Below are positions 1-64,000 of a stretch of 64,000 bases of DNA, in pieces. This DNA is from a virus. Each line of letters begins with the position of its first letter. Position 1 is the stretch's first letter. The translations under genes were made by a program, and so were the position numbers. Below the pieces are notes generated by a model. The model was not told the origin of the DNA. It saw nothing but the letters and a program-made list of their open reading frames with translations, and did no database searches. The stretch covers positions 1 through 64,000 of the IMG/VR virus record IMGVR_UViG_3300045946_000018; one strand, 5' to 3'.

Positions 1-99
1 CAAAGGATTATCTGAGTTGCCCTGGTTACTACTAAGCACCAACTGTGCCAAGCCACTAGTTGCACCGCCAAGCGCGACGCTTCCGCCCGTAATCGCCAC
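1..99. repeat. 99-bp exact direct repeat, copy 1 (copy 2 at 46806-46904)
   Basis: caaaggattatctgag...gtaatcgccac is identical at both positions; first mismatch at 100/46905. Confidence 0.97.
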
Positions 100-243
100 G
101 GCGTTGGCGTTCTGCGTGGCCATGGTGCCAAGCTCAAGATTGGTGCGCGCATTAGCCGCAGTTGTAGCACCAGTTCCTCCGTTACTAATAGCTAGCGGAA
201 TCGTGAGACTTGTATCTGCAGGCGGATATGTTGCCACACTCAT
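1..243 (-). CDS. Tail fibre N-terminal part (runs off the window start; continues at 46805-46074 on the circle)
   Basis: Hand translation MSVATYPPADTSLTIPLAISNGGTGATTAANARTNLELGTMATQNANAVAITGGSVALGG...; the GGTGATTA..AR.NL motif is typical of phage fibres. Confidence 0.8.
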   Translation of the reverse strand, partial: MSVATYPPADTSLTIPLAISNGGTGATTAANARTNLELGTMATQNANAVAITGGSVALGGATSGLAQLVLSSNQGNSDNPL

Positions 244-569
244 GTCCGTTCCTCTCCCCACCCAATAAACGTTACAGTCGCCGCGCCAGCATACACACGG
301 ATCTTATCTGTTGCAGCCAGCGTAATGCCGCCAGTAATAATCACCGTACTGTTGGCTGCGAGTGGTGCGTCGTAATAAATGTAGTGGCTATTCGCATCGG
401 CAACACCAGCAGGAGAATGTGCAAGCCTGAATGTTGTTGGCGTCGCACTGCGGTTGCACACGCTGATACTCGATACTATTACTTGCGTTGCAGCAGCAAC
501 GGTGTACGCATCAGTCAGCGTTGTTGCTGCGGGAGCACTTGCAAAAAGCTGTTTGTAGGCGCTGGGCAT
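240..569 (-). CDS. Small tail-fibre-associated beta-sandwich protein
   Basis: 109 aa, tightly packed between fibre genes. Confidence 0.65.
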   Translation of the reverse strand: MPSAYKQLFASAPAATTLTDAYTVAAATQVIVSSISVCNRSATPTTFRLAHSPAGVADANSHYIYYDAPLAANSTVIITGGITLAATDKIRVYAGAATVTFIGWGEERT

Positions 570-570
570 A

Positions 571-2025
571 TTATGCTCCCATCAATAAGAATGGAGAACC
601 AAACTCAGGCGGCGTCGTCCATGCACCCGTGCCATCTAAATACTGTGTACTAGTACCAGAAAGTTTAGGCAGAAAGCCGTGCTGCGTGATGCTCGCATTG
701 TCCGCAGTAAGATCGCTTAACTGAATATGTGTTTCAGTCACCGAGTTGCTAAGCAAACTTGCGGTAATCGACGGCGTAGCATCGTCGTACGTGAAATCTA
801 TCGTGGCACTATCCGTGAGTATGGTCCCTACAGCATCCTGCGCCTGTTCGTCCGTGTAGCCAGGGGGCACCGAGGCATTAGCTTTAATTTGTCCAGCAGT
901 AGTTCTATCCCATGTAACAGTAGCAGTATCAGTGAGTACTCTCTCAGCACTAAGAGTAGTATTAGCAATACTAGTGACGTACTCCGCATCTACAGGCGCG
1001 CTAGTAGGAATAATAGCATTCGCTTTTGCTTGCCCTACTGTAGCAAAATCCCACGTTACAGTACCAGTATTAGTAAGAACGCGTTCTGCAGTGAGGGTTG
1101 CATTAGCTGTGCTTGTAATATACTCTGCACCAATTGGTGTAAGTGTAGGAAATATAACATCAGCAGTAATTGAAGGAGTTGTATCATTATACGTAAAGTT
1201 TACCGTTGCACTATCTACCAGAATATTTCCTACTGCATCTTGTGCCTGCTCATCGGTATAACTGGTTCCTCCGGCTGGGGTACTCCACGCTCCAGTTCCG
1301 TCGAGATATTGTGCGGCACTATTTGGTGCTTTAGGTACGAATCCGTGTTTAGTAATACTTACATTTTGTGTAGTGACATCACTTAAGTTAAGCATTGGCT
1401 CGGTGATGCTATTGTCCTTAACTAGGCCCGTTACATAAGGAGTAGCATCATTGTACACGAAATCAATAGTTGCTGAATCCTGCAGGATATTGCCTACGGC
1501 GTCTTGTGCTTGCTCATCTGTGTAGCCTCCACCGCCACCGCCAGACCCAGCACCTTGGAACTGCACAATAGCAGGTGAAGCATTACTTATCATTCCAGCA
1601 CTACTTGTAACGAATGTTACACCTAGTTGATACCAGCTTGTATTGTTAGTCACAGAATCAATAGTATATCGTGCCCAGATTGTAGAATCGCTTTTCGATT
1701 GAAGATACAAACCATCACCAGCTTGAATTGCGCCAAGTACATTAGCTGCATCTAATCCACCATCTGTAGTAGTCGAGAATGCAAGCGCAGTGATTGACGC
1801 AAAAGTTGTAGCATTCATACAAAAGTTACCACTACCAGGATCAGCCATCGCAACGAGGTTGCGGAAGATCCATTCACCGGTTAATGTACCAGGACTCGAT
1901 ATAGTAAGAACGTTTGCAGCGTCATCATAATTAAGAGTGATATTAGCGCCAGCATCGAGCAGCACAGCTACACGATCATCAATCACCTCTGGTGATAAGG
2001 GCATTGGTTGTACGCTGATTTGCAT
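571..2025 (-). CDS. Tail fibre / adaptor with internal repeats (likely start MQISVQP at 2025)
   Basis: 3x YTDEQAQDAVG.IL.DS repeat and 2x AEY.TS.AN.TL.AERVLT repeat; N-terminus homologous to the ORF at 46074-48653. Confidence 0.8.
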   Translation of the reverse strand: MQISVQPMPLSPEVIDDRVAVLLDAGANITLNYDDAANVLTISSPGTLTGEWIFRNLVAMADPGSGNFCMNATTFASITALAFSTTTDGGLDAANVLGAIQAGDGLYLQSKSDSTIWARYTIDSVTNNTSWYQLGVTFVTSSAGMISNASPAIVQFQGAGSGGGGGGYTDEQAQDAVGNILQDSATIDFVYNDATPYVTGLVKDNSITEPMLNLSDVTTQNVSITKHGFVPKAPNSAAQYLDGTGAWSTPAGGTSYTDEQAQDAVGNILVDSATVNFTYNDTTPSITADVIFPTLTPIGAEYITSTANATLTAERVLTNTGTVTWDFATVGQAKANAIIPTSAPVDAEYVTSIANTTLSAERVLTDTATVTWDRTTAGQIKANASVPPGYTDEQAQDAVGTILTDSATIDFTYDDATPSITASLLSNSVTETHIQLSDLTADNASITQHGFLPKLSGTSTQYLDGTGAWTTPPEFGSPFLLMGA

Positions 2026-2038
2026 AGTAAATCCTTTA

Positions 2039-2911
2039 CTAAATGAAGCTCGCACCAAGTCCAAGAACTGCACCGATAGCAGTACCATATCCAGGAGCAA
2101 TTGCACTACCAGCAGCAGCACCACTAAGTGCGCCACTTATTGCACTCATTGCTTGTGACGGACGATTCTTTTGGTTTGCTGCTGCGGCACCATTAAGCGC
2201 ACCTAACATCGCACGAGGTTCATCAAATAAGTCCATATTCCAGAGGCGATCTTTAGCTAGATATTCCATCTGCCTATTATCAACGTCCAAACGAGTGGCA
2301 TAATAAAGTTTAGTCATTTCCATGTACGTACCAATAACAGCCTTATCCCAATCGAGATGACTTCGCCACAATTGACCGCTCAATTCAACCGCGCTTAATC
2401 GCAGGCGTGTCTGGAATTCGTTGATTGAACGCGTGTAGCCGTCGGCAATAATTGCCTTGCCAATGACGAAAGTGGTGCTTTGCACCGCGTTAATATCCCT
2501 CATACCTGCCAGGAACGAAGGTAAAACCTTTGTATTAATCTCATTTTGCACCAGCTCACTCTGAGCTGTGACTGCAGCTGCAATTTCAGGACCATGAATA
2601 ACGTCTTCATACACGTCACCCCAGAGCGTGTGTACATCAAGTCCAGCCATGAACTTACCAAACATATCGTACAAAGAAGGAAAGTTTCGTACTTCATATG
2701 TTGTAGTATCATTACCAGGTACGCGTCCAAAAAAAGCATCGTCGATATCGTACGTTTCGTACTCTTTATATGGAGACTTATCGAACAAGTCGTTAAGTAC
2801 GCGAAATACTCCACGCTGCGGAACTACGCCACCTGATTCGTCGAGAATACGCTTATGAGCTTGCTCAATGTGAGGCGCATAACGTATAGTTTGAGTACCA
2901 CCACCACCCAT
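2039..2911 (-). CDS. Putative ejection/DNA-transfer (pilot) protein
   Basis: MGGGG N-terminus and a Gly/Ala-rich hydrophobic C-terminus; ortholog at 48681-49559. Confidence 0.6.
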   Translation of the reverse strand: MGGGGTQTIRYAPHIEQAHKRILDESGGVVPQRGVFRVLNDLFDKSPYKEYETYDIDDAFFGRVPGNDTTTYEVRNFPSLYDMFGKFMAGLDVHTLWGDVYEDVIHGPEIAAAVTAQSELVQNEINTKVLPSFLAGMRDINAVQSTTFVIGKAIIADGYTRSINEFQTRLRLSAVELSGQLWRSHLDWDKAVIGTYMEMTKLYYATRLDVDNRQMEYLAKDRLWNMDLFDEPRAMLGALNGAAAANQKNRPSQAMSAISGALSGAAAGSAIAPGYGTAIGAVLGLGASFI

Positions 2912-2924
2912 AATTTACTCCTAT

Positions 2925-3143
2925 CAGTCCTCGCAAGATTTGTCCCTGCAGGGGCTAGGGATTATGATGCTGCACTGCGCTGCTTGTCAAGGATGCCCTT
3001 CGGGCGGAGGCTTCCTTGACAACCTGCTCGCTTGCAAAAGACAAAGGCGCCCCTGCCGGGAAAAATCTTGGGGCGGCCTGTAGCACGGTTGTGGCAAGCG
3101 GGTTCGCGTTGCTCACATCGGTGCTTTGGTTAATTCTTAACCA
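2925..3143 (-). repeat. Rod-hairpin promoter-mimic element E1 plus 17-bp palindrome
   Basis: Stems caagattt.tccc.gcaggggc/gcccctgc.ggga.aaatcttg and ttgtcaagga/tccttgacaa; TTGACA-18-CATAAT on the minus strand; palindrome at 3127-3143. Confidence 0.85.
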
Positions 3144-3577
3144 CAAGAAAGCAAATACTCCATCTTGCCAGCTTTGAATCCAACCAGCTCTAGCAAGCGT
3201 GCTGCACGCGGATTGCCTGTCAGTGCATGTATCCGCTCGCACCGTACAGTACATGCATACTCTCGCATGCTAGCTGTTGCATCACGCGCCAGCTCATCCG
3301 TCATTGTCTGGAAGCTGTAGAATGCGTCCACATGCAGTGATCGCACGTCAGTTAGGTTGTCCTCTACTATGCACGTGATTCCCATTGCGTACAGTTCCCG
3401 CTCGTCATCCATAATGAGCCAGGCTTGATGCGTGCTATTAAGCAGCGATATAAACAAGTTATTACTGTACTCACTCGTATTCGGGTCGAGTGGATCTAAT
3501 TCCATGGCAGCGATTGCCGCCGGCTTAATCTTGGCCCAGTACTCGCTCACCTGGTCTGGTTGAAGTTGTAGAATCAT
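3137..3577 (-). CDS. GNAT-fold-like virion assembly protein
   Basis: 146 aa with a C-terminal ...NPRAARLLELVGF pattern; position typical of podovirus tail modules; ortholog at 49559-49990. Confidence 0.55.
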   Translation of the reverse strand: MILQLQPDQVSEYWAKIKPAAIAAMELDPLDPNTSEYSNNLFISLLNSTHQAWLIMDDERELYAMGITCIVEDNLTDVRSLHVDAFYSFQTMTDELARDATASMREYACTVRCERIHALTGNPRAARLLELVGFKAGKMEYLLSCG

Positions 3578-4688
3578 GACTTACGCTCCCAGCAAAAGCG
3601 CTGATAGCAAGATTGCCTACGTAGGCACTCCTGCTAAAGCGCTGATCCGTAGTCTTGAAACTGATATTAATGTAGTCGACGTCGAGTCTAGCAACTCTAC
3701 GAGCACGCACTTTGATGCGAAAGTCAATGCCTGCACATGCAAGATAAGCAATTCCTTCAATGTTAAGACGTACCCAACGAGTAGATCTGAATGGCTGCTT
3801 TAGATCATAGCGGTAATCATAGGCTATTTCTAGCCACTCTGGAACATCAGTGCCTACCTGAATGTTAGTTAATGTTTTTTGCGAACGCCGACCGAAGTCA
3901 AGAATATCCGTGGTAAGTGAGAGTGGCTCATACTCAATTAGCTGCGGGGAGCTAACGAGTAGTGAACCACTCTCGTACACGTACCCGCTCAGCTTAGAGT
4001 AACCGTCACCCATACGGTCCTCTGCCAGTGTGAACCCGTGCTCACTGTCGCTGATAAGTACGTGCTTTATATACTCGTCATAGAACAGCACTGGATTAAT
4101 AAGTACTTTAAGATGCTCGCTGAAGTCCAGGTACGTTGCACCCTCAGGCGTTAGTTTCCATAATTGGTACTTTGCATCAATAAAGTAATGAATGAATTCT
4201 GTTCCACACACGGCGTCTTTAGATAGTAATCCTGTATATGCTAGATCACGAAAAGAGAATGTTGGTGCTGGACTTGAGACCGGCGACATAAGTGTAATGC
4301 CATTACTGCCATAAATCACGGCGCCGCGGCCTAGTTGTTTAATGGCAAGTACATCACCACGCCAATTCATTGGCCTGTATCCGGCATCGTTAACAGTATC
4401 TAGAACAAAGCTCGCTTCACCTATCTTACTCCAACCAACCCAGTTTCTACGAGAAGATTCAATTAATGCTTCGGCGCGCAACACTAAATTAAGGCTGATT
4501 ACATTGCCGCGTGCGACAGCGCCTTGAGGTATATAGCTGCCAATACGCAGTGATAGAACAATACGTGTCAGTTCTACTGGAATTGTTGCAGAAAGCGAGT
4601 GTCCGTCAAGGCGTGGCTCGAGCCTTATAGCGCCATCTTGATACAAGCATTCGAAAGTAACATTTAGTGCTGGATCAGCTACGCTCAT
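3525..4688 (-). CDS. Tail nozzle/stabilisation-like protein
   Basis: 387 aa, beta-rich; RRNWVGWSKIG conserved with 49926-51092; synteny. Confidence 0.55.
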   Translation of the reverse strand: MSVADPALNVTFECLYQDGAIRLEPRLDGHSLSATIPVELTRIVLSLRIGSYIPQGAVARGNVISLNLVLRAEALIESSRRNWVGWSKIGEASFVLDTVNDAGYRPMNWRGDVLAIKQLGRGAVIYGSNGITLMSPVSSPAPTFSFRDLAYTGLLSKDAVCGTEFIHYFIDAKYQLWKLTPEGATYLDFSEHLKVLINPVLFYDEYIKHVLISDSEHGFTLAEDRMGDGYSKLSGYVYESGSLLVSSPQLIEYEPLSLTTDILDFGRRSQKTLTNIQVGTDVPEWLEIAYDYRYDLKQPFRSTRWVRLNIEGIAYLACAGIDFRIKVRARRVARLDVDYINISFKTTDQRFSRSAYVGNLAISAFAGSVSHDSTTSTRPGERVLGQD

Positions 4689-5104
4689 AGTTCTACCAGT
4701 GGATTAGCTATAGTAAACGTACCGCTGTCATATGTAACGAGTGCGGCACCGAAGTCAATAAATCCTACCGTTGGCTTGCTTGCTAAAGTGTCGTCCAAGA
4801 TTATAGCACCTTGAGCAGTAATATCGCCGCCGGTTGCAAGCCAGCTAGGATTATTCCAAGTAGCGACTGTTACGTTAGCACCATCGTCGCGAGTCACCGT
4901 GCCGCCTGCAAGCGTTTGACCACCAGCTGTATAACCACTACCTGTTGTTAGTTCGTCTGCAGTCACATCAGCATACGTGTTATGTGTTGCACGGTTGAAA
5001 ACATAACCGGCTTTCATGAGTATTATCTTGAACACGTCTGCACCAAAGTCGATCCCCGCAGTCATCAATAAATACTTACAGTTATTAGATGGAAGTGTCG
5101 CCAT
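4685..5104 (-). CDS. Virion structural protein (likely start MATLPSN at 5104)
   Basis: ELTTG.GYTAGGQTL motif; ortholog at 51124-51552; AAGGAG RBS. Confidence 0.7.
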   Translation of the reverse strand: MATLPSNNCKYLLMTAGIDFGADVFKIILMKAGYVFNRATHNTYADVTADELTTGSGYTAGGQTLAGGTVTRDDGANVTVATWNNPSWLATGGDITAQGAIILDDTLASKPTVGFIDFGAALVTYDSGTFTIANPLVEL

Positions 5105-5105
5105 A

Positions 5106-6269
5106 TTATAGCTTAGCTCCTTGAGAAGTAAATGGCCAGCGGGGGTCATCCCCGAGATTTAGTGTTTCTTCAAATGTTTCGTAATAGTCAAGTGGTGTTT
5201 GAATCTCAATCCAACGCTCGCCTAAATTACGTGATAGCAGAATAGAAACAATATTACCTTCTGAGCCATCGACCCGAAGTTTAGCTTGTGAGTACACAGC
5301 TATCTGGCCGGCGTTGTGAAGTGTCGCGCGATCAAGAGAAGTACCAAATTGAGTTATTTCATTCCACACTATTGTCGCATTCTCATAGTTATCCGTGCGA
5401 TAATCCGTTAATTCTGCAAGATTGTAGAAGAGCGTGTCAGTTGCAGCAAATATAACACTTGGCTCTTGAAGCACGCGCGCCGTGAAGCTAGTACAATCAT
5501 TCGTACTGTAATAGAACTGCGAGCCCGCAGCCACAAAGAAGCGTCCAGTGTCTACGTGAAATCGAAGACCTGTAGGATTACCTACAAGAGCCGTTGTTGA
5601 TTTGAGTGTGTAGGTAGGCCCTGCATAAACACGTAATTGATTAGCTGGACCATCGAGAATCGCTACGTACGTAATACTGTCAGTTGGATTTATTACTACC
5701 GCCGCGTCCGTAACGGGGGGCGTGAGTGTGAATGCTAACGAATAGTTAACACCGTAGTCAGTTGAGCGCTGCAATTGCCATGCGGTGGCAGTGCGTATAA
5801 TACATGAGACGATACCGCTAGCAGTTACCGCAATCTTATTGCGACCGTGCAATTCAATAGTGCTGGGCCAATCCTTAATATTTGAGTTTACATACGTGCG
5901 CATGCGTGGATTCGAGGTGATTTCCTGGAATTGTTCACCGGAAATATCGTACGCGTAATTGTGAAAGGCTGATACATTGCCTGCAAGTGCAGCTCCACCA
6001 TCCCAGTTAGAATGAAGTACGTCATCTTGGAACAGTAATGTTCCCCAGGTGTTTTGTGGTATCTGATAATTAAGCATATAGATTTCGTTAGGTCGATGCC
6101 TGCCGCATATCACGTACAATGCACGCGTGCCATCTGTAGCAATAGTTGGCTCCCAGCAATTAGCAGCAAATGATTCTTCGAGTCGAGCAGTATTACCCCC
6201 ACCCTTATGCCAATGGCCGCAAGGATCGTGAGCACGAAGTTGTGGCAGTGGAGGATAAATACTAAGCAT
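5106..6269 (-). CDS. BNR/Asp-box beta-propeller protein (likely start MLSIYPP at 6269)
   Basis: STDYG, STND and SRNLG Asp-box motifs; AGGAG RBS; homologous to the C-terminal half of 51591-54146. Confidence 0.7.
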   Translation of the reverse strand: MLSIYPPLPQLRAHDPCGHWHKGGGNTARLEESFAANCWEPTIATDGTRALYVICGRHRPNEIYMLNYQIPQNTWGTLLFQDDVLHSNWDGGAALAGNVSAFHNYAYDISGEQFQEITSNPRMRTYVNSNIKDWPSTIELHGRNKIAVTASGIVSCIIRTATAWQLQRSTDYGVNYSLAFTLTPPVTDAAVVINPTDSITYVAILDGPANQLRVYAGPTYTLKSTTALVGNPTGLRFHVDTGRFFVAAGSQFYYSTNDCTSFTARVLQEPSVIFAATDTLFYNLAELTDYRTDNYENATIVWNEITQFGTSLDRATLHNAGQIAVYSQAKLRVDGSEGNIVSILLSRNLGERWIEIQTPLDYYETFEETLNLGDDPRWPFTSQGAKL

Positions 6270-7605
6270 GAGTAAGTACTCCTGGTATTGCTGGTGTTCC
6301 ATCGTCCAGTGTTGCGAATGGTGAACATTCTACAGGAAAATAAGAATCAACAGTTGGAGCACTTTGAAACTCACCTATACCGAGCAATCCGTACACGTTG
6401 CTGCCCCACGTAAACATCCTTCCTTGATTATCGAGTGCCATATGACTCCAGTTGTTTATTCCTACTTTAATCCAGTTTCCATCACCCTCATTTTGAGCAG
6501 CGGTTATAACAGGAATTGTAGGATCTCTTATATCATTGCCAGTCGAATTAGATATCAGATATGCTTGATTTCCCCAGGCCCAAATATTGCCCGCATTATC
6601 TACTGCAGCAGCACCTGTTTCACTAACATCAATATGCACAAAGATTCTGCTAACAGGACACAGCACAAAATTAGCTGAGTCAGCTGTAGGGGGTGAGGCA
6701 AATCCTATTCTATCTCCCTGTGCGTACAACTGACCATTAGATAGCAACACTACAATACCAGATGGTGAGCACTTAATATCCGTAATAGAGACACCAGCTG
6801 GCAAGCTAAGTGGCCGCAGTGTTGGTACGGCTTCTGGATAGTGCGAATTCCACCAGTTACCCCATGTGTAAATTTGGTTACTCTCGGTCACCACGGCATT
6901 TACACTATAGTGTGCACTAATTAACTTTATTGGTCCAGGTACCCAAGTCACCTGTATTGGTGTTCTAGATACATAATCTTCTGCATATCCAGCATCACCA
7001 TATGTCAGCGCATCTAGATTCTTACCCCAAATCCACAGTGTACCATCAGCTTTCAAACCAAGCATGTGATATTGACCTGCTGCAAAGTCCTTCCATACTA
7101 CGTTATTTATAAGCTGCGGCACGATTGCCTGCTCACCGCCAGGAATAAACGGATTACTTGGAGGCCTGCCTGAACCACTGTACTGCGATGCAAGTGCCCA
7201 CCCACCACGCCCAAAAGTATCGTCTTCTCCCCAAGCGTATAAATATCCGTCAGCATCGAGTGCTACATAAATATACTCAAGATGGTCGCATTTCATCCAG
7301 TTATTTTTAGTACCTACCTGATAAGGGTATACCATTGCTTGATAACCATCACTATGACGGTACGTTGCCTCATGCCTAAAGTAATTGGGACCGCTATCTA
7401 TAAGCACCGGAGTCTGTCCGCCATATTGCCAGCTAGAACTTCCCCATGTGTATAAGCGGCCACGATTGTCTATTGCCATATGCGTATCAAGACCAGCACT
7501 GATGTCTACAAAGCGAAATGGTAATTCTCCTGGTCCTGGACAGTTACCATTGTACAGCATTGTCCATCCAGACTTGCGGCCAGAAGGTGAGGTTACGGTT
7601 GTCAT
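6262..7605 (-). CDS. RCC1/BLIP-II-like repeat protein (likely start at 7605)
   Basis: Repeated H..A.D..G.LY.WG motifs and WGSNVYGLLG. Confidence 0.85.
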   Translation of the reverse strand: MTTVTSPSGRKSGWTMLYNGNCPGPGELPFRFVDISAGLDTHMAIDNRGRLYTWGSSSWQYGGQTPVLIDSGPNYFRHEATYRHSDGYQAMVYPYQVGTKNNWMKCDHLEYIYVALDADGYLYAWGEDDTFGRGGWALASQYSGSGRPPSNPFIPGGEQAIVPQLINNVVWKDFAAGQYHMLGLKADGTLWIWGKNLDALTYGDAGYAEDYVSRTPIQVTWVPGPIKLISAHYSVNAVVTESNQIYTWGNWWNSHYPEAVPTLRPLSLPAGVSITDIKCSPSGIVVLLSNGQLYAQGDRIGFASPPTADSANFVLCPVSRIFVHIDVSETGAAAVDNAGNIWAWGNQAYLISNSTGNDIRDPTIPVITAAQNEGDGNWIKVGINNWSHMALDNQGRMFTWGSNVYGLLGIGEFQSAPTVDSYFPVECSPFATLDDGTPAIPGVLTHA

Positions 7606-8063
7606 AGAATACCTCCAACGATCAACTGAGAGTTGATCTCGCATACACACAAGCACGGAGGTATCTTGCAATCAAGGTACTCAGCAAATATTCCTGTTTG
7701 CGGATCGCGCACAATAATGGCTGCACCATTAGAGAGAACTATATACTCACCAAAATCCGCATGACTCCACGTGTCACCTGCAACAGTATTGCACAGCAAA
7801 TCGAGTACGCCGGCCTTATACTCGTATATTGCTGTGCGATCACACACGAGAGTCATGCGGCGTAGGTGAAATAGCTGCGGGAATGGCCACTGAGCATTGA
7901 GAACGCTGATAGGATCAGGCAGAGCACGAAGCGTGCTAATTACATCGTCGTAAGGAATCGCACCGCGCAACGCCGCAAGGAATTGTGAATTGCGTGGATT
8001 ACGCTCGTTAGGGCGAAGTCCTTTCGCCAGGCCTTCTTTGTAGGTTACTGTATATTCACGCAT
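7602..8063 (-). CDS. Conserved tail protein (possibly the N-terminal part of a nozzle-type protein)
   Basis: 153 aa; ortholog at 54195-54692 (GLA.GLR..E.NPRN). Confidence 0.55.
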   Translation of the reverse strand: MREYTVTYKEGLAKGLRPNERNPRNSQFLAALRGAIPYDDVISTLRALPDPISVLNAQWPFPQLFHLRRMTLVCDRTAIYEYKAGVLDLLCNTVAGDTWSHADFGEYIVLSNGAAIIVRDPQTGIFAEYLDCKIPPCLCVCEINSQLIVGGIL

Positions 8064-8398
8064 TATTTACGCATCCTTATCTGCTTGCGTGCGAGCGGCG
8101 CGGCTTCTTTAAGCAATTGCTCTAGGTCAATTCCAGGAGCTTTCAATTCGAGGCCCTCAATAACCCGTGCAACTACATCCTTGTGCGCGACGAGATCCTT
8201 ATTCTGCTCATAGAAGCGATCGGTTAAGTCACGTAGCATAATAGTACTCTTCACTAAGTTGCGAATGACGCCTGGTAAAATTCGCAACATCTCTTCTACC
8301 GACTTGTAGACTAATAAACACGCCATTTCATGAGCAAATTCATAATCGTGATTACGTTCTGCCCATTTATTGAAGTCGTCTCTTGTAAAGATTTCCAT
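8063..8398 (-). CDS. Hypothetical protein
   Basis: Ortholog at 54689-55027 (FYEQ.KDLV.HK). Confidence 0.75.
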   Translation of the reverse strand: MEIFTRDDFNKWAERNHDYEFAHEMACLLVYKSVEEMLRILPGVIRNLVKSTIMLRDLTDRFYEQNKDLVAHKDVVARVIEGLELKAPGIDLEQLLKEAAPLARKQIRMRK

Positions 8399-8399
8399 A

Positions 8400-8576
8400 T
8401 CAGCTCATCTTATTACGCTTTTTGCGGCGCGCAACGAAGTCTTCGTCATGCTCTATAGCATTCAGTAAACGCACCTGAGCCTTGGCCTTTTTCTTAGATG
8501 TACCCTTAGCACGAACACCACTTGGTGAGCTAACCTCATACTTATCGCCATCCTTTTTACGTATTTTGTAAGGCAT
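8400..8576 (-). CDS. Small basic protein (58 aa, absent from the ORF track)
   Basis: MPYKIRKKDGDKYEVSSPSGVRAKGTSKKKAKAQVRLL...; ortholog at 55052-55228; GAGGA RBS. Confidence 0.8.
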   Translation of the reverse strand: MPYKIRKKDGDKYEVSSPSGVRAKGTSKKKAKAQVRLLNAIEHDEDFVARRKKRNKMS

Positions 8577-8599
8577 TATAATTATTCCTCATGTAAACG

Positions 8600-8811
8600 C
8601 CAGCAGTCATTTATCCTGCGGAGGCAAGAGAGCCTAATCGCTTAATTGCTTCACTGTCAAGGGACGCTTCGCTGGGGACCCCTTGACAGCTCGCAAGTCG
8701 CGATTTGTCTCAAGATGCCTCCTACGGAGAAATGCCTGGGGCGGCTGGAAGCAGCAGAGACGTAGCCACAAGGGCGCCTCGTTGGGCGCAGCTGTGGTCA
8801 AACTTTAACCA
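8600..8811 (-). repeat. Rod-hairpin element E2 plus palindrome
   Basis: cattt.tcc..ggaggca/tgcctcc..gga.aaatg; ctgtcaaggg/cccttgacag; TTGACA-18-TAGGCT (minus strand); palindrome at 8795-8811. Confidence 0.85.
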
Positions 8812-8821
8812 TAGCCACATT

Positions 8822-9517
8822 CTATCCCTCCATTTGCTTTATAGGAAGTGATAATTGCTCGACGTAATCGTACTCTAGTCCAAGCATTTCACTACGTATA
8901 GCTGTTTCCCAATCGGCCACGCCATCACGGTTACGCTGAGCTACTTCCATTGCACGCATAGCCGCGAGCACCAGCACCCAGGGATGCTGTGTGCTCCAGA
9001 AGTTGTAGTCAGTGTCATTTACCAGCGGCGACTGGTAGAAGTAACCAACAACTTGTAATTGCGTCTGCTCACTGAAGGCCGTGTTGAATACTATAGCATT
9101 GTAAGGAAAGTTGTCCTCCATAACGATAGTATTCGGCGGCACCGTGGATTGCCCCGCAATCTCAGGCTGAGTGCGAATTGCACACGGCGCGTAAAGGTAC
9201 GGACAACCTGGCTCTTGTGTACGATGCATACGCTCAAGCGAGAGAGGTTTGAGCTTCACGACTACGCCACTTAAGTTAGTTGCCCGTACCTCACGTATAA
9301 CTCTGCACTCAGGTATAAGTAAGTACCAATTACCGGCGGCAAGGGTAGCATAATAGTTTGCGGTGGACTTAAGTACTTCGAATGTCCGGTCTAGCCACCG
9401 CTGGCCGCTAAGTATAAAGAAATCCGCACCAGAGTCCTGGTACGATTCGGTATCCGTGATCAAATCGTAGCGGCCACTCAGCTCAATAAATTTGGTGCGT
9501 ATTTCTAGAAGAGTCAT
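8822..9517 (-). CDS. Head-tail adaptor / tail tubular protein A-like
   Basis: Directly after the capsid gene; MTLLEIR N-terminus; ortholog at 55661-56392. Confidence 0.65.
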   Translation of the reverse strand: MTLLEIRTKFIELSGRYDLITDTESYQDSGADFFILSGQRWLDRTFEVLKSTANYYATLAAGNWYLLIPECRVIREVRATNLSGVVVKLKPLSLERMHRTQEPGCPYLYAPCAIRTQPEIAGQSTVPPNTIVMEDNFPYNAIVFNTAFSEQTQLQVVGYFYQSPLVNDTDYNFWSTQHPWVLVLAAMRAMEVAQRNRDGVADWETAIRSEMLGLEYDYVEQLSLPIKQMEG

Positions 9518-9544
9518 AACGGTCCTATGGTTAGATTTTAACCA

Positions 9545-10837
9545 TTACGGCTTATCTTTACCTACATCATTCAGCAAACCAAACTTCGTTGGGTGATGAT
9601 ACTCAAGACCGCACTCAGTTAGCCACTCTTCTTTAGTACCGTCGAGCCGCTCGTGCGATGGTGATACTTTAGTCGTGTCCATACTCATGAATGTAGTATC
9701 ATCAATGTAGCGGTACTTGAGCATTTGTGGCTCTAGTATAACCAGTAGATTACGCGTAGTTGCATCGTAACTGAACAATGGGTGCGTCATTAGGTTAAGT
9801 GTACCAAATGGTGTAATCCATTGCGTAACCTTGAGACCGTATGAAGTAGCCGTGGGTGTGAGGTTAATCTGACCAGCTGCTTTTGCAATGCGATTAATGC
9901 CAAGCAACGCACCACTACCAGCAAAGGCCATTTTATCACTTGAGCCATAACGGAAGATTACTTCAAGTGATCTATCTAGCCATTCTTCACCACCTTCAAG
10001 CCAAGTAGTACTCGCCGGAACACTTGCATCGGTGGTGTATGTAAATGAGTTGCTAGGTGCACCTGTTTTGATTGCCTGAATGACACCCATAGTAGTGCGT
10101 TCAGGCTTGCCGTTAGTGCCAACGTTCTCCGTGCGAATGCCCCAGAAGAATGCTTTCTCCATCTCAATAGAGTGAAGTTCGAGAGATTCACGTTTTGCTT
10201 CTTTGTACGCGTCCTCGGTACGCAGCGTAGTTTTACGCGCGGTACGAGTAATGTCCAAAGGAGTACGGAAAATCTGAGTGTAGTTGAACCACTTCACAGG
10301 ATCATAGGCAACAGCATTAGGAATTGGCGCACCTTCAGAGTTAATGTTACCGATAATAAGAATGGTATCTGCAGTAGACAGGTTTGTTGCTCCACCATTA
10401 TCGTCAGCCTCTAAGAGTTTAACATCTATCTTAGAATCAGCACCGGCGAGAGTTACGCCAACTACTTTAGCGTTTACGTCTACGTTAAGGTTGGTAGATA
10501 CCCGCAATAGAACCTGATGGCCGACACGAAATTCAGTGGCAAGCGCCTGAGCTACCTTCACGTAGAGTGTGACGCCAGCTGCAGTACCGCCGGCAGCGAG
10601 TGCAGCTGTCATTCCTGAGTCAGTATAAATGTCAGTGATAGTTCCGCCTTGAGTCGCGAGGTTCTTTGTCCACCACGCAAATTCAGGGTCAGTAACTACT
10701 TCTTCTCCCATCTTACTCAATAAGCCCGTAAGTGGCGCCATTCCGTTCGGGTAAAGGTAAAGTATTCCTTGCCGCCAGTTCTTTGGACGCTCGTCAGTTG
10801 CCCAGTCACCAGTACCACGCATTCCCATGAAAGCCAT
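9545..10837 (-). CDS. Major capsid protein
   Basis: 430 aa; NYTQIFRT and C-terminal EEWLTECGLE motifs; follows the scaffold gene; best-conserved A/B gene pair. Confidence 0.9.
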   Translation of the reverse strand: MAFMGMRGTGDWATDERPKNWRQGILYLYPNGMAPLTGLLSKMGEEVVTDPEFAWWTKNLATQGGTITDIYTDSGMTAALAAGGTAAGVTLYVKVAQALATEFRVGHQVLLRVSTNLNVDVNAKVVGVTLAGADSKIDVKLLEADDNGGATNLSTADTILIIGNINSEGAPIPNAVAYDPVKWFNYTQIFRTPLDITRTARKTTLRTEDAYKEAKRESLELHSIEMEKAFFWGIRTENVGTNGKPERTTMGVIQAIKTGAPSNSFTYTTDASVPASTTWLEGGEEWLDRSLEVIFRYGSSDKMAFAGSGALLGINRIAKAAGQINLTPTATSYGLKVTQWITPFGTLNLMTHPLFSYDATTRNLLVILEPQMLKYRYIDDTTFMSMDTTKVSPSHERLDGTKEEWLTECGLEYHHPTKFGLLNDVGKDKP

Positions 10838-10892
10838 GATAATACCTTTCTGTAGTTGGCTCTGAAGCCCAGCACTTACTCCAGAAAGTTAA

Positions 10893-11081
10893 TTAAGGAT
10901 TCACTCCATCAGTAGGCGCATCAGCCGCAAGCAAGAATAATATCTTACCCTCACGTTCGTATTCAGTTCCATCCGTAAGAGTGAATACGTGCCCCTCTGC
11001 ACGCAAACGATCTTCAGTTGATGTACCAATTAGCTTGTCTAAACAGTGTCTATCATAGGTGCTCAAATAGGTGATTTCCAT
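10893..11081 (-). CDS. Hypothetical protein
   Basis: 62 aa, tightly packed, GGAG RBS. Confidence 0.6.
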   Translation of the reverse strand: MEITYLSTYDRHCLDKLIGTSTEDRLRAEGHVFTLTDGTEYEREGKILFLLAADAPTDGVNP

Positions 11082-11083
11082 AG

Positions 11084-11800
11084 TTATAACTCCACTAAAT
11101 CCATGATCTCTTTCTCTAAGCCCGTTAGTTCAGGCTCAACTTCTACTTTGCGACCACGCTGTGGTGCGAAGCTTCTATTAGTTTGCTTCGGCGCGGGAGA
11201 ATCTAGTTTCTTAAGTTTCAGCGCGGTGCGAACGTGAGTGGCAGTTTTTGCGAATACCTCCTGTGGCTTGAGTTCAGGATTCTCCTTAGATATATCCTTT
11301 GCATATGCAGCTACAGTGCGACGGAATTGCCGCAGGTCTGGATTAGCGTCATAGAACTCCTTTACCATTTCACTCATTGTGAGCTGCTCGCGAACGTATC
11401 GTGATACAAGGTCTTGCACAGAGCCAAGCACGTTGTCTGAAGCTCTACGCATCGCTTCGCCAACACCACGATTGTATACAGCAAGTAAAAGTCGATTAAG
11501 ATTCTCGCTAGAACTAAGTACTTCATCAATATCGAGCCCTTCCAAGAAATCTGGATCAGCGGGCTGATCGCCAGCTGCATCAGGTTCGGGTGGCAGCTCC
11601 CTTTCCAATTGCAGGCGACGACCAGTCTCTTCTTCAAGCCGAGCAAGTAATGCAGACTCGTGATCGCCTTCTTCAGGTTCAGGCGAAGATTCAGTAGAAA
11701 CTGGTTCATCACTTTGGATCGCCGGCTCAGGCTCAGGTTCAGGCTCATTTGGTTCGCTAGAACCAGGTCCGAAATCTAATAAGTCAAAATTCTCTGCCAT
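11084..11800 (-). CDS. Putative scaffolding protein
   Basis: Acidic low-complexity N-terminus, helical; lies between portal and capsid; ortholog at 59326-60087. Confidence 0.7.
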   Translation of the reverse strand: MAENFDLLDFGPGSSEPNEPEPEPEPAIQSDEPVSTESSPEPEEGDHESALLARLEEETGRRLQLERELPPEPDAAGDQPADPDFLEGLDIDEVLSSSENLNRLLLAVYNRGVGEAMRRASDNVLGSVQDLVSRYVREQLTMSEMVKEFYDANPDLRQFRRTVAAYAKDISKENPELKPQEVFAKTATHVRTALKLKKLDSPAPKQTNRSFAPQRGRKVEVEPELTGLEKEIMDLVEL

Positions 11801-12032
11801 TTACATTCTCCTCGATTGCATCGCAAATGCTTTGAGGTAGATTTATAAAGTGTCTACATGCTTCAGCGATGCCCTGAAAGCGTTTAATTTCACCTATGTC
11901 GTCTTCAACTTCTAGTTTATTACGTATCTCCTGAAGCCAGGTATCAACTTCGCTACGCATATCACGCCAGGCTACGCTCTCAATAAGTGCGTGAAATTCA
12001 CTAAGTGTTGCATGAAAGTTTTGTTCAGCCAT
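11784..12032 (-). CDS. Small conserved portal-adjacent protein
   Basis: WRD.R.E...W...R.QG motif; ortholog at 60068-60310. Confidence 0.7.
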   Translation of the reverse strand: MAEQNFHATLSEFHALIESVAWRDMRSEVDTWLQEIRNKLEVEDDIGEIKRFQGIAEACRHFINLPQSICDAIEENVNGREF

Positions 12033-12044
12033 ACTGTGCACCTT

Positions 12045-12271
12045 CGTTGCATTTATCCCTGCAGGAGGCTAGAGATTATATCACTACAGGGCACTAGTGC
12101 AGTCAACGCTTCGCGTGCTCCACTTCGTTCCGCCCCTTTGGGTGACTGCGTGCCCTTTCGTGAAGGGAGAAATTCGCCTCCTGCGGGAAAATGCATCGGG
12201 CGCGAGAAGCATCGGTCCCATAAGGGCTTCGCGCGTTGCTGCTCGCCAATCTTACGGTTAAACTTTAACCA
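12045..12271 (-). repeat. Rod-hairpin element E3 plus palindrome
   Basis: tgcattt.tccc.gcaggaggc/gcctcctgcgggaaaatgca; gcagtca/tgactgc; TTGACT-20-TATAAT with TGn (minus strand); palindrome at 12255-12271. Confidence 0.85.
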
Positions 12272-12274
12272 TAG

Positions 12275-14239
12275 TCATCCCTGTTCAAGCAATGAAACCA
12301 GCTCACCGTTCGCCACTTGATTCATGACCTGCTCATCAGGCGCAGCTGCTACTTGTGCTGCTGGCTGCTGCCTCTCGAATGCGTCAACATTCTTAGCACC
12401 AAGCGATGTAGCTATGTACTTGAAGATGTTGACCACATCGAATGATTGCATGAGTTGTTCGTTGCTACCTATTATCTGAAACAGCTGAGTCCAGATGTCA
12501 CTGAAATTGCCGCCCGGGATGGAGCCGTCGCGTACAATCAAGTCGTAGTCTACTAGGATGTCCATAGGACTGACGAGCACTCGCTGGTCAGTAATGTTGA
12601 ACTGGCGTTGAATTGATGCTGGCCATTCACCGACGGATTTAACATACACTTCCTGTGACATGAACTGTTGCGCGTGGTAGGCGAACATGTACCCGATGTC
12701 CTGCATAGCCTGCAGACCTACTATTTTGGCTATGCGCTCAAGACGGTTTACTGCACCTTGCGCAGTACCTTGAAACTCACGTGCGCTTAAACGCTCAGGA
12801 CCACCTTTACGGAGATTGCCCATTACTGCGTTGTCAGTGCCAGTCATAGTCTGCATGTATTCTACTATGAAGGCCACGTCCTGAAGGTTGGTGCGAGTGA
12901 TGTCAGTTACTGCTAGTTGCTTAACTGCATTCTCAACACCACGACCCCAGGCAGGACGACGTAAGCGTATGAGTCCACCTGGTTCGGGATCACGCAAGTC
13001 TTCTATGTTAAGTAGGTATGGATCGACAATGAGCATGTCGTTGATAGCTTTACGGACATTTGCCACGTGCGAGTTGAAGAGCCAGTCGATTACTGTTTGC
13101 ATGCCGCTAAGTATTTCGAGGCGGCTGTATGCTACGGGTGAATAGCCGTCGAAATCTGGAGCACAAATCCCAACTGGAAACATATCGTGATCAAGATCAA
13201 GAGGATTAGCACGTATGATAATAGCGTCATTTGCGACAGTGAATAGCCACTTCTCAGGTATATCTGATTTACCAAGTTTCCACATACTCGGAATAAGTTT
13301 GACGTAAACATGAAACTGATCAACTGGCTGAGAAATGTTCCGGTCGAATGAAGTAGCGTCACCACGAAGTGCGCGAGTGCGAGAAGTGCGCGTGTCAGTA
13401 CCGAGAATACCGCTAGCTTTATTAGGAGTATGACGTAGATAACGAACATTGAAGAGTGTAGGATCATCCTGTTCCTCACTGAGCAGATCCATGTAGTTTG
13501 AGCGATCTAGCCAGCCTACGTACTCACCTTTCTGTACGTCGTGAATGGAGTAATTAGGGTCTGGTAGATAGTTGTACGGATCTATATTGGTGATAGCGTT
13601 TCCCTCAAAGAGAATAGCATTCTCGCGCAAGGTGCGAGCGAATCCTGTTTGAGTGAACTCACCATCACCGTCATAAAAGCCTCGTGGCGAGCGAGACTGT
13701 TTTTTGCCATAGCGAGTGAGCCAATAGGGTGACACGGCGCCGAAGCCATAGGCACAAGCATCACGGAACATTGTGTGCAGTGAAAGTGCTACCTTGTTGC
13801 GCGTGCACTGAAGGTCTATTACTTTTTCCATAAGTATTGCGCCGGCGACATCTTCTGGTGACGCGCCTTCGTAACGAAACATTGGATTAGGAAAGAATGC
13901 TGCGACGAGATACGAGACTAAAGTTTCCAGGATTGCATAAGAGTATGGAAATACGATGCTGACTGGCTTGCGGGGGTCCTTGCGCTTGATTAAGCGTTCT
14001 TTGTCACTGAGTGAAATGTACGCGGTGAGTGTTTCGTTAGTTGCATCCCACGCAGGTCTGCGAGCTGATTGCACTTTAGCTGATTCCCAACCGTAGCGAA
14101 GTAAGCGTGAAAGCAAACGTTGATGAAGCTCGCCACCTGGCTTTAGGTTCATGTCTTCAGGATAATCGTACTTGTAGTCGTACTTTTCAGTATCACCCAT
14201 GTTAATGAGCGAATCTGGGTTCGTCAGTTGGTACGGCAT
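12275..14239 (-). CDS. Portal protein
   Basis: 654 aa immediately after terL; ortholog at 60310-62241. Confidence 0.85.
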   Translation of the reverse strand: MPYQLTNPDSLINMGDTEKYDYKYDYPEDMNLKPGGELHQRLLSRLLRYGWESAKVQSARRPAWDATNETLTAYISLSDKERLIKRKDPRKPVSIVFPYSYAILETLVSYLVAAFFPNPMFRYEGASPEDVAGAILMEKVIDLQCTRNKVALSLHTMFRDACAYGFGAVSPYWLTRYGKKQSRSPRGFYDGDGEFTQTGFARTLRENAILFEGNAITNIDPYNYLPDPNYSIHDVQKGEYVGWLDRSNYMDLLSEEQDDPTLFNVRYLRHTPNKASGILGTDTRTSRTRALRGDATSFDRNISQPVDQFHVYVKLIPSMWKLGKSDIPEKWLFTVANDAIIIRANPLDLDHDMFPVGICAPDFDGYSPVAYSRLEILSGMQTVIDWLFNSHVANVRKAINDMLIVDPYLLNIEDLRDPEPGGLIRLRRPAWGRGVENAVKQLAVTDITRTNLQDVAFIVEYMQTMTGTDNAVMGNLRKGGPERLSAREFQGTAQGAVNRLERIAKIVGLQAMQDIGYMFAYHAQQFMSQEVYVKSVGEWPASIQRQFNITDQRVLVSPMDILVDYDLIVRDGSIPGGNFSDIWTQLFQIIGSNEQLMQSFDVVNIFKYIATSLGAKNVDAFERQQPAAQVAAAPDEQVMNQVANGELVSLLEQG

Positions 14240-15753
14240 TACACGAGCCTCCAGTCGTCGTCTAGAGGTGGATCGTATTCGAGTGATGCGAACTCGTCGG
14301 CATCTTGTGATGCGTCAGCATCAGGAGTGGTGAAGTACCTGCCGCCTAATTCAAGTAGCTCAATGACGTAGGCTGTCGCATCGGCAACGTCCACGAGACC
14401 GCTACGTGGAAATGACAGTAATTGTGCTTCGAGCTTACTGCAATTAGTTTTGTTGTGGTAGATCCAGCCCTGTCTGTAATAAGGCGAAAGCGCACCAATG
14501 CGCTTAATCTTACCTTTCTCGCCATCAGGAGCTCCACCTCTAGCCTTAAGCCATACAGCTTCAAAAGAGTCAGCGGGACCGCGTCGTAGCATTTCGTTAG
14601 TGATAGGTTGCTTAATAAATTCCTCAAGTCCTGTTACCTCTATGCCCACTACGTGTGCGTTAAGGCGGCGACGCATAGCAAACATTTCATCGTACAAGTC
14701 GTTAGGGAAGAACTTGCCGCTGACTACGTCTCTGACGTATATAGCGTTGTGGCTGTAGTCAATGCCAATGCCAACGATTGCACTGTCTGCTGAGTGCATA
14801 TTAGCAGTTTTGGCAGGATCAACTATGATTACATTCTCGAGATTCGCAGAATCTAGCTCGCGTTCTTCGTAGTACTTGAAGTATTCTTGACGGAATGTTG
14901 CGTCTTCTTTTGAGATAGGTAAGTTACGATATTCCATGTAGAATACGTCGAGTAGTCCTTTGTTGCGGTGCGATTCTACTTCGCGGCGGAGTTCATCGGT
15001 AGAGATTAAGTGTGGTGCCAGTGATTCGTAAGAATCATTGCATAGATCCAGGCGCATTGAGTGCCATTCATCACTGGTTAGGAGTTCTTGAAGAAGCGAG
15101 TCGTAATGTTTGAGAGTGTCTATGTAGATAACACGCCACTTGTCGCTATAGCGATCTACACACTTGAGTAAGTCGGAGTTGAACCACTCTTTGAGTTTAC
15201 GGCGATTCTCGGAGTTCTCTAACTCCTCTTTCTTTTCAAGGTCGTCTACTATTATTAGTTGAGGGCGATAGTTCTTATATAATAGTCCCCGAACTTGCTG
15301 ACCAGCGCCGCGGGGCATGACGAGTGTACTTCCAAACGCCACCCAGGACTGTTTGCTGAAGGACTCATCCAGCTCGGGATCATCTGCGTTAATTTGTACG
15401 TTACCAAATATCCGTCGAATTTCTCGATTAGTAAGAAGCTCACGTTTTATGTTCTCCGTTTGCATAGTAGCGATTGTCTCGCTGTTGGAGATGTACGTGA
15501 CGAATTCGTATTCACGGAATAGGATTGACTTTTCTACTAACGCACGGGCCAGTGAAGTTTTGCCTAAGCCTCGCGGTGCAGCTATGCATATACGCTGATG
15601 AGGTGAGTCTATAGCATCGAGGATTGACGCGTGAAGCGTCGACCAGGGCGTGTTGAATGCTTCTGGAAGCAACGTCTTGCAGAACACGCCGATGTTTTGG
15701 TAGCAGAGTGCCAGGATGTCTGCTAAGTCAGGTGTAAGTGTCGCTAGTGGCAT
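14239..15753 (-). CDS. terL: Terminase large subunit
   Basis: Walker A APRGLGKT, Walker B LIIVDDLE, RNase H-like VDPA...ADSA and DVADA. Confidence 0.95.
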   Translation of the reverse strand: MPLATLTPDLADILALCYQNIGVFCKTLLPEAFNTPWSTLHASILDAIDSPHQRICIAAPRGLGKTSLARALVEKSILFREYEFVTYISNSETIATMQTENIKRELLTNREIRRIFGNVQINADDPELDESFSKQSWVAFGSTLVMPRGAGQQVRGLLYKNYRPQLIIVDDLEKKEELENSENRRKLKEWFNSDLLKCVDRYSDKWRVIYIDTLKHYDSLLQELLTSDEWHSMRLDLCNDSYESLAPHLISTDELRREVESHRNKGLLDVFYMEYRNLPISKEDATFRQEYFKYYEERELDSANLENVIIVDPAKTANMHSADSAIVGIGIDYSHNAIYVRDVVSGKFFPNDLYDEMFAMRRRLNAHVVGIEVTGLEEFIKQPITNEMLRRGPADSFEAVWLKARGGAPDGEKGKIKRIGALSPYYRQGWIYHNKTNCSKLEAQLLSFPRSGLVDVADATAYVIELLELGGRYFTTPDADASQDADEFASLEYDPPLDDDWRLV

Positions 15754-15770
15754 ACAGAGTTTCCGTGTTG

Positions 15771-15787
15771 TGGTTAAAGTTTAACCA
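15771..15787. promoter_or_regulatory. Stand-alone perfect 17-bp palindrome TGGTTAAAGTTTAACCA (other stand-alone variants at 9528, 18930, 23009)
   Basis: Perfect inverted repeat at a gene boundary; 13 copies counted in phage A. Confidence 0.8.
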
Positions 15788-15851
15788 TAGCGATTTATCG
15801 TTACTTGCGGGCCCGTCGGTCGCCCTCGACCGAGCTAACATTTACAAGTTA

Positions 15852-16343
15852 TTATTCCTCGCTTGCGAGGAGTCCGGCGTCAGATGCCGCATTAAGTGCA
15901 CGCATCTTGATTGCCTCAATGTCGTCGCGTGAGAGATGGGTGTTGATAGAGGCTACTTTGTGCACCTCACCAAAGCCGGCGCGACCTAGATGTACTGAAG
16001 CGTACTTTGCACGAATGGCAATGGGTGCTTCAATTTCGCCAGAGATGACTTCCTCCAGAAGTCTCAGCGCTTGCGGTGCGAATTCAGTGATTCTAGCACC
16101 AATGTCTATTGCCTCGGCATCGAGTTCCTGGCGAAATTGCCGCAATTTTGCTTGAGCAATAGGTGAATTGCGGACGTTAGATACAGTTTGTGCTGTCACT
16201 CCGCATGTCGCAGCGACATGTTCGTTGGAGTGTCCAAGAGCCACCATGCGAAGCATTTGCTCATGGTTGGCCCAGAGGGACTTGATTTCGTAGACTCGCT
16301 TTGGAACGAACCTACGGTCGTATTTGTATTTGTCCTCAGACAT
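15852..16343 (-). CDS. terS: Putative terminase small subunit
   Basis: HTH (SNEHVAATCGVTAQTVSNV), upstream of terL. Confidence 0.7.
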   Translation of the reverse strand: MSEDKYKYDRRFVPKRVYEIKSLWANHEQMLRMVALGHSNEHVAATCGVTAQTVSNVRNSPIAQAKLRQFRQELDAEAIDIGARITEFAPQALRLLEEVISGEIEAPIAIRAKYASVHLGRAGFGEVHKVASINTHLSRDDIEAIKMRALNAASDAGLLASEE

Positions 16344-16420
16344 TAATTACTCCTTTGTTGCAGCTTGAAGAGCTGCTTGTGAGCGCGCATGTCGCTCAAC
16401 AAGCCTGTATTCTGTTTACT

Positions 16421-16449
16421 ATTGTATCAGATTACAGTCAGTTTGTCAA
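16421..16449 (-). promoter_or_regulatory. sigma70-type promoter for the terS/late operon
   Basis: TTGACA-17-TACAAT with TGn. Confidence 0.8.
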
Positions 16450-16536
16450 GGGATTTTAGCTTAAATAACGTAGTTTGTGCAAAAATGTATTTTGAAAGTT
16501 ACAATATCTAACCATAGCTAAAAATTGAATGCTAAC

Positions 16537-16565
16537 TTGACATTTGAATAATTTTCTGATATAAT
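16537..16565 (+). promoter_or_regulatory. sigma70-type promoter
   Basis: TTGACA-17-TATAAT with TGn. Confidence 0.85.
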
Positions 16566-16739
16566 AGCTTGTAAATGTAAGGAGCATGATTTGAAATTGC
16601 AGCACAAGAGAGGAGGCTCTCCCCAAGCGGCGCGAATTTGCTCCCCCCATGGTCGGGTGCGCGCGAAGACAGGCACGCGAGTCTTCACACGCGAGCGCGA
16701 GATGTATCTGCCTATTGCTGCTCAAAATGCGATCTGGCC

Positions 16740-16834
16740 TTGACAACCGCGTTTGGATGTGCAACAATATAAGTGTGAGCGGCAAACGCCACTCGCAAGG
16801 CGGCCTTGACAAGGTGAGTGCCGCTAGGTACAAT
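16740..16834 (+). promoter_or_regulatory. Tandem early promoters
   Basis: TTGACA-17-AACAAT (16740) and TTGACA-17-TACAAT (16806), each preceded by ggcc. Confidence 0.75.
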
Positions 16835-16933
16835 GTTAGTGTGAGGCAGCGATGGTCGCTGCACACAGCGTTCTTTCAGATAGCGCACTTGCTCATGCGA
16901 GTGCATGCGGGCAGTGCGCGTAGGAGCTGGATT

Positions 16934-17323
16934 ATGCCTACTTATGACGCAGCTGACCTGAAGGTAAACATTGACTTCGAGTGCCATGTTGAGGGTAACA
17001 AGAACAAGCCGATTGTGAAGTACCAAGCAACCGTTTTGTTCTCTAGCCTCAGCAAACTGCTGGAACGTGGCGGTGAATCCGTCAAGCGTACACTGCAAAC
17101 TAAGGCACGAGACGGAAAGTTTCCTACAGGTAGGCGAGTATTAGTAGACGAGGATGGCAAGTACACTCAGACTCTTGAGGACAAGGTATCCGCAATGTCT
17201 GACGCTGAGACTGAGGCGTTGTTTGCCATGCTGCAGGCTAAAATGCAAGCCAAGGCAGCACAAGAAATGGCAGCAATTGCCGAGGATGAACCAAAAACTC
17301 AGAAGGTAAAGGGCAAAAAATAA
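16934..17323 (+). CDS. First early protein (likely start MPTYDAAD)
   Basis: AGGAG RBS; the longer ORF from 16649 would run through the promoters. Confidence 0.75.
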   Translation: MPTYDAADLKVNIDFECHVEGNKNKPIVKYQATVLFSSLSKLLERGGESVKRTLQTKARDGKFPTGRRVLVDEDGKYTQTLEDKVSAMSDAETEALFAMLQAKMQAKAAQEMAAIAEDEPKTQKVKGKK

Positions 17324-17453
17324 GGTGTAACAAGAACGGGCTAGGATGAGAACTAGCCTAACTCTCACAAACTAGTGCAGCCTTGACGTGGCGTGAGAGC
17401 TACTCGCATGGTGCGAGTTCCAATGCACAACTCATTGACAAGAGGAATAAGAA

Positions 17454-17675
17454 ATGTCCTATCATGCTGACGATTATTTGGACGAGCAGGTCGATGACCG
17501 TGATGCAATGGTGGCACAAGCCATTGCCAACATTCTGAGACATGATATTGAGGCACTAAAAGACCTGGTAAGGCTGAGCGATAAACATGCTGATCTGTCT
17601 ATGCTCAATATCATAAAGAATCATCTGGCCGCGATGCGTCATGAGGTGCAGACTGAGCTGAAGGCGCGTAGGTAA
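17454..17675 (+). CDS. Early hypothetical protein
   Basis: 73 aa, GAGGA RBS. Confidence 0.7.
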   Translation: MSYHADDYLDEQVDDRDAMVAQAIANILRHDIEALKDLVRLSDKHADLSMLNIIKNHLAAMRHEVQTELKARR

Positions 17676-17727
17676 CAACTAACCGGGCTAGGATGAGCAC
17701 TAGCCCAACTCATAAGGTGAACAAGAA

Positions 17728-17862
17728 ATGTCTGGATACTGTACTATGTGTTGCTCGCATGTATACAGTGATTTAATTCTAGTCGACGAAAACACTGCAT
17801 TATGCCCGCAGTGTTATGAGGAATTGTTTGAAGAGTTCGCGCCAAACAGCGTAGAAGAATAA
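17728..17862 (+). CDS. Small Zn-ribbon-like protein (44 aa)
   Basis: CTMC...CPQC; AAGGTG RBS. Confidence 0.6.
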   Translation: MSGYCTMCCSHVYSDLILVDENTALCPQCYEELFEEFAPNSVEE

Positions 17863-17907
17863 CTAGCAATCGCGCTGGGATGAGCACCAGCGCAGAAAGG
17901 AACCGTT

Positions 17908-18186
17908 ATGCCTAACTGTTTTACTCTCACTCGCAAAACTGAACTGGAAGCTGGTCCAGTTCAATTAACACTGATTGATGAAGAGCTCTGCGCATACCTA
18001 GGACAGGAAGTTGATCCTGACAACTGGGTATACGGCTGGTACAATTCTATAGGACTTATGCTGGCTATAGGCAAGTCCTTTGAAGAGTGCAGGGAGATAT
18101 TCGCTGAGTCTAATCATCTGTTGCCAATTGTGGCATATCTTGAGGCTAATTTCGTGACTGACGCATGGTATCAGCACGGTAGATAA
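17908..18186 (+). CDS. Early hypothetical protein
   Basis: 92 aa, AAGGA RBS. Confidence 0.75.
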   Translation: MPNCFTLTRKTELEAGPVQLTLIDEELCAYLGQEVDPDNWVYGWYNSIGLMLAIGKSFEECREIFAESNHLLPIVAYLEANFVTDAWYQHGR

Positions 18187-18231
18187 CTCACACGCGGGGC
18201 GAGGATGTGAACTCGCCTCAAAGGAACACTC

Positions 18232-18315
18232 ATGGATGACAGCTGGGTATTGATAATTATGTTCTTTGCTATTTGCCTACTAGGCATGATAGCACAGTAT
18301 AGACTAGGATACTAG
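18232..18315 (+). CDS. Single-TM microprotein (27 aa)
   Basis: MDDSWVLIIMFFAICLLGMIAQYRLGY; AAGGA RBS. Confidence 0.5.
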   Translation: MDDSWVLIIMFFAICLLGMIAQYRLGY

Positions 18316-18321
18316 AATAAT

Positions 18322-18348
18322 GGGCTGGCTGAGACCAGCCCTTTTTTT
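18322..18348 (+). terminator. Rho-independent terminator
   Basis: gggctgg-ctgaga-ccagccc followed by T7. Confidence 0.85.
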
Positions 18349-18376
18349 GCGCCTACACACGTAAGCAGTATCCATA

Positions 18377-18426
18377 AATGAATATCCGCCAATGAATATC
18401 CGCCAATGAATATCCGCCAATGAATA
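18377..18426. repeat. 14-bp tandem repeat (AATGAATATCCGCC, about 3.6 copies)
   Basis: Directly visible. Confidence 0.95.
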
Positions 18427-18431
18427 CCAGC

Positions 18432-18800
18432 TCAATTAGAGAGTAACTTATCTAACTTAGACAGCACCTCAGCATATTGAGCTCGCACGCGCAGTTCACA
18501 GATACGCTCGAGAATATACTTTCGCTTGGCAGATATAGACGCGAAGAACTTATTGCCGGCTATGGAATTGCAGCGTGTGCAACAGGGAACTAGTTGCAGG
18601 AGTTCACTAGAGAACTCAAAATAAGGCATTAGACGCGCTAGCGAGACTGGTAGCACGTGATCCATAGCTTTTGCTGGTAGGCTACAATAATAACACTTAG
18701 ACGGATCACAGGATGCATAGACATACTTATATTCGTTACTCACGCGGGGGCGTTGGGGGGAAATTTTAGCTAATAGACGATCTAAAAACATACAGCACAC
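18432..18800 (-). CDS. HNH endonuclease
   Basis: CYYC...DHVLP...CCTRCN; own promoter TTGACA-17-TATAAT at 18859-18887. Confidence 0.85.
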   Translation of the reverse strand: MCCMFLDRLLAKISPQRPRVSNEYKYVYASCDPSKCYYCSLPAKAMDHVLPVSLARLMPYFEFSSELLQLVPCCTRCNSIAGNKFFASISAKRKYILERICELRVRAQYAEVLSKLDKLLSN

Positions 18801-18981
18801 TCCTTAGTTTGTAATACAAATGTAATACAATCTCATAGACGATACTCGAATCATGTAGATTATATCATACTCTGAATGAAATGTCAAGTCACGGATTTGA
18901 GCGTAAGTTACATGCTAAATAGCATATTTTGGTAGTATTTTAACCATAGCATGATGATTAGGCTTAAAATTTTGAGTATAC

Positions 18982-19010
18982 TTGACAACCCAATTTATTT
19001 CTGATATAAT
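18982..19010 (+). promoter_or_regulatory. sigma70-type promoter
   Basis: TTGACA-17-TATAAT with TGn. Confidence 0.85.
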
Positions 19011-19233
19011 TTCATGTGTTCAGCCATTCATGCGCTATGCATGGTGACCGGGGGGGTGATGTTAGTAGTGATATTATACTATCTCCGTTAGTTCTCTAAT
19101 AAGTATTATATATATACTAAATATATATTAGTAATAATACATAGAAGATAGAGAAAGAAGCAGAATGTAAGTAATAGAACATACGTAACAACCACCGCCG
19201 GTCAATAGGCTGATTACATGAACTGGTGAACTC

Positions 19234-19533
19234 ATGAACAAAGCATACGTATACTTTATAAGAACTAAATACAAGCAAACATCTCGTCTATACATCGGAT
19301 CTACTAACAATTTAGAGAGGAGAATAAAAGAACATTTACGTTACGGACAATTAGCACCAGGTGTAAAGGGTAATTTATGCGGCGTAATAATAACGCCCAA
19401 CAGAAAATCAGCATTTTGGACAGAGCATTTCTGTCACCAAATTAGTAAGTACATAGATGAAAGTGTAATAGAAGCGTTCTGTTCAGAAATGCTATTCCAT
19501 TACTGGTGGGATGAGGAGGAATTAAATTGCTAA
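19234..19533 (+). CDS. GIY-YIG nuclease
   Basis: YVYFI...LYIGSTNNLERRIKEH. Confidence 0.9.
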   Translation: MNKAYVYFIRTKYKQTSRLYIGSTNNLERRIKEHLRYGQLAPGVKGNLCGVIITPNRKSAFWTEHFCHQISKYIDESVIEAFCSEMLFHYWWDEEELNC

Positions 19534-19976
19534 AAGAATCAGACGCAGTAGTATACTCAACAATAGAACGCACAAAACTAGCCAGAGCCGCAAGGCATAT
19601 ACAAGAATCTGGCACACATCTAAGAAGTTTAAGTGAGATGATACGAATAATAGTAGATGTATTCGACGAATGGCTAAATAAGCAAGGAGTACCGCCTATA
19701 GAATCAACACACGAAGCAACTGAAATACTACAGCATATGTTCAGAGCCTCACTTAATCCTGGTGAAAGGAAAGCCAAACAATTGCTACGCAATTTACAGC
19801 AAGATTCGTTCGGTGAAATGGAGGAATTTAATAAATACCCAAAACAACGTGGTAAACAACCTGAATGGACGGCATCTGACGATGCCAGAATGATGCAAGC
19901 AGCTGAAAAGGCTCTCAAGTATCCCAACATACAAAAATTGCTAAAGGAAAATAATGGTCAAGGAGATAGTAAATGA
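19527..19976 (+). CDS. Hypothetical protein, possibly ribbon-helix-helix DNA-binding
   Basis: RSLSEMIRIIVD helix pattern; GAGGAGG RBS. Confidence 0.45.
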   Translation: MLKESDAVVYSTIERTKLARAARHIQESGTHLRSLSEMIRIIVDVFDEWLNKQGVPPIESTHEATEILQHMFRASLNPGERKAKQLLRNLQQDSFGEMEEFNKYPKQRGKQPEWTASDDARMMQAAEKALKYPNIQKLLKENNGQGDSK

Positions 19977-20227
19977 CTAAATCTAATGACGAGAGGCTGC
20001 TGGACCTTCGTGCATTAGTACGATCACGCCTAGAAAGGGATCTACGATCCCTAGCTGATATATCAAGCGCACGACCAGAGCTTACTCTACGTGACATTCT
20101 AGACGAAGTACACAACGTGTACATTCATTACCTACAACAAAATGCGTTACTAGATAATGCGTCTTCGACGCAGAGTTGTGATACTCAGTTAAGAGAAGAG
20201 TTGAATAAATTACGTTCCATAGACTAG
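19973..20227 (+). CDS. Hypothetical protein
   Basis: AGGAG RBS; ATGA overlap. Confidence 0.6.
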   Translation: MTKSNDERLLDLRALVRSRLERDLRSLADISSARPELTLRDILDEVHNVYIHYLQQNALLDNASSTQSCDTQLREELNKLRSID

Positions 20228-20423
20228 CCAGGAGGTGCGGCTTGACTTCTGACCAGAATCCACAGCTAGAGGGTTATGTACGACTAATTAGAAACAATCA
20301 AACACTACTCACATTAGAGCAAATGGAAGAGCGTAGACTCTACGAACAAATAGAGTTTGAAAGGGAACTTCGTTCTATAGTCTATGAAAGATTCTTTGAA
20401 TATCGTCGCTAAAAGGAAAGGAC

Positions 20424-20780
20424 ATGATACGTTACTTTTGGACGTACGTCCTAGATATAGTAGAAATTGAAGTGCTGTATATAGGAAGCACACGTAACCT
20501 AATGACGAGAGTGCATGAGCACAAAGGTGGGTGGAGAGGCTCATACATTACTGGAAAATACACCTTTAAATCGATAGTAGAATGTTATCCGTGTGAGTCA
20601 AGAGCGGATGCATTACTATTGGAAAGATACCTAAAATGGTACTATCGTAGATATGGTAAATCAATATTACCAAAAAGTGGAGGCGTGAATGATACTAAGC
20701 AATTAATTGCACAAGCACAGAATGACAGAAAGAAAAGTGTAGAAGACTTTGCAAACTACACAATGTACAAACGTTATTAG
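20424..20780 (+). CDS. GIY-YIG nuclease
   Basis: WTYVL...LYIGSTRNLMTRVHEH...ALLLE. Confidence 0.9.
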   Translation: MIRYFWTYVLDIVEIEVLYIGSTRNLMTRVHEHKGGWRGSYITGKYTFKSIVECYPCESRADALLLERYLKWYYRRYGKSILPKSGGVNDTKQLIAQAQNDRKKSVEDFANYTMYKRY

Positions 20781-20786
20781 GCTAGC

Positions 20787-21025
20787 TTAGATTTTTCCTA
20801 CGGAGCCTGGGAGATTATGACGCTTGTTGCGCTGCTTGTCAAGGGGCCTAGCGGCCTGGAGGCGCCTTGACAACCTGCTCACTTCGCTAAAAGCAGGAAC
20901 AGGCTCCTCCGGAAAAAAATCTAAACGGCGCCTAAGCACCAACGGGGCATCTGTAGTCCCAAGGCGGCAAGTTTTGCCTTCGGTCATACACGTACCAAAT
21001 ACCTGCTTTGGTTAAACTTTAACCA
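20787..21025 (-). repeat. Rod-hairpin element E4 plus palindrome
   Basis: ttagatttttcc..ggagcctg/caggctcc..ggaaaaaaatctaa; ttgtcaagg/ccttgacaa; TTGACA-17-CATAAT (minus strand, antisense to neighbours); palindrome at 21009-21025. Confidence 0.85.
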
Positions 21026-21041
21026 TTGGAGTACAAAACAA

Positions 21042-21374
21042 GTGGATCTAAATACCTATCAAGAACTAGCTCACCAAACTTCACGGTTTGCAAAGTATCC
21101 AGATTATCGCGGCAATATTACTATGGCAACCTTAGGCCTCAATGGTGAAGCGGGTGAAGTAGCTGACATTATCAAGAAGTGGCTCTATCACGGCCATCAA
21201 CTGGCGTTAGACAATCTAGCGTCTGAATTAGGCGATGTTCTCTGGTATATTGCAGAGTGCTGTACAGCACTTGGCATCACTCTGGATGACATTGCAGAAG
21301 GCAACCTAGCTAAGCTTAGTACAAGATATGGAACAGCCTTCAGCTCTGAGGCCTCTATTAACAGAACTGATTAA
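21042..21374 (+). CDS. MazG-like nucleotide pyrophosphohydrolase
   Basis: LGLNGEAGEVADIIKK...ELGDVLWY...NLAKL. Confidence 0.92.
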   Translation: MDLNTYQELAHQTSRFAKYPDYRGNITMATLGLNGEAGEVADIIKKWLYHGHQLALDNLASELGDVLWYIAECCTALGITLDDIAEGNLAKLSTRYGTAFSSEASINRTD

Positions 21375-21380
21375 TCACTG

Positions 21381-21604
21381 TGGTTAGAATGTAACCGTAA
21401 CAAACCTGGAGCAACGCGACCCTACTGTCTCTGACCCACACTTCCAGGCCGCAGATGCATTTTCCCAGGCAGGGCGAATTACCTTCTTAGCGGATGAGGT
21501 TGCGCTGTCACTGGAAAACTTGGGTGGTTTTTCCAAGTTTTCCATTGACAGAAGGAGCAACCTCAGTAGCGCATAATCAGTAGCCCTGCTAGGGAAATAG
21601 CATC
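21381..21604 (+). repeat. Rod-hairpin element E5 plus palindrome
   Basis: gatgc.tttccc..gcagggc/gccctgc..gggaaa..gcatc; ctgtca.tggaaaacttgg/ccaagttttcca.tgacag; TTGACA-21-CATAAT; palindrome at 21381-21397. Confidence 0.85.
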
Positions 21605-21629
21605 CGAAGGCAAATAGGAGTATACTTTA

Positions 21630-21836
21630 ATGGACCTACAAATATCTACTAACAATTTCACTTGCTTAGTTACGGTTAATCCAAGCGGATACATTACGAG
21701 TATTGCACCAGTACTGCGTGTATTCTCCAGACAACCTAAAGAGAATCTCATACGCTGGCTTAACACTCACTTTCCTGAGGCTTCAATCTTTGACTTATCT
21801 ACAGGAGAAAAAATATACCCTTTACTTGACAACTGA
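21630..21836 (+). CDS. Hypothetical protein
   Basis: AGGAG RBS. Confidence 0.65.
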   Translation: MDLQISTNNFTCLVTVNPSGYITSIAPVLRVFSRQPKENLIRWLNTHFPEASIFDLSTGEKIYPLLDN

Positions 21837-21855
21837 CCGTTTCGTGTGGTACAAT
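21826..21855 (+). promoter_or_regulatory. sigma70-type promoter
   Basis: TTGACA-18-TACAAT with TGn. Confidence 0.7.
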
Positions 21856-21909
21856 TACGTATGAATGTTGCACAAGGCAACTAGCAATCTCTAGCCTTAA
21901 GGAGCGAGT

Positions 21910-22053
21910 ATGAATTACCAGATCACCTTCTCTCACGTGCATGTGTGCACCGATTGTCATGAAGCGTTTGAGTGCTTCTGTAGTGAGCCCCACACTGCAA
22001 AGCGCTGTGCTGACTGCTTTATGCAGCTGCGTTTACTGGAGTTTAATGACTGA
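21910..22053 (+). CDS. Small Cys-rich protein (47 aa)
   Basis: MNYQITFSHVHVCTDCHEAFECFC...CADC; AAGGAG RBS. Confidence 0.65.
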   Translation: MNYQITFSHVHVCTDCHEAFECFCSEPHTAKRCADCFMQLRLLEFND

Positions 22054-22153
22054 ACTGAGTTCAGTAAGAGTAATTTCATTTAACTTATCTGGGCGCGGCA
22101 AGCGCACGTCCCGCGCCGAAGTAACAGGCAATTAACTGAAAGGAACATCAGCG

Positions 22154-22534
22154 ATGTTATGCCCACTCTGCCACGAAGAGCTCGAGATCGACGGTGAATG
22201 GTCAGACTCAGATATTGACTTTTGCAGTGCAACTGAAGTTGAAGGTACTGTTCAATTCAATCTATTCTGTTCAGCGTGCACCGACAGCCTCACTGAGTTC
22301 GAGTTAGAATTTGAGCAAGATGTATCTGACTTCATCAATGAACACGAAGATCATTGCCGTGATGAATTTACCTGTGAAGTGCAAGGTGAAACCTTTGCTA
22401 AGCGCAAAGATGCCTATGGTAATGAGCATGTAGGATGCAGTTTCACAATCTACGTACACTGCATCTGCAATCAAATGGCAATGTACGAGTATGCTGATGA
22501 CGCACCACTCACTGAGGTACTGGAAGGAATCTAG
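22154..22534 (+). CDS. Acidic Cys-rich protein
   Basis: CPLC, CSAC; very D/E-rich; AAGGA RBS. Confidence 0.7.
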   Translation: MLCPLCHEELEIDGEWSDSDIDFCSATEVEGTVQFNLFCSACTDSLTEFELEFEQDVSDFINEHEDHCRDEFTCEVQGETFAKRKDAYGNEHVGCSFTIYVHCICNQMAMYEYADDAPLTEVLEGI

Positions 22535-22552
22535 CCAAAATAACAAGATGAC

Positions 22553-22581
22553 TTGACTTTGCTGTGGAAATATGTTATAAT
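22553..22581 (+). promoter_or_regulatory. sigma70-type promoter
   Basis: TTGACT-17-TATAAT with TGn. Confidence 0.8.
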
Positions 22582-22610
22582 AGTACCATAATCTAAGCAA
22601 GGAGTTTCTT

Positions 22611-23015
22611 ATGGACCGTGAGTTGTTAGTTAAGATGCTTAACGAACTGCCAGCGAACGAGCGGCGTGCTATCACTTACATGGCCAAAGGTGGTCATAGA
22701 TGCGAGGACTCTACGAGTCTAATAAAGTGTTGCAATGTGAGTCGCTGCCAGGCATGTCACATTCCACACCTGAAAGAGAAGCATGATGCAATCATGCTAC
22801 ATGCATACGAGAAGTTCTCGCAGGCTGGTGCACTTACTTGGAAAGGCCGCGAGTATAAGAAGCCACTGCAACCTAAGGCGAACAAGAAAACTCATAAAAT
22901 GTCCGCTCAGCCGAGGGCGGCTGACCCGCGCGTTAGCATCACAGATCAAGTGCCAGATGATCAACTAGAGTCAGTACTAGCAATGATTGCAGCTAAGCTT
23001 GGCCGCAATGGTTAA
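22611..23015 (+). CDS. Zn-finger hypothetical protein
   Basis: CC....C..CH..H; AAGGAG RBS. Confidence 0.7.
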   Translation: MDRELLVKMLNELPANERRAITYMAKGGHRCEDSTSLIKCCNVSRCQACHIPHLKEKHDAIMLHAYEKFSQAGALTWKGREYKKPLQPKANKKTHKMSAQPRAADPRVSITDQVPDDQLESVLAMIAAKLGRNG

Positions 23016-23039
23016 AGTTTAACCGAAGTGGGTAATTAA

Positions 23040-23459
23040 ATGCGCTCTATAAGTACGTATTACCTTAGCAAACTACAATCGTACTGTTGGGTATACGTTA
23101 TAAGACTAAGGTACAAAGATGGGCACTATATAGGAAGTACTTCGAACTTACTTCGTCGAGTACGTGAGCATCAAGAGATGAAAGAGAGTGCTGCTAGATC
23201 TATTATGAGATACGGATTTGGGGAAGTGGTATGGACACACCCTACTGTAGGAAGGGAGGAAGCATACCTATTAGAATGTTACTTGTTTAGATGTACGAAT
23301 CAAATTGGGCACTGGGTGATTCCCAATAAAGAACGCTACAGAATATGGAGGCGTTCTCTTTCTCCTGAAATGATGGAAGAGATAATACACGGTAATTTTG
23401 GCATGACTATTGTACAACCTATTTCAAGGAGTAATTATGATACGTGCATTGAATGCTGA
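23040..23459 (+). CDS. GIY-YIG nuclease
   Basis: WVYVI...HYIGSTSNLLRRVREH...EAYLLE. Confidence 0.9.
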   Translation: MRSISTYYLSKLQSYCWVYVIRLRYKDGHYIGSTSNLLRRVREHQEMKESAARSIMRYGFGEVVWTHPTVGREEAYLLECYLFRCTNQIGHWVIPNKERYRIWRRSLSPEMMEEIIHGNFGMTIVQPISRSNYDTCIEC

Positions 23460-23634
23460 TGGCCGATCAGTGCTGGCATTCGAGCTGCAAGAATCGCCTG
23501 GCGATTCCTTTACGTGCCCACATTGCAGTCAGCCAGTTTACTTAATTACGTCGCATGACGTGAGTTACTTTGTGCATGACGAGGACCAAACAGTATACTG
23601 TCCATTACTCGCAAAGTATGCTGGAAAGGATTAG
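23437..23634 (+). CDS. Zn-ribbon protein resembling the CoiA N-terminal domain
   Basis: ALNADG...FTCPHCSQPV...YFVH...C; AAGGAG RBS. Confidence 0.55.
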   Translation: MIRALNADGRSVLAFELQESPGDSFTCPHCSQPVYLITSHDVSYFVHDEDQTVYCPLLAKYAGKD

Positions 23635-23878
23635 ACGATTGAGCAAGCATGATTGCTTCACTAATCCAGTATTCGTACTTGACAATATGCTGTTATGCGC
23701 ACGTTGTTATGCCATACGTGCACTGCGTACTTATGGAAAGGAGGCTTACTTTCAGAATGGTTCGCTAGTAATGGTTGAGTACCAGGACTTATCCCACTTA
23801 GAGGCCGCAGCTGGTTGTGATGCGTTAGTTACACGAGCTGCATTGTATAAGGAGTACCTAGAGACTAAAAATTTCTGA
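23618..23878 (+). CDS. Cys-containing hypothetical protein
   Basis: CARC; fills the gap before the next promoter. Confidence 0.5.
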   Translation: MLERIRRLSKHDCFTNPVFVLDNMLLCARCYAIRALRTYGKEAYFQNGSLVMVEYQDLSHLEAAAGCDALVTRAALYKEYLETKNF

Positions 23879-23894
23879 GTATGCAAAATAATGG

Positions 23895-23923
23895 TTGACA
23901 GCTTACAAATTCCGTGTTACAAT
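23895..23923 (+). promoter_or_regulatory. sigma70-type promoter
   Basis: TTGACA-17-TACAAT with TGn. Confidence 0.8.
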
Positions 23924-23990
23924 TACAACAGAGTCAACGAAGCGTGTTGCTTCGTGAAACCAACTTTATTCCACAAGTGGAGATTGTACC

Positions 23991-24521
23991 ATGATTCGTG
24001 AAGAAGTTTCTGTAGCTACCGCAGGCCGCCCCGAAGTAAAGTTCTCTTACAATTTCAGTGAGAATATTACTGAAGCTATTCAGATGTTTGATCGCCAGGA
24101 TCAAAATGAGCAGAATGTGCACGAGCTATTTAAGCGTGCACTTACTATTAACGCGCAGGCTGCGGCTCGTAAGATGCTTTCTGCTGGCTTCACTGCAGAA
24201 CGTATCCAAATGGAGATGGATAATTGGAAGCCAGGCGTATCGCTTAGCACTCGTGCCTCAACTAAAACAGTTGATGCAGCCAAGGTGATCGCTGAGAACT
24301 TCGATGACTGGACTCCTGAGCGACAGGAAGAAATCTACCGCCTGATCCAGGAGCGTTTCGCAAAACGTGGTCAGGCAGCTCCTGTTGCTGCCGAGAATGG
24401 TTCATCTGAGCCTACTGAGGAAGAGATCGCAGCTGTCACTGCTGGAGTTAACGGAGGAGAATCAGCTCCGGAACCTACACCCGCAGAACAGGCAGCGGAA
24501 GGCCGTCGGCGTAATCGCTAA
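23991..24521 (+). CDS. Hypothetical protein (own promoter and downstream hairpin)
   Basis: 176 aa, GGAG RBS. Confidence 0.75.
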   Translation: MIREEVSVATAGRPEVKFSYNFSENITEAIQMFDRQDQNEQNVHELFKRALTINAQAAARKMLSAGFTAERIQMEMDNWKPGVSLSTRASTKTVDAAKVIAENFDDWTPERQEEIYRLIQERFAKRGQAAPVAAENGSSEPTEEEIAAVTAGVNGGESAPEPTPAEQAAEGRRRNR

Positions 24522-24536
24522 CTAACATTAACAAAG

Positions 24537-24561
24537 GGAGCCAGCAAACACTGGCTCCTTT
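24537..24561 (+). terminator. Hairpin / probable terminator
   Basis: ggagccag-caaaca-ctggctcc followed by ttt. Confidence 0.55.
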
Positions 24562-24571
24562 AGGAGTCTAA

Positions 24572-24916
24572 GTGAGTGAGAAACATAAAGTATTCATTCC
24601 TGCTAAGGGCTATCATAACTGGGAAGCTGCAGCGAGGTATGGCGAGCTAGTATTCATGAGCAATGAACCATTCAGCCGCGCCGCAGTATCGAACATGATC
24701 CGTACCTTTGAACCTTTTATTGAGGAGAGCGATTCAGAAGACTACATCGTAATCACTGGCCTATCAGTGATGTGTTCACTAGCGTGCTCACTGTTCGTGT
24801 TGAAGCACGGTAGATTAAACCTGCTGTTATTCGACGCGGCATCGTCAAAGTATATTAAACGAACTGTAATCCTTAGAGAGGAAAAAGAAAGTGAAATTGT
24901 TGGACTTAATTCCTGA
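24572..24916 (+). CDS. Conserved hypothetical protein
   Basis: 114 aa, AGGAG RBS. Confidence 0.7.
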   Translation: MSEKHKVFIPAKGYHNWEAAARYGELVFMSNEPFSRAAVSNMIRTFEPFIEESDSEDYIVITGLSVMCSLACSLFVLKHGRLNLLLFDAASSKYIKRTVILREEKESEIVGLNS

Positions 24917-25871
24917 ACAGGATACATGGAGTGTAATAGATCCCTCCAAGTTGTCAGTGTATATGTCATGCCCGCGTCGTTACTTCTACGAACAGGTACT
25001 ACAATGGCGTGAAGATTACGTAAATAACCATTTACACTTCGGCTCATGTTGGCATCTGGCAGTTGAACACTTACTGAACAAGCAGTACTCTAAAGAAGCT
25101 GTTGAAGAGGCATGCGAGTTGTTCTATCAATCCTACCGGCTTAAGTTAGATAGTGAATCTGATGGACTCTTCGCTCCGAAGGATCCACAGAATGCTCGCA
25201 AGACTCTCGTTGAATATGCACAGCGATTCCGCACGGATGCTCAAGACTATCTAGTACTAGCCACAGAAATAGGTGGCACAGTACTGATAGCGCCAGACTC
25301 CCCAATGTTCTTCAAGCTTGATGCACTATTGCAGAGGAGAAGAGATAATAAAGTAATTTGTCTTGACCACAAAACTTCGCAGCGTCGAATGAGCAACTGG
25401 CAAGAACAGTGGCTACTCAGTACGCAGATGCTCACGTACCTACATGTACTATACTGTTTATTCGGCGAGGATAATTCAGTAGGGGGTATTAGGGTAAGAT
25501 GTTCCTTCTTTTACAAAGCTAGACCATCTGAGTTCGATGAGGCTATTGTTGAGAAGAATTTAAGTCAGATGCAGGCATGGCTCGTCAGTCAAGCTAGTTG
25601 GTATGACGCACTCAAGTACGACATGGAATATCTACTTACTGCTGATGACTCCAATTCGCAGGTAATGAAATCCTTCCCAATGAATGAGAAGGCATGCTTT
25701 GACTACAATAGAAAGTGTCCATACTTCGACTTCTGCATGAGCTGGTCGAATCCACTCCAACGCTGCGAGCGGCCTCCAATAGGCTTCGTACACGAGGTGT
25801 GGGACCCACGAGTAGATAGTGGCGCTAAAACATTTGTTGACTTAACAAAGGAGCAAACAACTAATGCCTAA
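24891..25871 (+). CDS. PD-(D/E)XK (Cas4/RecB-like) exonuclease
   Basis: CPRRY, FGSCWH, KLDAL, LDHKT, C-terminal C...CPYFDFC. Confidence 0.88.
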   Translation: MKLLDLIPEQDTWSVIDPSKLSVYMSCPRRYFYEQVLQWREDYVNNHLHFGSCWHLAVEHLLNKQYSKEAVEEACELFYQSYRLKLDSESDGLFAPKDPQNARKTLVEYAQRFRTDAQDYLVLATEIGGTVLIAPDSPMFFKLDALLQRRRDNKVICLDHKTSQRRMSNWQEQWLLSTQMLTYLHVLYCLFGEDNSVGGIRVRCSFFYKARPSEFDEAIVEKNLSQMQAWLVSQASWYDALKYDMEYLLTADDSNSQVMKSFPMNEKACFDYNRKCPYFDFCMSWSNPLQRCERPPIGFVHEVWDPRVDSGAKTFVDLTKEQTTNA

Positions 25872-26025
25872 ATTACACGCTCATTTCTGCGCTGATTGTG
25901 GTAACGATTGGCAATGCGAGCGAGATTGGTGCAGTGATATTACTGGTGAGATTTCTAGAGAGTGTCCGAGCTGTTACGAGAAGCGTATTAAGGCCGGCTT
26001 CAACGAAGCTGAGATTGGAGGGTGA
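25864..26025 (+). CDS. Small Cys-rich protein (53 aa)
   Basis: HAHFCADC...CPSC; AAGGAG RBS; resembles 21910-22053. Confidence 0.6.
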   Translation: MPKLHAHFCADCGNDWQCERDWCSDITGEISRECPSCYEKRIKAGFNEAEIGG

Positions 26026-26029
26026 TTAA

Positions 26030-26827
26030 ATGCCTCTTGATGCACGACTCGAGAACGAACGCTTAAGAAAGTTGTACCTTGAAGACGAGAATCAAGATCG
26101 CTACAATTTGTTATTGCTGGGCGAGAAAGGAGTAGGTAAGACGTACCTAGCACGTACTGCACGTCTGCCAGTGTATATTGATTCTTTCGATCCTGGCGGC
26201 ACACTGTGCTTACGCGAAGCTAAGAAGAAAGGTGATATTCTCGCTGAAACTAAGTACGAGAAAGAAGATCCACTCAAACCTACTATGTTCGAGCAGTGGA
26301 CTCGAGACTTTGAAGAGAAGGTGCGAGCAAAGTACTTCGATAACTTCGGTACATATGTACTTGATTCAAGTACGGTATGGGCCGAGAACATAATGAACCT
26401 CATCCTAGCGAAGGATGGACGCGCCGGCACTGCACCACTCTTCACAAAAGATTACGTACCACAAAAGGTACTTATTCATAACTGGCTAAAGAAGGTACTG
26501 GCACTTCCCTGTGATGTTATCGTTACAGGTCACCTAGAGCCAATGAAGGATGATGTGTTAGGCAGTATAGAGTACCGATATTCCACCACTGGTAAAGGCA
26601 CGGTCATCATACCGCTGCAGTTTACTGAGGTGTGGGTAGCAGATACAACACAATCCTCGAAAGGAATTGAGTATAGAATAATCACGCAACGAACTGGTAG
26701 GTACATGGCAAGTAGTCGCCTGTCTGCTGGCAAGCTCGATACTTACGAGCCGCCAGATATTAAGGCAATACTCAAGAAATGTGGTATGGACATCAAAGAT
26801 AAGCCGTCGCTGTTCGGGAGTAAGTAA
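26030..26827 (+). CDS. AAA_24 / Sak4-like P-loop ATPase
   Basis: GEKGVGKT, YVLDS, IVTGH; exonuclease-ATPase-SSB context. Confidence 0.85.
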   Translation: MPLDARLENERLRKLYLEDENQDRYNLLLLGEKGVGKTYLARTARLPVYIDSFDPGGTLCLREAKKKGDILAETKYEKEDPLKPTMFEQWTRDFEEKVRAKYFDNFGTYVLDSSTVWAENIMNLILAKDGRAGTAPLFTKDYVPQKVLIHNWLKKVLALPCDVIVTGHLEPMKDDVLGSIEYRYSTTGKGTVIIPLQFTEVWVADTTQSSKGIEYRIITQRTGRYMASSRLSAGKLDTYEPPDIKAILKKCGMDIKDKPSLFGSK

Positions 26828-26870
26828 TGCCTCGCAAACGTAGTGCAAAACCAACTGACCAGGACTTCCT

Positions 26871-27335
26871 ATGACTGAGAAGCGATTATTTCTCTTTCTG
26901 AAAAAAGTGAGTATCAATAAACTTACTGAGTGCTGGGAGTGGACGGGAGCAACAAATGGAACTGGATATCCATTACTGTGGGATAATAGTTCTGGGAAAT
27001 CCAGGTTGCATTATGCTCATAGACTATCCTATGAACACTACGTTGGAGAAATAACTGCTAATAATCAGGTAGATCATATCTGCTCAGTTAAACACTGCGT
27101 TAATCCAGATCATTTACAGCAGGTAAATGGAGCAGATAACCAATCACGTGCATCTATTAGAAAGGAGAACTATAACAGCGCCAAAACACACTGCAAAAAT
27201 GGTCACGAATTTACAGAGGAGAATATAATATACTCTAAATGGTGCGGTCGAAATGGAGTACAACGCAAGTGCCGAAAGTGTCGAAAGGAAATGTTAACAA
27301 GGAATAAGAGTAATGCCACGGAAGAGAAGTGCTAA
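26871..27335 (+). CDS. HNH homing endonuclease
   Basis: CWEWTG, AHRLSY, DHICSVKHCVNPDHL, KTHCKNGH. Confidence 0.93.
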   Translation: MTEKRLFLFLKKVSINKLTECWEWTGATNGTGYPLLWDNSSGKSRLHYAHRLSYEHYVGEITANNQVDHICSVKHCVNPDHLQQVNGADNQSRASIRKENYNSAKTHCKNGHEFTEENIIYSKWCGRNGVQRKCRKCRKEMLTRNKSNATEEKC

Positions 27336-27849
27336 ACCCACAGACGATGATTTTCGTTGGGATTCAAGTAAGCCTCCATTGCTTATGGAGAAAACTGCCG
27401 AAGAAACCAGAGTAATTAAACCGAACCACTTTTCTGAAGGAAAAGTCATGCCTATTATTGATTTCTCAGACATGGGACTAGACGATCTGCCAGAACTGAA
27501 GATACTGCCCGCCGGCACTGAGGCGAAACTGAGGATACTTGACGTTAGCATCAAGCCAGATCGTAATGGTGATGAGATGCTACAGATACGGTTGGATGTA
27601 GCTGATGAACCTAACGTGAAGGAAGTGTACTGGCAATGCCACTTCCCTAAGGCGAGTATGAATGACAAGAGAGTGTTCATGCTGAAACAGTTTCTTAGTG
27701 GATTCTGCGAAGCATTTGAGATCGACAAGACAGCAGCAAATGATACTAATGATTGGGTCGGTAAGGAAGGCTGGGCGATATTAGGAGTAAGAAGTGATCC
27801 TAAATATGGTGACTCGAATGAGGTTACTCGGTGGGTAAGAGGTCAGTAA
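27313..27849 (+). CDS. Putative single-stranded DNA-binding protein (DUF669-like)
   Basis: ILPAGTE...DWVGKE...YGDSNEV; follows the Sak4-like ATPase; alternative start at 27448. Confidence 0.6.
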   Translation: MPRKRSAKPTDDDFRWDSSKPPLLMEKTAEETRVIKPNHFSEGKVMPIIDFSDMGLDDLPELKILPAGTEAKLRILDVSIKPDRNGDEMLQIRLDVADEPNVKEVYWQCHFPKASMNDKRVFMLKQFLSGFCEAFEIDKTAANDTNDWVGKEGWAILGVRSDPKYGDSNEVTRWVRGQ

Positions 27850-27901
27850 GTTAGCTTTGAGGAGGAGGCTGCGGCTTCCTCCTTTAAGGAGCGCGGCTAC
27901 T

Positions 27902-28123
27902 ATGCGACGCATAACCTTTGAGGTAACTGATGAACAGTATTGTAAGCTGAAGGATCATCTAGAGTACGGGCTAATGAAACGCTTCTTTGGTGCACTCGTA
28001 GACGACACAGTCGTCATGCTAGATGAGTTTGGTGACTTGTTTATAATAGCGGTGCTATCAAAGCGGGTGAGTTACCGGCAGATAATGGAGGATAAAAATG
28101 CTTTGGTTAAAAGTCAACCGTAA
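27902..28123 (+). CDS. Small RHH-like protein
   Basis: MRRITFEVTDEQY..L; AAGGAG RBS. Confidence 0.55.
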   Translation: MRRITFEVTDEQYCKLKDHLEYGLMKRFFGALVDDTVVMLDEFGDLFIIAVLSKRVSYRQIMEDKNALVKSQP

Positions 28124-28325
28124 CGCACAACCGAAGCACAACGTGCGCTGCCTGCCACCAGCTGCTCTCTGTACTACCAGCGCGGTCGTTTTTCTTCCGA
28201 AGGGTGGCGCCTTTTCCCTGCGCGAAGGGAGTGTTTGTCAAGGCACTGCCTCCAGCGAAGCGGCCTTGACAAGCAAACGACCGAAGTGCTATAATCACTA
28301 GCCACCTTGAGGAAAGGAACGAGCT
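28104..28325 (+). repeat. Rod-hairpin element E6 plus palindrome
   Basis: tcgtttttcttcc..agggtggc/gccacctt..ggaaaggaacga; gtttgtcaaggc/gccttgacaagc; TTGACA-18-TATAAT with TGn; palindrome at 28104-28120. Confidence 0.88.
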
Positions 28326-28331
28326 GTAATT

Positions 28332-28541
28332 ATGGCGAACATAGATGACCTATCCATTCCAAGCCTCGAATCTCAAGGCTTGCAATTAATTCTCACCATA
28401 CGTGAGCGTAGACGATTCACGCCTGAGAAAGTACGCGAGAAGAAACTCCCGTCAGAAGCTATGCTCAATAAACTGAGCGATAAACAGCTCGCTGATCTCT
28501 ATTATACTCTAGCAGCCAAGATGCAAAAGGAGTTACTGTGA
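28332..28541 (+). CDS. Hypothetical protein
   Basis: 69 aa, overlaps the next start codon. Confidence 0.65.
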   Translation: MANIDDLSIPSLESQGLQLILTIRERRRFTPEKVREKKLPSEAMLNKLSDKQLADLYYTLAAKMQKELL

Positions 28542-29878
28542 AACTAGGAATCCTGCGCGTTGTTCCGATGTCTCAAATTGAAGTTGATCTAGATGCACGT
28601 GGGCGTCAGGCTTATGGTATTATACCTGAACTTGCAGCGTCCATACAGAAGCATGGACTAATTCACCCCATTGCAGTGTACTCAGCAAATGGTGAGCCAC
28701 CATATAAACTTGTTGCTGGTGGGCGTCGATTTATGGCTTGCACTGCACTGAAATGGGAAGAGATTAGTTGCCGCATATATGACACGCCAATGACTGAGCT
28801 GGAATTGAAGGCAGTTGAATTATTCGAGAATCTTGACCGTATGAATTTGAACTATGATGAAGAAGTGAAGATGAAAGAGAAGCTTCATCTAACACTGGTT
28901 GAAATTCACGGTAGGAAAATAGCAAAGACTGCAGATGCACCTGGACACTCAATACGTGATACGGCACGAACACTTGGTGTTAGTCATGCTACAGTCATAC
29001 AGGATATGAAACTCGCTGAAGCAATGCGCATTCTGCCTGAACTTGAATTGGATAAGGAGAAAAATAAGTCAGCTGCGATGAAAAAGCTGACACGATTTGC
29101 GAATGTTATCAGTAATAAGATGGCTGTGTCTGAAGCTAAGAAAGACGCCGTCCTTTCAGGCAGAATGACAAGCCCGGATGATCCACTCGCAGCCTACATA
29201 GTAGGAGATTTCTTCGAGAATAAACTCGCACCTAATCAGTTCAATTTTATAGAATGCGATCCGCCGTATGGAATTGATCTACCAGAGCAGCGAGCTGATG
29301 GTGAAACTGATTTCAGTTTGCAGCATGATTATAAGGAAATTTCTGGCCCGGATTATTTAATGTTCTTGAATAAGCTGCTCGAAGAATGCTACAAACTAGC
29401 GGCAGAGAATGCCTACATTATCCTCTGGTGCGGCCCGCAGCATTTGAATAGGGCACTGGACGCAATGAAGCGTGCAAAGTTCTCTACTGTTCATATACCT
29501 GGAATCTGGAAGAAAGGTGAAAGTGCTGGTCAGGCAATGGGCATGAGAACGAACCTTGGAAATGCGTATGAGATGTTTGTCTATGGACGTAAAGGTAATG
29601 CAGAGTTACGCAAGCAGGGCCGCTCAAATATATTTGACTTTAATGGAGTGCCATCATCACAGCGTATTCATCCTACAGAAAGACCACGGGCGCTAATGAA
29701 GGAACTCATTGATACCTTCGCTTGGCCCGGGTCAAATATACTAGTTCCATTCGCAGGAAGTGGAGTTACAATAGTCACGGCATTTGAACAGGGACATAAA
29801 GCCGTTGGCTACGATCTCAGTCAGAATTTCTACAATGCGTACGTGAAGCGTTTAGTTGAGGAGGTAACGGCTAAATGA
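28538..29878 (+). CDS. ParB N-terminal domain + HTH + N6/N4 DNA methyltransferase fusion
   Basis: LAASIQKHGLIHPI...LVAGGRRF...ENL.R; HTH SIRDTARTLGVSHATV; DPPY, HPTERP, PFAGSG. Confidence 0.9.
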   Translation: MKLGILRVVPMSQIEVDLDARGRQAYGIIPELAASIQKHGLIHPIAVYSANGEPPYKLVAGGRRFMACTALKWEEISCRIYDTPMTELELKAVELFENLDRMNLNYDEEVKMKEKLHLTLVEIHGRKIAKTADAPGHSIRDTARTLGVSHATVIQDMKLAEAMRILPELELDKEKNKSAAMKKLTRFANVISNKMAVSEAKKDAVLSGRMTSPDDPLAAYIVGDFFENKLAPNQFNFIECDPPYGIDLPEQRADGETDFSLQHDYKEISGPDYLMFLNKLLEECYKLAAENAYIILWCGPQHLNRALDAMKRAKFSTVHIPGIWKKGESAGQAMGMRTNLGNAYEMFVYGRKGNAELRKQGRSNIFDFNGVPSSQRIHPTERPRALMKELIDTFAWPGSNILVPFAGSGVTIVTAFEQGHKAVGYDLSQNFYNAYVKRLVEEVTAK

Positions 29879-30087
29879 TAGATGCTGATAGAACACTTAT
29901 ATTACTTAGACAAATAGAATCTCTAAGTAGAGAAGGCAAATTAGTAATTGCTGGATCACTGATAGATGCACTATATCCGAAGCCTATTCCCGAAATGGAT
30001 TTAGATATAGTATTTGCGTGCAAGCAAAAAGTGCTTAGTTGGATAGCACAACAACTAGGAGATAATGATGCCTTACGTTCCAGCTGA
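29875..30087 (+). CDS. Hypothetical protein with an NTase-like motif
   Basis: GGAGG RBS; IAGS...DLDIV. Confidence 0.5.
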   Translation: MIDADRTLILLRQIESLSREGKLVIAGSLIDALYPKPIPEMDLDIVFACKQKVLSWIAQQLGDNDALRSS

Positions 30088-32551
30088 TGGATCACTCAAC
30101 TCCAAAATAGCTATTGTTGGCGAGCAGCCGGCAAAGTACGAAGCTAGATACAGCAAGCCATTTACTGGCCCCGCCGGTCGTAATCTAAATGAGTGTTTGC
30201 AGAATGCTCGCATACCACGAGGTGGTTGTTATCTGACGAACGTAGTGAAACAAACTGAGTTTGAATTAGAACGCTATTTTAATTTGAAGGGTAAGAATCC
30301 TGCCGCGACGCAGCTAGGAAAGGCGTGTATAGAGGAGCTACGTGATGAGCTTATGGATTGTCGCGCTAACATCATTGTGCCTCTTGGCAATACTGCATTG
30401 TTCGCTCTATGTGATAGAACTGGCATTAATAGTTGGCGTGGAAGTGTGCTTGAGTCTACGCTTTTACCAGGGCGCAAAGTCATTCCTACATTGCATCCAG
30501 CTGTGTATACAGATGAGAAGGTACTACAGAACCCAGCTGCATACCTGGCTAAATATCTAATTACTATAGACCTTAAGAAAGTCCGTAGTGAGTCTGAATT
30601 TCCGGAGATTCGCTTAGCGGACAGAAGATTGAGGATCCAGCCAAACTTCTATGAAGCGCTTACATGGCTGGAGCGTTGTAAGGTACGTGCTGAGGATGGT
30701 GGAATTGTATACTATGATATAGAGTTAACACCAAAGACCCAAGAACTGAGTTGTATTAGCTTCTGCACATCGCCCGATGATGTAATGTGCATACCATTTG
30801 TAGATGCAAACGGAGACTATTTTACTGCTGAGCAAGAATACAAGCTAATGTTGAGCATTGAAGAATTGCTCAGCAATTCCAGCTGGATGAAAGGGGGACA
30901 GAATATTATCTTCGATTCGCACTTTCTATTACGCAAGTATGGTATACGCACTCGTAATATTGTTGCTGACACTATGGTAGCTCAGCATATACTCTACCCA
31001 GATTTCGGAGGTAAAACGTACCGTGGAAAATCACTTGAATTTATTACGTCAATGTGGACGGATATACCTTACTACAAACGTGACGGAAAGTTGTGGCTCA
31101 CTGGCATAGGCGACTACGCCAAGGGCTGGAATTATAACTGCCTAGATAGCGCAGTATGCGCTGATGCGTTTCCTAAACAGCTCACCGAGCTCGAAGAGCG
31201 TGGTAATTACGACTCGTATGAGCGACAAATAAAACTCATTGGACCTCTGAGTTATATGATGGAGCGTGGAATTAAAGTGGATAAAGAAGGAATGGAGCGA
31301 GCGTCCAGAGATGCTTTGTTAGAAGCTGATGAATTAACGCAACAAACGTTCGAGGTTATGGGCAGCTCGGCCTTTAACCTAAATAGCCCGCAGCAAGTAG
31401 CGGAATACTTTTATGGTAAGTGTGGAGTTACACCTTATTTAAATAAGAATGGCAAGCCTACTACAGATGAGGAGGCATTAACACGCATAGCGAATAAGGG
31501 ATTTAAAGAAGCTAGTATGATCCTCGAGATTCGACGTTTACGTAAGAAGGCATCAACATTTCTAAATGTCGAGAACGTTGACGATGATGGTAGGATGCGA
31601 TGTAGCTACAATCCAGTAGGTACACGATTCTCGCGGATTAGTTCGAGTGCAAATATATTCGGTACTGGTGGAAACTTACAAAATGTACCACATGATGTAC
31701 TGAGTTATTACGTCGCAGATTCTGGATACGTAATTTATTCACTTGATATGTCGCAGATTGAGGCGCGCATTGTCGCGTACGTTGGAAACATCACTCAAAT
31801 GAAGGAAGTATATGAACAAGGTCTGGATATACACAGACAAACGGGAGCACTCATTTTTAATAAGCCTTACGATGAAGTCAGTAACGCACCTGGATCGAGT
31901 ACCATTGGTAATGGAACTTACAGTGAGCGCGATTGGGCAAAGCGTGCCAACCATGCTTTCAATTACGGTTTTGGTTACAAGTCTTTCAGCTTGCTATATG
32001 AAATCCCTGAAAAAGAAGCTAAGTTCATTTATGATAGATACCATTCTGCTTATCCAGGACTTAGAGGTGGATACTGGAAGTATGTAGAAGGGTTGCTTAA
32101 GGCAACCCGTACGCTCACTAATCTATTTGGTAGAAGAATTACGTTCCTAGGAAAGCTTGATGATAAATTGCTCAATGAAGCTTACTCGTGTATACCGCAA
32201 GGAACATGTGGAGACCTAGTAAATGAGTGGGGATTGAACTTCGTTTATTATAACTCAGATGCGTTGTTCCAACGCGTGGAGCTGTTAACTCAAGTACATG
32301 ATTCAATTAGTATACAAGTGCCGCTGGATTTGCCACTGATAGATCACGCACGTATCTTGACTGCGATTAAGCGTTCTCTAGAACAGCCGCTGGAGTTCGG
32401 CAGAACCCAGTTTGTCGTGCCTGTTGATCTGGTAGTAAATAGTTGTCTCAACAAGAACAAAGGTATAGAGCTGAAAGGCACGAAGTTTAGTAATGATCCT
32501 CGTGTACTGGAAGTGTATTTACAGGACGCTATTCTAACACTGGGAGTTTAA
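30065..32551 (+). CDS. DNA polymerase family A with N-terminal uracil-DNA-glycosylase-like and 3'-5' exonuclease domains
   Basis: IVGEQP, YLTNVVK, PTLHPA; YDIE, QNIIFD, YNCLD; DMSQIEAR, AKRANHAFNYG, QVHDS. Confidence 0.95.
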   Translation: MMPYVPADGSLNSKIAIVGEQPAKYEARYSKPFTGPAGRNLNECLQNARIPRGGCYLTNVVKQTEFELERYFNLKGKNPAATQLGKACIEELRDELMDCRANIIVPLGNTALFALCDRTGINSWRGSVLESTLLPGRKVIPTLHPAVYTDEKVLQNPAAYLAKYLITIDLKKVRSESEFPEIRLADRRLRIQPNFYEALTWLERCKVRAEDGGIVYYDIELTPKTQELSCISFCTSPDDVMCIPFVDANGDYFTAEQEYKLMLSIEELLSNSSWMKGGQNIIFDSHFLLRKYGIRTRNIVADTMVAQHILYPDFGGKTYRGKSLEFITSMWTDIPYYKRDGKLWLTGIGDYAKGWNYNCLDSAVCADAFPKQLTELEERGNYDSYERQIKLIGPLSYMMERGIKVDKEGMERASRDALLEADELTQQTFEVMGSSAFNLNSPQQVAEYFYGKCGVTPYLNKNGKPTTDEEALTRIANKGFKEASMILEIRRLRKKASTFLNVENVDDDGRMRCSYNPVGTRFSRISSSANIFGTGGNLQNVPHDVLSYYVADSGYVIYSLDMSQIEARIVAYVGNITQMKEVYEQGLDIHRQTGALIFNKPYDEVSNAPGSSTIGNGTYSERDWAKRANHAFNYGFGYKSFSLLYEIPEKEAKFIYDRYHSAYPGLRGGYWKYVEGLLKATRTLTNLFGRRITFLGKLDDKLLNEAYSCIPQGTCGDLVNEWGLNFVYYNSDALFQRVELLTQVHDSISIQVPLDLPLIDHARILTAIKRSLEQPLEFGRTQFVVPVDLVVNSCLNKNKGIELKGTKFSNDPRVLEVYLQDAILTLGV

Positions 32552-32554
32552 GAA

Positions 32555-33040
32555 ATGACAAACAAGGAATTTGCTAGATTCTGTAAATACTTCGTTGTAA
32601 TGACAGACGACGCAGAACAAAGTCATAGAGTATGCTGGTTATGGATAGGTGCTTTAACGGAGGGATATGGATTTCTTAAAGTCAAAGGTAAGAATATAAG
32701 AGCACACCGACTTATGTATGAGCACGTATATGGTGAGATAAAGGAAGATTACGTAATACATCATAAGTGTCACAACAAGCGTTGTGTAAGCCCGTTTCAT
32801 CTAGAAATGGTAACACGCGAACATAACGTTAGTGAAGCCCAAACTAAGACACATTGTAAGCGTGGACATGAGCTATCCGATGATAACGTACATATGTATA
32901 GAGACAAATACGGAAAGTTTAGAAGATACTGCAAGAAATGCGCTTCAAATTCAGCACGTAATAGATATGCGGCTCGTACTTTAGTTGATAAATTAACGGA
33001 TGAAGATATAGCTAAATTGATGAGTCTAAAAGGAGAATAA
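32555..33040 (+). CDS. HNH homing endonuclease
   Basis: CWLWIG, RAHRLMY, HHKCHNKRCVSPFHL, KTHCKRGH. Confidence 0.93.
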   Translation: MTNKEFARFCKYFVVMTDDAEQSHRVCWLWIGALTEGYGFLKVKGKNIRAHRLMYEHVYGEIKEDYVIHHKCHNKRCVSPFHLEMVTREHNVSEAQTKTHCKRGHELSDDNVHMYRDKYGKFRRYCKKCASNSARNRYAARTLVDKLTDEDIAKLMSLKGE

Positions 33041-33042
33041 GA

Positions 33043-34242
33043 ATGGCGAGACACTTGAGTAATTTCCTGGATGCTTATCTCTACTTTACCGAAGAAACTG
33101 AGCCATGCGAGCTTTACCGCAAGTGGGTAGGAGTCAGCATTATTGCTGCAGCATTGCAGCGGAAATGTTACTTGCATTGGGGCTCGCAGATTTGGTATCC
33201 TAATCTGTACATAGTATTAACCGGTCCTCCAGGTGAGCCGCGTAAGGGTACAGCTATGGCTTCTGGCTACAGCATTCTGAGACCGCTCAATCTAAAGCTA
33301 TCTGCAGACCGACTGTCACCTGAGTATTTTATAAAAGAACTCAGTGCCTCACTCACTACAACGCAGCTGGGCAATGGTAAGTTTATAAATCACTGCAGTA
33401 TGACAATCTTCAGCAGTGAGTTGACAGTATTTCTGGGATATAAGAACTCGCAGTTCTTAGCTGATTTAACTGACTTGTATGATTGTAAGGATCCATGGGC
33501 GTACAGGACTAAAAATAGTGGGCACTTTGAAGTAACAGGTGCATGGCTAAATATGTTGGCTGCAACCACACCTGAGCAAATACAAGCAGCATTGCCAATT
33601 GAAGCAATAGGAGGTGGCTTTGCAAGTCGAGTGTTATTTATATTCGCTGATAGGAGAGGTAAAACTGTCCCTATGCCAATAGAGAACGAAGAACTTAAGG
33701 CGAAATTAAGAAGCGATTTAGAAGAGATTTCGTTGTTAGCTGGTCCATTTGTTGCTACAGAAGATTACATACTCACTCGCACTGAGTGGTATTTGAACGA
33801 GTCTCAGGAGAACCAAATAATTCAGGATCCAAGATTCGCTGCGTATTATAGCAGGAAAGCGAGCACTGCAACAAAGCTCAGTATGATACTCTGCGCGTCA
33901 CGTAGCGACGATATGAAGCTGAGAGGTGAGGATTTCGTTAACGCAATCGATATGCTTAATGAAGCTGAGATACAAATGCCACGTGCATTAAGTGGCGTTG
34001 GTAGGAGTGATTATGCTGAGCTGCTTCCAATGGTAATGGAAGAAATACTGAGACATAAAGAGGTGACTATAAGGTATTTGATGAACCGATTTTCGCACGA
34101 TACGACGTACTTCCATTTGATTAAGATGGTAGAAACACTTGAGATTATGGGCGTTTTGAGTTACGCTCCATTAACTAAGAAGATATATGCGAATCCTAAC
34201 TTCGGGAATAGTTCGAGTGGAGAAAGTGCGGTTGTCAATTGA
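33043..34242 (+). CDS. DUF3987-like P-loop NTPase (putative replicative helicase)
   Basis: PNLYIVLTGPPG..RKGT, SELTVFL, GGFASR; follows the polymerase. Confidence 0.7.
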   Translation: MARHLSNFLDAYLYFTEETEPCELYRKWVGVSIIAAALQRKCYLHWGSQIWYPNLYIVLTGPPGEPRKGTAMASGYSILRPLNLKLSADRLSPEYFIKELSASLTTTQLGNGKFINHCSMTIFSSELTVFLGYKNSQFLADLTDLYDCKDPWAYRTKNSGHFEVTGAWLNMLAATTPEQIQAALPIEAIGGGFASRVLFIFADRRGKTVPMPIENEELKAKLRSDLEEISLLAGPFVATEDYILTRTEWYLNESQENQIIQDPRFAAYYSRKASTATKLSMILCASRSDDMKLRGEDFVNAIDMLNEAEIQMPRALSGVGRSDYAELLPMVMEEILRHKEVTIRYLMNRFSHDTTYFHLIKMVETLEIMGVLSYAPLTKKIYANPNFGNSSSGESAVVN

Positions 34243-34451
34243 GGCCGGAAGACTCCGCTGGACCGCTGCTGATTATAGCACTTACGTTGCCTAATGCTGT
34301 CAAGGACCCGCTACGCTGGGGATCCTTGACAGCGGCAACTCCAGTGCAGAGAGTAGACGCGGTCCGGCGGAAAAATCTGCCGGCCTGGAAGTATGGAGAG
34401 TTGCTGGCAGCCGCACTCCCGTTGGTCGTGAGTATGGTTAAAATCTAACCA
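34242..34451 (-). repeat. Rod-hairpin element E7 plus palindrome (at the early/late convergence)
   Basis: aggccgg.aga.tccgctggaccgc/gcggtccggcgga..tct.ccggcct; gctgtcaagga/tccttgacagc; TTGACA-20-TATAAT with TGn (minus strand); palindrome at 34435-34451. Confidence 0.88.
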
Positions 34452-34455
34452 TAAA

Positions 34456-37400
34456 CTATCTTCTCTCACGTCTCTCTGAGCGTTCACGTCTCGCTCCTCT
34501 TGTTGGCTCCTGCGAATACCAGCCCATCAAACTGTCGTAAACATTCTCACCGCGCTTTTGTGCTCTAGTAAACTTACTTATTTGACGGGTGCCAGGTACA
34601 CCTAAAAGTGTAGCTGTTGGTTCCCACCACGGCGGGCTGAGTGGATCATTTCTGTAGGCGCGTGCAGCATCTCGTGCTGTTTCTATTGCAGGCCCGGCTA
34701 TTCCTTTACCGTACCTCATGCCACCTATAATAGGCAGTCTCTCTATTTGTCCTACCGCCAAATCAAGCGCAAGTTGTGGTAGTGAATGTCTAGCCTGCAT
34801 TCCTTTCCGCACATCTTCAACAGGATCAGGTAACGCTGGTTGAATGTGCAGCAGTTTGTACAACTCGTTAATGATCTGGGTGATGATGAGGAATCCAATT
34901 ACGTTGCGCATAAATCTCATATTACTGCGTGGTGCTCCAGGCTCTTCCCAACTGCCAGGACCACTGGCTACTCCACCTGGAGGTATCTGCCCACCACCTC
35001 CACCACCAATCTTACCTTTAGTGAGCACTTCGTCTCGCAGGAAATTGAAGTCACTAATCAAGAACGTCTGGAATTGCGTGACAAGTTTACCTAATGGGTT
35101 ACGCTGTATGCCTGCAAGATCGCCTGGCATCGTACTTCCTTGCGTACGCACCACAAGATCGTCTGCGTAGCGTACAGCATCCTTATGATTGTATCCGACC
35201 TTCGGACTCGTGGCGAACTTGTAGCCGGCGTTCCACGTAACAAGTGCAGCTTCCATATCCAGCAATTCAATCAGCTTGAATCCTGGCCGGCCAACCATTT
35301 GCTGCAGTTCAGCTAAGTTACCTCTGCCTAAGGCACGAAATAATTCTCCTGGTCGTCTACCTACGAATGCACTAGTAACTTCATTGTAGGCATCAATGAA
35401 CTTACGTGAGCTGAGTATCTCACTGTTACGTAATGCGAAATCCTTCTTCTTGCCTAGTGGTAAATCGGCTAACATCTCGAATGCTGATCCTAGTGTCTTT
35501 GGTATACCAAGTGTTTGGCTAGTATTTACCAATGTAGACAGCTGGATTGTACCTGATCTTATAAGCCCAGATAGTGTAGCGTACGCAACGTTCTTGTTGA
35601 CAGTATTTAGTATCATCCGCTGCGTTGCAGTGAATTGCTTGTTTGTACCGGTTGCAATATAGTCAGTCCAGTTACGTAGCTCTTCATACAGGCCTGGTTT
35701 ATTGTCCTTAAGTTGCCACGTCTCTTTACCAGTAACAGGATCAGGTAAGTTAGTTTCAATAAGCTCATGCATCTTCGCAATGAATGGACTCATGTGAATG
35801 TCCTTCAGCGCCGATTGAGCATAAGTATCAAGTATTTTTAGTGCGTTCATTTCGGCCGTGTAGAATGCATGCTTGCGTACAATGTACGGGAAGTTTGTTG
35901 CTCGATGTTTGATGTACTTTGCGTGCACAGAATCGGAAGTATCGCGGGCAAGATCTACTTTAATACCAAGCGCATTCAGCACGTTTATTGTGCGCGCGAA
36001 GGTTTGGTAGTCATCCACTCGTGCAAGTGGCTCACGTCCAGTTGCAGCACGTACTTCATTTACTCGATTATATAAGTAAGCATAAACACCATCAAGATTT
36101 GCCTGCAATCGCCGCTCAGCAGAAGTAAGCGGCTGAGGTGTGACCTTATTATATGTAAGTATTCGTTGCCCGTCTCCACCTTGACGCGCATAACCATTAG
36201 CGCCAATATTCTCTAGTGATTTTGAACTGAAGCCACGACCTAATTCTTCCATATCTGCGTGTAAAGTATTCAGCTCGGCATTCAGGTTCTTTTGTGCAGT
36301 GCGATACGCATAGTAGAGAAATTCTGTACCTGCTGCTTTGTGCTGGCGCAATGGTAGCTTTAAGTTCCACTCACCACCACCCGGCTTAATGTCACGTGCA
36401 TTCTGAATGCCTCGCACCTCACTCTGCCACAAAGGTACGTACGTATTGCCACTTGCAACGCGCTGCTTAACAACTCTATCTCCTGGAATTACGTTCTCAG
36501 GATCGAAGCGCATATTACGCGGATTCGTTGAGTTTGGAGGTTCAGGATTATTGATACCTTCTAGGTACCGCTCAAACATTGCTACATCTTCAGGACGTGC
36601 ACCAAACAGAAATTCTCGTACGTTCTTTCCTGCCTTACGCATATCAGCTTGCAATCGCTGAGCGGCCATACGTGCTTCACGAGACCAGTTACCTCCTATT
36701 GCACCTTCCTCACCAAGCATAGTATTCACATCATTCAGTATATCTATGAACGCCCTACGCTCAGACGTGTCAATGCCAGCTCTTGCTGATTCGCGCATAG
36801 CTTTGTAGTGAGGTATCAAATCAGCCGGCAATTTATCTGTAATATCCACGCCTTGCTCTATAGCACGTAACATTTCTTCTATTTGTTCCGGACCAATAGG
36901 TGATGTTTTACTCTCAACGTATGCACCTGCAGCGTCCTTAGAAATCGGGACAGCTCGTAGATCGTCACCACTGTTAAGACGAGCATCAGTCCTGACAACG
37001 TCCTTAGGAACGAGTTCATAGTTCCTGCCCTTCATTACGTATAAATCAAGGTCATTCTCTGCAGCAACACGAGTTGCTTCACGTATCAGTTCTTGGCCAG
37101 TAAACTCATGTGCACGCTCGATTGGTAGACCAGTAAAATCAGCTTGTGCTTGTAAGGAACGTTTTAATACCTGCCCTAATTCAGGGCTCGTTCTTCCTCG
37201 CTGTATCTCAAGCTCAATATTTGCAAGTGATGTACGGGCGTTCATTCCTCTAGTATCAACGAAAATAGCATCAGGCCTGCCTTCTATAGTACGTACTTGT
37301 ATTGGTGCTGATGATATAAGCTCTGTGTACTTAAAGGGTAATATAGATGCCTTAGCACTGGGTTCTAAATTAGTAACGGATTTTATTTCAGTGAAACCAA

Positions 37401-39993
37401 CATTCGTGACTACAGGACGGGTATATGCATAGTAAGCTGTATCCGCCGTACGTCTTGCTACATCTTCAGGCAGTCCCATACTGATAAGAGTTTGTCTCAG
37501 TTGTGATGGTCGCACTCCTTTACTAAAAGCATCCATGACGTCGGCCAGATTCATGCCTATTTGCTGCAGTGTTTCTTGAATTTCTTCTTTAAATGACTCT
37601 ACATTCTTACGCACGGCGCGTTCTTCAAAAACGCTTTGTTCTGCTGCGGCACGTGATTCTGGAGTACTTGTCTCATATATAGGTCTACGAGTGGGCCTAT
37701 TTATAAGAGGCTCTGTATCTGGCGCTTTCACTACCTTACGTTTACGTTTAGGCTTCTCAATGACAGGAGATGTATCTATTACTGGTTCTGCAGGTGCAGG
37801 TATTTCTACTTCAGTTCCTGCCGGTGCGTTTTCTAGTACAGCTTCAGTTGCTGCTTGCTGAACAGCTGGCTTATTGACGGTATAATAACGAGTGTAATTA
37901 CCTTGCTTTACTTGAGTTATACTACCTTCATTCAGAAGATTTTGAATTGCTTCATTAACTTCACTACGTGCAAACCCCACTCTATTTACTATAGCTTGTA
38001 TTGTAGCCCCACCTTCCCGAGATAGAAAATCCCTCACTGCTCCACTAACATCTGAAACTGGCATTTCAGATAGCTCAGATAAACTGCTCTCCACAATTCC
38101 TCTTTCAGACTTCGCAGCGCGTACTTTTTTAAGTTGTGGTATTAACTCCTGAATTGTTTCCTCATCTACACCAAGCTGCCGTAATCCACGCTCTACGCTT
38201 TTCGCGTCAGTATTAAGAGCTTCACGTTTCAAGTTTGCTAACGACGTTTTACGATCAGCTGGACTTGTTTCCTCATTTTGAATTGCTTCTATTGCCGCGA
38301 ACGCAGGCCCTCTATATTCAGTGCGAGTAGGAGTTATTACTTCTGGAGCCGTAGGCGATACCGCAGCTACTGCTGGAGTCTCGGGTGAAACTGGTGCTGG
38401 TACAGTTTCAGGAGCAACAGTAGCTGCAGCCTCAACACGTGGTGTTTCGATAGGTGCAATTTCACGAGTCGGTCTTGGTGCCTCAGGCGTAACAGGAGCT
38501 AAAGCTGTCTCACCTCGCACTACAACTTCAGGCTGCACTGGCCGCTCAGCAGTCATAGTTGGTGCTGCACGCTGAGGTTCAGGTGCGCGTTGAGCTTGAG
38601 GCTCAGCTGACCTTGGTGCTTCAGGTGTAGGAGCAGCAGGTCTTGCAGCTTCAGGCGTTGGTGTTGGGCGCGTAGGCTCAGCAGGAGCTCTAGGTGTACC
38701 TTGTGGTTTAGGTACGCGGCCTAAGCGCTCTCGTAAATCCGTCATGATACTGCCTCTATTTGGATCAGCTGCCCATTCATCCGTTACACGATCTAGCTCT
38801 GATTTGTACGCACGCAATTCAGCTGGATCATATACTATATCTGCAGCAGCTCCACCACCAGCTGGCCCTTCATCCGGCGGCTTAGGTCCTCGTGGTGGCA
38901 TGCCGACTTCACGATCAGCTTCATCTCTAAACTTTCCACGAGCTTCTTCAAGCGCGTTATTTAGTCGAGGATTTTTTGATGCTGCATTCGCAAGATCTTC
39001 TGCAGCTGCTGCGGCTTGCGCGTCAGTTGTAGCACGTGACATACGAGTTTTGTATTCAGCAATCTTTGAGCGTATTTCTGGAGCAGCTTTGCGTACGCCC
39101 TGATCTAGCTTGTAGAATAGATAAAGTTCAGTGGCAAAGCTAAGCACTCGAGCTGTATCCTCGTTAAGTACGCCTGTTGCCACAAGTGCGCGACCAGGTA
39201 GTTCAGCTACATCCTTAATTAAACCGGTTACAGTGCCTACAGCTTTATTTACGTTCTTTGCAATATCTGAGCGTGGTTCAGGAGTTAGTGACGTAATGCG
39301 CTGATCCATTCGGTTGAATATATCACGGTAATGAGTTTTACTTTCGGGCCCACCGGCCATTGGTCCGCCACGTGCAACACGTGCAAGTTGAGTATTCAAA
39401 ATATCGCTAACTGCAGTTGCAGCACCAAATGCAAATGCTCCAGCACCGGCGAGTACATTACCACCAGCTTCGGCAATATCGCGCACAAAATTCGTGGATC
39501 GTTGCAGCGTACCATATAATCCAGGAGAGTATTGTCGCGTCGGCGTTGCTCCTGGTGCTCCAGGCTGAAGGTCACGTCTGCTAGTATAACGCTGTGACTC
39601 TGGAGCTTGAGTAGGAACTGTGCGAATTCCACTAAAACTTCCAGTGCCGGTATATTCGCGTGTTGTATCTGGTACTAATTTTTCAGCTACCGATCCAATA
39701 GCTGAACCAACATCACTTGCTATTTTGCCAGGATCTATACTAGGTAGATAGCCAGAAATTCCTGTGCCTGATGGTTCTGCAGGCGGCACGTATTGAGGCG
39801 GCAATTGACCAGGGCTGAGCCTCTGCTCAGCGGGTAAGCCGCTATTATAGTTATTTAATAATGCTTCATTCAAGTCCGGCTTCTTAGGAGCAAGCGGCGT
39901 TTTGCCTATTCCTAAGCGTCCAAGTAATTCTTCATTTTCTGGCTCACCTTGAAGAAGGTAGCGTTCTACGTCAATAGGTGCGACTGTTGACAT
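34456..39993 (-). CDS. Large internal virion / ejection protein (1845 aa)
   Basis: Last late gene; Pro/Ala/Glu-rich linker; C-terminal RYADDLV.RTQG...TQFQTF region and a hydrophobic segment. Confidence 0.7.
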   Translation of the reverse strand: MSTVAPIDVERYLLQGEPENEELLGRLGIGKTPLAPKKPDLNEALLNNYNSGLPAEQRLSPGQLPPQYVPPAEPSGTGISGYLPSIDPGKIASDVGSAIGSVAEKLVPDTTREYTGTGSFSGIRTVPTQAPESQRYTSRRDLQPGAPGATPTRQYSPGLYGTLQRSTNFVRDIAEAGGNVLAGAGAFAFGAATAVSDILNTQLARVARGGPMAGGPESKTHYRDIFNRMDQRITSLTPEPRSDIAKNVNKAVGTVTGLIKDVAELPGRALVATGVLNEDTARVLSFATELYLFYKLDQGVRKAAPEIRSKIAEYKTRMSRATTDAQAAAAAEDLANAASKNPRLNNALEEARGKFRDEADREVGMPPRGPKPPDEGPAGGGAAADIVYDPAELRAYKSELDRVTDEWAADPNRGSIMTDLRERLGRVPKPQGTPRAPAEPTRPTPTPEAARPAAPTPEAPRSAEPQAQRAPEPQRAAPTMTAERPVQPEVVVRGETALAPVTPEAPRPTREIAPIETPRVEAAATVAPETVPAPVSPETPAVAAVSPTAPEVITPTRTEYRGPAFAAIEAIQNEETSPADRKTSLANLKREALNTDAKSVERGLRQLGVDEETIQELIPQLKKVRAAKSERGIVESSLSELSEMPVSDVSGAVRDFLSREGGATIQAIVNRVGFARSEVNEAIQNLLNEGSITQVKQGNYTRYYTVNKPAVQQAATEAVLENAPAGTEVEIPAPAEPVIDTSPVIEKPKRKRKVVKAPDTEPLINRPTRRPIYETSTPESRAAAEQSVFEERAVRKNVESFKEEIQETLQQIGMNLADVMDAFSKGVRPSQLRQTLISMGLPEDVARRTADTAYYAYTRPVVTNVGFTEIKSVTNLEPSAKASILPFKYTELISSAPIQVRTIEGRPDAIFVDTRGMNARTSLANIELEIQRGRTSPELGQVLKRSLQAQADFTGLPIERAHEFTGQELIREATRVAAENDLDLYVMKGRNYELVPKDVVRTDARLNSGDDLRAVPISKDAAGAYVESKTSPIGPEQIEEMLRAIEQGVDITDKLPADLIPHYKAMRESARAGIDTSERRAFIDILNDVNTMLGEEGAIGGNWSREARMAAQRLQADMRKAGKNVREFLFGARPEDVAMFERYLEGINNPEPPNSTNPRNMRFDPENVIPGDRVVKQRVASGNTYVPLWQSEVRGIQNARDIKPGGGEWNLKLPLRQHKAAGTEFLYYAYRTAQKNLNAELNTLHADMEELGRGFSSKSLENIGANGYARQGGDGQRILTYNKVTPQPLTSAERRLQANLDGVYAYLYNRVNEVRAATGREPLARVDDYQTFARTINVLNALGIKVDLARDTSDSVHAKYIKHRATNFPYIVRKHAFYTAEMNALKILDTYAQSALKDIHMSPFIAKMHELIETNLPDPVTGKETWQLKDNKPGLYEELRNWTDYIATGTNKQFTATQRMILNTVNKNVAYATLSGLIRSGTIQLSTLVNTSQTLGIPKTLGSAFEMLADLPLGKKKDFALRNSEILSSRKFIDAYNEVTSAFVGRRPGELFRALGRGNLAELQQMVGRPGFKLIELLDMEAALVTWNAGYKFATSPKVGYNHKDAVRYADDLVVRTQGSTMPGDLAGIQRNPLGKLVTQFQTFLISDFNFLRDEVLTKGKIGGGGGGQIPPGGVASGPGSWEEPGAPRSNMRFMRNVIGFLIITQIINELYKLLHIQPALPDPVEDVRKGMQARHSLPQLALDLAVGQIERLPIIGGMRYGKGIAGPAIETARDAARAYRNDPLSPPWWEPTATLLGVPGTRQISKFTRAQKRGENVYDSLMGWYSQEPTRGARRERSERRERR

Positions 39994-40012
39994 TTACGTT
40001 TCCTCTGCTAGC

Positions 40013-40234
40013 GGCATTTCTCCCTGCAGGTGCAAGAGAGTGTAGTTCCTTTGTGGAGAACCTGCTAGAGAAAAATGCGGGGCCATTTTTCTCTTGCAGA
40101 ACCTCCAGTCGTCACAACACGGGAATTGCCCCTGCTGGGAAAATGCCATCGCGCCGGTAGCACAAGAGAGATCAGCGGCACTAGGGCTCCCGTTGGTCGC
40201 AGCTTCATCTCCAGCTATGGTTAAAATCTAACCG
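40013..40234 (-). repeat. Rod-hairpin element E8 plus palindrome
   Basis: ggcattt.tccc.gcagg.gcaa/ttgc.cctgc.gggaaaatgcc; ctgc.agagaaaaatg/catttttctct.gcag; degenerate CTAGCA-18-TACACT; palindrome at 40218-40234. Confidence 0.8.
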
Positions 40235-40242
40235 TAACAATC

Positions 40243-41205
40243 TTACTCTTTGGGCCTGAGTTTCCAGGGTATCGGCTGCTTTAAGCTTGGATAAAATACT
40301 TGCTCAAGGTATTGTTGCACGTTCATTGCGCCACTAGGGTAATTCTGAGCTGCGTCATAAACCTCTTGGGCCGTATAGCGATGACCATCTACAGTAGGCA
40401 AATCTATCTTCTTCATTCGAGTACCTGAATAGATGCGGCCAGGATTATCCTCAAAGATATACACGTACGGCTGTTTGCTTGTCGCATGAAACAGCTCAGC
40501 TTCAGGTGCTAATTCACTCTCATCGTACGAGTTCTGTAGTGCATAGCCACCAGGTCTCTTCGAGCGTAGATTCTGTTCTGCATCTGTTGCTACTTTCATC
40601 TCAGTGCGAGCATCCGTGCGCGCTTTAGCTATTTTCTCTGCACGCTCTTTCTCGAGCTGCATCATCTTCTGTATATTCTCGTTACGCTCTTGAGCAAGTG
40701 TCATTCCTTTGGCTGAGAACTCCTGACCACCGATCTTCAGCTTTACGTATTCATCATTCTGTTTATCTAGCAGTGCAGCCTCTCTCGGATACAGTTGACG
40801 GATGCGCTCAGCATTGGCATTGCTGGCATTAACAGCTGCCATACTTTGCTCAATATTAGCTCGTATGTTCTGCTTCTCTAAACCGAGCAGCTCAGTAACG
40901 CGGTTTGATTGTGCTTGATACAGGCCTGTCTGTGCACGCTCCTGTGCAACGCGTTCTGGCAACAGTGTTTCGGTACTGATTCGCTGAGCACGACTCGCAC
41001 CAGCTGCTTCACGTGACTGGTCAATATCCGCAAGCATCTTAGCGGCAATGTGAGGCTCTTCTGCACGTAACCGTGCTGCCTGCGCTTTATTCAAATCACC
41101 TGAAGTTTCACGGTACGCAATCTCACTTTGTACATTACGTGCCTGTATAATGTCCTGCACGCTGCGTAGTCGCAGTGCTTCTCGTTCTGTGTCGAGTCGG
41201 CCCAT
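40243..41205 (-). CDS. Putative ejection protein (frame stays open upstream to about 41283; probably reached by a -1 frameshift)
   Basis: Helical A/E/Q/R-rich; weak RBS; open upstream extension LLSPGGFESGSLAGLNPEQVAA. Confidence 0.7.
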   Translation of the reverse strand: MGRLDTEREALRLRSVQDIIQARNVQSEIAYRETSGDLNKAQAARLRAEEPHIAAKMLADIDQSREAAGASRAQRISTETLLPERVAQERAQTGLYQAQSNRVTELLGLEKQNIRANIEQSMAAVNASNANAERIRQLYPREAALLDKQNDEYVKLKIGGQEFSAKGMTLAQERNENIQKMMQLEKERAEKIAKARTDARTEMKVATDAEQNLRSKRPGGYALQNSYDESELAPEAELFHATSKQPYVYIFEDNPGRIYSGTRMKKIDLPTVDGHRYTAQEVYDAAQNYPSGAMNVQQYLEQVFYPSLKQPIPWKLRPKE

Positions 41206-41225
41206 AGCTGCAACCTGTTCTGGAT

Positions 41226-41277
41226 TAAGCCCCGCAAGACTTCCACTTTCAAATCCTCCGGGGCTTAGTAGAAAGGG
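41226..41277 (-). other. Candidate -1 programmed ribosomal frameshift signal
   Basis: C CCT TTC heptamer in frame (41277-41271) followed by the hairpin taagccccg...cggggctta. Confidence 0.7.
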
Positions 41278-41825
41278 GCAATATCTAGTATGCTGGGATC
41301 ACGTCTAGCTGCAGCAGTTCTTATTGGTGCTGGTGCATTAGTTACGGGAACTGGAGCCGTAGTAGCTGGAGTAATCACGGGTGCTGTCTGTGTACGTGCA
41401 GGTGGCTGAGCTGGTGCTACGTTAGTCGGTCTGGTTGCTGCAATGTCACGAAGCGTATTTGAGAATGCACCGTACTCCGGCGTGCTCGTAATATTTCGTG
41501 GCTCAGGCAAGTTGAGGTCGAATGTGTACGAGCCAGATGGCGTTGCCTTAACGCTGTTCAGACCAGGACGGTCTGGCTTCGTGATGCCACCGTGCAAGTC
41601 AATAAGCTGTTTAATTTGTGCTGATCGCGCCGCGTCGCGTTTCTCGATGGCAGATTGAGCGGCTTTACTGCTAATCATATTTGCAGCGGCGGTACCAATT
41701 ACTCCACCTGCACCCTCAGGGTCCATTTGCCTACCCATGTTCGCGAGCAGTAACTGGAAGTTGGGATCACTTAACATACCGCTAAAACTCCACGGTTGCT
41801 GTGTGGCTGCTGAACCTTCTGCCAT
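41265..41825 (-). CDS. Putative ejection protein
   Basis: 186 aa, Gly/Ala-rich N-terminus, P/T/A-rich tail; AAGGA RBS. Confidence 0.7.
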   Translation of the reverse strand: MAEGSAATQQPWSFSGMLSDPNFQLLLANMGRQMDPEGAGGVIGTAAANMISSKAAQSAIEKRDAARSAQIKQLIDLHGGITKPDRPGLNSVKATPSGSYTFDLNLPEPRNITSTPEYGAFSNTLRDIAATRPTNVAPAQPPARTQTAPVITPATTAPVPVTNAPAPIRTAAARRDPSILDIAPFY

Positions 41826-41837
41826 GATAAATTCCTT

Positions 41838-42048
41838 TGGTTAAAGTTTAACCACAACGCACCGACGCGCAGTATAGCGCGCCACTGACTCTCTTGGTAC
41901 TTCCCACCGCCGCAGCCTTTCCGATCGGGCCACCCATCCCTTCCACAGCGTAGGGTAGCGCTTGTCAAGCATCCCAGCGGAGCGGATGCTTTACAAGCAA
42001 GCGTACCGAAGCGACAATCCCACGGGTGGCACGAGAGGAGCTAAGGCG
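41838..42048 (+). repeat. Rod-hairpin element E9 plus palindrome
   Basis: gccaccc/gggtggc; gcttgt.aagcatcc/ggatgctt.acaagc; TTTACA-17-GACAAT (antisense to neighbours); palindrome at 41838-41854. Confidence 0.8.
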
Positions 42049-42354
42049 CTAAAACAATACATCGCCTACAACTAGCGTACCCTTTGAGCTATGATCAGAC
42101 CACGGATTAATTGCTACATATAATTGCCACCTGTATGTGCCAGCAATGTTCAATACTCCTGCCTCTACTACGTACTCAACACGTCCGTCAGTTCCATCCG
42201 TAATATTAGTGAGCGGCTTTACTACCTGCGTGCCATCAGGCTTCACTAACTTTACTTGTTTAGAGCCAGCTGTAGATACGTCTAGTGTTTCACCATTATC
42301 TAGTACTGTCCAACGTAGCTTCACACCTACAGCATTTTTATGAATGTCGTACAT
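42049..42354 (-). CDS. BppU-N-like Ig-fold structural protein
   Basis: KPDGT...TDGTDGRVEY...AGTYRWQ. Confidence 0.65.
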   Translation of the reverse strand: MYDIHKNAVGVKLRWTVLDNGETLDVSTAGSKQVKLVKPDGTQVVKPLTNITDGTDGRVEYVVEAGVLNIAGTYRWQLYVAINPWSDHSSKGTLVVGDVLF

Positions 42355-42355
42355 A

Positions 42356-42634
42356 TTATAGCTCCACTAGAACCAGCGGTTCTTTGAGAACCTCTGCAAT
42401 AAGTTCTTTTTGTAACGAAACTGTTGCAGTTTCTTCTATCTGCACAGTGACAGCTGTGATGTAGTCTTTGTTTCTGCTTACATTTGCCGTCTCGTTTAAC
42501 GCTTGAATAAAGTGCGCTGGCCCAAGCTCAATAATCTCACCGTATCCAACACCGGGCGTAATTAACGGAATGAATCCACGCGTTACAATATGTGGTATTG
42601 ATTGTAACTGAGTTACAATGTACTGAATAGCCAT
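42356..42634 (-). CDS. Hypothetical protein
   Basis: Tightly packed. Confidence 0.6.
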   Translation of the reverse strand: MAIQYIVTQLQSIPHIVTRGFIPLITPGVGYGEIIELGPAHFIQALNETANVSRNKDYITAVTVQIEETATVSLQKELIAEVLKEPLVLVEL

Positions 42635-43176
42635 TAGCTAGTCCGTATACGCTGTGTTGGATTAAGCCCATTATCCATCGTGAATATCATTGCGTCCGTT
42701 GTACCGTCAAGTCGTTTTGCTTTAATTAAGTTAGACTCAATAACAAACTGCGATAATGTAGACCACATCATAAACAGCAATTGATCCCGAGTAGGAGCGG
42801 CTCCGTCGGCGGCATAAGATTCGGTTAATGCAGTAGTATTAAGTGCTCCAATATTTGTTAAGTCATTATTAGTAAGCATCACTGACGGTGCGTCAAAGAA
42901 TACCGAACCATCACCCCACTCAAATTGTGGGTCGCTCCACAAAACAAGAATTTTGTCTGCAGTCATTTCAGTTGCAGACAATGACACGGTAATGCACCCG
43001 CTTCCTGCTGGCGTCTCGGTTGGTAGTGTTGTTAAATCAACTGGTGCTCCAGCGTCCTTACTTATCTTAAAATCACCGGCAGCAATTGTAGGTGTTTTCT
43101 TTATACGGCCAGGAACAAGCGTATCTAAGAGCGTTATTCTAAATGAGTAAGCAACGCCGCGCTGTGGATTTGGCAC
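42634..43176 (-). CDS. Putative structural protein
   Basis: PTIAAGDFKISKD...LSATEM; tightly packed. Confidence 0.6.
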   Translation of the reverse strand: MPNPQRGVAYSFRITLLDTLVPGRIKKTPTIAAGDFKISKDAGAPVDLTTLPTETPAGSGCITVSLSATEMTADKILVLWSDPQFEWGDGSVFFDAPSVMLTNNDLTNIGALNTTALTESYAADGAAPTRDQLLFMMWSTLSQFVIESNLIKAKRLDGTTDAMIFTMDNGLNPTQRIRTS

Positions 43177-43179
43177 TGA

Positions 43180-43407
43180 TTATTCCTTTCGGCGACAATC
43201 ACGCACTAGTTCAACTTGCTTATCTAGGCACGTAATTAATTTCTCGTAAAAAGTACGGGATATTTCCTGCGAGCGATTAAGTGCTCCAATAAGCCACCAA
43301 ACAACTATAGTACCCATTAGTAATAGTGTTAGCGATACTATAGGCCCGCCCTCACGTAGGACAGGAAGTATAATACTTAACCATCCACGTGCTCGTTCTG
43401 GCTGCAT
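43180..43407 (-). CDS. Small membrane protein (holin-like)
   Basis: TM segment IVSLTLLLMGTIVVWWLIGAL followed by a charged helix. Confidence 0.5.
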   Translation of the reverse strand: MQPERARGWLSIILPVLREGGPIVSLTLLLMGTIVVWWLIGALNRSQEISRTFYEKLITCLDKQVELVRDCRRKE

Positions 43408-43661
43408 GACTTTAGTCTCTGTTGATAAGAACGCATAACTGCACGACAATTATCGCAGCGCGCATACGAGCCAGATACTTTAGCAATGGTGCATTGCACG
43501 CATAACTTAGCTCGTTTTAATTGCTTGTAACGTTTACGCTGATAAATTCGGTTATCCATTACGCAACGTTCGCACTTTCGATTTGAGAACAGCGATTTTC
43601 TACCACAATTAGCGCAGCGTTTCTGCCGTATATAAATAGCACGTTCGGCTGCTCTAGCCAT
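43377..43661 (-). CDS. Basic Zn-finger protein
   Basis: Four CxxC motifs. Confidence 0.6.
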   Translation of the reverse strand: MARAAERAIYIRQKRCANCGRKSLFSNRKCERCVMDNRIYQRKRYKQLKRAKLCVQCTIAKVSGSYARCDNCRAVMRSYQQRLKSCSQNEHVDG

Positions 43662-43663
43662 AG

Positions 43664-45055
43664 TTAGTTTACCTTACTGCAGATCATAGTAATTACACCT
43701 TTAGCGCCTAATTCGCCTGCACAATTAAGAATTAAATCTCCAGATGGTGGCGGTTCTGGTAAAGGTGTAGTACCAAAAACATATGCGCCTAAATCAGGTG
43801 GCTGCGTGTAGGGCTGTCCTTGTACGTCACTTTCTACAGCAACAGTTATTCCAGCTCGTATCGCTGGCGAATTTGATTTAAGTGTCAAATCTCCACTTGC
43901 AGAGTCGGTGTATATATTCTCTACAGGTGCAATTAGCGTAATACCAGTGTTACCACTTTTATCTGACATGTTGTGGTGATTTTTATCCGGGTTTGGTGAT
44001 ACGCCTGCAGAATTGCCCAGCGATAAATAAGCATTTTTTTGTTCAGTAATCAGATTATTTACTACTGTAAATCCACTGCCATCTCCTGAAGTTGTCCAGA
44101 TACCAGTAGGATCATCGTTCCATCCAGCTTCTTTCCATCCGTGAATTGTATTGTTAGCAATTAATCCGGAACCTGATAGTGTAATTCCTGAACCGTTGTG
44201 TTCAAGTAGGTTTGATGCTACTGTACAATCTGATCCTGCACAGCGGATACCAACACTGCTATTGTGACGTACTATATTACGCTCTATCTTTATTCGCGAA
44301 ATTCCTCCGCCCTCACACGATACGTGAATGCCATAGTAAGAGCAATATTCTACGCGATTATCACTAATAATTTGATCCGTACCGCACACGTACATTCCGT
44401 GCGGACAGCCACTTGGCGTAGGCTTATTGTCGCTATGGGGGCATTCTTTAAGTCCAGTGTGGTGAATATAGTTATGCGTAATAGTTAAGTATTTACTAGT
44501 ACTGCCGCCCTTAATTTGACCATCGGCTAATTCATTTCGCGTTATAGTAACGTGCTGTGCATTGCCGATGTATACACCACCAACAGAACCAGCATTACTA
44601 TGACGTACTATTCTCAAACCCTCGACGTGAATAAACCTCGCGTAATCTAGTAACGTAATTGCCGAACCACCACCAGGAAATTGTTTACCTGCTGGTGAAA
44701 GAACAGCATTTCCAGCCGCAATTAACTTAGTAGGCTGATCCGGATCTATACCATTAACTATTGGATAACAGGGTTGTTGCACAGCAGAATCACCACTAGA
44801 GCAGGCACGGCTATTAGATTGCTGCGAGATTAGCAATTCGTTGTACGTACCCGGGCCGATAATTAGCGTATCTCCAGAAGATAAGCATTGTAAGCCAGCA
44901 TTAATTGAAGCACGTGATGTAGCTGGATTTTTCGCTTGCTCGCATGTATGACTATCATTACCTCGTGGTTTACGTGTTGCCTGTTGACTTACGTAATACG
45001 TTTCGTAGGCATATACTTCTGCTGATAAAAACAGTAGTAGTATAATGCTTATCAT
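43664..45055 (-). CDS. Right-handed beta-helix (pectin-lyase-like) protein with signal-peptide-like N-terminus
   Basis: YYVS...GND, SINAG...GDTLIIGPGTY, I..N.I repeats, L...SPAI.AG, PDLGAY. Confidence 0.85.
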   Translation of the reverse strand: MISIILLLFLSAEVYAYETYYVSQQATRKPRGNDSHTCEQAKNPATSRASINAGLQCLSSGDTLIIGPGTYNELLISQQSNSRACSSGDSAVQQPCYPIVNGIDPDQPTKLIAAGNAVLSPAGKQFPGGGSAITLLDYARFIHVEGLRIVRHSNAGSVGGVYIGNAQHVTITRNELADGQIKGGSTSKYLTITHNYIHHTGLKECPHSDNKPTPSGCPHGMYVCGTDQIISDNRVEYCSYYGIHVSCEGGGISRIKIERNIVRHNSSVGIRCAGSDCTVASNLLEHNGSGITLSGSGLIANNTIHGWKEAGWNDDPTGIWTTSGDGSGFTVVNNLITEQKNAYLSLGNSAGVSPNPDKNHHNMSDKSGNTGITLIAPVENIYTDSASGDLTLKSNSPAIRAGITVAVESDVQGQPYTQPPDLGAYVFGTTPLPEPPPSGDLILNCAGELGAKGVITMICSKVN

Positions 45056-45915
45056 ACGCGCGCTCCCTCAAGCACTTTAATACGTGCCGACAATTCTTGT
45101 AGTGCACCTACAAGCCACGGTACGAGTTTACTAAAATCAACTTGCTGTGGCTTGATACTGCCATCCTCATTGAGCGCATCAGGTTCGCCTGTAACAGCTT
45201 CTGGAACAACTTGCTGTAATTCATGCGCGGCAAATCCATGCCCTTCTTCACCGGTAGATTTCCATAAAAAGCGAATTGGATTGAGCGATATTATACGCTC
45301 CAGGGCGCCGGTGAGTGGGGCGATGTCGGATTTGAGGCGGGCATCACTGGAGGTGGCGTAGGTGGTGCTCGTGGCATTGGCGATAATGTAACCTACTACT
45401 GCCGCAGCGGTATTGCGAAAGACAATGGACGAGTTGCCAGACGTGTCGTCGCCGTAATTCTGAATTATCAAGCCATGACTGGTAGGCTTGTCAAACAGCA
45501 TAAATACCTTCGCATTATTGCTGACATCTGTGGTGCCAAGCACAATGTTTCCCTGGATATAGTTTGCGGCGCTGCCCTGCATAAAGAGTTGCCAGCGACC
45601 GCTGCCCACCGAGAGATTCGAGTTAAACGCCGTCAGCGGACTACCTGCCGTATCGCTGACAGTATGCTGCCGCGCGTTCACGTTTTGCTGGCCGGTGATG
45701 TCCCCGCTGGCGATGAGCGTATTCAACGTCGCACTCCCCCCCGTAATCGCCACCGCATTCGCATGCTGCTCGGCCATAGTGCCCAAGCCTAAATTATTAC
45801 GTGCTGTCGCAGCTGTCGTTGCGCCAGTACCACCACCACTAATACTCAGCGGCATACTTTGCCCGTTCCACAACGTCGCATTGAGCACACTTGTTGGATA
45901 TACGTCAACAGCCAT
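45052..45915 (-). CDS. Tail fibre with C-terminal intramolecular chaperone (peptidase S74-like)
   Basis: GGTGATTAATARNNLGLG; SSDARLK...GFAAHELQ...VDFSKLVP. Confidence 0.9.
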   Translation of the reverse strand: MAVDVYPTSVLNATLWNGQSMPLSISGGGTGATTAATARNNLGLGTMAEQHANAVAITGGSATLNTLIASGDITGQQNVNARQHTVSDTAGSPLTAFNSNLSVGSGRWQLFMQGSAANYIQGNIVLGTTDVSNNAKVFMLFDKPTSHGLIIQNYGDDTSGNSSIVFRNTAAAVVGYIIANATSTTYATSSDARLKSDIAPLTGALERIISLNPIRFLWKSTGEEGHGFAAHELQQVVPEAVTGEPDALNEDGSIKPQQVDFSKLVPWLVGALQELSARIKVLEGARV

Positions 45916-46081
45916 CTTTGCACTCCTGCTGCACTTTCTTGAGTGCGGTAATTCCACCATCAATTCTGTGCAGCGTGATTTCGAGATACGCAACACGCTC
46001 ACGTAAACGCAGCAATTCATTTTCACCAGCAGTAAATTCGTCCTGGAGACGGCTAATTTCTTGTGTAATTAATTCAAGCAT
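45905..46081 (-). CDS. Small coiled-coil protein (58 aa)
   Basis: MLELITQEISRLQDEF...; GAGGA RBS; fills the gap between fibres. Confidence 0.6.
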   Translation of the reverse strand: MLELITQEISRLQDEFTAGENELLRLRERVAYLEITLHRIDGGITALKKVQQECKDGC

Positions 46082-48653
46082 GCTGGAGTTCCTCTATCAT
46101 CGTGAGCATTTCTTGCATGCTAGCAATAACGTAAGGCAGCAGTTTTGAGCTATCCATTTGTTGCGGCATGATATTACCGCTTTCGTCTACAGCATCAGGT
46201 TCACCAGTGATGGCTTCGGGAACCAGGTGCTGAATCTCGTTAGCAACAAATCCCACGCCGCGTGAGTTATCACTACGCCAGCGCCAAGTACGCGCTGGAA
46301 TCTGGCGCAGCACGTCCAGGGCGCCGGTGATGGGGGTAATGGCGGTTTTGAGGCGAATATCGCTGGAGGTGCTGTACGCGGTCGCTGTGGCAGTCGTACT
46401 GATGGAGCCCACTTCCGCTCCAGAGGCATTGGTGAAAAACAGAGCTTTGGCGTTGGTATCTGTCGATGGCTGCACCTGGATACCGTACTGCACCCCGCTG
46501 GCGGTATACGCCACCGTGATAGCCCGAGCGCTGAGTGGACTGGCCTGCATGCCAACAGTTCCGGCAAAATAATTCGGCGCGGTGCCCTCCATATAACAGT
46601 TATAACGATTTGCTCCAGCGGCAATCAACCCACGGAAAGCGTAGCATTGATTGGATATAGGAATAGTCGGATTCAGAACTTGAAAACCACGGTATCCGCC
46701 ACAAGTACTGCCACCTGTTAGGGTCGGATCTTCTATAGTAATTCCAGCTATCGTTACATTCGATCCACTTCCTGAGTGCGGATATACGCGCTGTGCTGTC
46801 CAAGCCAAAGGATTATCTGAGTTGCCCTGGTTACTACTAAGCACCAACTGTGCCAAGCCACTAGTTGCACCGCCAAGCGCGACGCTTCCGCCCGTAATCG
46901 CCACCGCATTGGCGTGTTGCGTGGCCATGGTGCCGAGCGCATCGCCAAACTCCGTCGCATTCGCCGCCGCATTGACACGCAGGACTTTGCTGGCGTTACC
47001 AGTGTAAGTATCAGGGGTATCGCTTAAAGAGAGCAGCGTGGGATAACCAAACGAGGCGCCAACGTAGGCGGTGTAGGTCACGGCCATGCCATCGTTATAG
47101 ACGTGTCCAGTTTTTGTATCGCTAGCATTTCCGCCATCTCGAATGAGATTAAATTTTACCGTATCTCCAACTTGAACATTTCCAGACGCTAATACAACAG
47201 TGTCTTCGTAAATAAGGTTATCCGAGGCAGTAAAATTGTATTGAATCGGTCCTAACACCCCTAAAGGGGAAGCGTTATTCCGGTGCCGGAATCCTTCGCA
47301 GTACATTGTCGCGGTTCCTGTCACACTACTACGACGCTTAAAATGAAACGTTACATCACCTCCAGCATAATTTGATGGGACTTGCCAATAACATCCATGC
47401 TGAATGGGGAGCGCATCAACCCACCAATACGCATCTGCTGCTGCCCCGCTGCCTGAGTTTAATGCTATCCAAGACAGCGATGTTGTTATCGTCGTCGTCG
47501 TGCTATTACTCGGCGCGATAAATTCCAACGCCGTCGCGCCAGGATTGACGCGGACCATACTGTTGGCATTACTGGCGTAGCTATTGGGCGTATCACTTAA
47601 GCCAAGAAAGTCCGTCACGCCGCCTGGTGGAATCGTCCACGCGCCAGTGCCATCTAAATACTGCGTAGCCGCGCCAGAGAGTTTTGGTAAAAAGCCATGC
47701 TGCAAGGTGCTGGCATTGTCCGCAGTTAAATCACTGAGTTGAATATGCGTTTCCGTGACTGAACCACTTAGTAAATTAGCTTTCATCTGTCCAGCAGTAG
47801 CTTTGTCCCATGCAATTGTGGCGGTATCAGTAAGCACTCTTTCAGCGGTAAGTATTGCGTTAGTTGAACCCGTTATATATTCAGCATTGTTAGGCGCGTC
47901 CCCACTAGGAGTTACCCATGTTCCAGCACCAGTCAGAACCTGCGTCATATTGCCACTTAGTTTAGGCAAAAATCCATGCTTAGTTGTATCCGCATTATCA
48001 GCAGTACTATCACTTAACTGAATATGCGTTTCAGTTACTGAGCCAGTTAGCAAGTTTGCGGTAATTGAAGGTCCGGCGTCATTATAAGTAAAATCAATAG
48101 TAGAACTATCCACTAATATTAATCCCACCGCATCTTGTGCCTGCTCGTCGGTATATCCAGTACCGCCGCCACCGCCACCAGAACCAAACTGTATTATAGC
48201 GGCGAAAGCATTGGATATCATCCCAGTACCGCCAGTAACATAAGTTACCGCAAATAAGTACCAACTAGTGTTGTTTACAATGCTATCAATTGTATAACGT
48301 GCCCAAATTGCAGAGTCAACCTTTTCCTGTATGTACAGACTATCTCCAACTTGAATTGCACCTAAAACGTTACCAGCATTCACGCCACCATCTGTCGTTA
48401 TAGATATAGCGAAGGACGTTGTAAGTGCAAAACTTGCTGCATTTATACGAAAATTACCTGCACCAGGATCAACCATTATATCTATGTTGCGGTAAACCCA
48501 TTCACCTGTTAACGAACCTGGACTAGCAATAGTTAATGTATTTGCGGTATCATCGTAATCAATACTAATGTTAACTCCAGCTTGGAGCAATTCAGCCACT
48601 TGGTCATCTATACGTTCACCAGAAACCGGCGTAGGTTGGACTACTATTTGCAT
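46074..48653 (-). CDS. Tail fibre with intramolecular chaperone (spans the phage B/A junction)
   Basis: N-terminus homologous to 571-2025; LSDTP..Y repeats; SSDIRLK chaperone. Confidence 0.85.
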   Translation of the reverse strand: MQIVVQPTPVSGERIDDQVAELLQAGVNISIDYDDTANTLTIASPGSLTGEWVYRNIDIMVDPGAGNFRINAASFALTTSFAISITTDGGVNAGNVLGAIQVGDSLYIQEKVDSAIWARYTIDSIVNNTSWYLFAVTYVTGGTGMISNAFAAIIQFGSGGGGGGTGYTDEQAQDAVGLILVDSSTIDFTYNDAGPSITANLLTGSVTETHIQLSDSTADNADTTKHGFLPKLSGNMTQVLTGAGTWVTPSGDAPNNAEYITGSTNAILTAERVLTDTATIAWDKATAGQMKANLLSGSVTETHIQLSDLTADNASTLQHGFLPKLSGAATQYLDGTGAWTIPPGGVTDFLGLSDTPNSYASNANSMVRVNPGATALEFIAPSNSTTTTITTSLSWIALNSGSGAAADAYWWVDALPIQHGCYWQVPSNYAGGDVTFHFKRRSSVTGTATMYCEGFRHRNNASPLGVLGPIQYNFTASDNLIYEDTVVLASGNVQVGDTVKFNLIRDGGNASDTKTGHVYNDGMAVTYTAYVGASFGYPTLLSLSDTPDTYTGNASKVLRVNAAANATEFGDALGTMATQHANAVAITGGSVALGGATSGLAQLVLSSNQGNSDNPLAWTAQRVYPHSGSGSNVTIAGITIEDPTLTGGSTCGGYRGFQVLNPTIPISNQCYAFRGLIAAGANRYNCYMEGTAPNYFAGTVGMQASPLSARAITVAYTASGVQYGIQVQPSTDTNAKALFFTNASGAEVGSISTTATATAYSTSSDIRLKTAITPITGALDVLRQIPARTWRWRSDNSRGVGFVANEIQHLVPEAITGEPDAVDESGNIMPQQMDSSKLLPYVIASMQEMLTMIEELQHA

Positions 48654-48680
48654 AACTTTATTCCAGTGTTAAAATTTTAA

Positions 48681-49559
48681 TTACATAAAACTTCCCGCTA
48701 AGCCTAGCACAGCACCAGCCGCAGCTCCATATGGACCGCCTATACTAGCACCTGCCGCTGCGCCACTTAACACACCACCCAAACTTTTCTGTAACTGTGA
48801 AGGCTCATTACGTCCTACTGTCGCTGCAGCACCATTTAATGCCCCGGTAAATGCCCGTGCATATTCGAACAATCCTAAATCCCAAAGTCTATGTTTAGAT
48901 TCATATTCCAATTGTCGTGCGTCGTTATCAAATTTGGTTGAATAATACGATTTAAATAGTTCATTATATACCCCAACTACACTTGCTGACCAATCTAGAT
49001 GTTTAAACCAAATTTTGTACGACAAATCTAATGAAGCAATACGCAAATTTCCAGCAAATTCATTCACCGATTTTACATGCGCGTCATAAATGATGCTTTT
49101 CCCTATTACAAATGTAGTTGCCTGTACAGCATTAATATCTCGCATACCAATAAGAAATTGTGGCAGCACCCGCGAGTCAATTTCATCTCGTAGCAGTGCT
49201 GAGTGCGCGGCTATACTGTTAGCTACTTCTGGTCCGTGTACTACATCTTCATATACATCTCCCCATAACATATGTAAATCTAATCCACCCATAAATTTAC
49301 CAAACATATCCCATAACGAAGGAAAGTCCTCTATTCTATAAAATTGTGAAGGCTCGCCTGCAATATTACCAAAAAATCCACGCTCGGGCGTAATTCTCTC
49401 AAATACGTTACCAGTTGCATAAGGCGAATTAAAAAAAGCTTGGTTAAGCGCCTGATTCATAGTAAACACTGGTGGTACAACATCTACACCAGTAAGCATC
49501 CGATGAGTCTTTTCTAAATATGGCGCATATCGTACAGTCATTTCACCACCACCGCCCAT
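48681..49559 (-). CDS. Putative ejection/pilot protein (phage B)
   Basis: Ortholog of 2039-2911. Confidence 0.6.
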   Translation of the reverse strand: MGGGGEMTVRYAPYLEKTHRMLTGVDVVPPVFTMNQALNQAFFNSPYATGNVFERITPERGFFGNIAGEPSQFYRIEDFPSLWDMFGKFMGGLDLHMLWGDVYEDVVHGPEVANSIAAHSALLRDEIDSRVLPQFLIGMRDINAVQATTFVIGKSIIYDAHVKSVNEFAGNLRIASLDLSYKIWFKHLDWSASVVGVYNELFKSYYSTKFDNDARQLEYESKHRLWDLGLFEYARAFTGALNGAAATVGRNEPSQLQKSLGGVLSGAAAGASIGGPYGAAAGAVLGLAGSFM

Positions 49560-49990
49560 TACTTTATCCTCGCAATGAAAGTCCTGCTCGTTTCTACAAA
49601 ACCAACACGTTCTAATAATTCCGCGGCGCGGGCTACGTTCGTATTTGCTTTAATATATTCACATCCCTGCGCTAAAGCAAATTCTTTAAGACATTCCCAT
49701 GTCTCAAAGACAATTTCATCATTGCTCTTTCTAAAACCATACACCATTTCTATTATTAGATATTCTTCTTTCGTAAGCGTATCTTGACTAACACAGGTTA
49801 TTATAAATCCATAAGTTTCTCTCTGTTCATTCAACGCCGCCCATAACTGAAATTTTCCGCTAAGCAAAGAGACCAACACATTAGGCATATATCCGCTATT
49901 AACAGATATAATACGCCCAACTTGTTCAACGCCTACCTGGATTGCGGGCCATACGTCGACCAATTGTTCCGGCTGAAGCTGTATTATCAC
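49559..49990 (-). CDS. GNAT-like assembly protein (phage B)
   Basis: Ortholog of 3137-3577; GTG start with AGGAG. Confidence 0.55.
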   Translation of the reverse strand: MIIQLQPEQLVDVWPAIQVGVEQVGRIISVNSGYMPNVLVSLLSGKFQLWAALNEQRETYGFIITCVSQDTLTKEEYLIIEMVYGFRKSNDEIVFETWECLKEFALAQGCEYIKANTNVARAAELLERVGFVETSRTFIARIK

Positions 49991-51092
49991 TTCGTAAATC
50001 TCCTGCGAAAGCACCCTGTGCAATTGGTACTAGCGCACTTCGGCTAAATCTTTGGTCCGTAGTTTTATAATTAATGTTAATATAATCAATTTGAAATTCA
50101 GTAAGATAAAAACTACGGACTTTAATCCGAAATTCTTCGCCAGCACATTTAAGGAATCCCACACCACTAGGATTAACAATAACCCAAGGGGTAGAAACAA
50201 AATTGGAACTTTTAGAAAATCTGTAGTCGTAAGACAAAAACAATCTTTGATCTGTATCAGTCCCAACATGTACGCTCTCCAAAGTTTTTTGTCCACGTCG
50301 GCCAAAATCAATAATATCCGTAACAAACTCTAATGGAGTTTGCAAAATTGTACCTGGTGATTGTGTAACTAATATTCCCTCTAAATAACAATACGCACTT
50401 AAATTACCGTATCCGCCACCCATACCATTTGCAGTATAAATAAACCCACCCCGCGCATCGGAAATAATTACCCGCGTTAAATACTCGTCATAATACAAAA
50501 TTGGGTTTTGGAGTGTAGTTAAGTATTCCTGATATCCAAGAAAATTTAAATCTTGATCTGTTAATGACCAAAATTGATCATTTCGATCAATGAAATAGTG
50601 TATGGCAAGCGAACCACATACACTATCTTTACTCTTTATTCCTATTGGTAATATATTCCTAAATGCAAATGCTATTCCACTAGGCGACATTCGTGTAACA
50701 CCACTAGTACCATACACAACAGCCGAATTTTGTAATTGCTTTAACGCTAATACATATCCCCGCCAATCCATCGGCCTAAAACCAGCGTCATTAGTTCGAT
50801 CAAGTACAAAACTAGCGCTGCCAATTTTACTCCATCCTACCCAGTTTCTACGAGCCGATTCAATTACAAATTCTCCTTTTAGCTGAAAAGCTAGAAAGAT
50901 TTGAGTGTCAGTTCTAATCGGAATTCCAATCGACGTTGTACCTTGAAGTCTTAATAAAAGTCGAATTGATGCCGGGAATAAAACTACATTTAATGGTCCG
51001 CCGCGAACTTCGAATTCTAAAACGATCCAACGATTCGGCTCATCTATATTACAATTAAATGTTACGTCACGCTCTGGATTATTCTCGGCCAT
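49926..51092 (-). CDS. Tail nozzle/stabilisation-like protein (phage B)
   Basis: Ortholog of 3525-4688. Confidence 0.55.
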   Translation of the reverse strand: MAENNPERDVTFNCNIDEPNRWIVLEFEVRGGPLNVVLFPASIRLLLRLQGTTSIGIPIRTDTQIFLAFQLKGEFVIESARRNWVGWSKIGSASFVLDRTNDAGFRPMDWRGYVLALKQLQNSAVVYGTSGVTRMSPSGIAFAFRNILPIGIKSKDSVCGSLAIHYFIDRNDQFWSLTDQDLNFLGYQEYLTTLQNPILYYDEYLTRVIISDARGGFIYTANGMGGGYGNLSAYCYLEGILVTQSPGTILQTPLEFVTDIIDFGRRGQKTLESVHVGTDTDQRLFLSYDYRFSKSSNFVSTPWVIVNPSGVGFLKCAGEEFRIKVRSFYLTEFQIDYININYKTTDQRFSRSALVPIAQGAFAGDLRSDNTASAGTIGRRMARNPGRR

Positions 51093-51123
51093 TGACTACG
51101 TCCTTAATAATACGTTATCTTAT

Positions 51124-51552
51124 TTACCAAACCACCGCAATGTTTGCGATGGTAAAATTGCCGGTATCAAACGTAGTTGTGGGCGCGCCAAAGTCTATGT
51201 AACCTATAATTGGATCAGCAACTGGAGTAGTTACCGTATCATCAAAAATAATTGCCCCCTGGGAAACTATATCTCCTCCCGTGGCGAGCCACGATGCGTT
51301 ATTCCAAGTTACGCGTTCCTCATTGTTAATATTATCGCGGGTTAATGTTACTCCAGTTAGCGTTTGCCCACCCGCAGTATAGCCCGCGCCAGTTGTTAGC
51401 TCACTTGCAGTAACATCGGCGTAGCTATTATGATTTGCTCGGTCAAACGTAAATCCACTAGCCATGAGTATAATTTTAAACACATCAGCAGGAAACGAAA
51501 TAATCTTACGACCTATATCGTCTTTAAACTGGTTGCTAGGTAGCGTAGGCAT
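51124..51552 (-). CDS. Virion structural protein (phage B)
   Basis: Ortholog of 4685-5104. Confidence 0.7.
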   Translation of the reverse strand: MPTLPSNQFKDDIGRKIISFPADVFKIILMASGFTFDRANHNSYADVTASELTTGAGYTAGGQTLTGVTLTRDNINNEERVTWNNASWLATGGDIVSQGAIIFDDTVTTPVADPIIGYIDFGAPTTTFDTGNFTIANIAVVW

Positions 51553-51590
51553 ATTGGATTAGCTCCTCCAGTGTTAAAATTTTAATTCGC

Positions 51591-54146
51591 TCATCTGTAT
51601 TGCGGATCAAGCGGAATTTTATCTCGCGTTGGAGAAAAACGCCAACGTGGATCATCCTCACCATGCAAAGAATCTATTGGTTCTTTAAAATAAATCAGCG
51701 GTGTCTGCACCAATTCCCATTGCGTGCCTAGTGCCTGTGTAACCGGTAATACAATTCGTGTTGTAGCACCAAAAGGTAGAAATAAATTATCCCGCATATA
51801 CACACCGTAATCGCCTGAGTTACGTGTAGTAGTAAAATCAGTTAGTTCATAATGCTCGAACACAGCTACAGGTAAATCAAACCAAACTATGGTACTTAAC
51901 GTATAATCCACTGTACCTTGCAATTTAACTGCATAGAACATAGTCGCATCAAACGTGCTTCCATTAGCAAAACCATGATTCGTAATTCCCGTCATTGTTT
52001 TACTAGTAAATGTCATTGCGCCATCCGTGCTATAAAACAATCTATCATAACACAGCAAATAAATCGTGTTACTATCCGTCCACATATTGAACCTGGCACT
52101 GCCGATAGGTGTACTTATAATTGCCTTCGAGGTCCACGTTAGACCATCAGTCGAAGAATAAGTAGTTATACTACCGTTGGATGTACCATCCGATCTAAAT
52201 ATGCTCACGTAATAGTTGCTTCCACTGCGTACTATTCTGGCATATTTATATGCTGTACCAAACGCCCATGTTTCGCCTAAAGTGTATGTATTACCATAAT
52301 CCGTAGATAACCACAATTCAATATTCGTACCTACTTCGATTAATACCATAACTTTGCCGGTGGTGTCTTCTACAACGATCTTACCTTCGCAATTTTGTGG
52401 CCGCGCACTCGGAAATAACCGCTCATAAATTGCACCGGTATTATGATACGCTGTCTTAATTACTATGCGATGTCCTGTTACACTAGGCGAACCTAATATG
52501 CCCGCATCATCTCCACCATACATCATAAGTCCATCGAAAGCACCACTAATACTTGCTCCCGCAAGCCATTCGCGTGTATAAAACTTCTCTATTTGCCAAT
52601 AAGGCCCATACCATTGGCGCGTACTAATATTGTAACGAAGGGGTATAACTGGACACGGATAATTTATACCAAGACCATATAACATTACATCAGTGCCACG
52701 CACATCTACAGCAAAATTCCAGCAACATTTCGGTATATCTATACGAAACCCTGGCGCACCCACTGCCTTCTTATGCCAATGTCCGCATGGATTATGCTCG
52801 CTAAGTTGCTCAGGCGAATCAAGAGTAAATTGTAGTGCCGCTGGTCCAACACCGGGAGCATCTATTGCTCGCGTACCATCATCAAGTTCCGCAAAATAAG
52901 TTGCTTCGACAGCAAGATAACTATAAAGTAAATCCGTTTGTTTCTCATCTACACCAAGCGCCCCATCCTCATTTCGTCCCCAAGTCCACAATCTACCTTC
53001 GGTATCTATAGCCTGATGAAACCAGTAGCCTACACTTACATGAGTATATTGCGGTCCAGGTTGGGTTAGTGTAGGTAAAACTTCAACAGTATCCTCTACC
53101 CAACCAGGTTGATAAATTAAAAACGAAGCACTTCCCCAACCATAAATATTTCCATTTATATCCACTCCCGCTGCGCCAGTTTCCCCCACATCAATTTGTA
53201 CAAAATGTCGTCCAGTAGGATCTTTGGTAAGTACAGTAGTATAAGTTGAGCTAAATCCAAACCAATATCCTGCGGCGTAAACATCGCCATTAGATAATAA
53301 AACTACCACGCCAGAATAGCTACAACTAATCTGCGTTATCTGCACGCCCGTGGGCACAGTTAAAGGTAATTGCATTGGCGCCGCGACAGAACCATTCACT
53401 CCCCATTCCGCAATCCACCACTCACCCCAAATCCAAATTTGATTACTCTCTGTAACTATGGCAGTAACACTCCAATAAGCCGCAACAAGTTTTACAGGAC
53501 CAGGCACCCACGTCATTTCAATCGGAACTAAAGATACATAATCTTCAGCATAAGTATTATTACCAAAAGTTGTGCCATCTAAATTCTTACCCCAAATCCA
53601 AAGTGAACCATCAGGTTTTATTGCAATCATATGATATTGACCATTTATAAAATCTTTCCACACAACATCAAACAATCGTTGCGGCGTTATGGCGTGCCTA
53701 CCACCAGGAGTAAATGGAGTAGGCGGATAACCATTGCCAGTATATTGTGCAGTATCATTCCATCCACCTAAACCAAAACTCCACGGCATACCCCATCCCC
53801 ATAAATATCCTTCAGAATCTAGCGCGGTATAAAAATCTTCTCCCATTCTACATTTAACGAAATCTGATTTAGTTCCAACTTGAATAGGCTTTAAAGTTGC
53901 CGGATGATAATTACCTGGTGTTGCAGTTTCATAATACGTATCCGGATGCCGCCAAAAATTAGACGTTCCTGTGATGGATATAGGCGTTTGTCCACTGTAA
54001 CCATAAGATGTGGCACCCCACGCATAAACTCGTCCAGCATTATCTATGGCCATCTGCATGCCCCCATCACCCGCATCACCAGTAACAAAACCAAACACTT
54101 TTGGTGGCGGAGGTGGGCATACGCCATTATTTAACATTTTCCACAT
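51591..54146 (-). CDS. RCC1-repeat + BNR propeller fusion protein (phage B)
   Basis: N-half matches 6262-7605; C-half matches 5106-6269. Confidence 0.85.
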   Translation of the reverse strand: MWKMLNNGVCPPPPPKVFGFVTGDAGDGGMQMAIDNAGRVYAWGATSYGYSGQTPISITGTSNFWRHPDTYYETATPGNYHPATLKPIQVGTKSDFVKCRMGEDFYTALDSEGYLWGWGMPWSFGLGGWNDTAQYTGNGYPPTPFTPGGRHAITPQRLFDVVWKDFINGQYHMIAIKPDGSLWIWGKNLDGTTFGNNTYAEDYVSLVPIEMTWVPGPVKLVAAYWSVTAIVTESNQIWIWGEWWIAEWGVNGSVAAPMQLPLTVPTGVQITQISCSYSGVVVLLSNGDVYAAGYWFGFSSTYTTVLTKDPTGRHFVQIDVGETGAAGVDINGNIYGWGSASFLIYQPGWVEDTVEVLPTLTQPGPQYTHVSVGYWFHQAIDTEGRLWTWGRNEDGALGVDEKQTDLLYSYLAVEATYFAELDDGTRAIDAPGVGPAALQFTLDSPEQLSEHNPCGHWHKKAVGAPGFRIDIPKCCWNFAVDVRGTDVMLYGLGINYPCPVIPLRYNISTRQWYGPYWQIEKFYTREWLAGASISGAFDGLMMYGGDDAGILGSPSVTGHRIVIKTAYHNTGAIYERLFPSARPQNCEGKIVVEDTTGKVMVLIEVGTNIELWLSTDYGNTYTLGETWAFGTAYKYARIVRSGSNYYVSIFRSDGTSNGSITTYSSTDGLTWTSKAIISTPIGSARFNMWTDSNTIYLLCYDRLFYSTDGAMTFTSKTMTGITNHGFANGSTFDATMFYAVKLQGTVDYTLSTIVWFDLPVAVFEHYELTDFTTTRNSGDYGVYMRDNLFLPFGATTRIVLPVTQALGTQWELVQTPLIYFKEPIDSLHGEDDPRWRFSPTRDKIPLDPQYR

Positions 54147-54194
54147 TTGAAATTTCTCCGAAATTTCAACGAAAATAAAATTTGAACAGTGGAA

Positions 54195-54692
54195 CTATTC
54201 TCCGGTAAATCCAGTACCAACTACTTCGCCAGGTGAACCTACAATTAACTGCCCATTTAAATTCATAATACATGTACCCGGCGGTATTTCACAATCAATA
54301 TATTCTGTAAACATTCCAGTTACAGGATCACGATATACAAGTATACGACCGTTGCAGCACAAAATATAATCCCCAAAATCGGCGACAGTCCAAGTGCTAC
54401 CAGCAGGAGCATCTTGAAATACTTGCTCGGTCCCGAACGATCGTAGCTCATAAATACGCGTTTGTGTAAAGACCAATACAATTTGACGTAACACAAAAAC
54501 TTGCGGAAAAGGGAATTGGCATTGCTCGGGCAATCCAAATGTGTTATGCAAAACCGGCAAGGATTGTAGAACACCATCTTCCGGTATACATCCTTTAGCA
54601 ACATACAAAAACTCCTCGTTCCGCGGATTGTGCTCACTTGCGCGCAGGCCCCGCGCTAAACCTTCCTTAAATACTACGGCAAATTCTCTCAT
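54195..54692 (-). CDS. Conserved tail protein (phage B)
   Basis: Ortholog of 7602-8063. Confidence 0.6.
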   Translation of the reverse strand: MREFAVVFKEGLARGLRASEHNPRNEEFLYVAKGCIPEDGVLQSLPVLHNTFGLPEQCQFPFPQVFVLRQIVLVFTQTRIYELRSFGTEQVFQDAPAGSTWTVADFGDYILCCNGRILVYRDPVTGMFTEYIDCEIPPGTCIMNLNGQLIVGSPGEVVGTGFTGE

Positions 54693-55027
54693 AAATTCCC
54701 CAAAACTTTATCGAGTTGTTCAACGCCCATTTTTGGCGCAGAGGCTAATTTACTTTGTTGGGATAATAATTTACGCACTTCAGGCGCAGCAAGATCCAAT
54801 AAATCTTGTACAGATTTACCAGGGTACTTAATTTCAAGCTGCTCTATTACCGTCCCAACAGTTTCTTTATGCTTAACTAAATCTTTGTGTTGCTCGTAAA
54901 ATTGATTTGATAACTCCTTCATGGTAGACATGTTGTTAATTAAATGCGCTATTACTCCTGGAAGTAATAATAAAACATGCTCGGTTATTTCACGCGTAAG
55001 TTCAGCGCGTTCCTCTGGAGTAATCAT
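54689..55027 (-). CDS. Hypothetical protein (phage B)
   Basis: Ortholog of 8063-8398. Confidence 0.75.
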   Translation of the reverse strand: MITPEERAELTREITEHVLLLLPGVIAHLINNMSTMKELSNQFYEQHKDLVKHKETVGTVIEQLEIKYPGKSVQDLLDLAAPEVRKLLSQQSKLASAPKMGVEQLDKVLGNL

Positions 55028-55051
55028 TTTGCAAATCTCCGATTTGCAATT

Positions 55052-55228
55052 TTAATCCATACCATTCTTTTTCTTTCTACGCTGAATAAAATCAGGGTCT
55101 TCTTCGATAGCATAAAGCAACCGTTGTTGGGCTTTAGCTTTAGCTTTAGTTGTGTGTTTAGCTTTTACGCCATGAGGTGAGCGAACTTCATAATCACCCT
55201 TTTTAGTTTTGGATACTTTGTAAGGCAT
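55052..55228 (-). CDS. Small basic protein (phage B; start MPYKVSK)
   Basis: Ortholog of 8400-8576. Confidence 0.8.
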   Translation of the reverse strand: MPYKVSKTKKGDYEVRSPHGVKAKHTTKAKAKAQQRLLYAIEEDPDFIQRRKKKNGMD

Positions 55229-55251
55229 TTTCCATTCTCCTCTTATTTTAA

Positions 55252-55430
55252 GCACCAAACATTTTTTCCGGCTCCTGGAATTTAGCATAATTCCTTTGAC
55301 AGATTGCGTGCACAGCAAGCAAGGCGACGTCCAGCTCCGCTGCCCGTCCAGATGGAAGCTGTGCACGGGAACTGGGAGCAATCTGTCAAAGTGATGCTAA
55401 ATTCCAAACCAGAAAAAATGGAATGGTGCG
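55252..55430. repeat. Long imperfect inverted repeat (phage B)
   Basis: cattttttc/gaaaaaatg, tggaatttagcat/atgctaaattcca, ctttgacagattgc/gcaatctgtcaaag, gtgcacagc/gctgtgcac. Confidence 0.9.
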
Positions 55431-55481
55431 TAAACTTAAACACGCTAACACTCTCCGAATTAAAATTTAATCAGTGGAACC

Positions 55482-55658
55482 TTACCCCGGATTACTTGCG
55501 CCATTCTTCTTGGCGCGACTCTCCATAAATGTACCTCCATCGCGCTTATCAGTATTACCACGCTTTGTCATACTCGGTTCGCTCGAAGTCTTCGACTTCG
55601 ACTCTTTAACCGGCGGTTTACCGCTCGGAATTGGGTTGTATGTTCTAGTCTCGCTCAT
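55482..55658 (-). CDS. Small hydrophilic protein (58 aa)
   Basis: MSETRTYNPIPSGKPP...; directly follows the upstream stop codon. Confidence 0.5.
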   Translation of the reverse strand: MSETRTYNPIPSGKPPVKESKSKTSSEPSMTKRGNTDKRDGGTFMESRAKKNGASNPG

Positions 55659-55660
55659 GT

Positions 55661-56392
55661 TTACCCCTTTATTTGGGTAATATCGTTACTAATTTGATCT
55701 ACTAAATCAAATCCGAGCGTCAGCAATTCGGCGTTAATCGCGTTCTCCCAATCACTAGCTCCAGAAGTATTACGATACGAAATTTCGAGTTGACGACACG
55801 CAGCTAAAACAAGTATGAACGGGTACTCTTCACTCCACACATTCTGATCGCCATCAGCGACCAGTTCAGGTTGAAAGAATAAACCTTGCACCTCAATTAA
55901 CAAATTTTCACTTGGTTTTGGGGCAACGATTATTGCATTAAAACCCCACGGATTTCCAGCTGCAGTATAACTCGTTGTAGGTCCAAATCGTGCAATTGTA
56001 GTTGTCCCAATTGTCTCAGGATGCGTATGAATATTCGCAAGCGCGTAATACTTAGGGCATCCGGATTCAACAAAAGTTGGGTCACGCAATCGCAATTCGC
56101 TGATTTCTGGATAATCTTTTCGGTATAGGGGCCACCTCTCTCCCTCAGCGTTAGACAAGAACACATATCTCACGCTCCGGCAATTGTTTAACATAGCAAA
56201 CCAACTATTAGCAGGTAAATCCAAATAACTCTTGCCTTCACCAAACGCTACTTCAGCTTGGCGATCTAACCACTTCTGGCCGGTTTGGATGAGAAAGTTC
56301 GCTCCTTTATCGCGAAAGCTCTCATCATCAGTAATTAAATCCCACCGGCCAGTAAATTCGACAAACCTCTTACGTATATCCAACAAGGGCAT
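55661..56392 (-). CDS. Head-tail adaptor-like protein (phage B)
   Basis: Ortholog of 8822-9517. Confidence 0.65.
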   Translation of the reverse strand: MPLLDIRKRFVEFTGRWDLITDDESFRDKGANFLIQTGQKWLDRQAEVAFGEGKSYLDLPANSWFAMLNNCRSVRYVFLSNAEGERWPLYRKDYPEISELRLRDPTFVESGCPKYYALANIHTHPETIGTTTIARFGPTTSYTAAGNPWGFNAIIVAPKPSENLLIEVQGLFFQPELVADGDQNVWSEEYPFILVLAACRQLEISYRNTSGASDWENAINAELLTLGFDLVDQISNDITQIKG

Positions 56393-56473
56393 AAAGTAAA
56401 TTAACCTCCATCGTTTAAATTTTAATTCCGCCGCGCCAACGGAAATTATATTCCGTGTGGGGGGCAGGGGGGC

Positions 56474-58654
56474 CTAAGGTAAAGTATTATCTAACCCTAC
56501 CCCATTTAAATATCCAAATTTAATCGGATGGTGAAATTCTAGTCCACATTCCGTAAGCCATTCCTCCTTAGTTCCATCAAGTCTCTCATGCGATGGACTA
56601 ACTTTATTTGTATCCATTCCCATAAACATAGTATCATCGATATACCGATACTTCAACATACTCGCTTCGAAGATAAGCATAGCATTCCGCGTTGTAGCAT
56701 CATAACTGAACAGCGGATGTGTCCATAGACTAATAGTTCCAAACGGCGTTACCCAATTTACCACTTTAATTCCATACGAAGTAGTTTGCGGTGTAAAATT
56801 AAATTGGCCCACGTTTTTAGCCAACTTATTTATACCCAAAAGTGCCCCCGAACCAACAAATGCAATTTTATCCATCGAACCAAATCGAAAAATAAGCTCA
56901 AATTTCTCATCTAACCACGCTTCGCCACCAGTAAGCCAATCCATAGTTGCATAGTTTGGATCTACTCTATAATCCGATACATTTTGTGGTGCAAACTGTT
57001 TTACCGCATAAGTCAATCCACCCGTAGTACGTTCTGGTTTACCATTCGAGCCAACATTCTCTGTTGGTATGCCGAACAAAAACGCCTTTTCCATTTCAAT
57101 TGAATGAAGTTCAAGCGATTCACGCTTCGCCTCTTTATACGCGTCTTCGGTGCGAAGTGTCGTTTTCCTTGCAGTGCGAGTAATATCGAGTGGAGTACGA
57201 AAAATTTGTGTGTAATTCAAATACTTTATCGGATCGTAAGCAATTGCGTTTGGAATAGCCGCACCTTCAGCGTTAATATTACCCACGATCAAGATTACAT
57301 CCGCAGTCGAAAGGTTAGTCGCACCACCATTATCGTCTGCTTCGAGCAATTTCACCGCAATTTGTGAATCTGCACCATTAAGTGTAACTCCAGTTACTTT
57401 CGCATTTACATCAACATTAAGATTTGTCGAAACCCGAAGTAAAACTTGATGTCCAATTCGAAATTCAGTTGCGAGTAATTGCGCAACTTTTGCGTACAAA
57501 AGTGTACCCGCGGCAGAACCGCCAGCAGCCAGCGCGGTAGTCATTGCAGCATCCGTATAAAGTTCGGTAATTGCTCCGCCCTGTTGCGCCAAATTCTTCG
57601 TCCACCAATGAAATTGGGGATCAGTAGTAGTTTCTTCTCCCATCTTCGAAAGTAAGCCAGTTAACGGCGCCCTTCCGTTTGGATAAAGGTACAAAATTCC
57701 TTGGCGCCAGTTCAAAGGTCTTTCGTCAGGTGCCCAGTTGCCGGTTCCCGGAATTGTTACTCCTACGAGTTTCCCAACCTTTACTCGCAGGGGACGAGTC
57801 ATTTCTGCTCGCCTCTTCTTGTTGCCAAGAAGCCCAGACTATATTACCGATAGACGTATCGCTATCGCCGCCTCTTCCGAGTTTATAGAGCATTGAGGGA
57901 ACTACATATGGTTCGATTAAAGCGAAAAAAGTTTCAATATCTTTATTTCGCAATCTTAATCGAAATCCTTGGCCCTTACCGGGAGTGGCGTTAATTCTAA
58001 ATATAATTCCAAATTTATCCACCACATGTTTGGTAAAAGCTTCCAACTCAAATATACTATGGTTCAGCGTATAAATTAGCACATTTCTATCGGCTTGGTT
58101 TCTACTATTAGTAGTAGAAAGTGTGCCATCATCTTGATAGAGTATAGCTAATCCAATTGGACCTAGTATAGAAATAGCGTGTTTACTCATCGTTTTCTGT
58201 CCGCTAAGATACAAATTATTTCGTATCTTAGTAAACCACGGATGAGCACTGGAGCGAAGACGTAACATCTGTTTTCGTCCATAGTGATTCAAGGATGATT
58301 CGCTCGTATTTTGCTCTTTTATACTAAATCCAGTGAAGCGGTCAATAATTGCAGCTTTCCACATAAGATAATCCGTGTGATCTACCGTATGAGAAACGGA
58401 TAATTTACAATTACCTCGTTCCGGTTTCTCCACATGGCCATCACCTAAGATCATCCAGTAAATTGCTTCGGTGACTTCTTTTATATTGAACGCTTCCGCT
58501 GCTATCGTCATAGTAATTAACGCCTCAAAGCTCGTATCACTCATAGTCGTTGCACCTTCCGTATCGGATTGGCTCAGGATTATCCCAATAGGACTTCCCC
58601 TGATTTTAAGCGGTTTTACATGCGCTAGAATTAACGCATGCCTTGGAATGCCAT
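56474..58654 (-). CDS. Major capsid protein (phage B), spliced: exon 1 at 58654-58634, exon 2 at 57748-56474
   Basis: Joined exons give MAFQGMR|GTGNWAPDERP, colinear with phage A MAFMGMRGTGDWATDERP. Confidence 0.93.
57726..58544 (-). CDS. Intron-encoded double-motif LAGLIDADG homing endonuclease
   Basis: AIYWMILGDG and GLAILYQDDG; IEPYVVPSMLYKL. Confidence 0.92.
   Translation of the reverse strand: MSDTSFEALITMTIAAEAFNIKEVTEAIYWMILGDGHVEKPERGNCKLSVSHTVDHTDYLMWKAAIIDRFTGFSIKEQNTSESSLNHYGRKQMLRLRSSAHPWFTKIRNNLYLSGQKTMSKHAISILGPIGLAILYQDDGTLSTTNSRNQADRNVLIYTLNHSIFELEAFTKHVVDKFGIIFRINATPGKGQGFRLRLRNKDIETFFALIEPYVVPSMLYKLGRGGDSDTSIGNIVWASWQQEEASRNDSSPASKGWETRRSNNSGNRQLGT
57749..58633 (-). ncRNA. 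Group I self-splicing intron (885 nt)
   Basis: Exon ends in U; P1 atgcgt/gcgcat with U-G; core tcagggg...cctgag; P7 gacta/tagtc; terminal G. Confidence 0.93.
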
Positions 58655-58664
58655 AATTAATCTC

Positions 58665-58979
58665 CTAATTAGTTAGTGGAATACCTAAAGGTGCTCCTAT
58701 ATGCCAGCCAAAACCTTTTGCATTAACATCTTTTTCACCTAATGTATACGTGTTCAATAATTTCTTTCCTTCTTCGGATAATCCTTGCCATTTTTCAAAT
58801 GCATCAGTAGCCGTAAGTATAGGCACTGCACTATTACTATCGTTAATTAATTCCATAACAATTTCCATTTCACCTGGTGGAAGCATTTCGGTTAAATAGC
58901 CGCGCCCTAATTCTTCCGGTGTATTTGCATTACGTTCATACTCATTTATTCGATTAATCATCTCTTCTTGCCAATTCAT
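58665..58979 (-). CDS. Hypothetical protein (phage B)
   Basis: GAGGA RBS. Confidence 0.65.
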   Translation of the reverse strand: MNWQEEMINRINEYERNANTPEELGRGYLTEMLPPGEMEIVMELINDSNSAVPILTATDAFEKWQGLSEEGKKLLNTYTLGEKDVNAKGFGWHIGAPLGIPLTN

Positions 58980-58995
58980 AATTAATCCTCTTCAA

Positions 58996-59313
58996 TCAAA
59001 CATTACTATACACGAGCAACCACTGCACACCATTACTAAAATATAGACTCGCTCCTCCACTAGTTAAATCGTCTGGCGAAACAAAGCCGGTCGAATCACC
59101 ATGATCTACTACATGCACCGTATTTCCGCTTGTACCTACATTGTTAATAGAATAAAACTTACCCACTGCTTCACCAACATATGGCAACATTACCTCCACG
59201 AAAGCTGTATCTGGATTAACGTTGAGTACTGTATCTATAGGCAACATTGCATAGTCACCTGTAACAAACATTCCGAGCCCCTTCGCAATTAAAATTTTAA
59301 CGCTGCAGTCCAA
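58996..59313 (-). CDS. Putative head decoration / fibre-like protein (start uncertain)
   Basis: V.LP.V.EAVGKFYSI...LYFSNGVQW. Confidence 0.5.
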   Translation of the reverse strand: MDCSVKILIAKGLGMFVTGDYAMLPIDTVLNVNPDTAFVEVMLPYVGEAVGKFYSINNVGTSGNTVHVVDHGDSTGFVSPDDLTSGGASLYFSNGVQWLLVYSNV

Positions 59314-59325
59314 TCGTCGCCCCGC

Positions 59326-60087
59326 CTATGTAATTAAATCATCAATCTCCTTTGCAACGCCAGTAAGCGTCGCAGTTCCGTTTCGTCTATTTCCAGGTTG
59401 ACGCCGCTGAGGTAAATTAGGACGCTCGTGCTGTTCACCTTCTGCAGAAGGTGAAACGCTTGGCAGTCCCAATACCTCGCGTGTACGCTTCGCAGCTTCA
59501 GCGAAAACTTGTTCAATAGTTAATTCGCTATTCTCCTGTGAAACTTCATTAGCAATTGCGCCAACTGTTTTCCTAGCATTAACCAAATCAGGGTTTGATG
59601 CATAAAAATTATCTACGAGTTCGCGCATAGTCATATGCTGATCTATATGCGTTCTAATCATACCAGGCGCCGCGCCTGTCCAACCCTCCCGCGCGATACG
59701 CATGGACTCCTGCAACCCTTTATTATAAACGGCGAGCAACAATTTATTTAAATTTTCACCGCTCGAAAGTACCTCATCTATATCCAATCCTTCTAGAAAA
59801 TTATGCGTCTGTGCTTCAAATTGTGCAGACTGTTGCGGAGAACTTTGGCTTTGATACGCTTGATTCGTAAGCTGTTCGATTCGATCAAGTAACGCACGTT
59901 CGCGTGGCGTATATTCTTCGTTAGAGATAGCGGAAGGACGTTGCGGCTCGGAGCGAGCTTCGCCGCTTGAAGGAGCCTCTTCGACCATGCCTTGATTGGT
60001 TGTTTCAGCTAATTCTTGTTGCGATTCTCCCGCAACATCCCCACCACTATCTCCCAATTCACTAAAATCAAAGTTCTCTTCGCCCAT
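59326..60087 (-). CDS. Putative scaffolding protein (phage B)
   Basis: Shares FLEGLDIDEVLSS.ENLN.LLLAVYN with 11084-11800. Confidence 0.7.
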   Translation of the reverse strand: MGEENFDFSELGDSGGDVAGESQQELAETTNQGMVEEAPSSGEARSEPQRPSAISNEEYTPRERALLDRIEQLTNQAYQSQSSPQQSAQFEAQTHNFLEGLDIDEVLSSGENLNKLLLAVYNKGLQESMRIAREGWTGAAPGMIRTHIDQHMTMRELVDNFYASNPDLVNARKTVGAIANEVSQENSELTIEQVFAEAAKRTREVLGLPSVSPSAEGEQHERPNLPQRRQPGNRRNGTATLTGVAKEIDDLIT

Positions 60088-60310
60088 AATCCATCTCCAT
60101 TGCTTCAACCATAACTTCCGGTAAACGAATAAATCTATTAACCGCTTCAGCATTGCCTTGAAGTCGTCTAATTATTTCCACATTACTTTCTATTTCTAAT
60201 TGATTGCGTATGTCCTCCAACCATTGGTGCAATTCATCGCGTAAATCTCGCCAAATTGCGGATATAATGAAGTCGCGCATCTCCCTCGGAGTCGCGTTGT
60301 ACTCACTCAC
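60068..60310 (-). CDS. Small portal-adjacent protein (phage B)
   Basis: Ortholog of 11784-12032. Confidence 0.7.
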   Translation of the reverse strand: MSEYNATPREMRDFIISAIWRDLRDELHQWLEDIRNQLEIESNVEIIRRLQGNAEAVNRFIRLPEVMVEAMEMDYGRREL

Positions 60311-62241
60311 TAGGCTAATCCCCCTGGAATAGCACCATTCATCGTAACCTCCGAGCTGAGTGGCTGTAAACTGCCGTTTTGTACTGCTTGTTCAACTTCC
60401 GCATCTGGCCGCGCTTCCATACTTAACTCAAAATCGTCCACATTCTTTGCACCTAAATTTGTGGCTATATATTTGAAAAGTCTTACTACATCAAATCGCT
60501 GTAATAAAAACGGGTTTTGGCTAATTATTTGAAAAAGTTGTATCCACGCATCACTAAAAGCGCCACCAGGAATACTACCGTCGCGGATAATTAAATCGTA
60601 ATCAACCAACACATCATACGGGCTAACCTTAACTCGACCCTCCTTAACAGCAAAGTTCTGTAGAACTTTGCTAGGCCATTCACCAGCAGTTTTAACATAA
60701 ACATCCTCGCTCATAAACTGCTGGAGGTGCATCGCAAACATATAACCAATATCTTGCATAGCCTGAACACCAACAACTTTAGCGATACGCTCTAGTCTAT
60801 TTATTGCTCCGGCGGCAGTTCCTTGAAATTCTTTGGCGGTAAGTCGCTCTGGTCCTCCGCCTCGTAAATTGCCCATAAACGGATTGTCTGTGCCAGCAAT
60901 CTGCCGCATAAAATCAATAACAAAGCCCACGTCCGCAACATTATTACGAGTAATATCAACAACATTAAGCTGCATAGCTGCGTTTTCCACCCCGCGTCCC
61001 CACGCTGGGCGTCGTAAGCGTATAATGCCGCCCGCCTCACTGTTTTCAAGATCAGGTAAATTAAGCAAGTATGGATCAACGATAATAAGATCATTGATTG
61101 CTTTACGCACATTTGTAACATGACTATTAAACATCCAATCCACAACAGTTTGCATGCCAGAGAGTATTTCTAACCGAGAAAATGCTACTGGAGAATATCC
61201 ATCGAACTCAGGTGCTGCTACTGCAACTGGAAACATATCGTGATTTAATTCAAGGGGTTTTGCTTTGCAAATTACTTTATCCGCCGCCACCATAAAAAGC
61301 CATTTCTCAGGATACGTAGAATCACCCAAATCCCATTCTTTAGGTATAAGTTTAACAATAATGTTAAGTAAATCAATGGGCTCAAGCAATGCTGTATTGG
61401 TAAACTGCCGCGTCCAGTTATCTCGACGACGTGTTTGCGAGCGTGATGTTTCACCAAAAATCGAAGTGCTTTTCGACGATACATCTTTTAAGTATTTTAC
61501 ATTAAATAAATCGCCATCAACTTCCTCATCACACAGTAAATTAACATACGCGTCGCTATCCATCCAAGCTACGAATTCTCCCCGCTGCGGTTCGTGAATC
61601 GGTACATTCGGATCTGGTAAATAGCAATAAGGATCGATATTATCTAACGCATTACCTTCGAAAAGTACTGTGGATTCCGTACGCTTATATTTACGCGTCT
61701 CTCTAAATTGTCCACTTCCATCGTAAATTCCATCTCTAACACTTCGTACCTTCTTTCCACGTTTAATTATCCACTGTGGTGCAACTATACCCAATCCGTA
61801 TGCGCTGCAATCTCTAAAGAACGTGTGAAGATTGAGTACAACTTTAGATTTATTACATTGAAGATTAATTACCTTCTCCATAAGCGTTGCACCAGCAACG
61901 TCTTCTGGCGATACACCTTCATAACGAAATATCGGCTCAGGAGTAAAAGCAGCAACCAGGTAAGAAACCAATGTTTCAAGAATTGCGTAGGTATAAGGAA
62001 AAACAATTGATACCGGCTTTCGCGGGTCATCTTCGAGTACCTTCTTTTCTTTCTTATCAATTTGAATATACGCTTGAAGTTTTTTATCCATTTCACGCCA
62101 GCTAGAGTAGCGCTCTTGTATGTTAGACGCTGCGTCTTGAGCATAGCGAATTAATCTAGACATAATGTCCTGGTGTAACTTACCGCCAGGTGTCCAATCT
62201 AACCCACCGGGATATTCGTAGTTAAAATTTCGGTCACTCAT
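60310..62241 (-). CDS. Portal protein (phage B)
   Basis: Ortholog of 12275-14239. Confidence 0.85.
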   Translation of the reverse strand: MSDRNFNYEYPGGLDWTPGGKLHQDIMSRLIRYAQDAASNIQERYSSWREMDKKLQAYIQIDKKEKKVLEDDPRKPVSIVFPYTYAILETLVSYLVAAFTPEPIFRYEGVSPEDVAGATLMEKVINLQCNKSKVVLNLHTFFRDCSAYGLGIVAPQWIIKRGKKVRSVRDGIYDGSGQFRETRKYKRTESTVLFEGNALDNIDPYCYLPDPNVPIHEPQRGEFVAWMDSDAYVNLLCDEEVDGDLFNVKYLKDVSSKSTSIFGETSRSQTRRRDNWTRQFTNTALLEPIDLLNIIVKLIPKEWDLGDSTYPEKWLFMVAADKVICKAKPLELNHDMFPVAVAAPEFDGYSPVAFSRLEILSGMQTVVDWMFNSHVTNVRKAINDLIIVDPYLLNLPDLENSEAGGIIRLRRPAWGRGVENAAMQLNVVDITRNNVADVGFVIDFMRQIAGTDNPFMGNLRGGGPERLTAKEFQGTAAGAINRLERIAKVVGVQAMQDIGYMFAMHLQQFMSEDVYVKTAGEWPSKVLQNFAVKEGRVKVSPYDVLVDYDLIIRDGSIPGGAFSDAWIQLFQIISQNPFLLQRFDVVRLFKYIATNLGAKNVDDFELSMEARPDAEVEQAVQNGSLQPLSSEVTMNGAIPGGLA

Positions 62242-62453
62242 AATAACGCATCCATTTCGTTCATTCTACGATATAACTGTTCCAAGGGAGTCGGATAATT
62301 CTTAGGTGAGGTAATTACACAATTTAAGTACATTTTAGTTTCGGCTTCATGCCACTTATAAAACGTAATGTGATATGTTAACCAATACGCAGGTCTGTCT
62401 TCTATAACAGATTCACACGGTATATAAGAAACATATCCTGGAGTATCACACAT
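62238..62453 (-). CDS. Hypothetical protein inserted between terL and portal
   Basis: GGAG RBS; ATGA overlap with portal; absent in phage A. Confidence 0.55.
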   Translation of the reverse strand: MCDTPGYVSYIPCESVIEDRPAYWLTYHITFYKWHEAETKMYLNCVITSPKNYPTPLEQLYRRMNEMDALL

Positions 62454-62533
62454 GGAATTTCATCTCCAGCGATAAAATTTTAATTCGCTGAACAGATATG
62501 CTGTTCAAGTCGCGGGGGCGTCAGCCCATAAAA

Positions 62534-63997
62534 TTAAATCCTCTGATACCGCGAAAGTGTACCTGTTCCTTCATAATCTAATTGGGCAAATTCATCTTCC
62601 CCCGTAGGATCAATCACTTCATCAGGCGAAGTGAAATATCGACCTCCGAGTTCCAAAAGTTCGATGATGTACGCTGTAGCGTCTGCGACGTCCACCAATT
62701 TGCCTTTAGGAAAACTGAGCAATTGGCCTTCAAGTTTGGACGTACATGTTGCATTATGATAAATGTGGCCTTTTCGGTAGTAAGGGGCCAAGGTTCCAAT
62801 TCGTTTGAGTTTTCCTTTATCACCCCCCGGATCTCCGCCACGAGCTTTGAGCCAAATAAGTTCGCAGCTAAATCGTGGATCGAGTCCCAACATGTAATTG
62901 GTAAAAGGTTGTTTAATAAATTCCTCCAGCCCCGTAACCTCAATTCCGATTTGGTGTGCATTGAGTCTTACCTTCATATCAAACGTTTCTGCATACAATT
63001 CATCAGGGAACATTTTACGCGACACTACATCACGAATGTAAATCGCGCCGCTTTGGAAATTTACGCCAATTCCTACAATGGCTGAATCCGCCGAACTCAT
63101 ATTCACAGATTTCGCGGGATCAACTATGATATAATTTTCTAGATTTTTAGTTTCAAGCTGATTTTCTGAATAATGTTGGAAATATTCCTGCCTAAAGCCT
63201 TGATTTTCAGTAGCGATTGGTAGATTACGAAACTCGCTGTAAAATATATCTAGGGTTCCATTTTCTTTATGTATTTCATATTCACGGCGCAGTTCCTGAG
63301 TGGATATTAGTTCGGGGACATTAGATACTAAACCCTCTGCAGTATCTGTACATATATCCAACCGCTCTGATACCCACTCAGGCGAATTGAGTAACTCTTC
63401 CATAAGAGCATCGCTATGTTTTAGCGTATCTAAATAGATAAACTTGTAGTTATTGTCATACCGATTAATACATTTCATTAAGTCGCTATGAAACCACTCC
63501 TTTAACTTGCGTCGATTTTCCGGATTTTCTAACTCATCACGTTTCTCCAAATCATCAATAATAATTAACTGTGGCCTGGCGTGTTTATAAAGCAATCCGC
63601 GCACTTGCTGTCCAGAACCACGCGGGAGTACCAATGTATTACCGAAAGCAACCCAAGCGCGCTTAGAAAATGTCTCAGAAAAATCCGCGTCTGAGTCTGC
63701 TGCAATAGCGATATCACCAAAGATTTTCCTAATTTCGGGATTACTCCGCAACTCACGCTTGATGTTCTCTGTTTGCAGTTCGGCCACGGTTTCACTATTC
63801 GAGACATAAAGTATAAACTCATATTGACGGAATAAAATTGCGCGCATTACCATAGCACGAGCGAAGGAAGTTTTACCTAAACCTCGAGGTGCGGCAATAG
63901 CGATTTGCTTAGCGGGTGAGTCGAGGTGTTTAATTACAGAATAATGAAGGGGAGAATAGCTAGCGGAGAAAGCTTGGGGCATGAACGTTTTACTCAT
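62534..63997 (-). CDS. terL: Terminase large subunit (phage B; 5' end probably outside the window)
   Basis: APRGLGKT, LIIIDDLE, VDPA; ortholog of 14239-15753. Confidence 0.95.
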   Translation of the reverse strand: MSKTFMPQAFSASYSPLHYSVIKHLDSPAKQIAIAAPRGLGKTSFARAMVMRAILFRQYEFILYVSNSETVAELQTENIKRELRSNPEIRKIFGDIAIAADSDADFSETFSKRAWVAFGNTLVLPRGSGQQVRGLLYKHARPQLIIIDDLEKRDELENPENRRKLKEWFHSDLMKCINRYDNNYKFIYLDTLKHSDALMEELLNSPEWVSERLDICTDTAEGLVSNVPELISTQELRREYEIHKENGTLDIFYSEFRNLPIATENQGFRQEYFQHYSENQLETKNLENYIIVDPAKSVNMSSADSAIVGIGVNFQSGAIYIRDVVSRKMFPDELYAETFDMKVRLNAHQIGIEVTGLEEFIKQPFTNYMLGLDPRFSCELIWLKARGGDPGGDKGKLKRIGTLAPYYRKGHIYHNATCTSKLEGQLLSFPKGKLVDVADATAYIIELLELGGRYFTSPDEVIDPTGEDEFAQLDYEGTGTLSRYQRI

Positions 63998-64000
63998 TAC

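Follow-up and report, generated by a model that had tools for sequence, protein, structure and literature searches.

Intergenic hairpin cassettes carrying sigma-70-type promoters in a soil phage

Nine intergenic segments of a soil phage, here called phage A, each place promoter hexamers inside a long foldback, which raises the question of whether the phage makes use of the fold or of the promoter alone. The segments lie in a window of 64,000 nucleotides (IMG/VR record IMGVR_UViG_3300045946_000018, positions 1 to 64,000). A preliminary description took them for a "genome-wide" family of candidate pre-opened promoters, priming sites or 6S-like polymerase decoys. The term suits phage A and does not extend to positions 46806-64000 of the window, which belong to a second, related phage (phage B) with a different rod type. 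Among tailed phages, a literature search turned up no account of such elements. The structure itself is real and conserved, but any use that the phage makes of it is hypothetical.

The cassettes of phage A

Each of the nine cassettes consists of a 17-bp palindrome, a linker hairpin and a 135-155-nt rod. All were present and folded as previously described, with the same hexamers and spacers, except that the outer end assigned to E1 (2925-2928) is ordinary upstream sequence common to phage B. A covariance model, R1, scored the nine at 131-163 bits, and the search of viral sequences that had been proposed with such a model recovered 12 further copies in related soil phages, with covariation. Because the copies share ancestry, their shared features are not independent.

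E1 (2929-3143, minus strand; R1 162.9 bits, DNA-fold z -5.7) comprises a palindrome at 3127-3143, a linker hairpin at 3074-3126 and a rod at 2929-3073; its promoter (minus strand; -35 TTGACA at 2985-2990, -10 CATAAT at 2961-2966) is oriented toward the downstream gene at 2039-2911. E2 (8600-8811, minus strand; z -4.6) has a variant palindrome at 8795-8811, a linker at 8745-8794 and a semi-closed rod with a small bubble at 8600-8744, its minus-strand promoter pairing a -35 at 8655-8660 with a weak -10, TAGGCT, at 8631-8636. In E3 (12045-12271, minus strand; palindrome 12255-12271, linker 12199-12254, rod 12045-12198; z -7.4), the -35 TTGACT (12101-12106) and the -10 of TGaTATAAT (12075-12080), both on the minus strand, are separated by a 20-nt spacer containing a 4-nt bulge.

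E4 and E5 form a divergent pair around a MazG-like gene at 21042-21374. The left half, E4 (20788-21025, minus strand; palindrome 21009-21025, linker 20924-21008, rod 20788-20923; z -5.0), carries its -35 at 20837-20842 and a CATAAT -10 at 20814-20819 on the minus strand, and the right half, E5 (21381-21604, plus strand; palindrome 21381-21397, linker 21398-21453, rod 21454-21604; z -9.0), carries its -35 at 21545-21550 and a CATAAT -10 at 21572-21577 on the plus strand, with a 21-nt spacer. E6 (28104-28325, plus strand; palindrome 28104-28120, linker 28121-28183, rod 28184-28324; z -2.9) lies upstream of the ParB-methylase/PolA/DUF3987 genes, with a plus-strand -35 at 28266-28271 and the -10 of TGcTATAAT at 28290-28295.

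E7 (34242-34451, minus strand; palindrome 34435-34451, linker 34387-34434, rod 34242-34386; z -8.3) has a minus-strand -35 at 34298-34303, the -10 of TGcTATAAT at 34272-34277 and a 4-nt bulge within its 20-nt spacer; it occupies a convergent junction and therefore drives no gene either way. E8 (40013-40234, minus strand; palindrome 40218-40234, linker 40148-40217, rod 40013-40147; z -6.8), with a -35-like CTAGCA at 40063-40068 and a -10 TACACT at 40039-40044 on the minus strand, lies upstream of a gene for a 1845-aa protein. We considered this protein as a hidden RNA polymerase and found no support; it resembles polyvalent virion proteins. E9 (41838-42048, plus strand; palindrome 41838-41854, linker 41855-41907, rod 41908-42048; z -3.9) has a plus-strand -35 TTTACA at 41990-41995 and a -10 GACAAT at 42013-42018; it forms a pair with E8 around the genes at 40243-41825 and has an orthologous copy in the relative G002 (42169-42380).

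The motif GGTTR-N5-YAACC occurs 11 times against 0.08 expected. Because the E2 palindrome, a one-mismatch variant, is counted too, the palindromes of phage A total 12, nine with rods and three solo. The solo copies lie between the capsid gene stop and the next start codon (9528-9544), 17 nt upstream of the start of a 504-aa ATPase gene that is probably the large terminase (15771-15787), and, overlapping a stop codon, 15 nt before a GIY-YIG endonuclease gene that is found in phage A only (23009-23025). There are 13 occurrences of the sequence CCTTGACA where 1.6 would be expected, and most of them form mirrored pairs within rods.

Fold of the promoter strand

As single-stranded DNA the rods gave z scores of -2.9 to -9.0, and at most 1 in 200 shuffles folded equally well. 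Across 19 copies, pairing was kept in 82.8% of cells, against 70.5% after shuffling and 35-51% with slid partners. Both sides had changed in 23 of 32 pairs, and the observed values were reached by none of 500 shuffles, which bears out the earlier remark that the stems vary in sequence and keep their pairing.

The -35 is paired in every copy. In the seven clearest "open" copies, a bubble of 7-12 x 7-12 nt spans -12 to -2, taking in five nucleotides past the hexamer, and is followed by a closing duplex of 17-25 bp. The 5'-arm equivalent of the spacer is constant in these copies at 15-16 nt with 3' spacers of 17-20 nt, and 2-4-nt bulges shorten the spacers of 18-20 nt. The claim that the -10 sits in an unpaired bubble is accurate for E1, E3, E4, E6, E7 and E9, where it is fully unpaired, and too broad for E2 (TAGGCT), E5 and E8, where it is partly paired or weak. 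Its place relative to the bubble is likewise kept in part: the -10 starts 0-1 nt from the bubble edge in the seven open copies and is weak or partly paired in 8 of 19.

The rods are capped by apices of DNA type. C-GNA-G, a GNA triloop on a short G/C stem as in an N4-type hairpin promoter, is found at 17 of 22 apices on the promoter strand versus 3 of 22 on the other strand (background 0.0035 per nt), and it follows the promoter strand even in copies oriented against their neighbouring genes. GCGNAGC and CCGAAGG form the DNA mini-hairpins seen in the G4 origin, in RSF1010 ssiA and in the N4 hairpin promoter (PMC13037366). The G-T wobble bias noted earlier is seen in E6 and is not a rule of the family, in which G-U pairs number 51 on the element strand and 46 on the opposite strand, without strand bias. 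A bias in fold energy was not significant, the element strand being the more stable in 14 of 19 rods. The strand-specific apex, the spacer-shortening bulges and the lack of a G-U strand bias favor a DNA hairpin on the promoter strand. As a matter of structure, the proposed likeness to an opened sigma-70 promoter is upheld by the bubble from -12 to -2, the 15-16-nt arm, the closing duplex of ~20 bp, the strand-specific apex and the covariation.

The long foldback is specific to the family. A general class of long foldback phage promoters was sought with TGTCAAGG-N-CCTTGACA-N-ATAAT and rejected: none of the 97 viral stretches with this pattern matched R1, and the palindromic--35 promoters of other phages pair past the -10 like shuffled controls (7.0 vs. 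6.9 pairs). L108 was a single look-alike.

Promoter orientation and use of the fold

The spacers of E1 to E9 are 18, 18, 20, 17, 21, 18, 20, 18 and 17 nt. Rod-free promoters with 17-18-nt spacers were confirmed at 16538, 16740, 16806, 21826, 22553 and 23895. A TGn extended -10 is present in four of the six long-spacer (20-21 nt) copies and could allow these to act in duplex without a -35. Of the 21 copies, 15 face the downstream gene, like ordinary promoters, and stop shortly ahead of a ribosome-binding site. E4 and E9 are antisense to their neighbors, as had been stated; these two and three copies in relatives (5/21) are the only ones with genes 5' of the hairpin on the folding strand. GC skew has its minimum near 12 kb and its maximum near 34 kb; it tracks transcription blocks, and by this measure co-orientation with genes and location on the lagging-strand template are therefore indistinguishable. 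Four soil metatranscriptome runs over 20400-40399 gave sparse, unstranded contigs: one covers all of E6 (28053-28446), contigs from two studies start near the E6 rod base (28192 and 28199) and one stops at the E8 rod base (40016). These are faint hints at best and may stem from DNA carry-over or assembly breaks.

The reading we prefer, tentatively and with somewhat less than even confidence, is that the elements are mobile promoter cassettes usable by host RNA polymerase in a folded-DNA form, like Frpo or the N4 promoters. They would be accessory, shuffled intergenic units, each with a host sigma-70-type promoter. The ~70 nt upstream are an imperfect inverted copy of the promoter, and the promoter strand can therefore fold into an open-complex-like hairpin. 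The -35 would then lie in duplex, with the spacer helix cut to ~16 bp by bulges, an 11-nt bubble from -12 to -2, ~20 bp of downstream duplex closing the rod and a DNA mini-hairpin triloop as its cap. We infer that RNA polymerase would bind and initiate on this form and that its product would have a role. The enzyme may use the fold when the strand is single-stranded (as lagging-strand template or in recombination intermediates) or supercoil-extruded, reading the 5' arm as template and continuing into the linker and palindrome to give a short RNA or primer; an anti-oriented copy would in this way produce sense RNA of the genes it flanks. When the DNA is duplex, these hexamers, where spaced by 17-18 nt, are probably ordinary internal promoters. 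E7, which drives no gene, was counted for the folded form. Against it, the 15 of 21 downstream-pointing copies are explained by a duplex promoter without a fold, and from the fold they would yield antisense RNA. We regard it as doubtful, if possible, that in a dsDNA tailed phage host sigma-70 RNA polymerase works on hairpins folded from replication or recombination single strands, or extruded by supercoiling, to couple RNA synthesis to DNA state, as a pre-opened phage counterpart of Frpo. The RNA made in this way could be a primer, a short antisense RNA or sense RNA from a flanked cassette, for example MazG.

The main rival explanation, which we consider rather unlikely, is a composite like the T4-type PeSLs, with a duplex promoter for the downstream gene and an RNA hairpin attenuator. 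Gene modules would be insulated by a long hairpin in read-through RNA, through attenuation of transcription or RNase III cleavage, and the -10 would be unpaired only because a mirrored -10 beside the mirrored -35 would make a divergent antisense promoter. The co-oriented majority of copies agrees with this, and the rods pair by Watson-Crick rules, so that RNA would fold in both orientations; the phage B rod described below retains the fold without the promoter. Palindromic -35 sequences are moreover common in phage contigs (the 97 stretches above), and 28 of 77 distinct cases are back-to-back promoters. T4-type PeSLs themselves join a sigma-70 promoter to a stem-loop that functions as a terminator and can overlap the -35 or -10, and they are shuffled between phages (PMC2839356). 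However, the apical loops are of a DNA type (GNA triloops) and not RNA tetraloops, and they stay with the promoter strand, whereas the mRNA over anti-oriented copies would bear the complement. The five nucleotides of bubble past the hexamer go beyond what avoiding a mirrored -10 needs. No U-tract follows the rod, a consensus terminator scan flagging one small site only, inside E4. Spacers of 20-21 nt are poor in duplex, and neither E7 nor the five anti-oriented copies drive a gene.

Distribution in relatives and comparison with known systems

The distribution of the cassettes is patchy. Five syntenic genomes hold 0, 1, 2, 6 and 9 copies, with rods in relatives looked for by an inverted-repeat search; no gene tracking copy number was found among the related phages. 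Some orthologous sites carry the palindrome alone and some are empty. Parts have been exchanged between sites: E1 shares an identical 37-nt promoter arm with G003:29289, a different site, and an identical apex with L060:16705, and one site has three arm types in three phages. Inverted pairs surround MazG and other genes, and copies are found where related phages differ by an insertion, a deletion or a replacement. In phage B, the E2-orthologous site has a rod at 55252-55429 (minus strand) that keeps the palindrome-linker-rod order and the base CATTTTTTC...GAAAAAATG of phage A, with the apex GCGGAGC and no -35/-10 in promoter arrangement.

These features would also suit a selfish or recombination-driven mobile element, an improbable alternative in our view. 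Its palindrome would be a landing or crossover site and its hairpin would serve spread, by single-strand hairpin recognition or by short-homology recombination through the phage exonuclease and AAA_24 ATPase, with the promoter incidental or outward-facing, as in Correia elements. The variable copy number, empty and palindrome-only sites, exchanged arms and apices and inverted pairs all point that way, but no transposase was found, nor the copy-number gene sought above, and no target duplication could be made out between filled and empty sites, the flanks of which are ~25% diverged. Copies are 60-75% identical rather than near-identical, and orthologous copies are often mutual best matches, which points to long vertical retention. 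Pairing and hexamers kept through compensatory change imply a function for the phage.

Domain scans found no primase domain, in line with the earlier observation that no primase was recognisable. The idea of distributed sites as a required priming system is nevertheless weakened: sisters with the same polymerase and helicase range from 0 to 9 copies, and G001 has both genes (80% aa identity) and no rod, with one rod in G002 and two in G004. Only 0-2 copies are present in sisters that share these replication genes, so the elements cannot be indispensable as primer sites, and any role is dispensable. Transcription of the rods into discrete 6S-like RNAs sequestering sigma-70 RNA polymerase, the other earlier suggestion, is highly improbable: the outline of a rod with its central bubble is like that of 6S RNA, but Rfam (6S models included) gave no match on any element at gathering thresholds or at E<=1, the conserved TTGACA and TATAAT letters are signals read on B-form DNA that 6S RNA does not need, the apices are DNA-type triloops, and no dedicated promoter or terminator brackets the rod.

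Conjugative plasmids, filamentous phages and phage N4 provide known cases of promoters that act from folded single-stranded DNA, and each of these depends on a special polymerase or an obligate single-stranded stage. If the preferred folded-DNA reading is true, an ordinary dsDNA podophage carries many hairpins that copy open-complex geometry for the host enzyme, which would suggest that transcription or priming can be coupled to replication state in a new manner; the hairpins would also offer pre-melted promoters of natural origin for work on -10 reading by sigma-70. Should the cassettes be only promoters with attenuators, the PeSL concept, in which regulatory units are mobile, would still be extended to an unrelated phage group and a much larger structure. 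The sister phages make clear test cases because they carry 0, 1, 2, 6 and 9 copies.

Among known systems, Frpo/ssi of conjugative plasmids likewise present a -35 and -10 to host sigma-70 RNA polymerase on a folded DNA strand (Masai and Arai 1997; PMC11541004), as hairpins of hundreds of nucleotides, in several copies per element, defined by structure and hexamers (PMC11541004). The cassettes differ in that their -10 is left unpaired instead of being rebuilt as duplex, they reside in a tailed dsDNA phage for which single-stranded entry into cells is not known, and genes lie on the folded-form transcribed side in only the five copies noted. They also lack sequence similarity: E6, the one element tried, had no blastn match among 72,556 plasmids and no likeness to known Frpo/ssi, and neither megablast nor blastn found a match among isolated phages and plasmids. 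PeSLs of T4-type phages share the repeated intergenic sigma-70-type promoter with an overlapping stem-loop, placed just before start codons beside accessory genes and exchanged between related phages (PMC2839356, PMC4122927). Their stem-loops are short G/C-rich terminators in units of ~100 bp, whereas the hairpin here is far longer (45-50 bp), takes in the entire promoter, has its bubble at the -10 and is attached to a separate 17-bp palindrome and linker hairpin, in an unrelated phage lineage.

Correia elements of Neisseria, which form RNase III-sensitive hairpins in mRNA, are also small inverted-repeat elements with promoter hexamers whose presence varies between genomes; their terminal repeats, TA target duplication and near-identical copies were not seen in the phage cassettes. 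At the M13 minus-strand origin and rolling-circle ssoA, host RNA polymerase recognizes promoter-like ssDNA hairpins and makes a short primer, but these are single sites on obligately single-stranded replicons rather than many dispensable copies in a duplex genome. In phage N4, supercoiling extrudes the early promoters as DNA hairpins of 5-7 bp, which a virion RNA polymerase reads, whereas no such enzyme and no RNA polymerase domain was detected in any ORF scanned here, and the hexamers are host sigma-70 signals. The cassettes share with N4 the apex, GCGGAGC or a GAA/GGA triloop on a short G/C stem, and, if the folded form is used, promoter recognition in both would depend on folded DNA.

Two related phages and their genes

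The window, which has a G+C content of 45% and derives from a soil metagenome, contains a podophage-like genome, phage A (~1–46805), followed by the first part of a related second phage, B, which fills the window from 46806 to 64000 and shows ~73% nucleotide identity to phage A across the structural genes (46.8–64 kb vs. 1–17 kb). The two genomes lie in tandem, joined via a 133-bp stretch found at both ends of phage A (1–133 and 46806–46938, 96% identical), an arrangement that may reflect either chimeric assembly or the co-assembly of two strains. Among isolated phages, the closest relative is Desulfofustis phage LS06-2018-MD01 (capsid 52% identical in amino acids), and Pseudomonas 119X/PaP2-type phages are distant relatives. 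Window positions 20500–30400 are near-complete in soil metagenome runs of many studies; the phage is therefore widespread in the sampled soils.

Phage A genes run leftward to ~16.3 kb, rightward to 34.2 kb and leftward thereafter, and include an SU10-type capsid and portal, a UDG-PolA fusion, a DUF3987 P-loop protein, a ParB-HTH-methylase, a PD-(D/E)XK nuclease, an AAA_24 ATPase and a MazG-like gene. An 1845-aa protein (34456–39993, minus strand) with a winged-helix segment resembles polyvalent virion proteins; a language-model search placed it near phage “large polyvalent protein” clusters, and a PDB search gave no match. One GIY-YIG and two HNH endonuclease genes (23040–23459, 26871–27335 and 32555–33040) are likely homing endonucleases, since they are missing from most sister genomes. 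Directly 5′ of the phage B capsid gene, Rfam gives a weak hit to a group I intron (58531–58669, minus strand; 33.7 bits, under the gathering cutoff of 50, E = 8e-5). Gene scans of phage A found no primase or RNA polymerase domain, in agreement with the preliminary description, which had noted no recognizable primase.

Architecture and maintained pairing of the elements

Read on the promoter strand, each intergenic element of phage A (E1–E9) consists of a palindrome, a linker hairpin, a rod and an apical stem. The 17-bp palindrome abuts the neighboring gene at a distance of 0–17 nt, the motifs GAGCAACGCGA and GTGCTTCC occur in the linker hairpin (48–85 nt), the rod base is conserved (ATTTTYCC...GGRAAAAT), and in the apical stem TGTCAA is paired with TTGACA. 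All nine fold as originally claimed, on either strand, and the rods folded as single-stranded DNA gave z values of –2.9 to –9.0. A covariance model built from E1–E9 scores them at 131–163 bits and detected 12 more full-length copies (62–110 bits) in related IMG/VR and JGI contigs. Across 19 copies, the 32 model pairs were 82.8% paired, vs. 70.5% for shuffled and 35–51% for slid partners; both sides had changed in 23 of them, and none of 500 shuffles reached the observed values. Because the copies are kin, this shows pairing maintained across copies and not independent events.

The geometry is regular in seven “open” copies (E1, E3, E6, E7, E9, and the sister-genome copies G002:42169 and G003:28807, named by start position), where the –10 begins within 0–1 nt of the border of an internal loop measuring 7–12 × 7–12 nt. 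This loop, divided in E7 by a 2-bp helix, includes five nucleotides past the hexamer and thus spans approximately –12 to –2; its 5′ strand is pyrimidine-rich, and the closing duplex is 17–25 bp long. The 3′-arm spacer ranges over 17–20 nt and the opposing 5′-arm segment is constant at 15–16 nt, with the excess held in 2–4-nt bulges directly below the –35, so that in E3, E7 and G003:28807 folding would bring the 20-nt spacer to a near-canonical helical distance. The earlier placement of the –10 in an unpaired bubble applies to the open copies; 8 of 19 copies (E2, E5 and E8 among them) form a “semi-closed” class with a weaker, partly paired –10.

The promoter strand has a C-GNA-G apex in 17 of 22 copies and the other strand in 3 of 22 (expected ~0.09 per apex), mostly as GCGAAGC, GCGTAGC, GCGGAGC, CCGAAGG or CCCGTAGGG. 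Such motifs are extraordinarily stable DNA mini-hairpins that SSB binds poorly, reported in the G4 complementary-strand origin, RSF1010 ssiA and the N4 hairpin promoter (PMC13037366). GNA apices are not standard RNA loops, and at the anti-oriented copies E9 and G003:28807 the mRNA of the neighboring genes would bear the complement of the GNA apex. G-U pairs are symmetric between strands (51 vs. 46), and the bias of G-T wobbles towards the promoter-bearing strand noted at the outset in E6 does not extend to the family. TTGACA and TATAAT, whose letters are conserved, are signals at the DNA level. Taken jointly, apex strand, loop type, G-U symmetry and hexamers favor folding of the DNA strand that bears the promoter, short of proof because the family shares ancestry.

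Distribution among sister phages

Copy number differs among five syntenic genomes in which most proteins are 55–90% identical: nine in phage A, six in G003, two in G004, one in G002 and zero in G001. No gene tracking copy number was found among the compared sister genomes. Orthologous junctions hold the palindrome alone (E1 and E7 sites in G002), nothing (E1 and E3 in phage B, E2 in G001 and G002) or another structured module (E1, E3 and E7 sites in G001); at the E2 site, a phage B rod shares layout, base and apex, without the promoter arrangement. At the E3 site, G001 (loci L047–L049, 47240–47480) and G002 (L050, 11553–11816) both hold another intergenic module, ~250 nt long and well conserved, which starts with the palindrome, ends just 5′ of the start codon and lacks sigma-70 hexamers. 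Several orthologous copies are mutually best-matching (e.g., E9/G002:42169 and G003:42041/G004:18449). Parts are also shuffled: a 37-nt promoter arm recurs without change in E1 and G003:29289, which occupy different sites, the E1 apex equals that of L060:16705, and one site has three different arm types in three phages.

The palindrome motif is ~140-fold over-represented, and its three occurrences without a rod (9528–9544, 15771–15787 and 23009–23025) lie at gene boundaries, 10–17 nt upstream of start codons or on stop codons; one precedes the GIY-YIG gene. Its sequence is kept in phages with 73–84% capsid identity and not at ~55% (relatives L001–L009), and the palindrome may be bound by a dimeric protein that recognizes DNA or RNA.

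Orientation, function and known systems

Fifteen of 21 copies aim at the downstream gene, five are antisense, and E7 fills a convergent junction. In every case the antisense copy forms the upstream half of a divergent pair (rod-linker-palindrome, gene(s), palindrome-linker-rod); these pairs flank MazG, the 40243–41825 gene pair and small genes in G003. On a folded promoter, the geometry implies that RNA polymerase would template on the 5′ arm and exit via linker and palindrome, so that the 15 co-oriented copies would yield antisense RNA and the other five would yield RNA in the sense direction of the flanked genes; ordinary duplex use would give the reverse senses. GC skew is compatible with replication running along transcription, in which case co-oriented copies would lie on the lagging-strand template and RNA made in the folded mode would match an Okazaki primer in polarity. 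Because ordinary promoters fit the same counts, orientation does not tell them from folded ones.

A plain duplex promoter is ruled out by the need for long-term pairing. A folded-DNA promoter is, tentatively, the best single reading, because the apex is of DNA type, the bubble spans –12 to –2, bulges correct the spacing and the closing duplex has the size of a footprint. The suggested substitute for a primase cannot be obligatory for the phage, since G001 is entirely without the elements. The main rival, possible though doubtful, is a cassette like the promoter/stem-loop (PeSL) cassettes of T4-type phages (PMC2839356), in which a duplex promoter is combined with an RNA hairpin acting as attenuator or RNase III site, and the –10 is mismatched so that a mirrored promoter is avoided. 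A selfish or recombinational element, which may overlap with the folded-promoter or PeSL-like reading, is unlikely, and the 6S-like RNA offered as an alternative is highly improbable, with no Rfam match on the elements.

The elements had no sequence match among plasmids (searched with E6), isolated phages or Rfam, and no description of such elements was found in the literature searched. Phage contigs commonly have a palindromic –35, in many cases within back-to-back promoters, but this does not hold for the long foldback. The pattern TGTCAAGG-loop-CCTTGACA followed by a –10 occurs in 97 viral stretches (IMG/VR loci L075–L153) against a chance estimate of a handful, and 28 of 77 distinct cases (e.g., L088, L107 and L133) have a –10 on both strands, making them palindromic back-to-back promoters. 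An unrelated 4.2-kb viral contig holds one look-alike foldback promoter (L108:2860–3040), with –35 and spacer paired, the –10 inside an internal loop and a closing duplex of ~16 bp, which may be chance. The family is best grouped with known kinds, namely Frpo/ssi, N4 hairpin promoters and PeSL, as a variant so far restricted to a small soil-phage clade.
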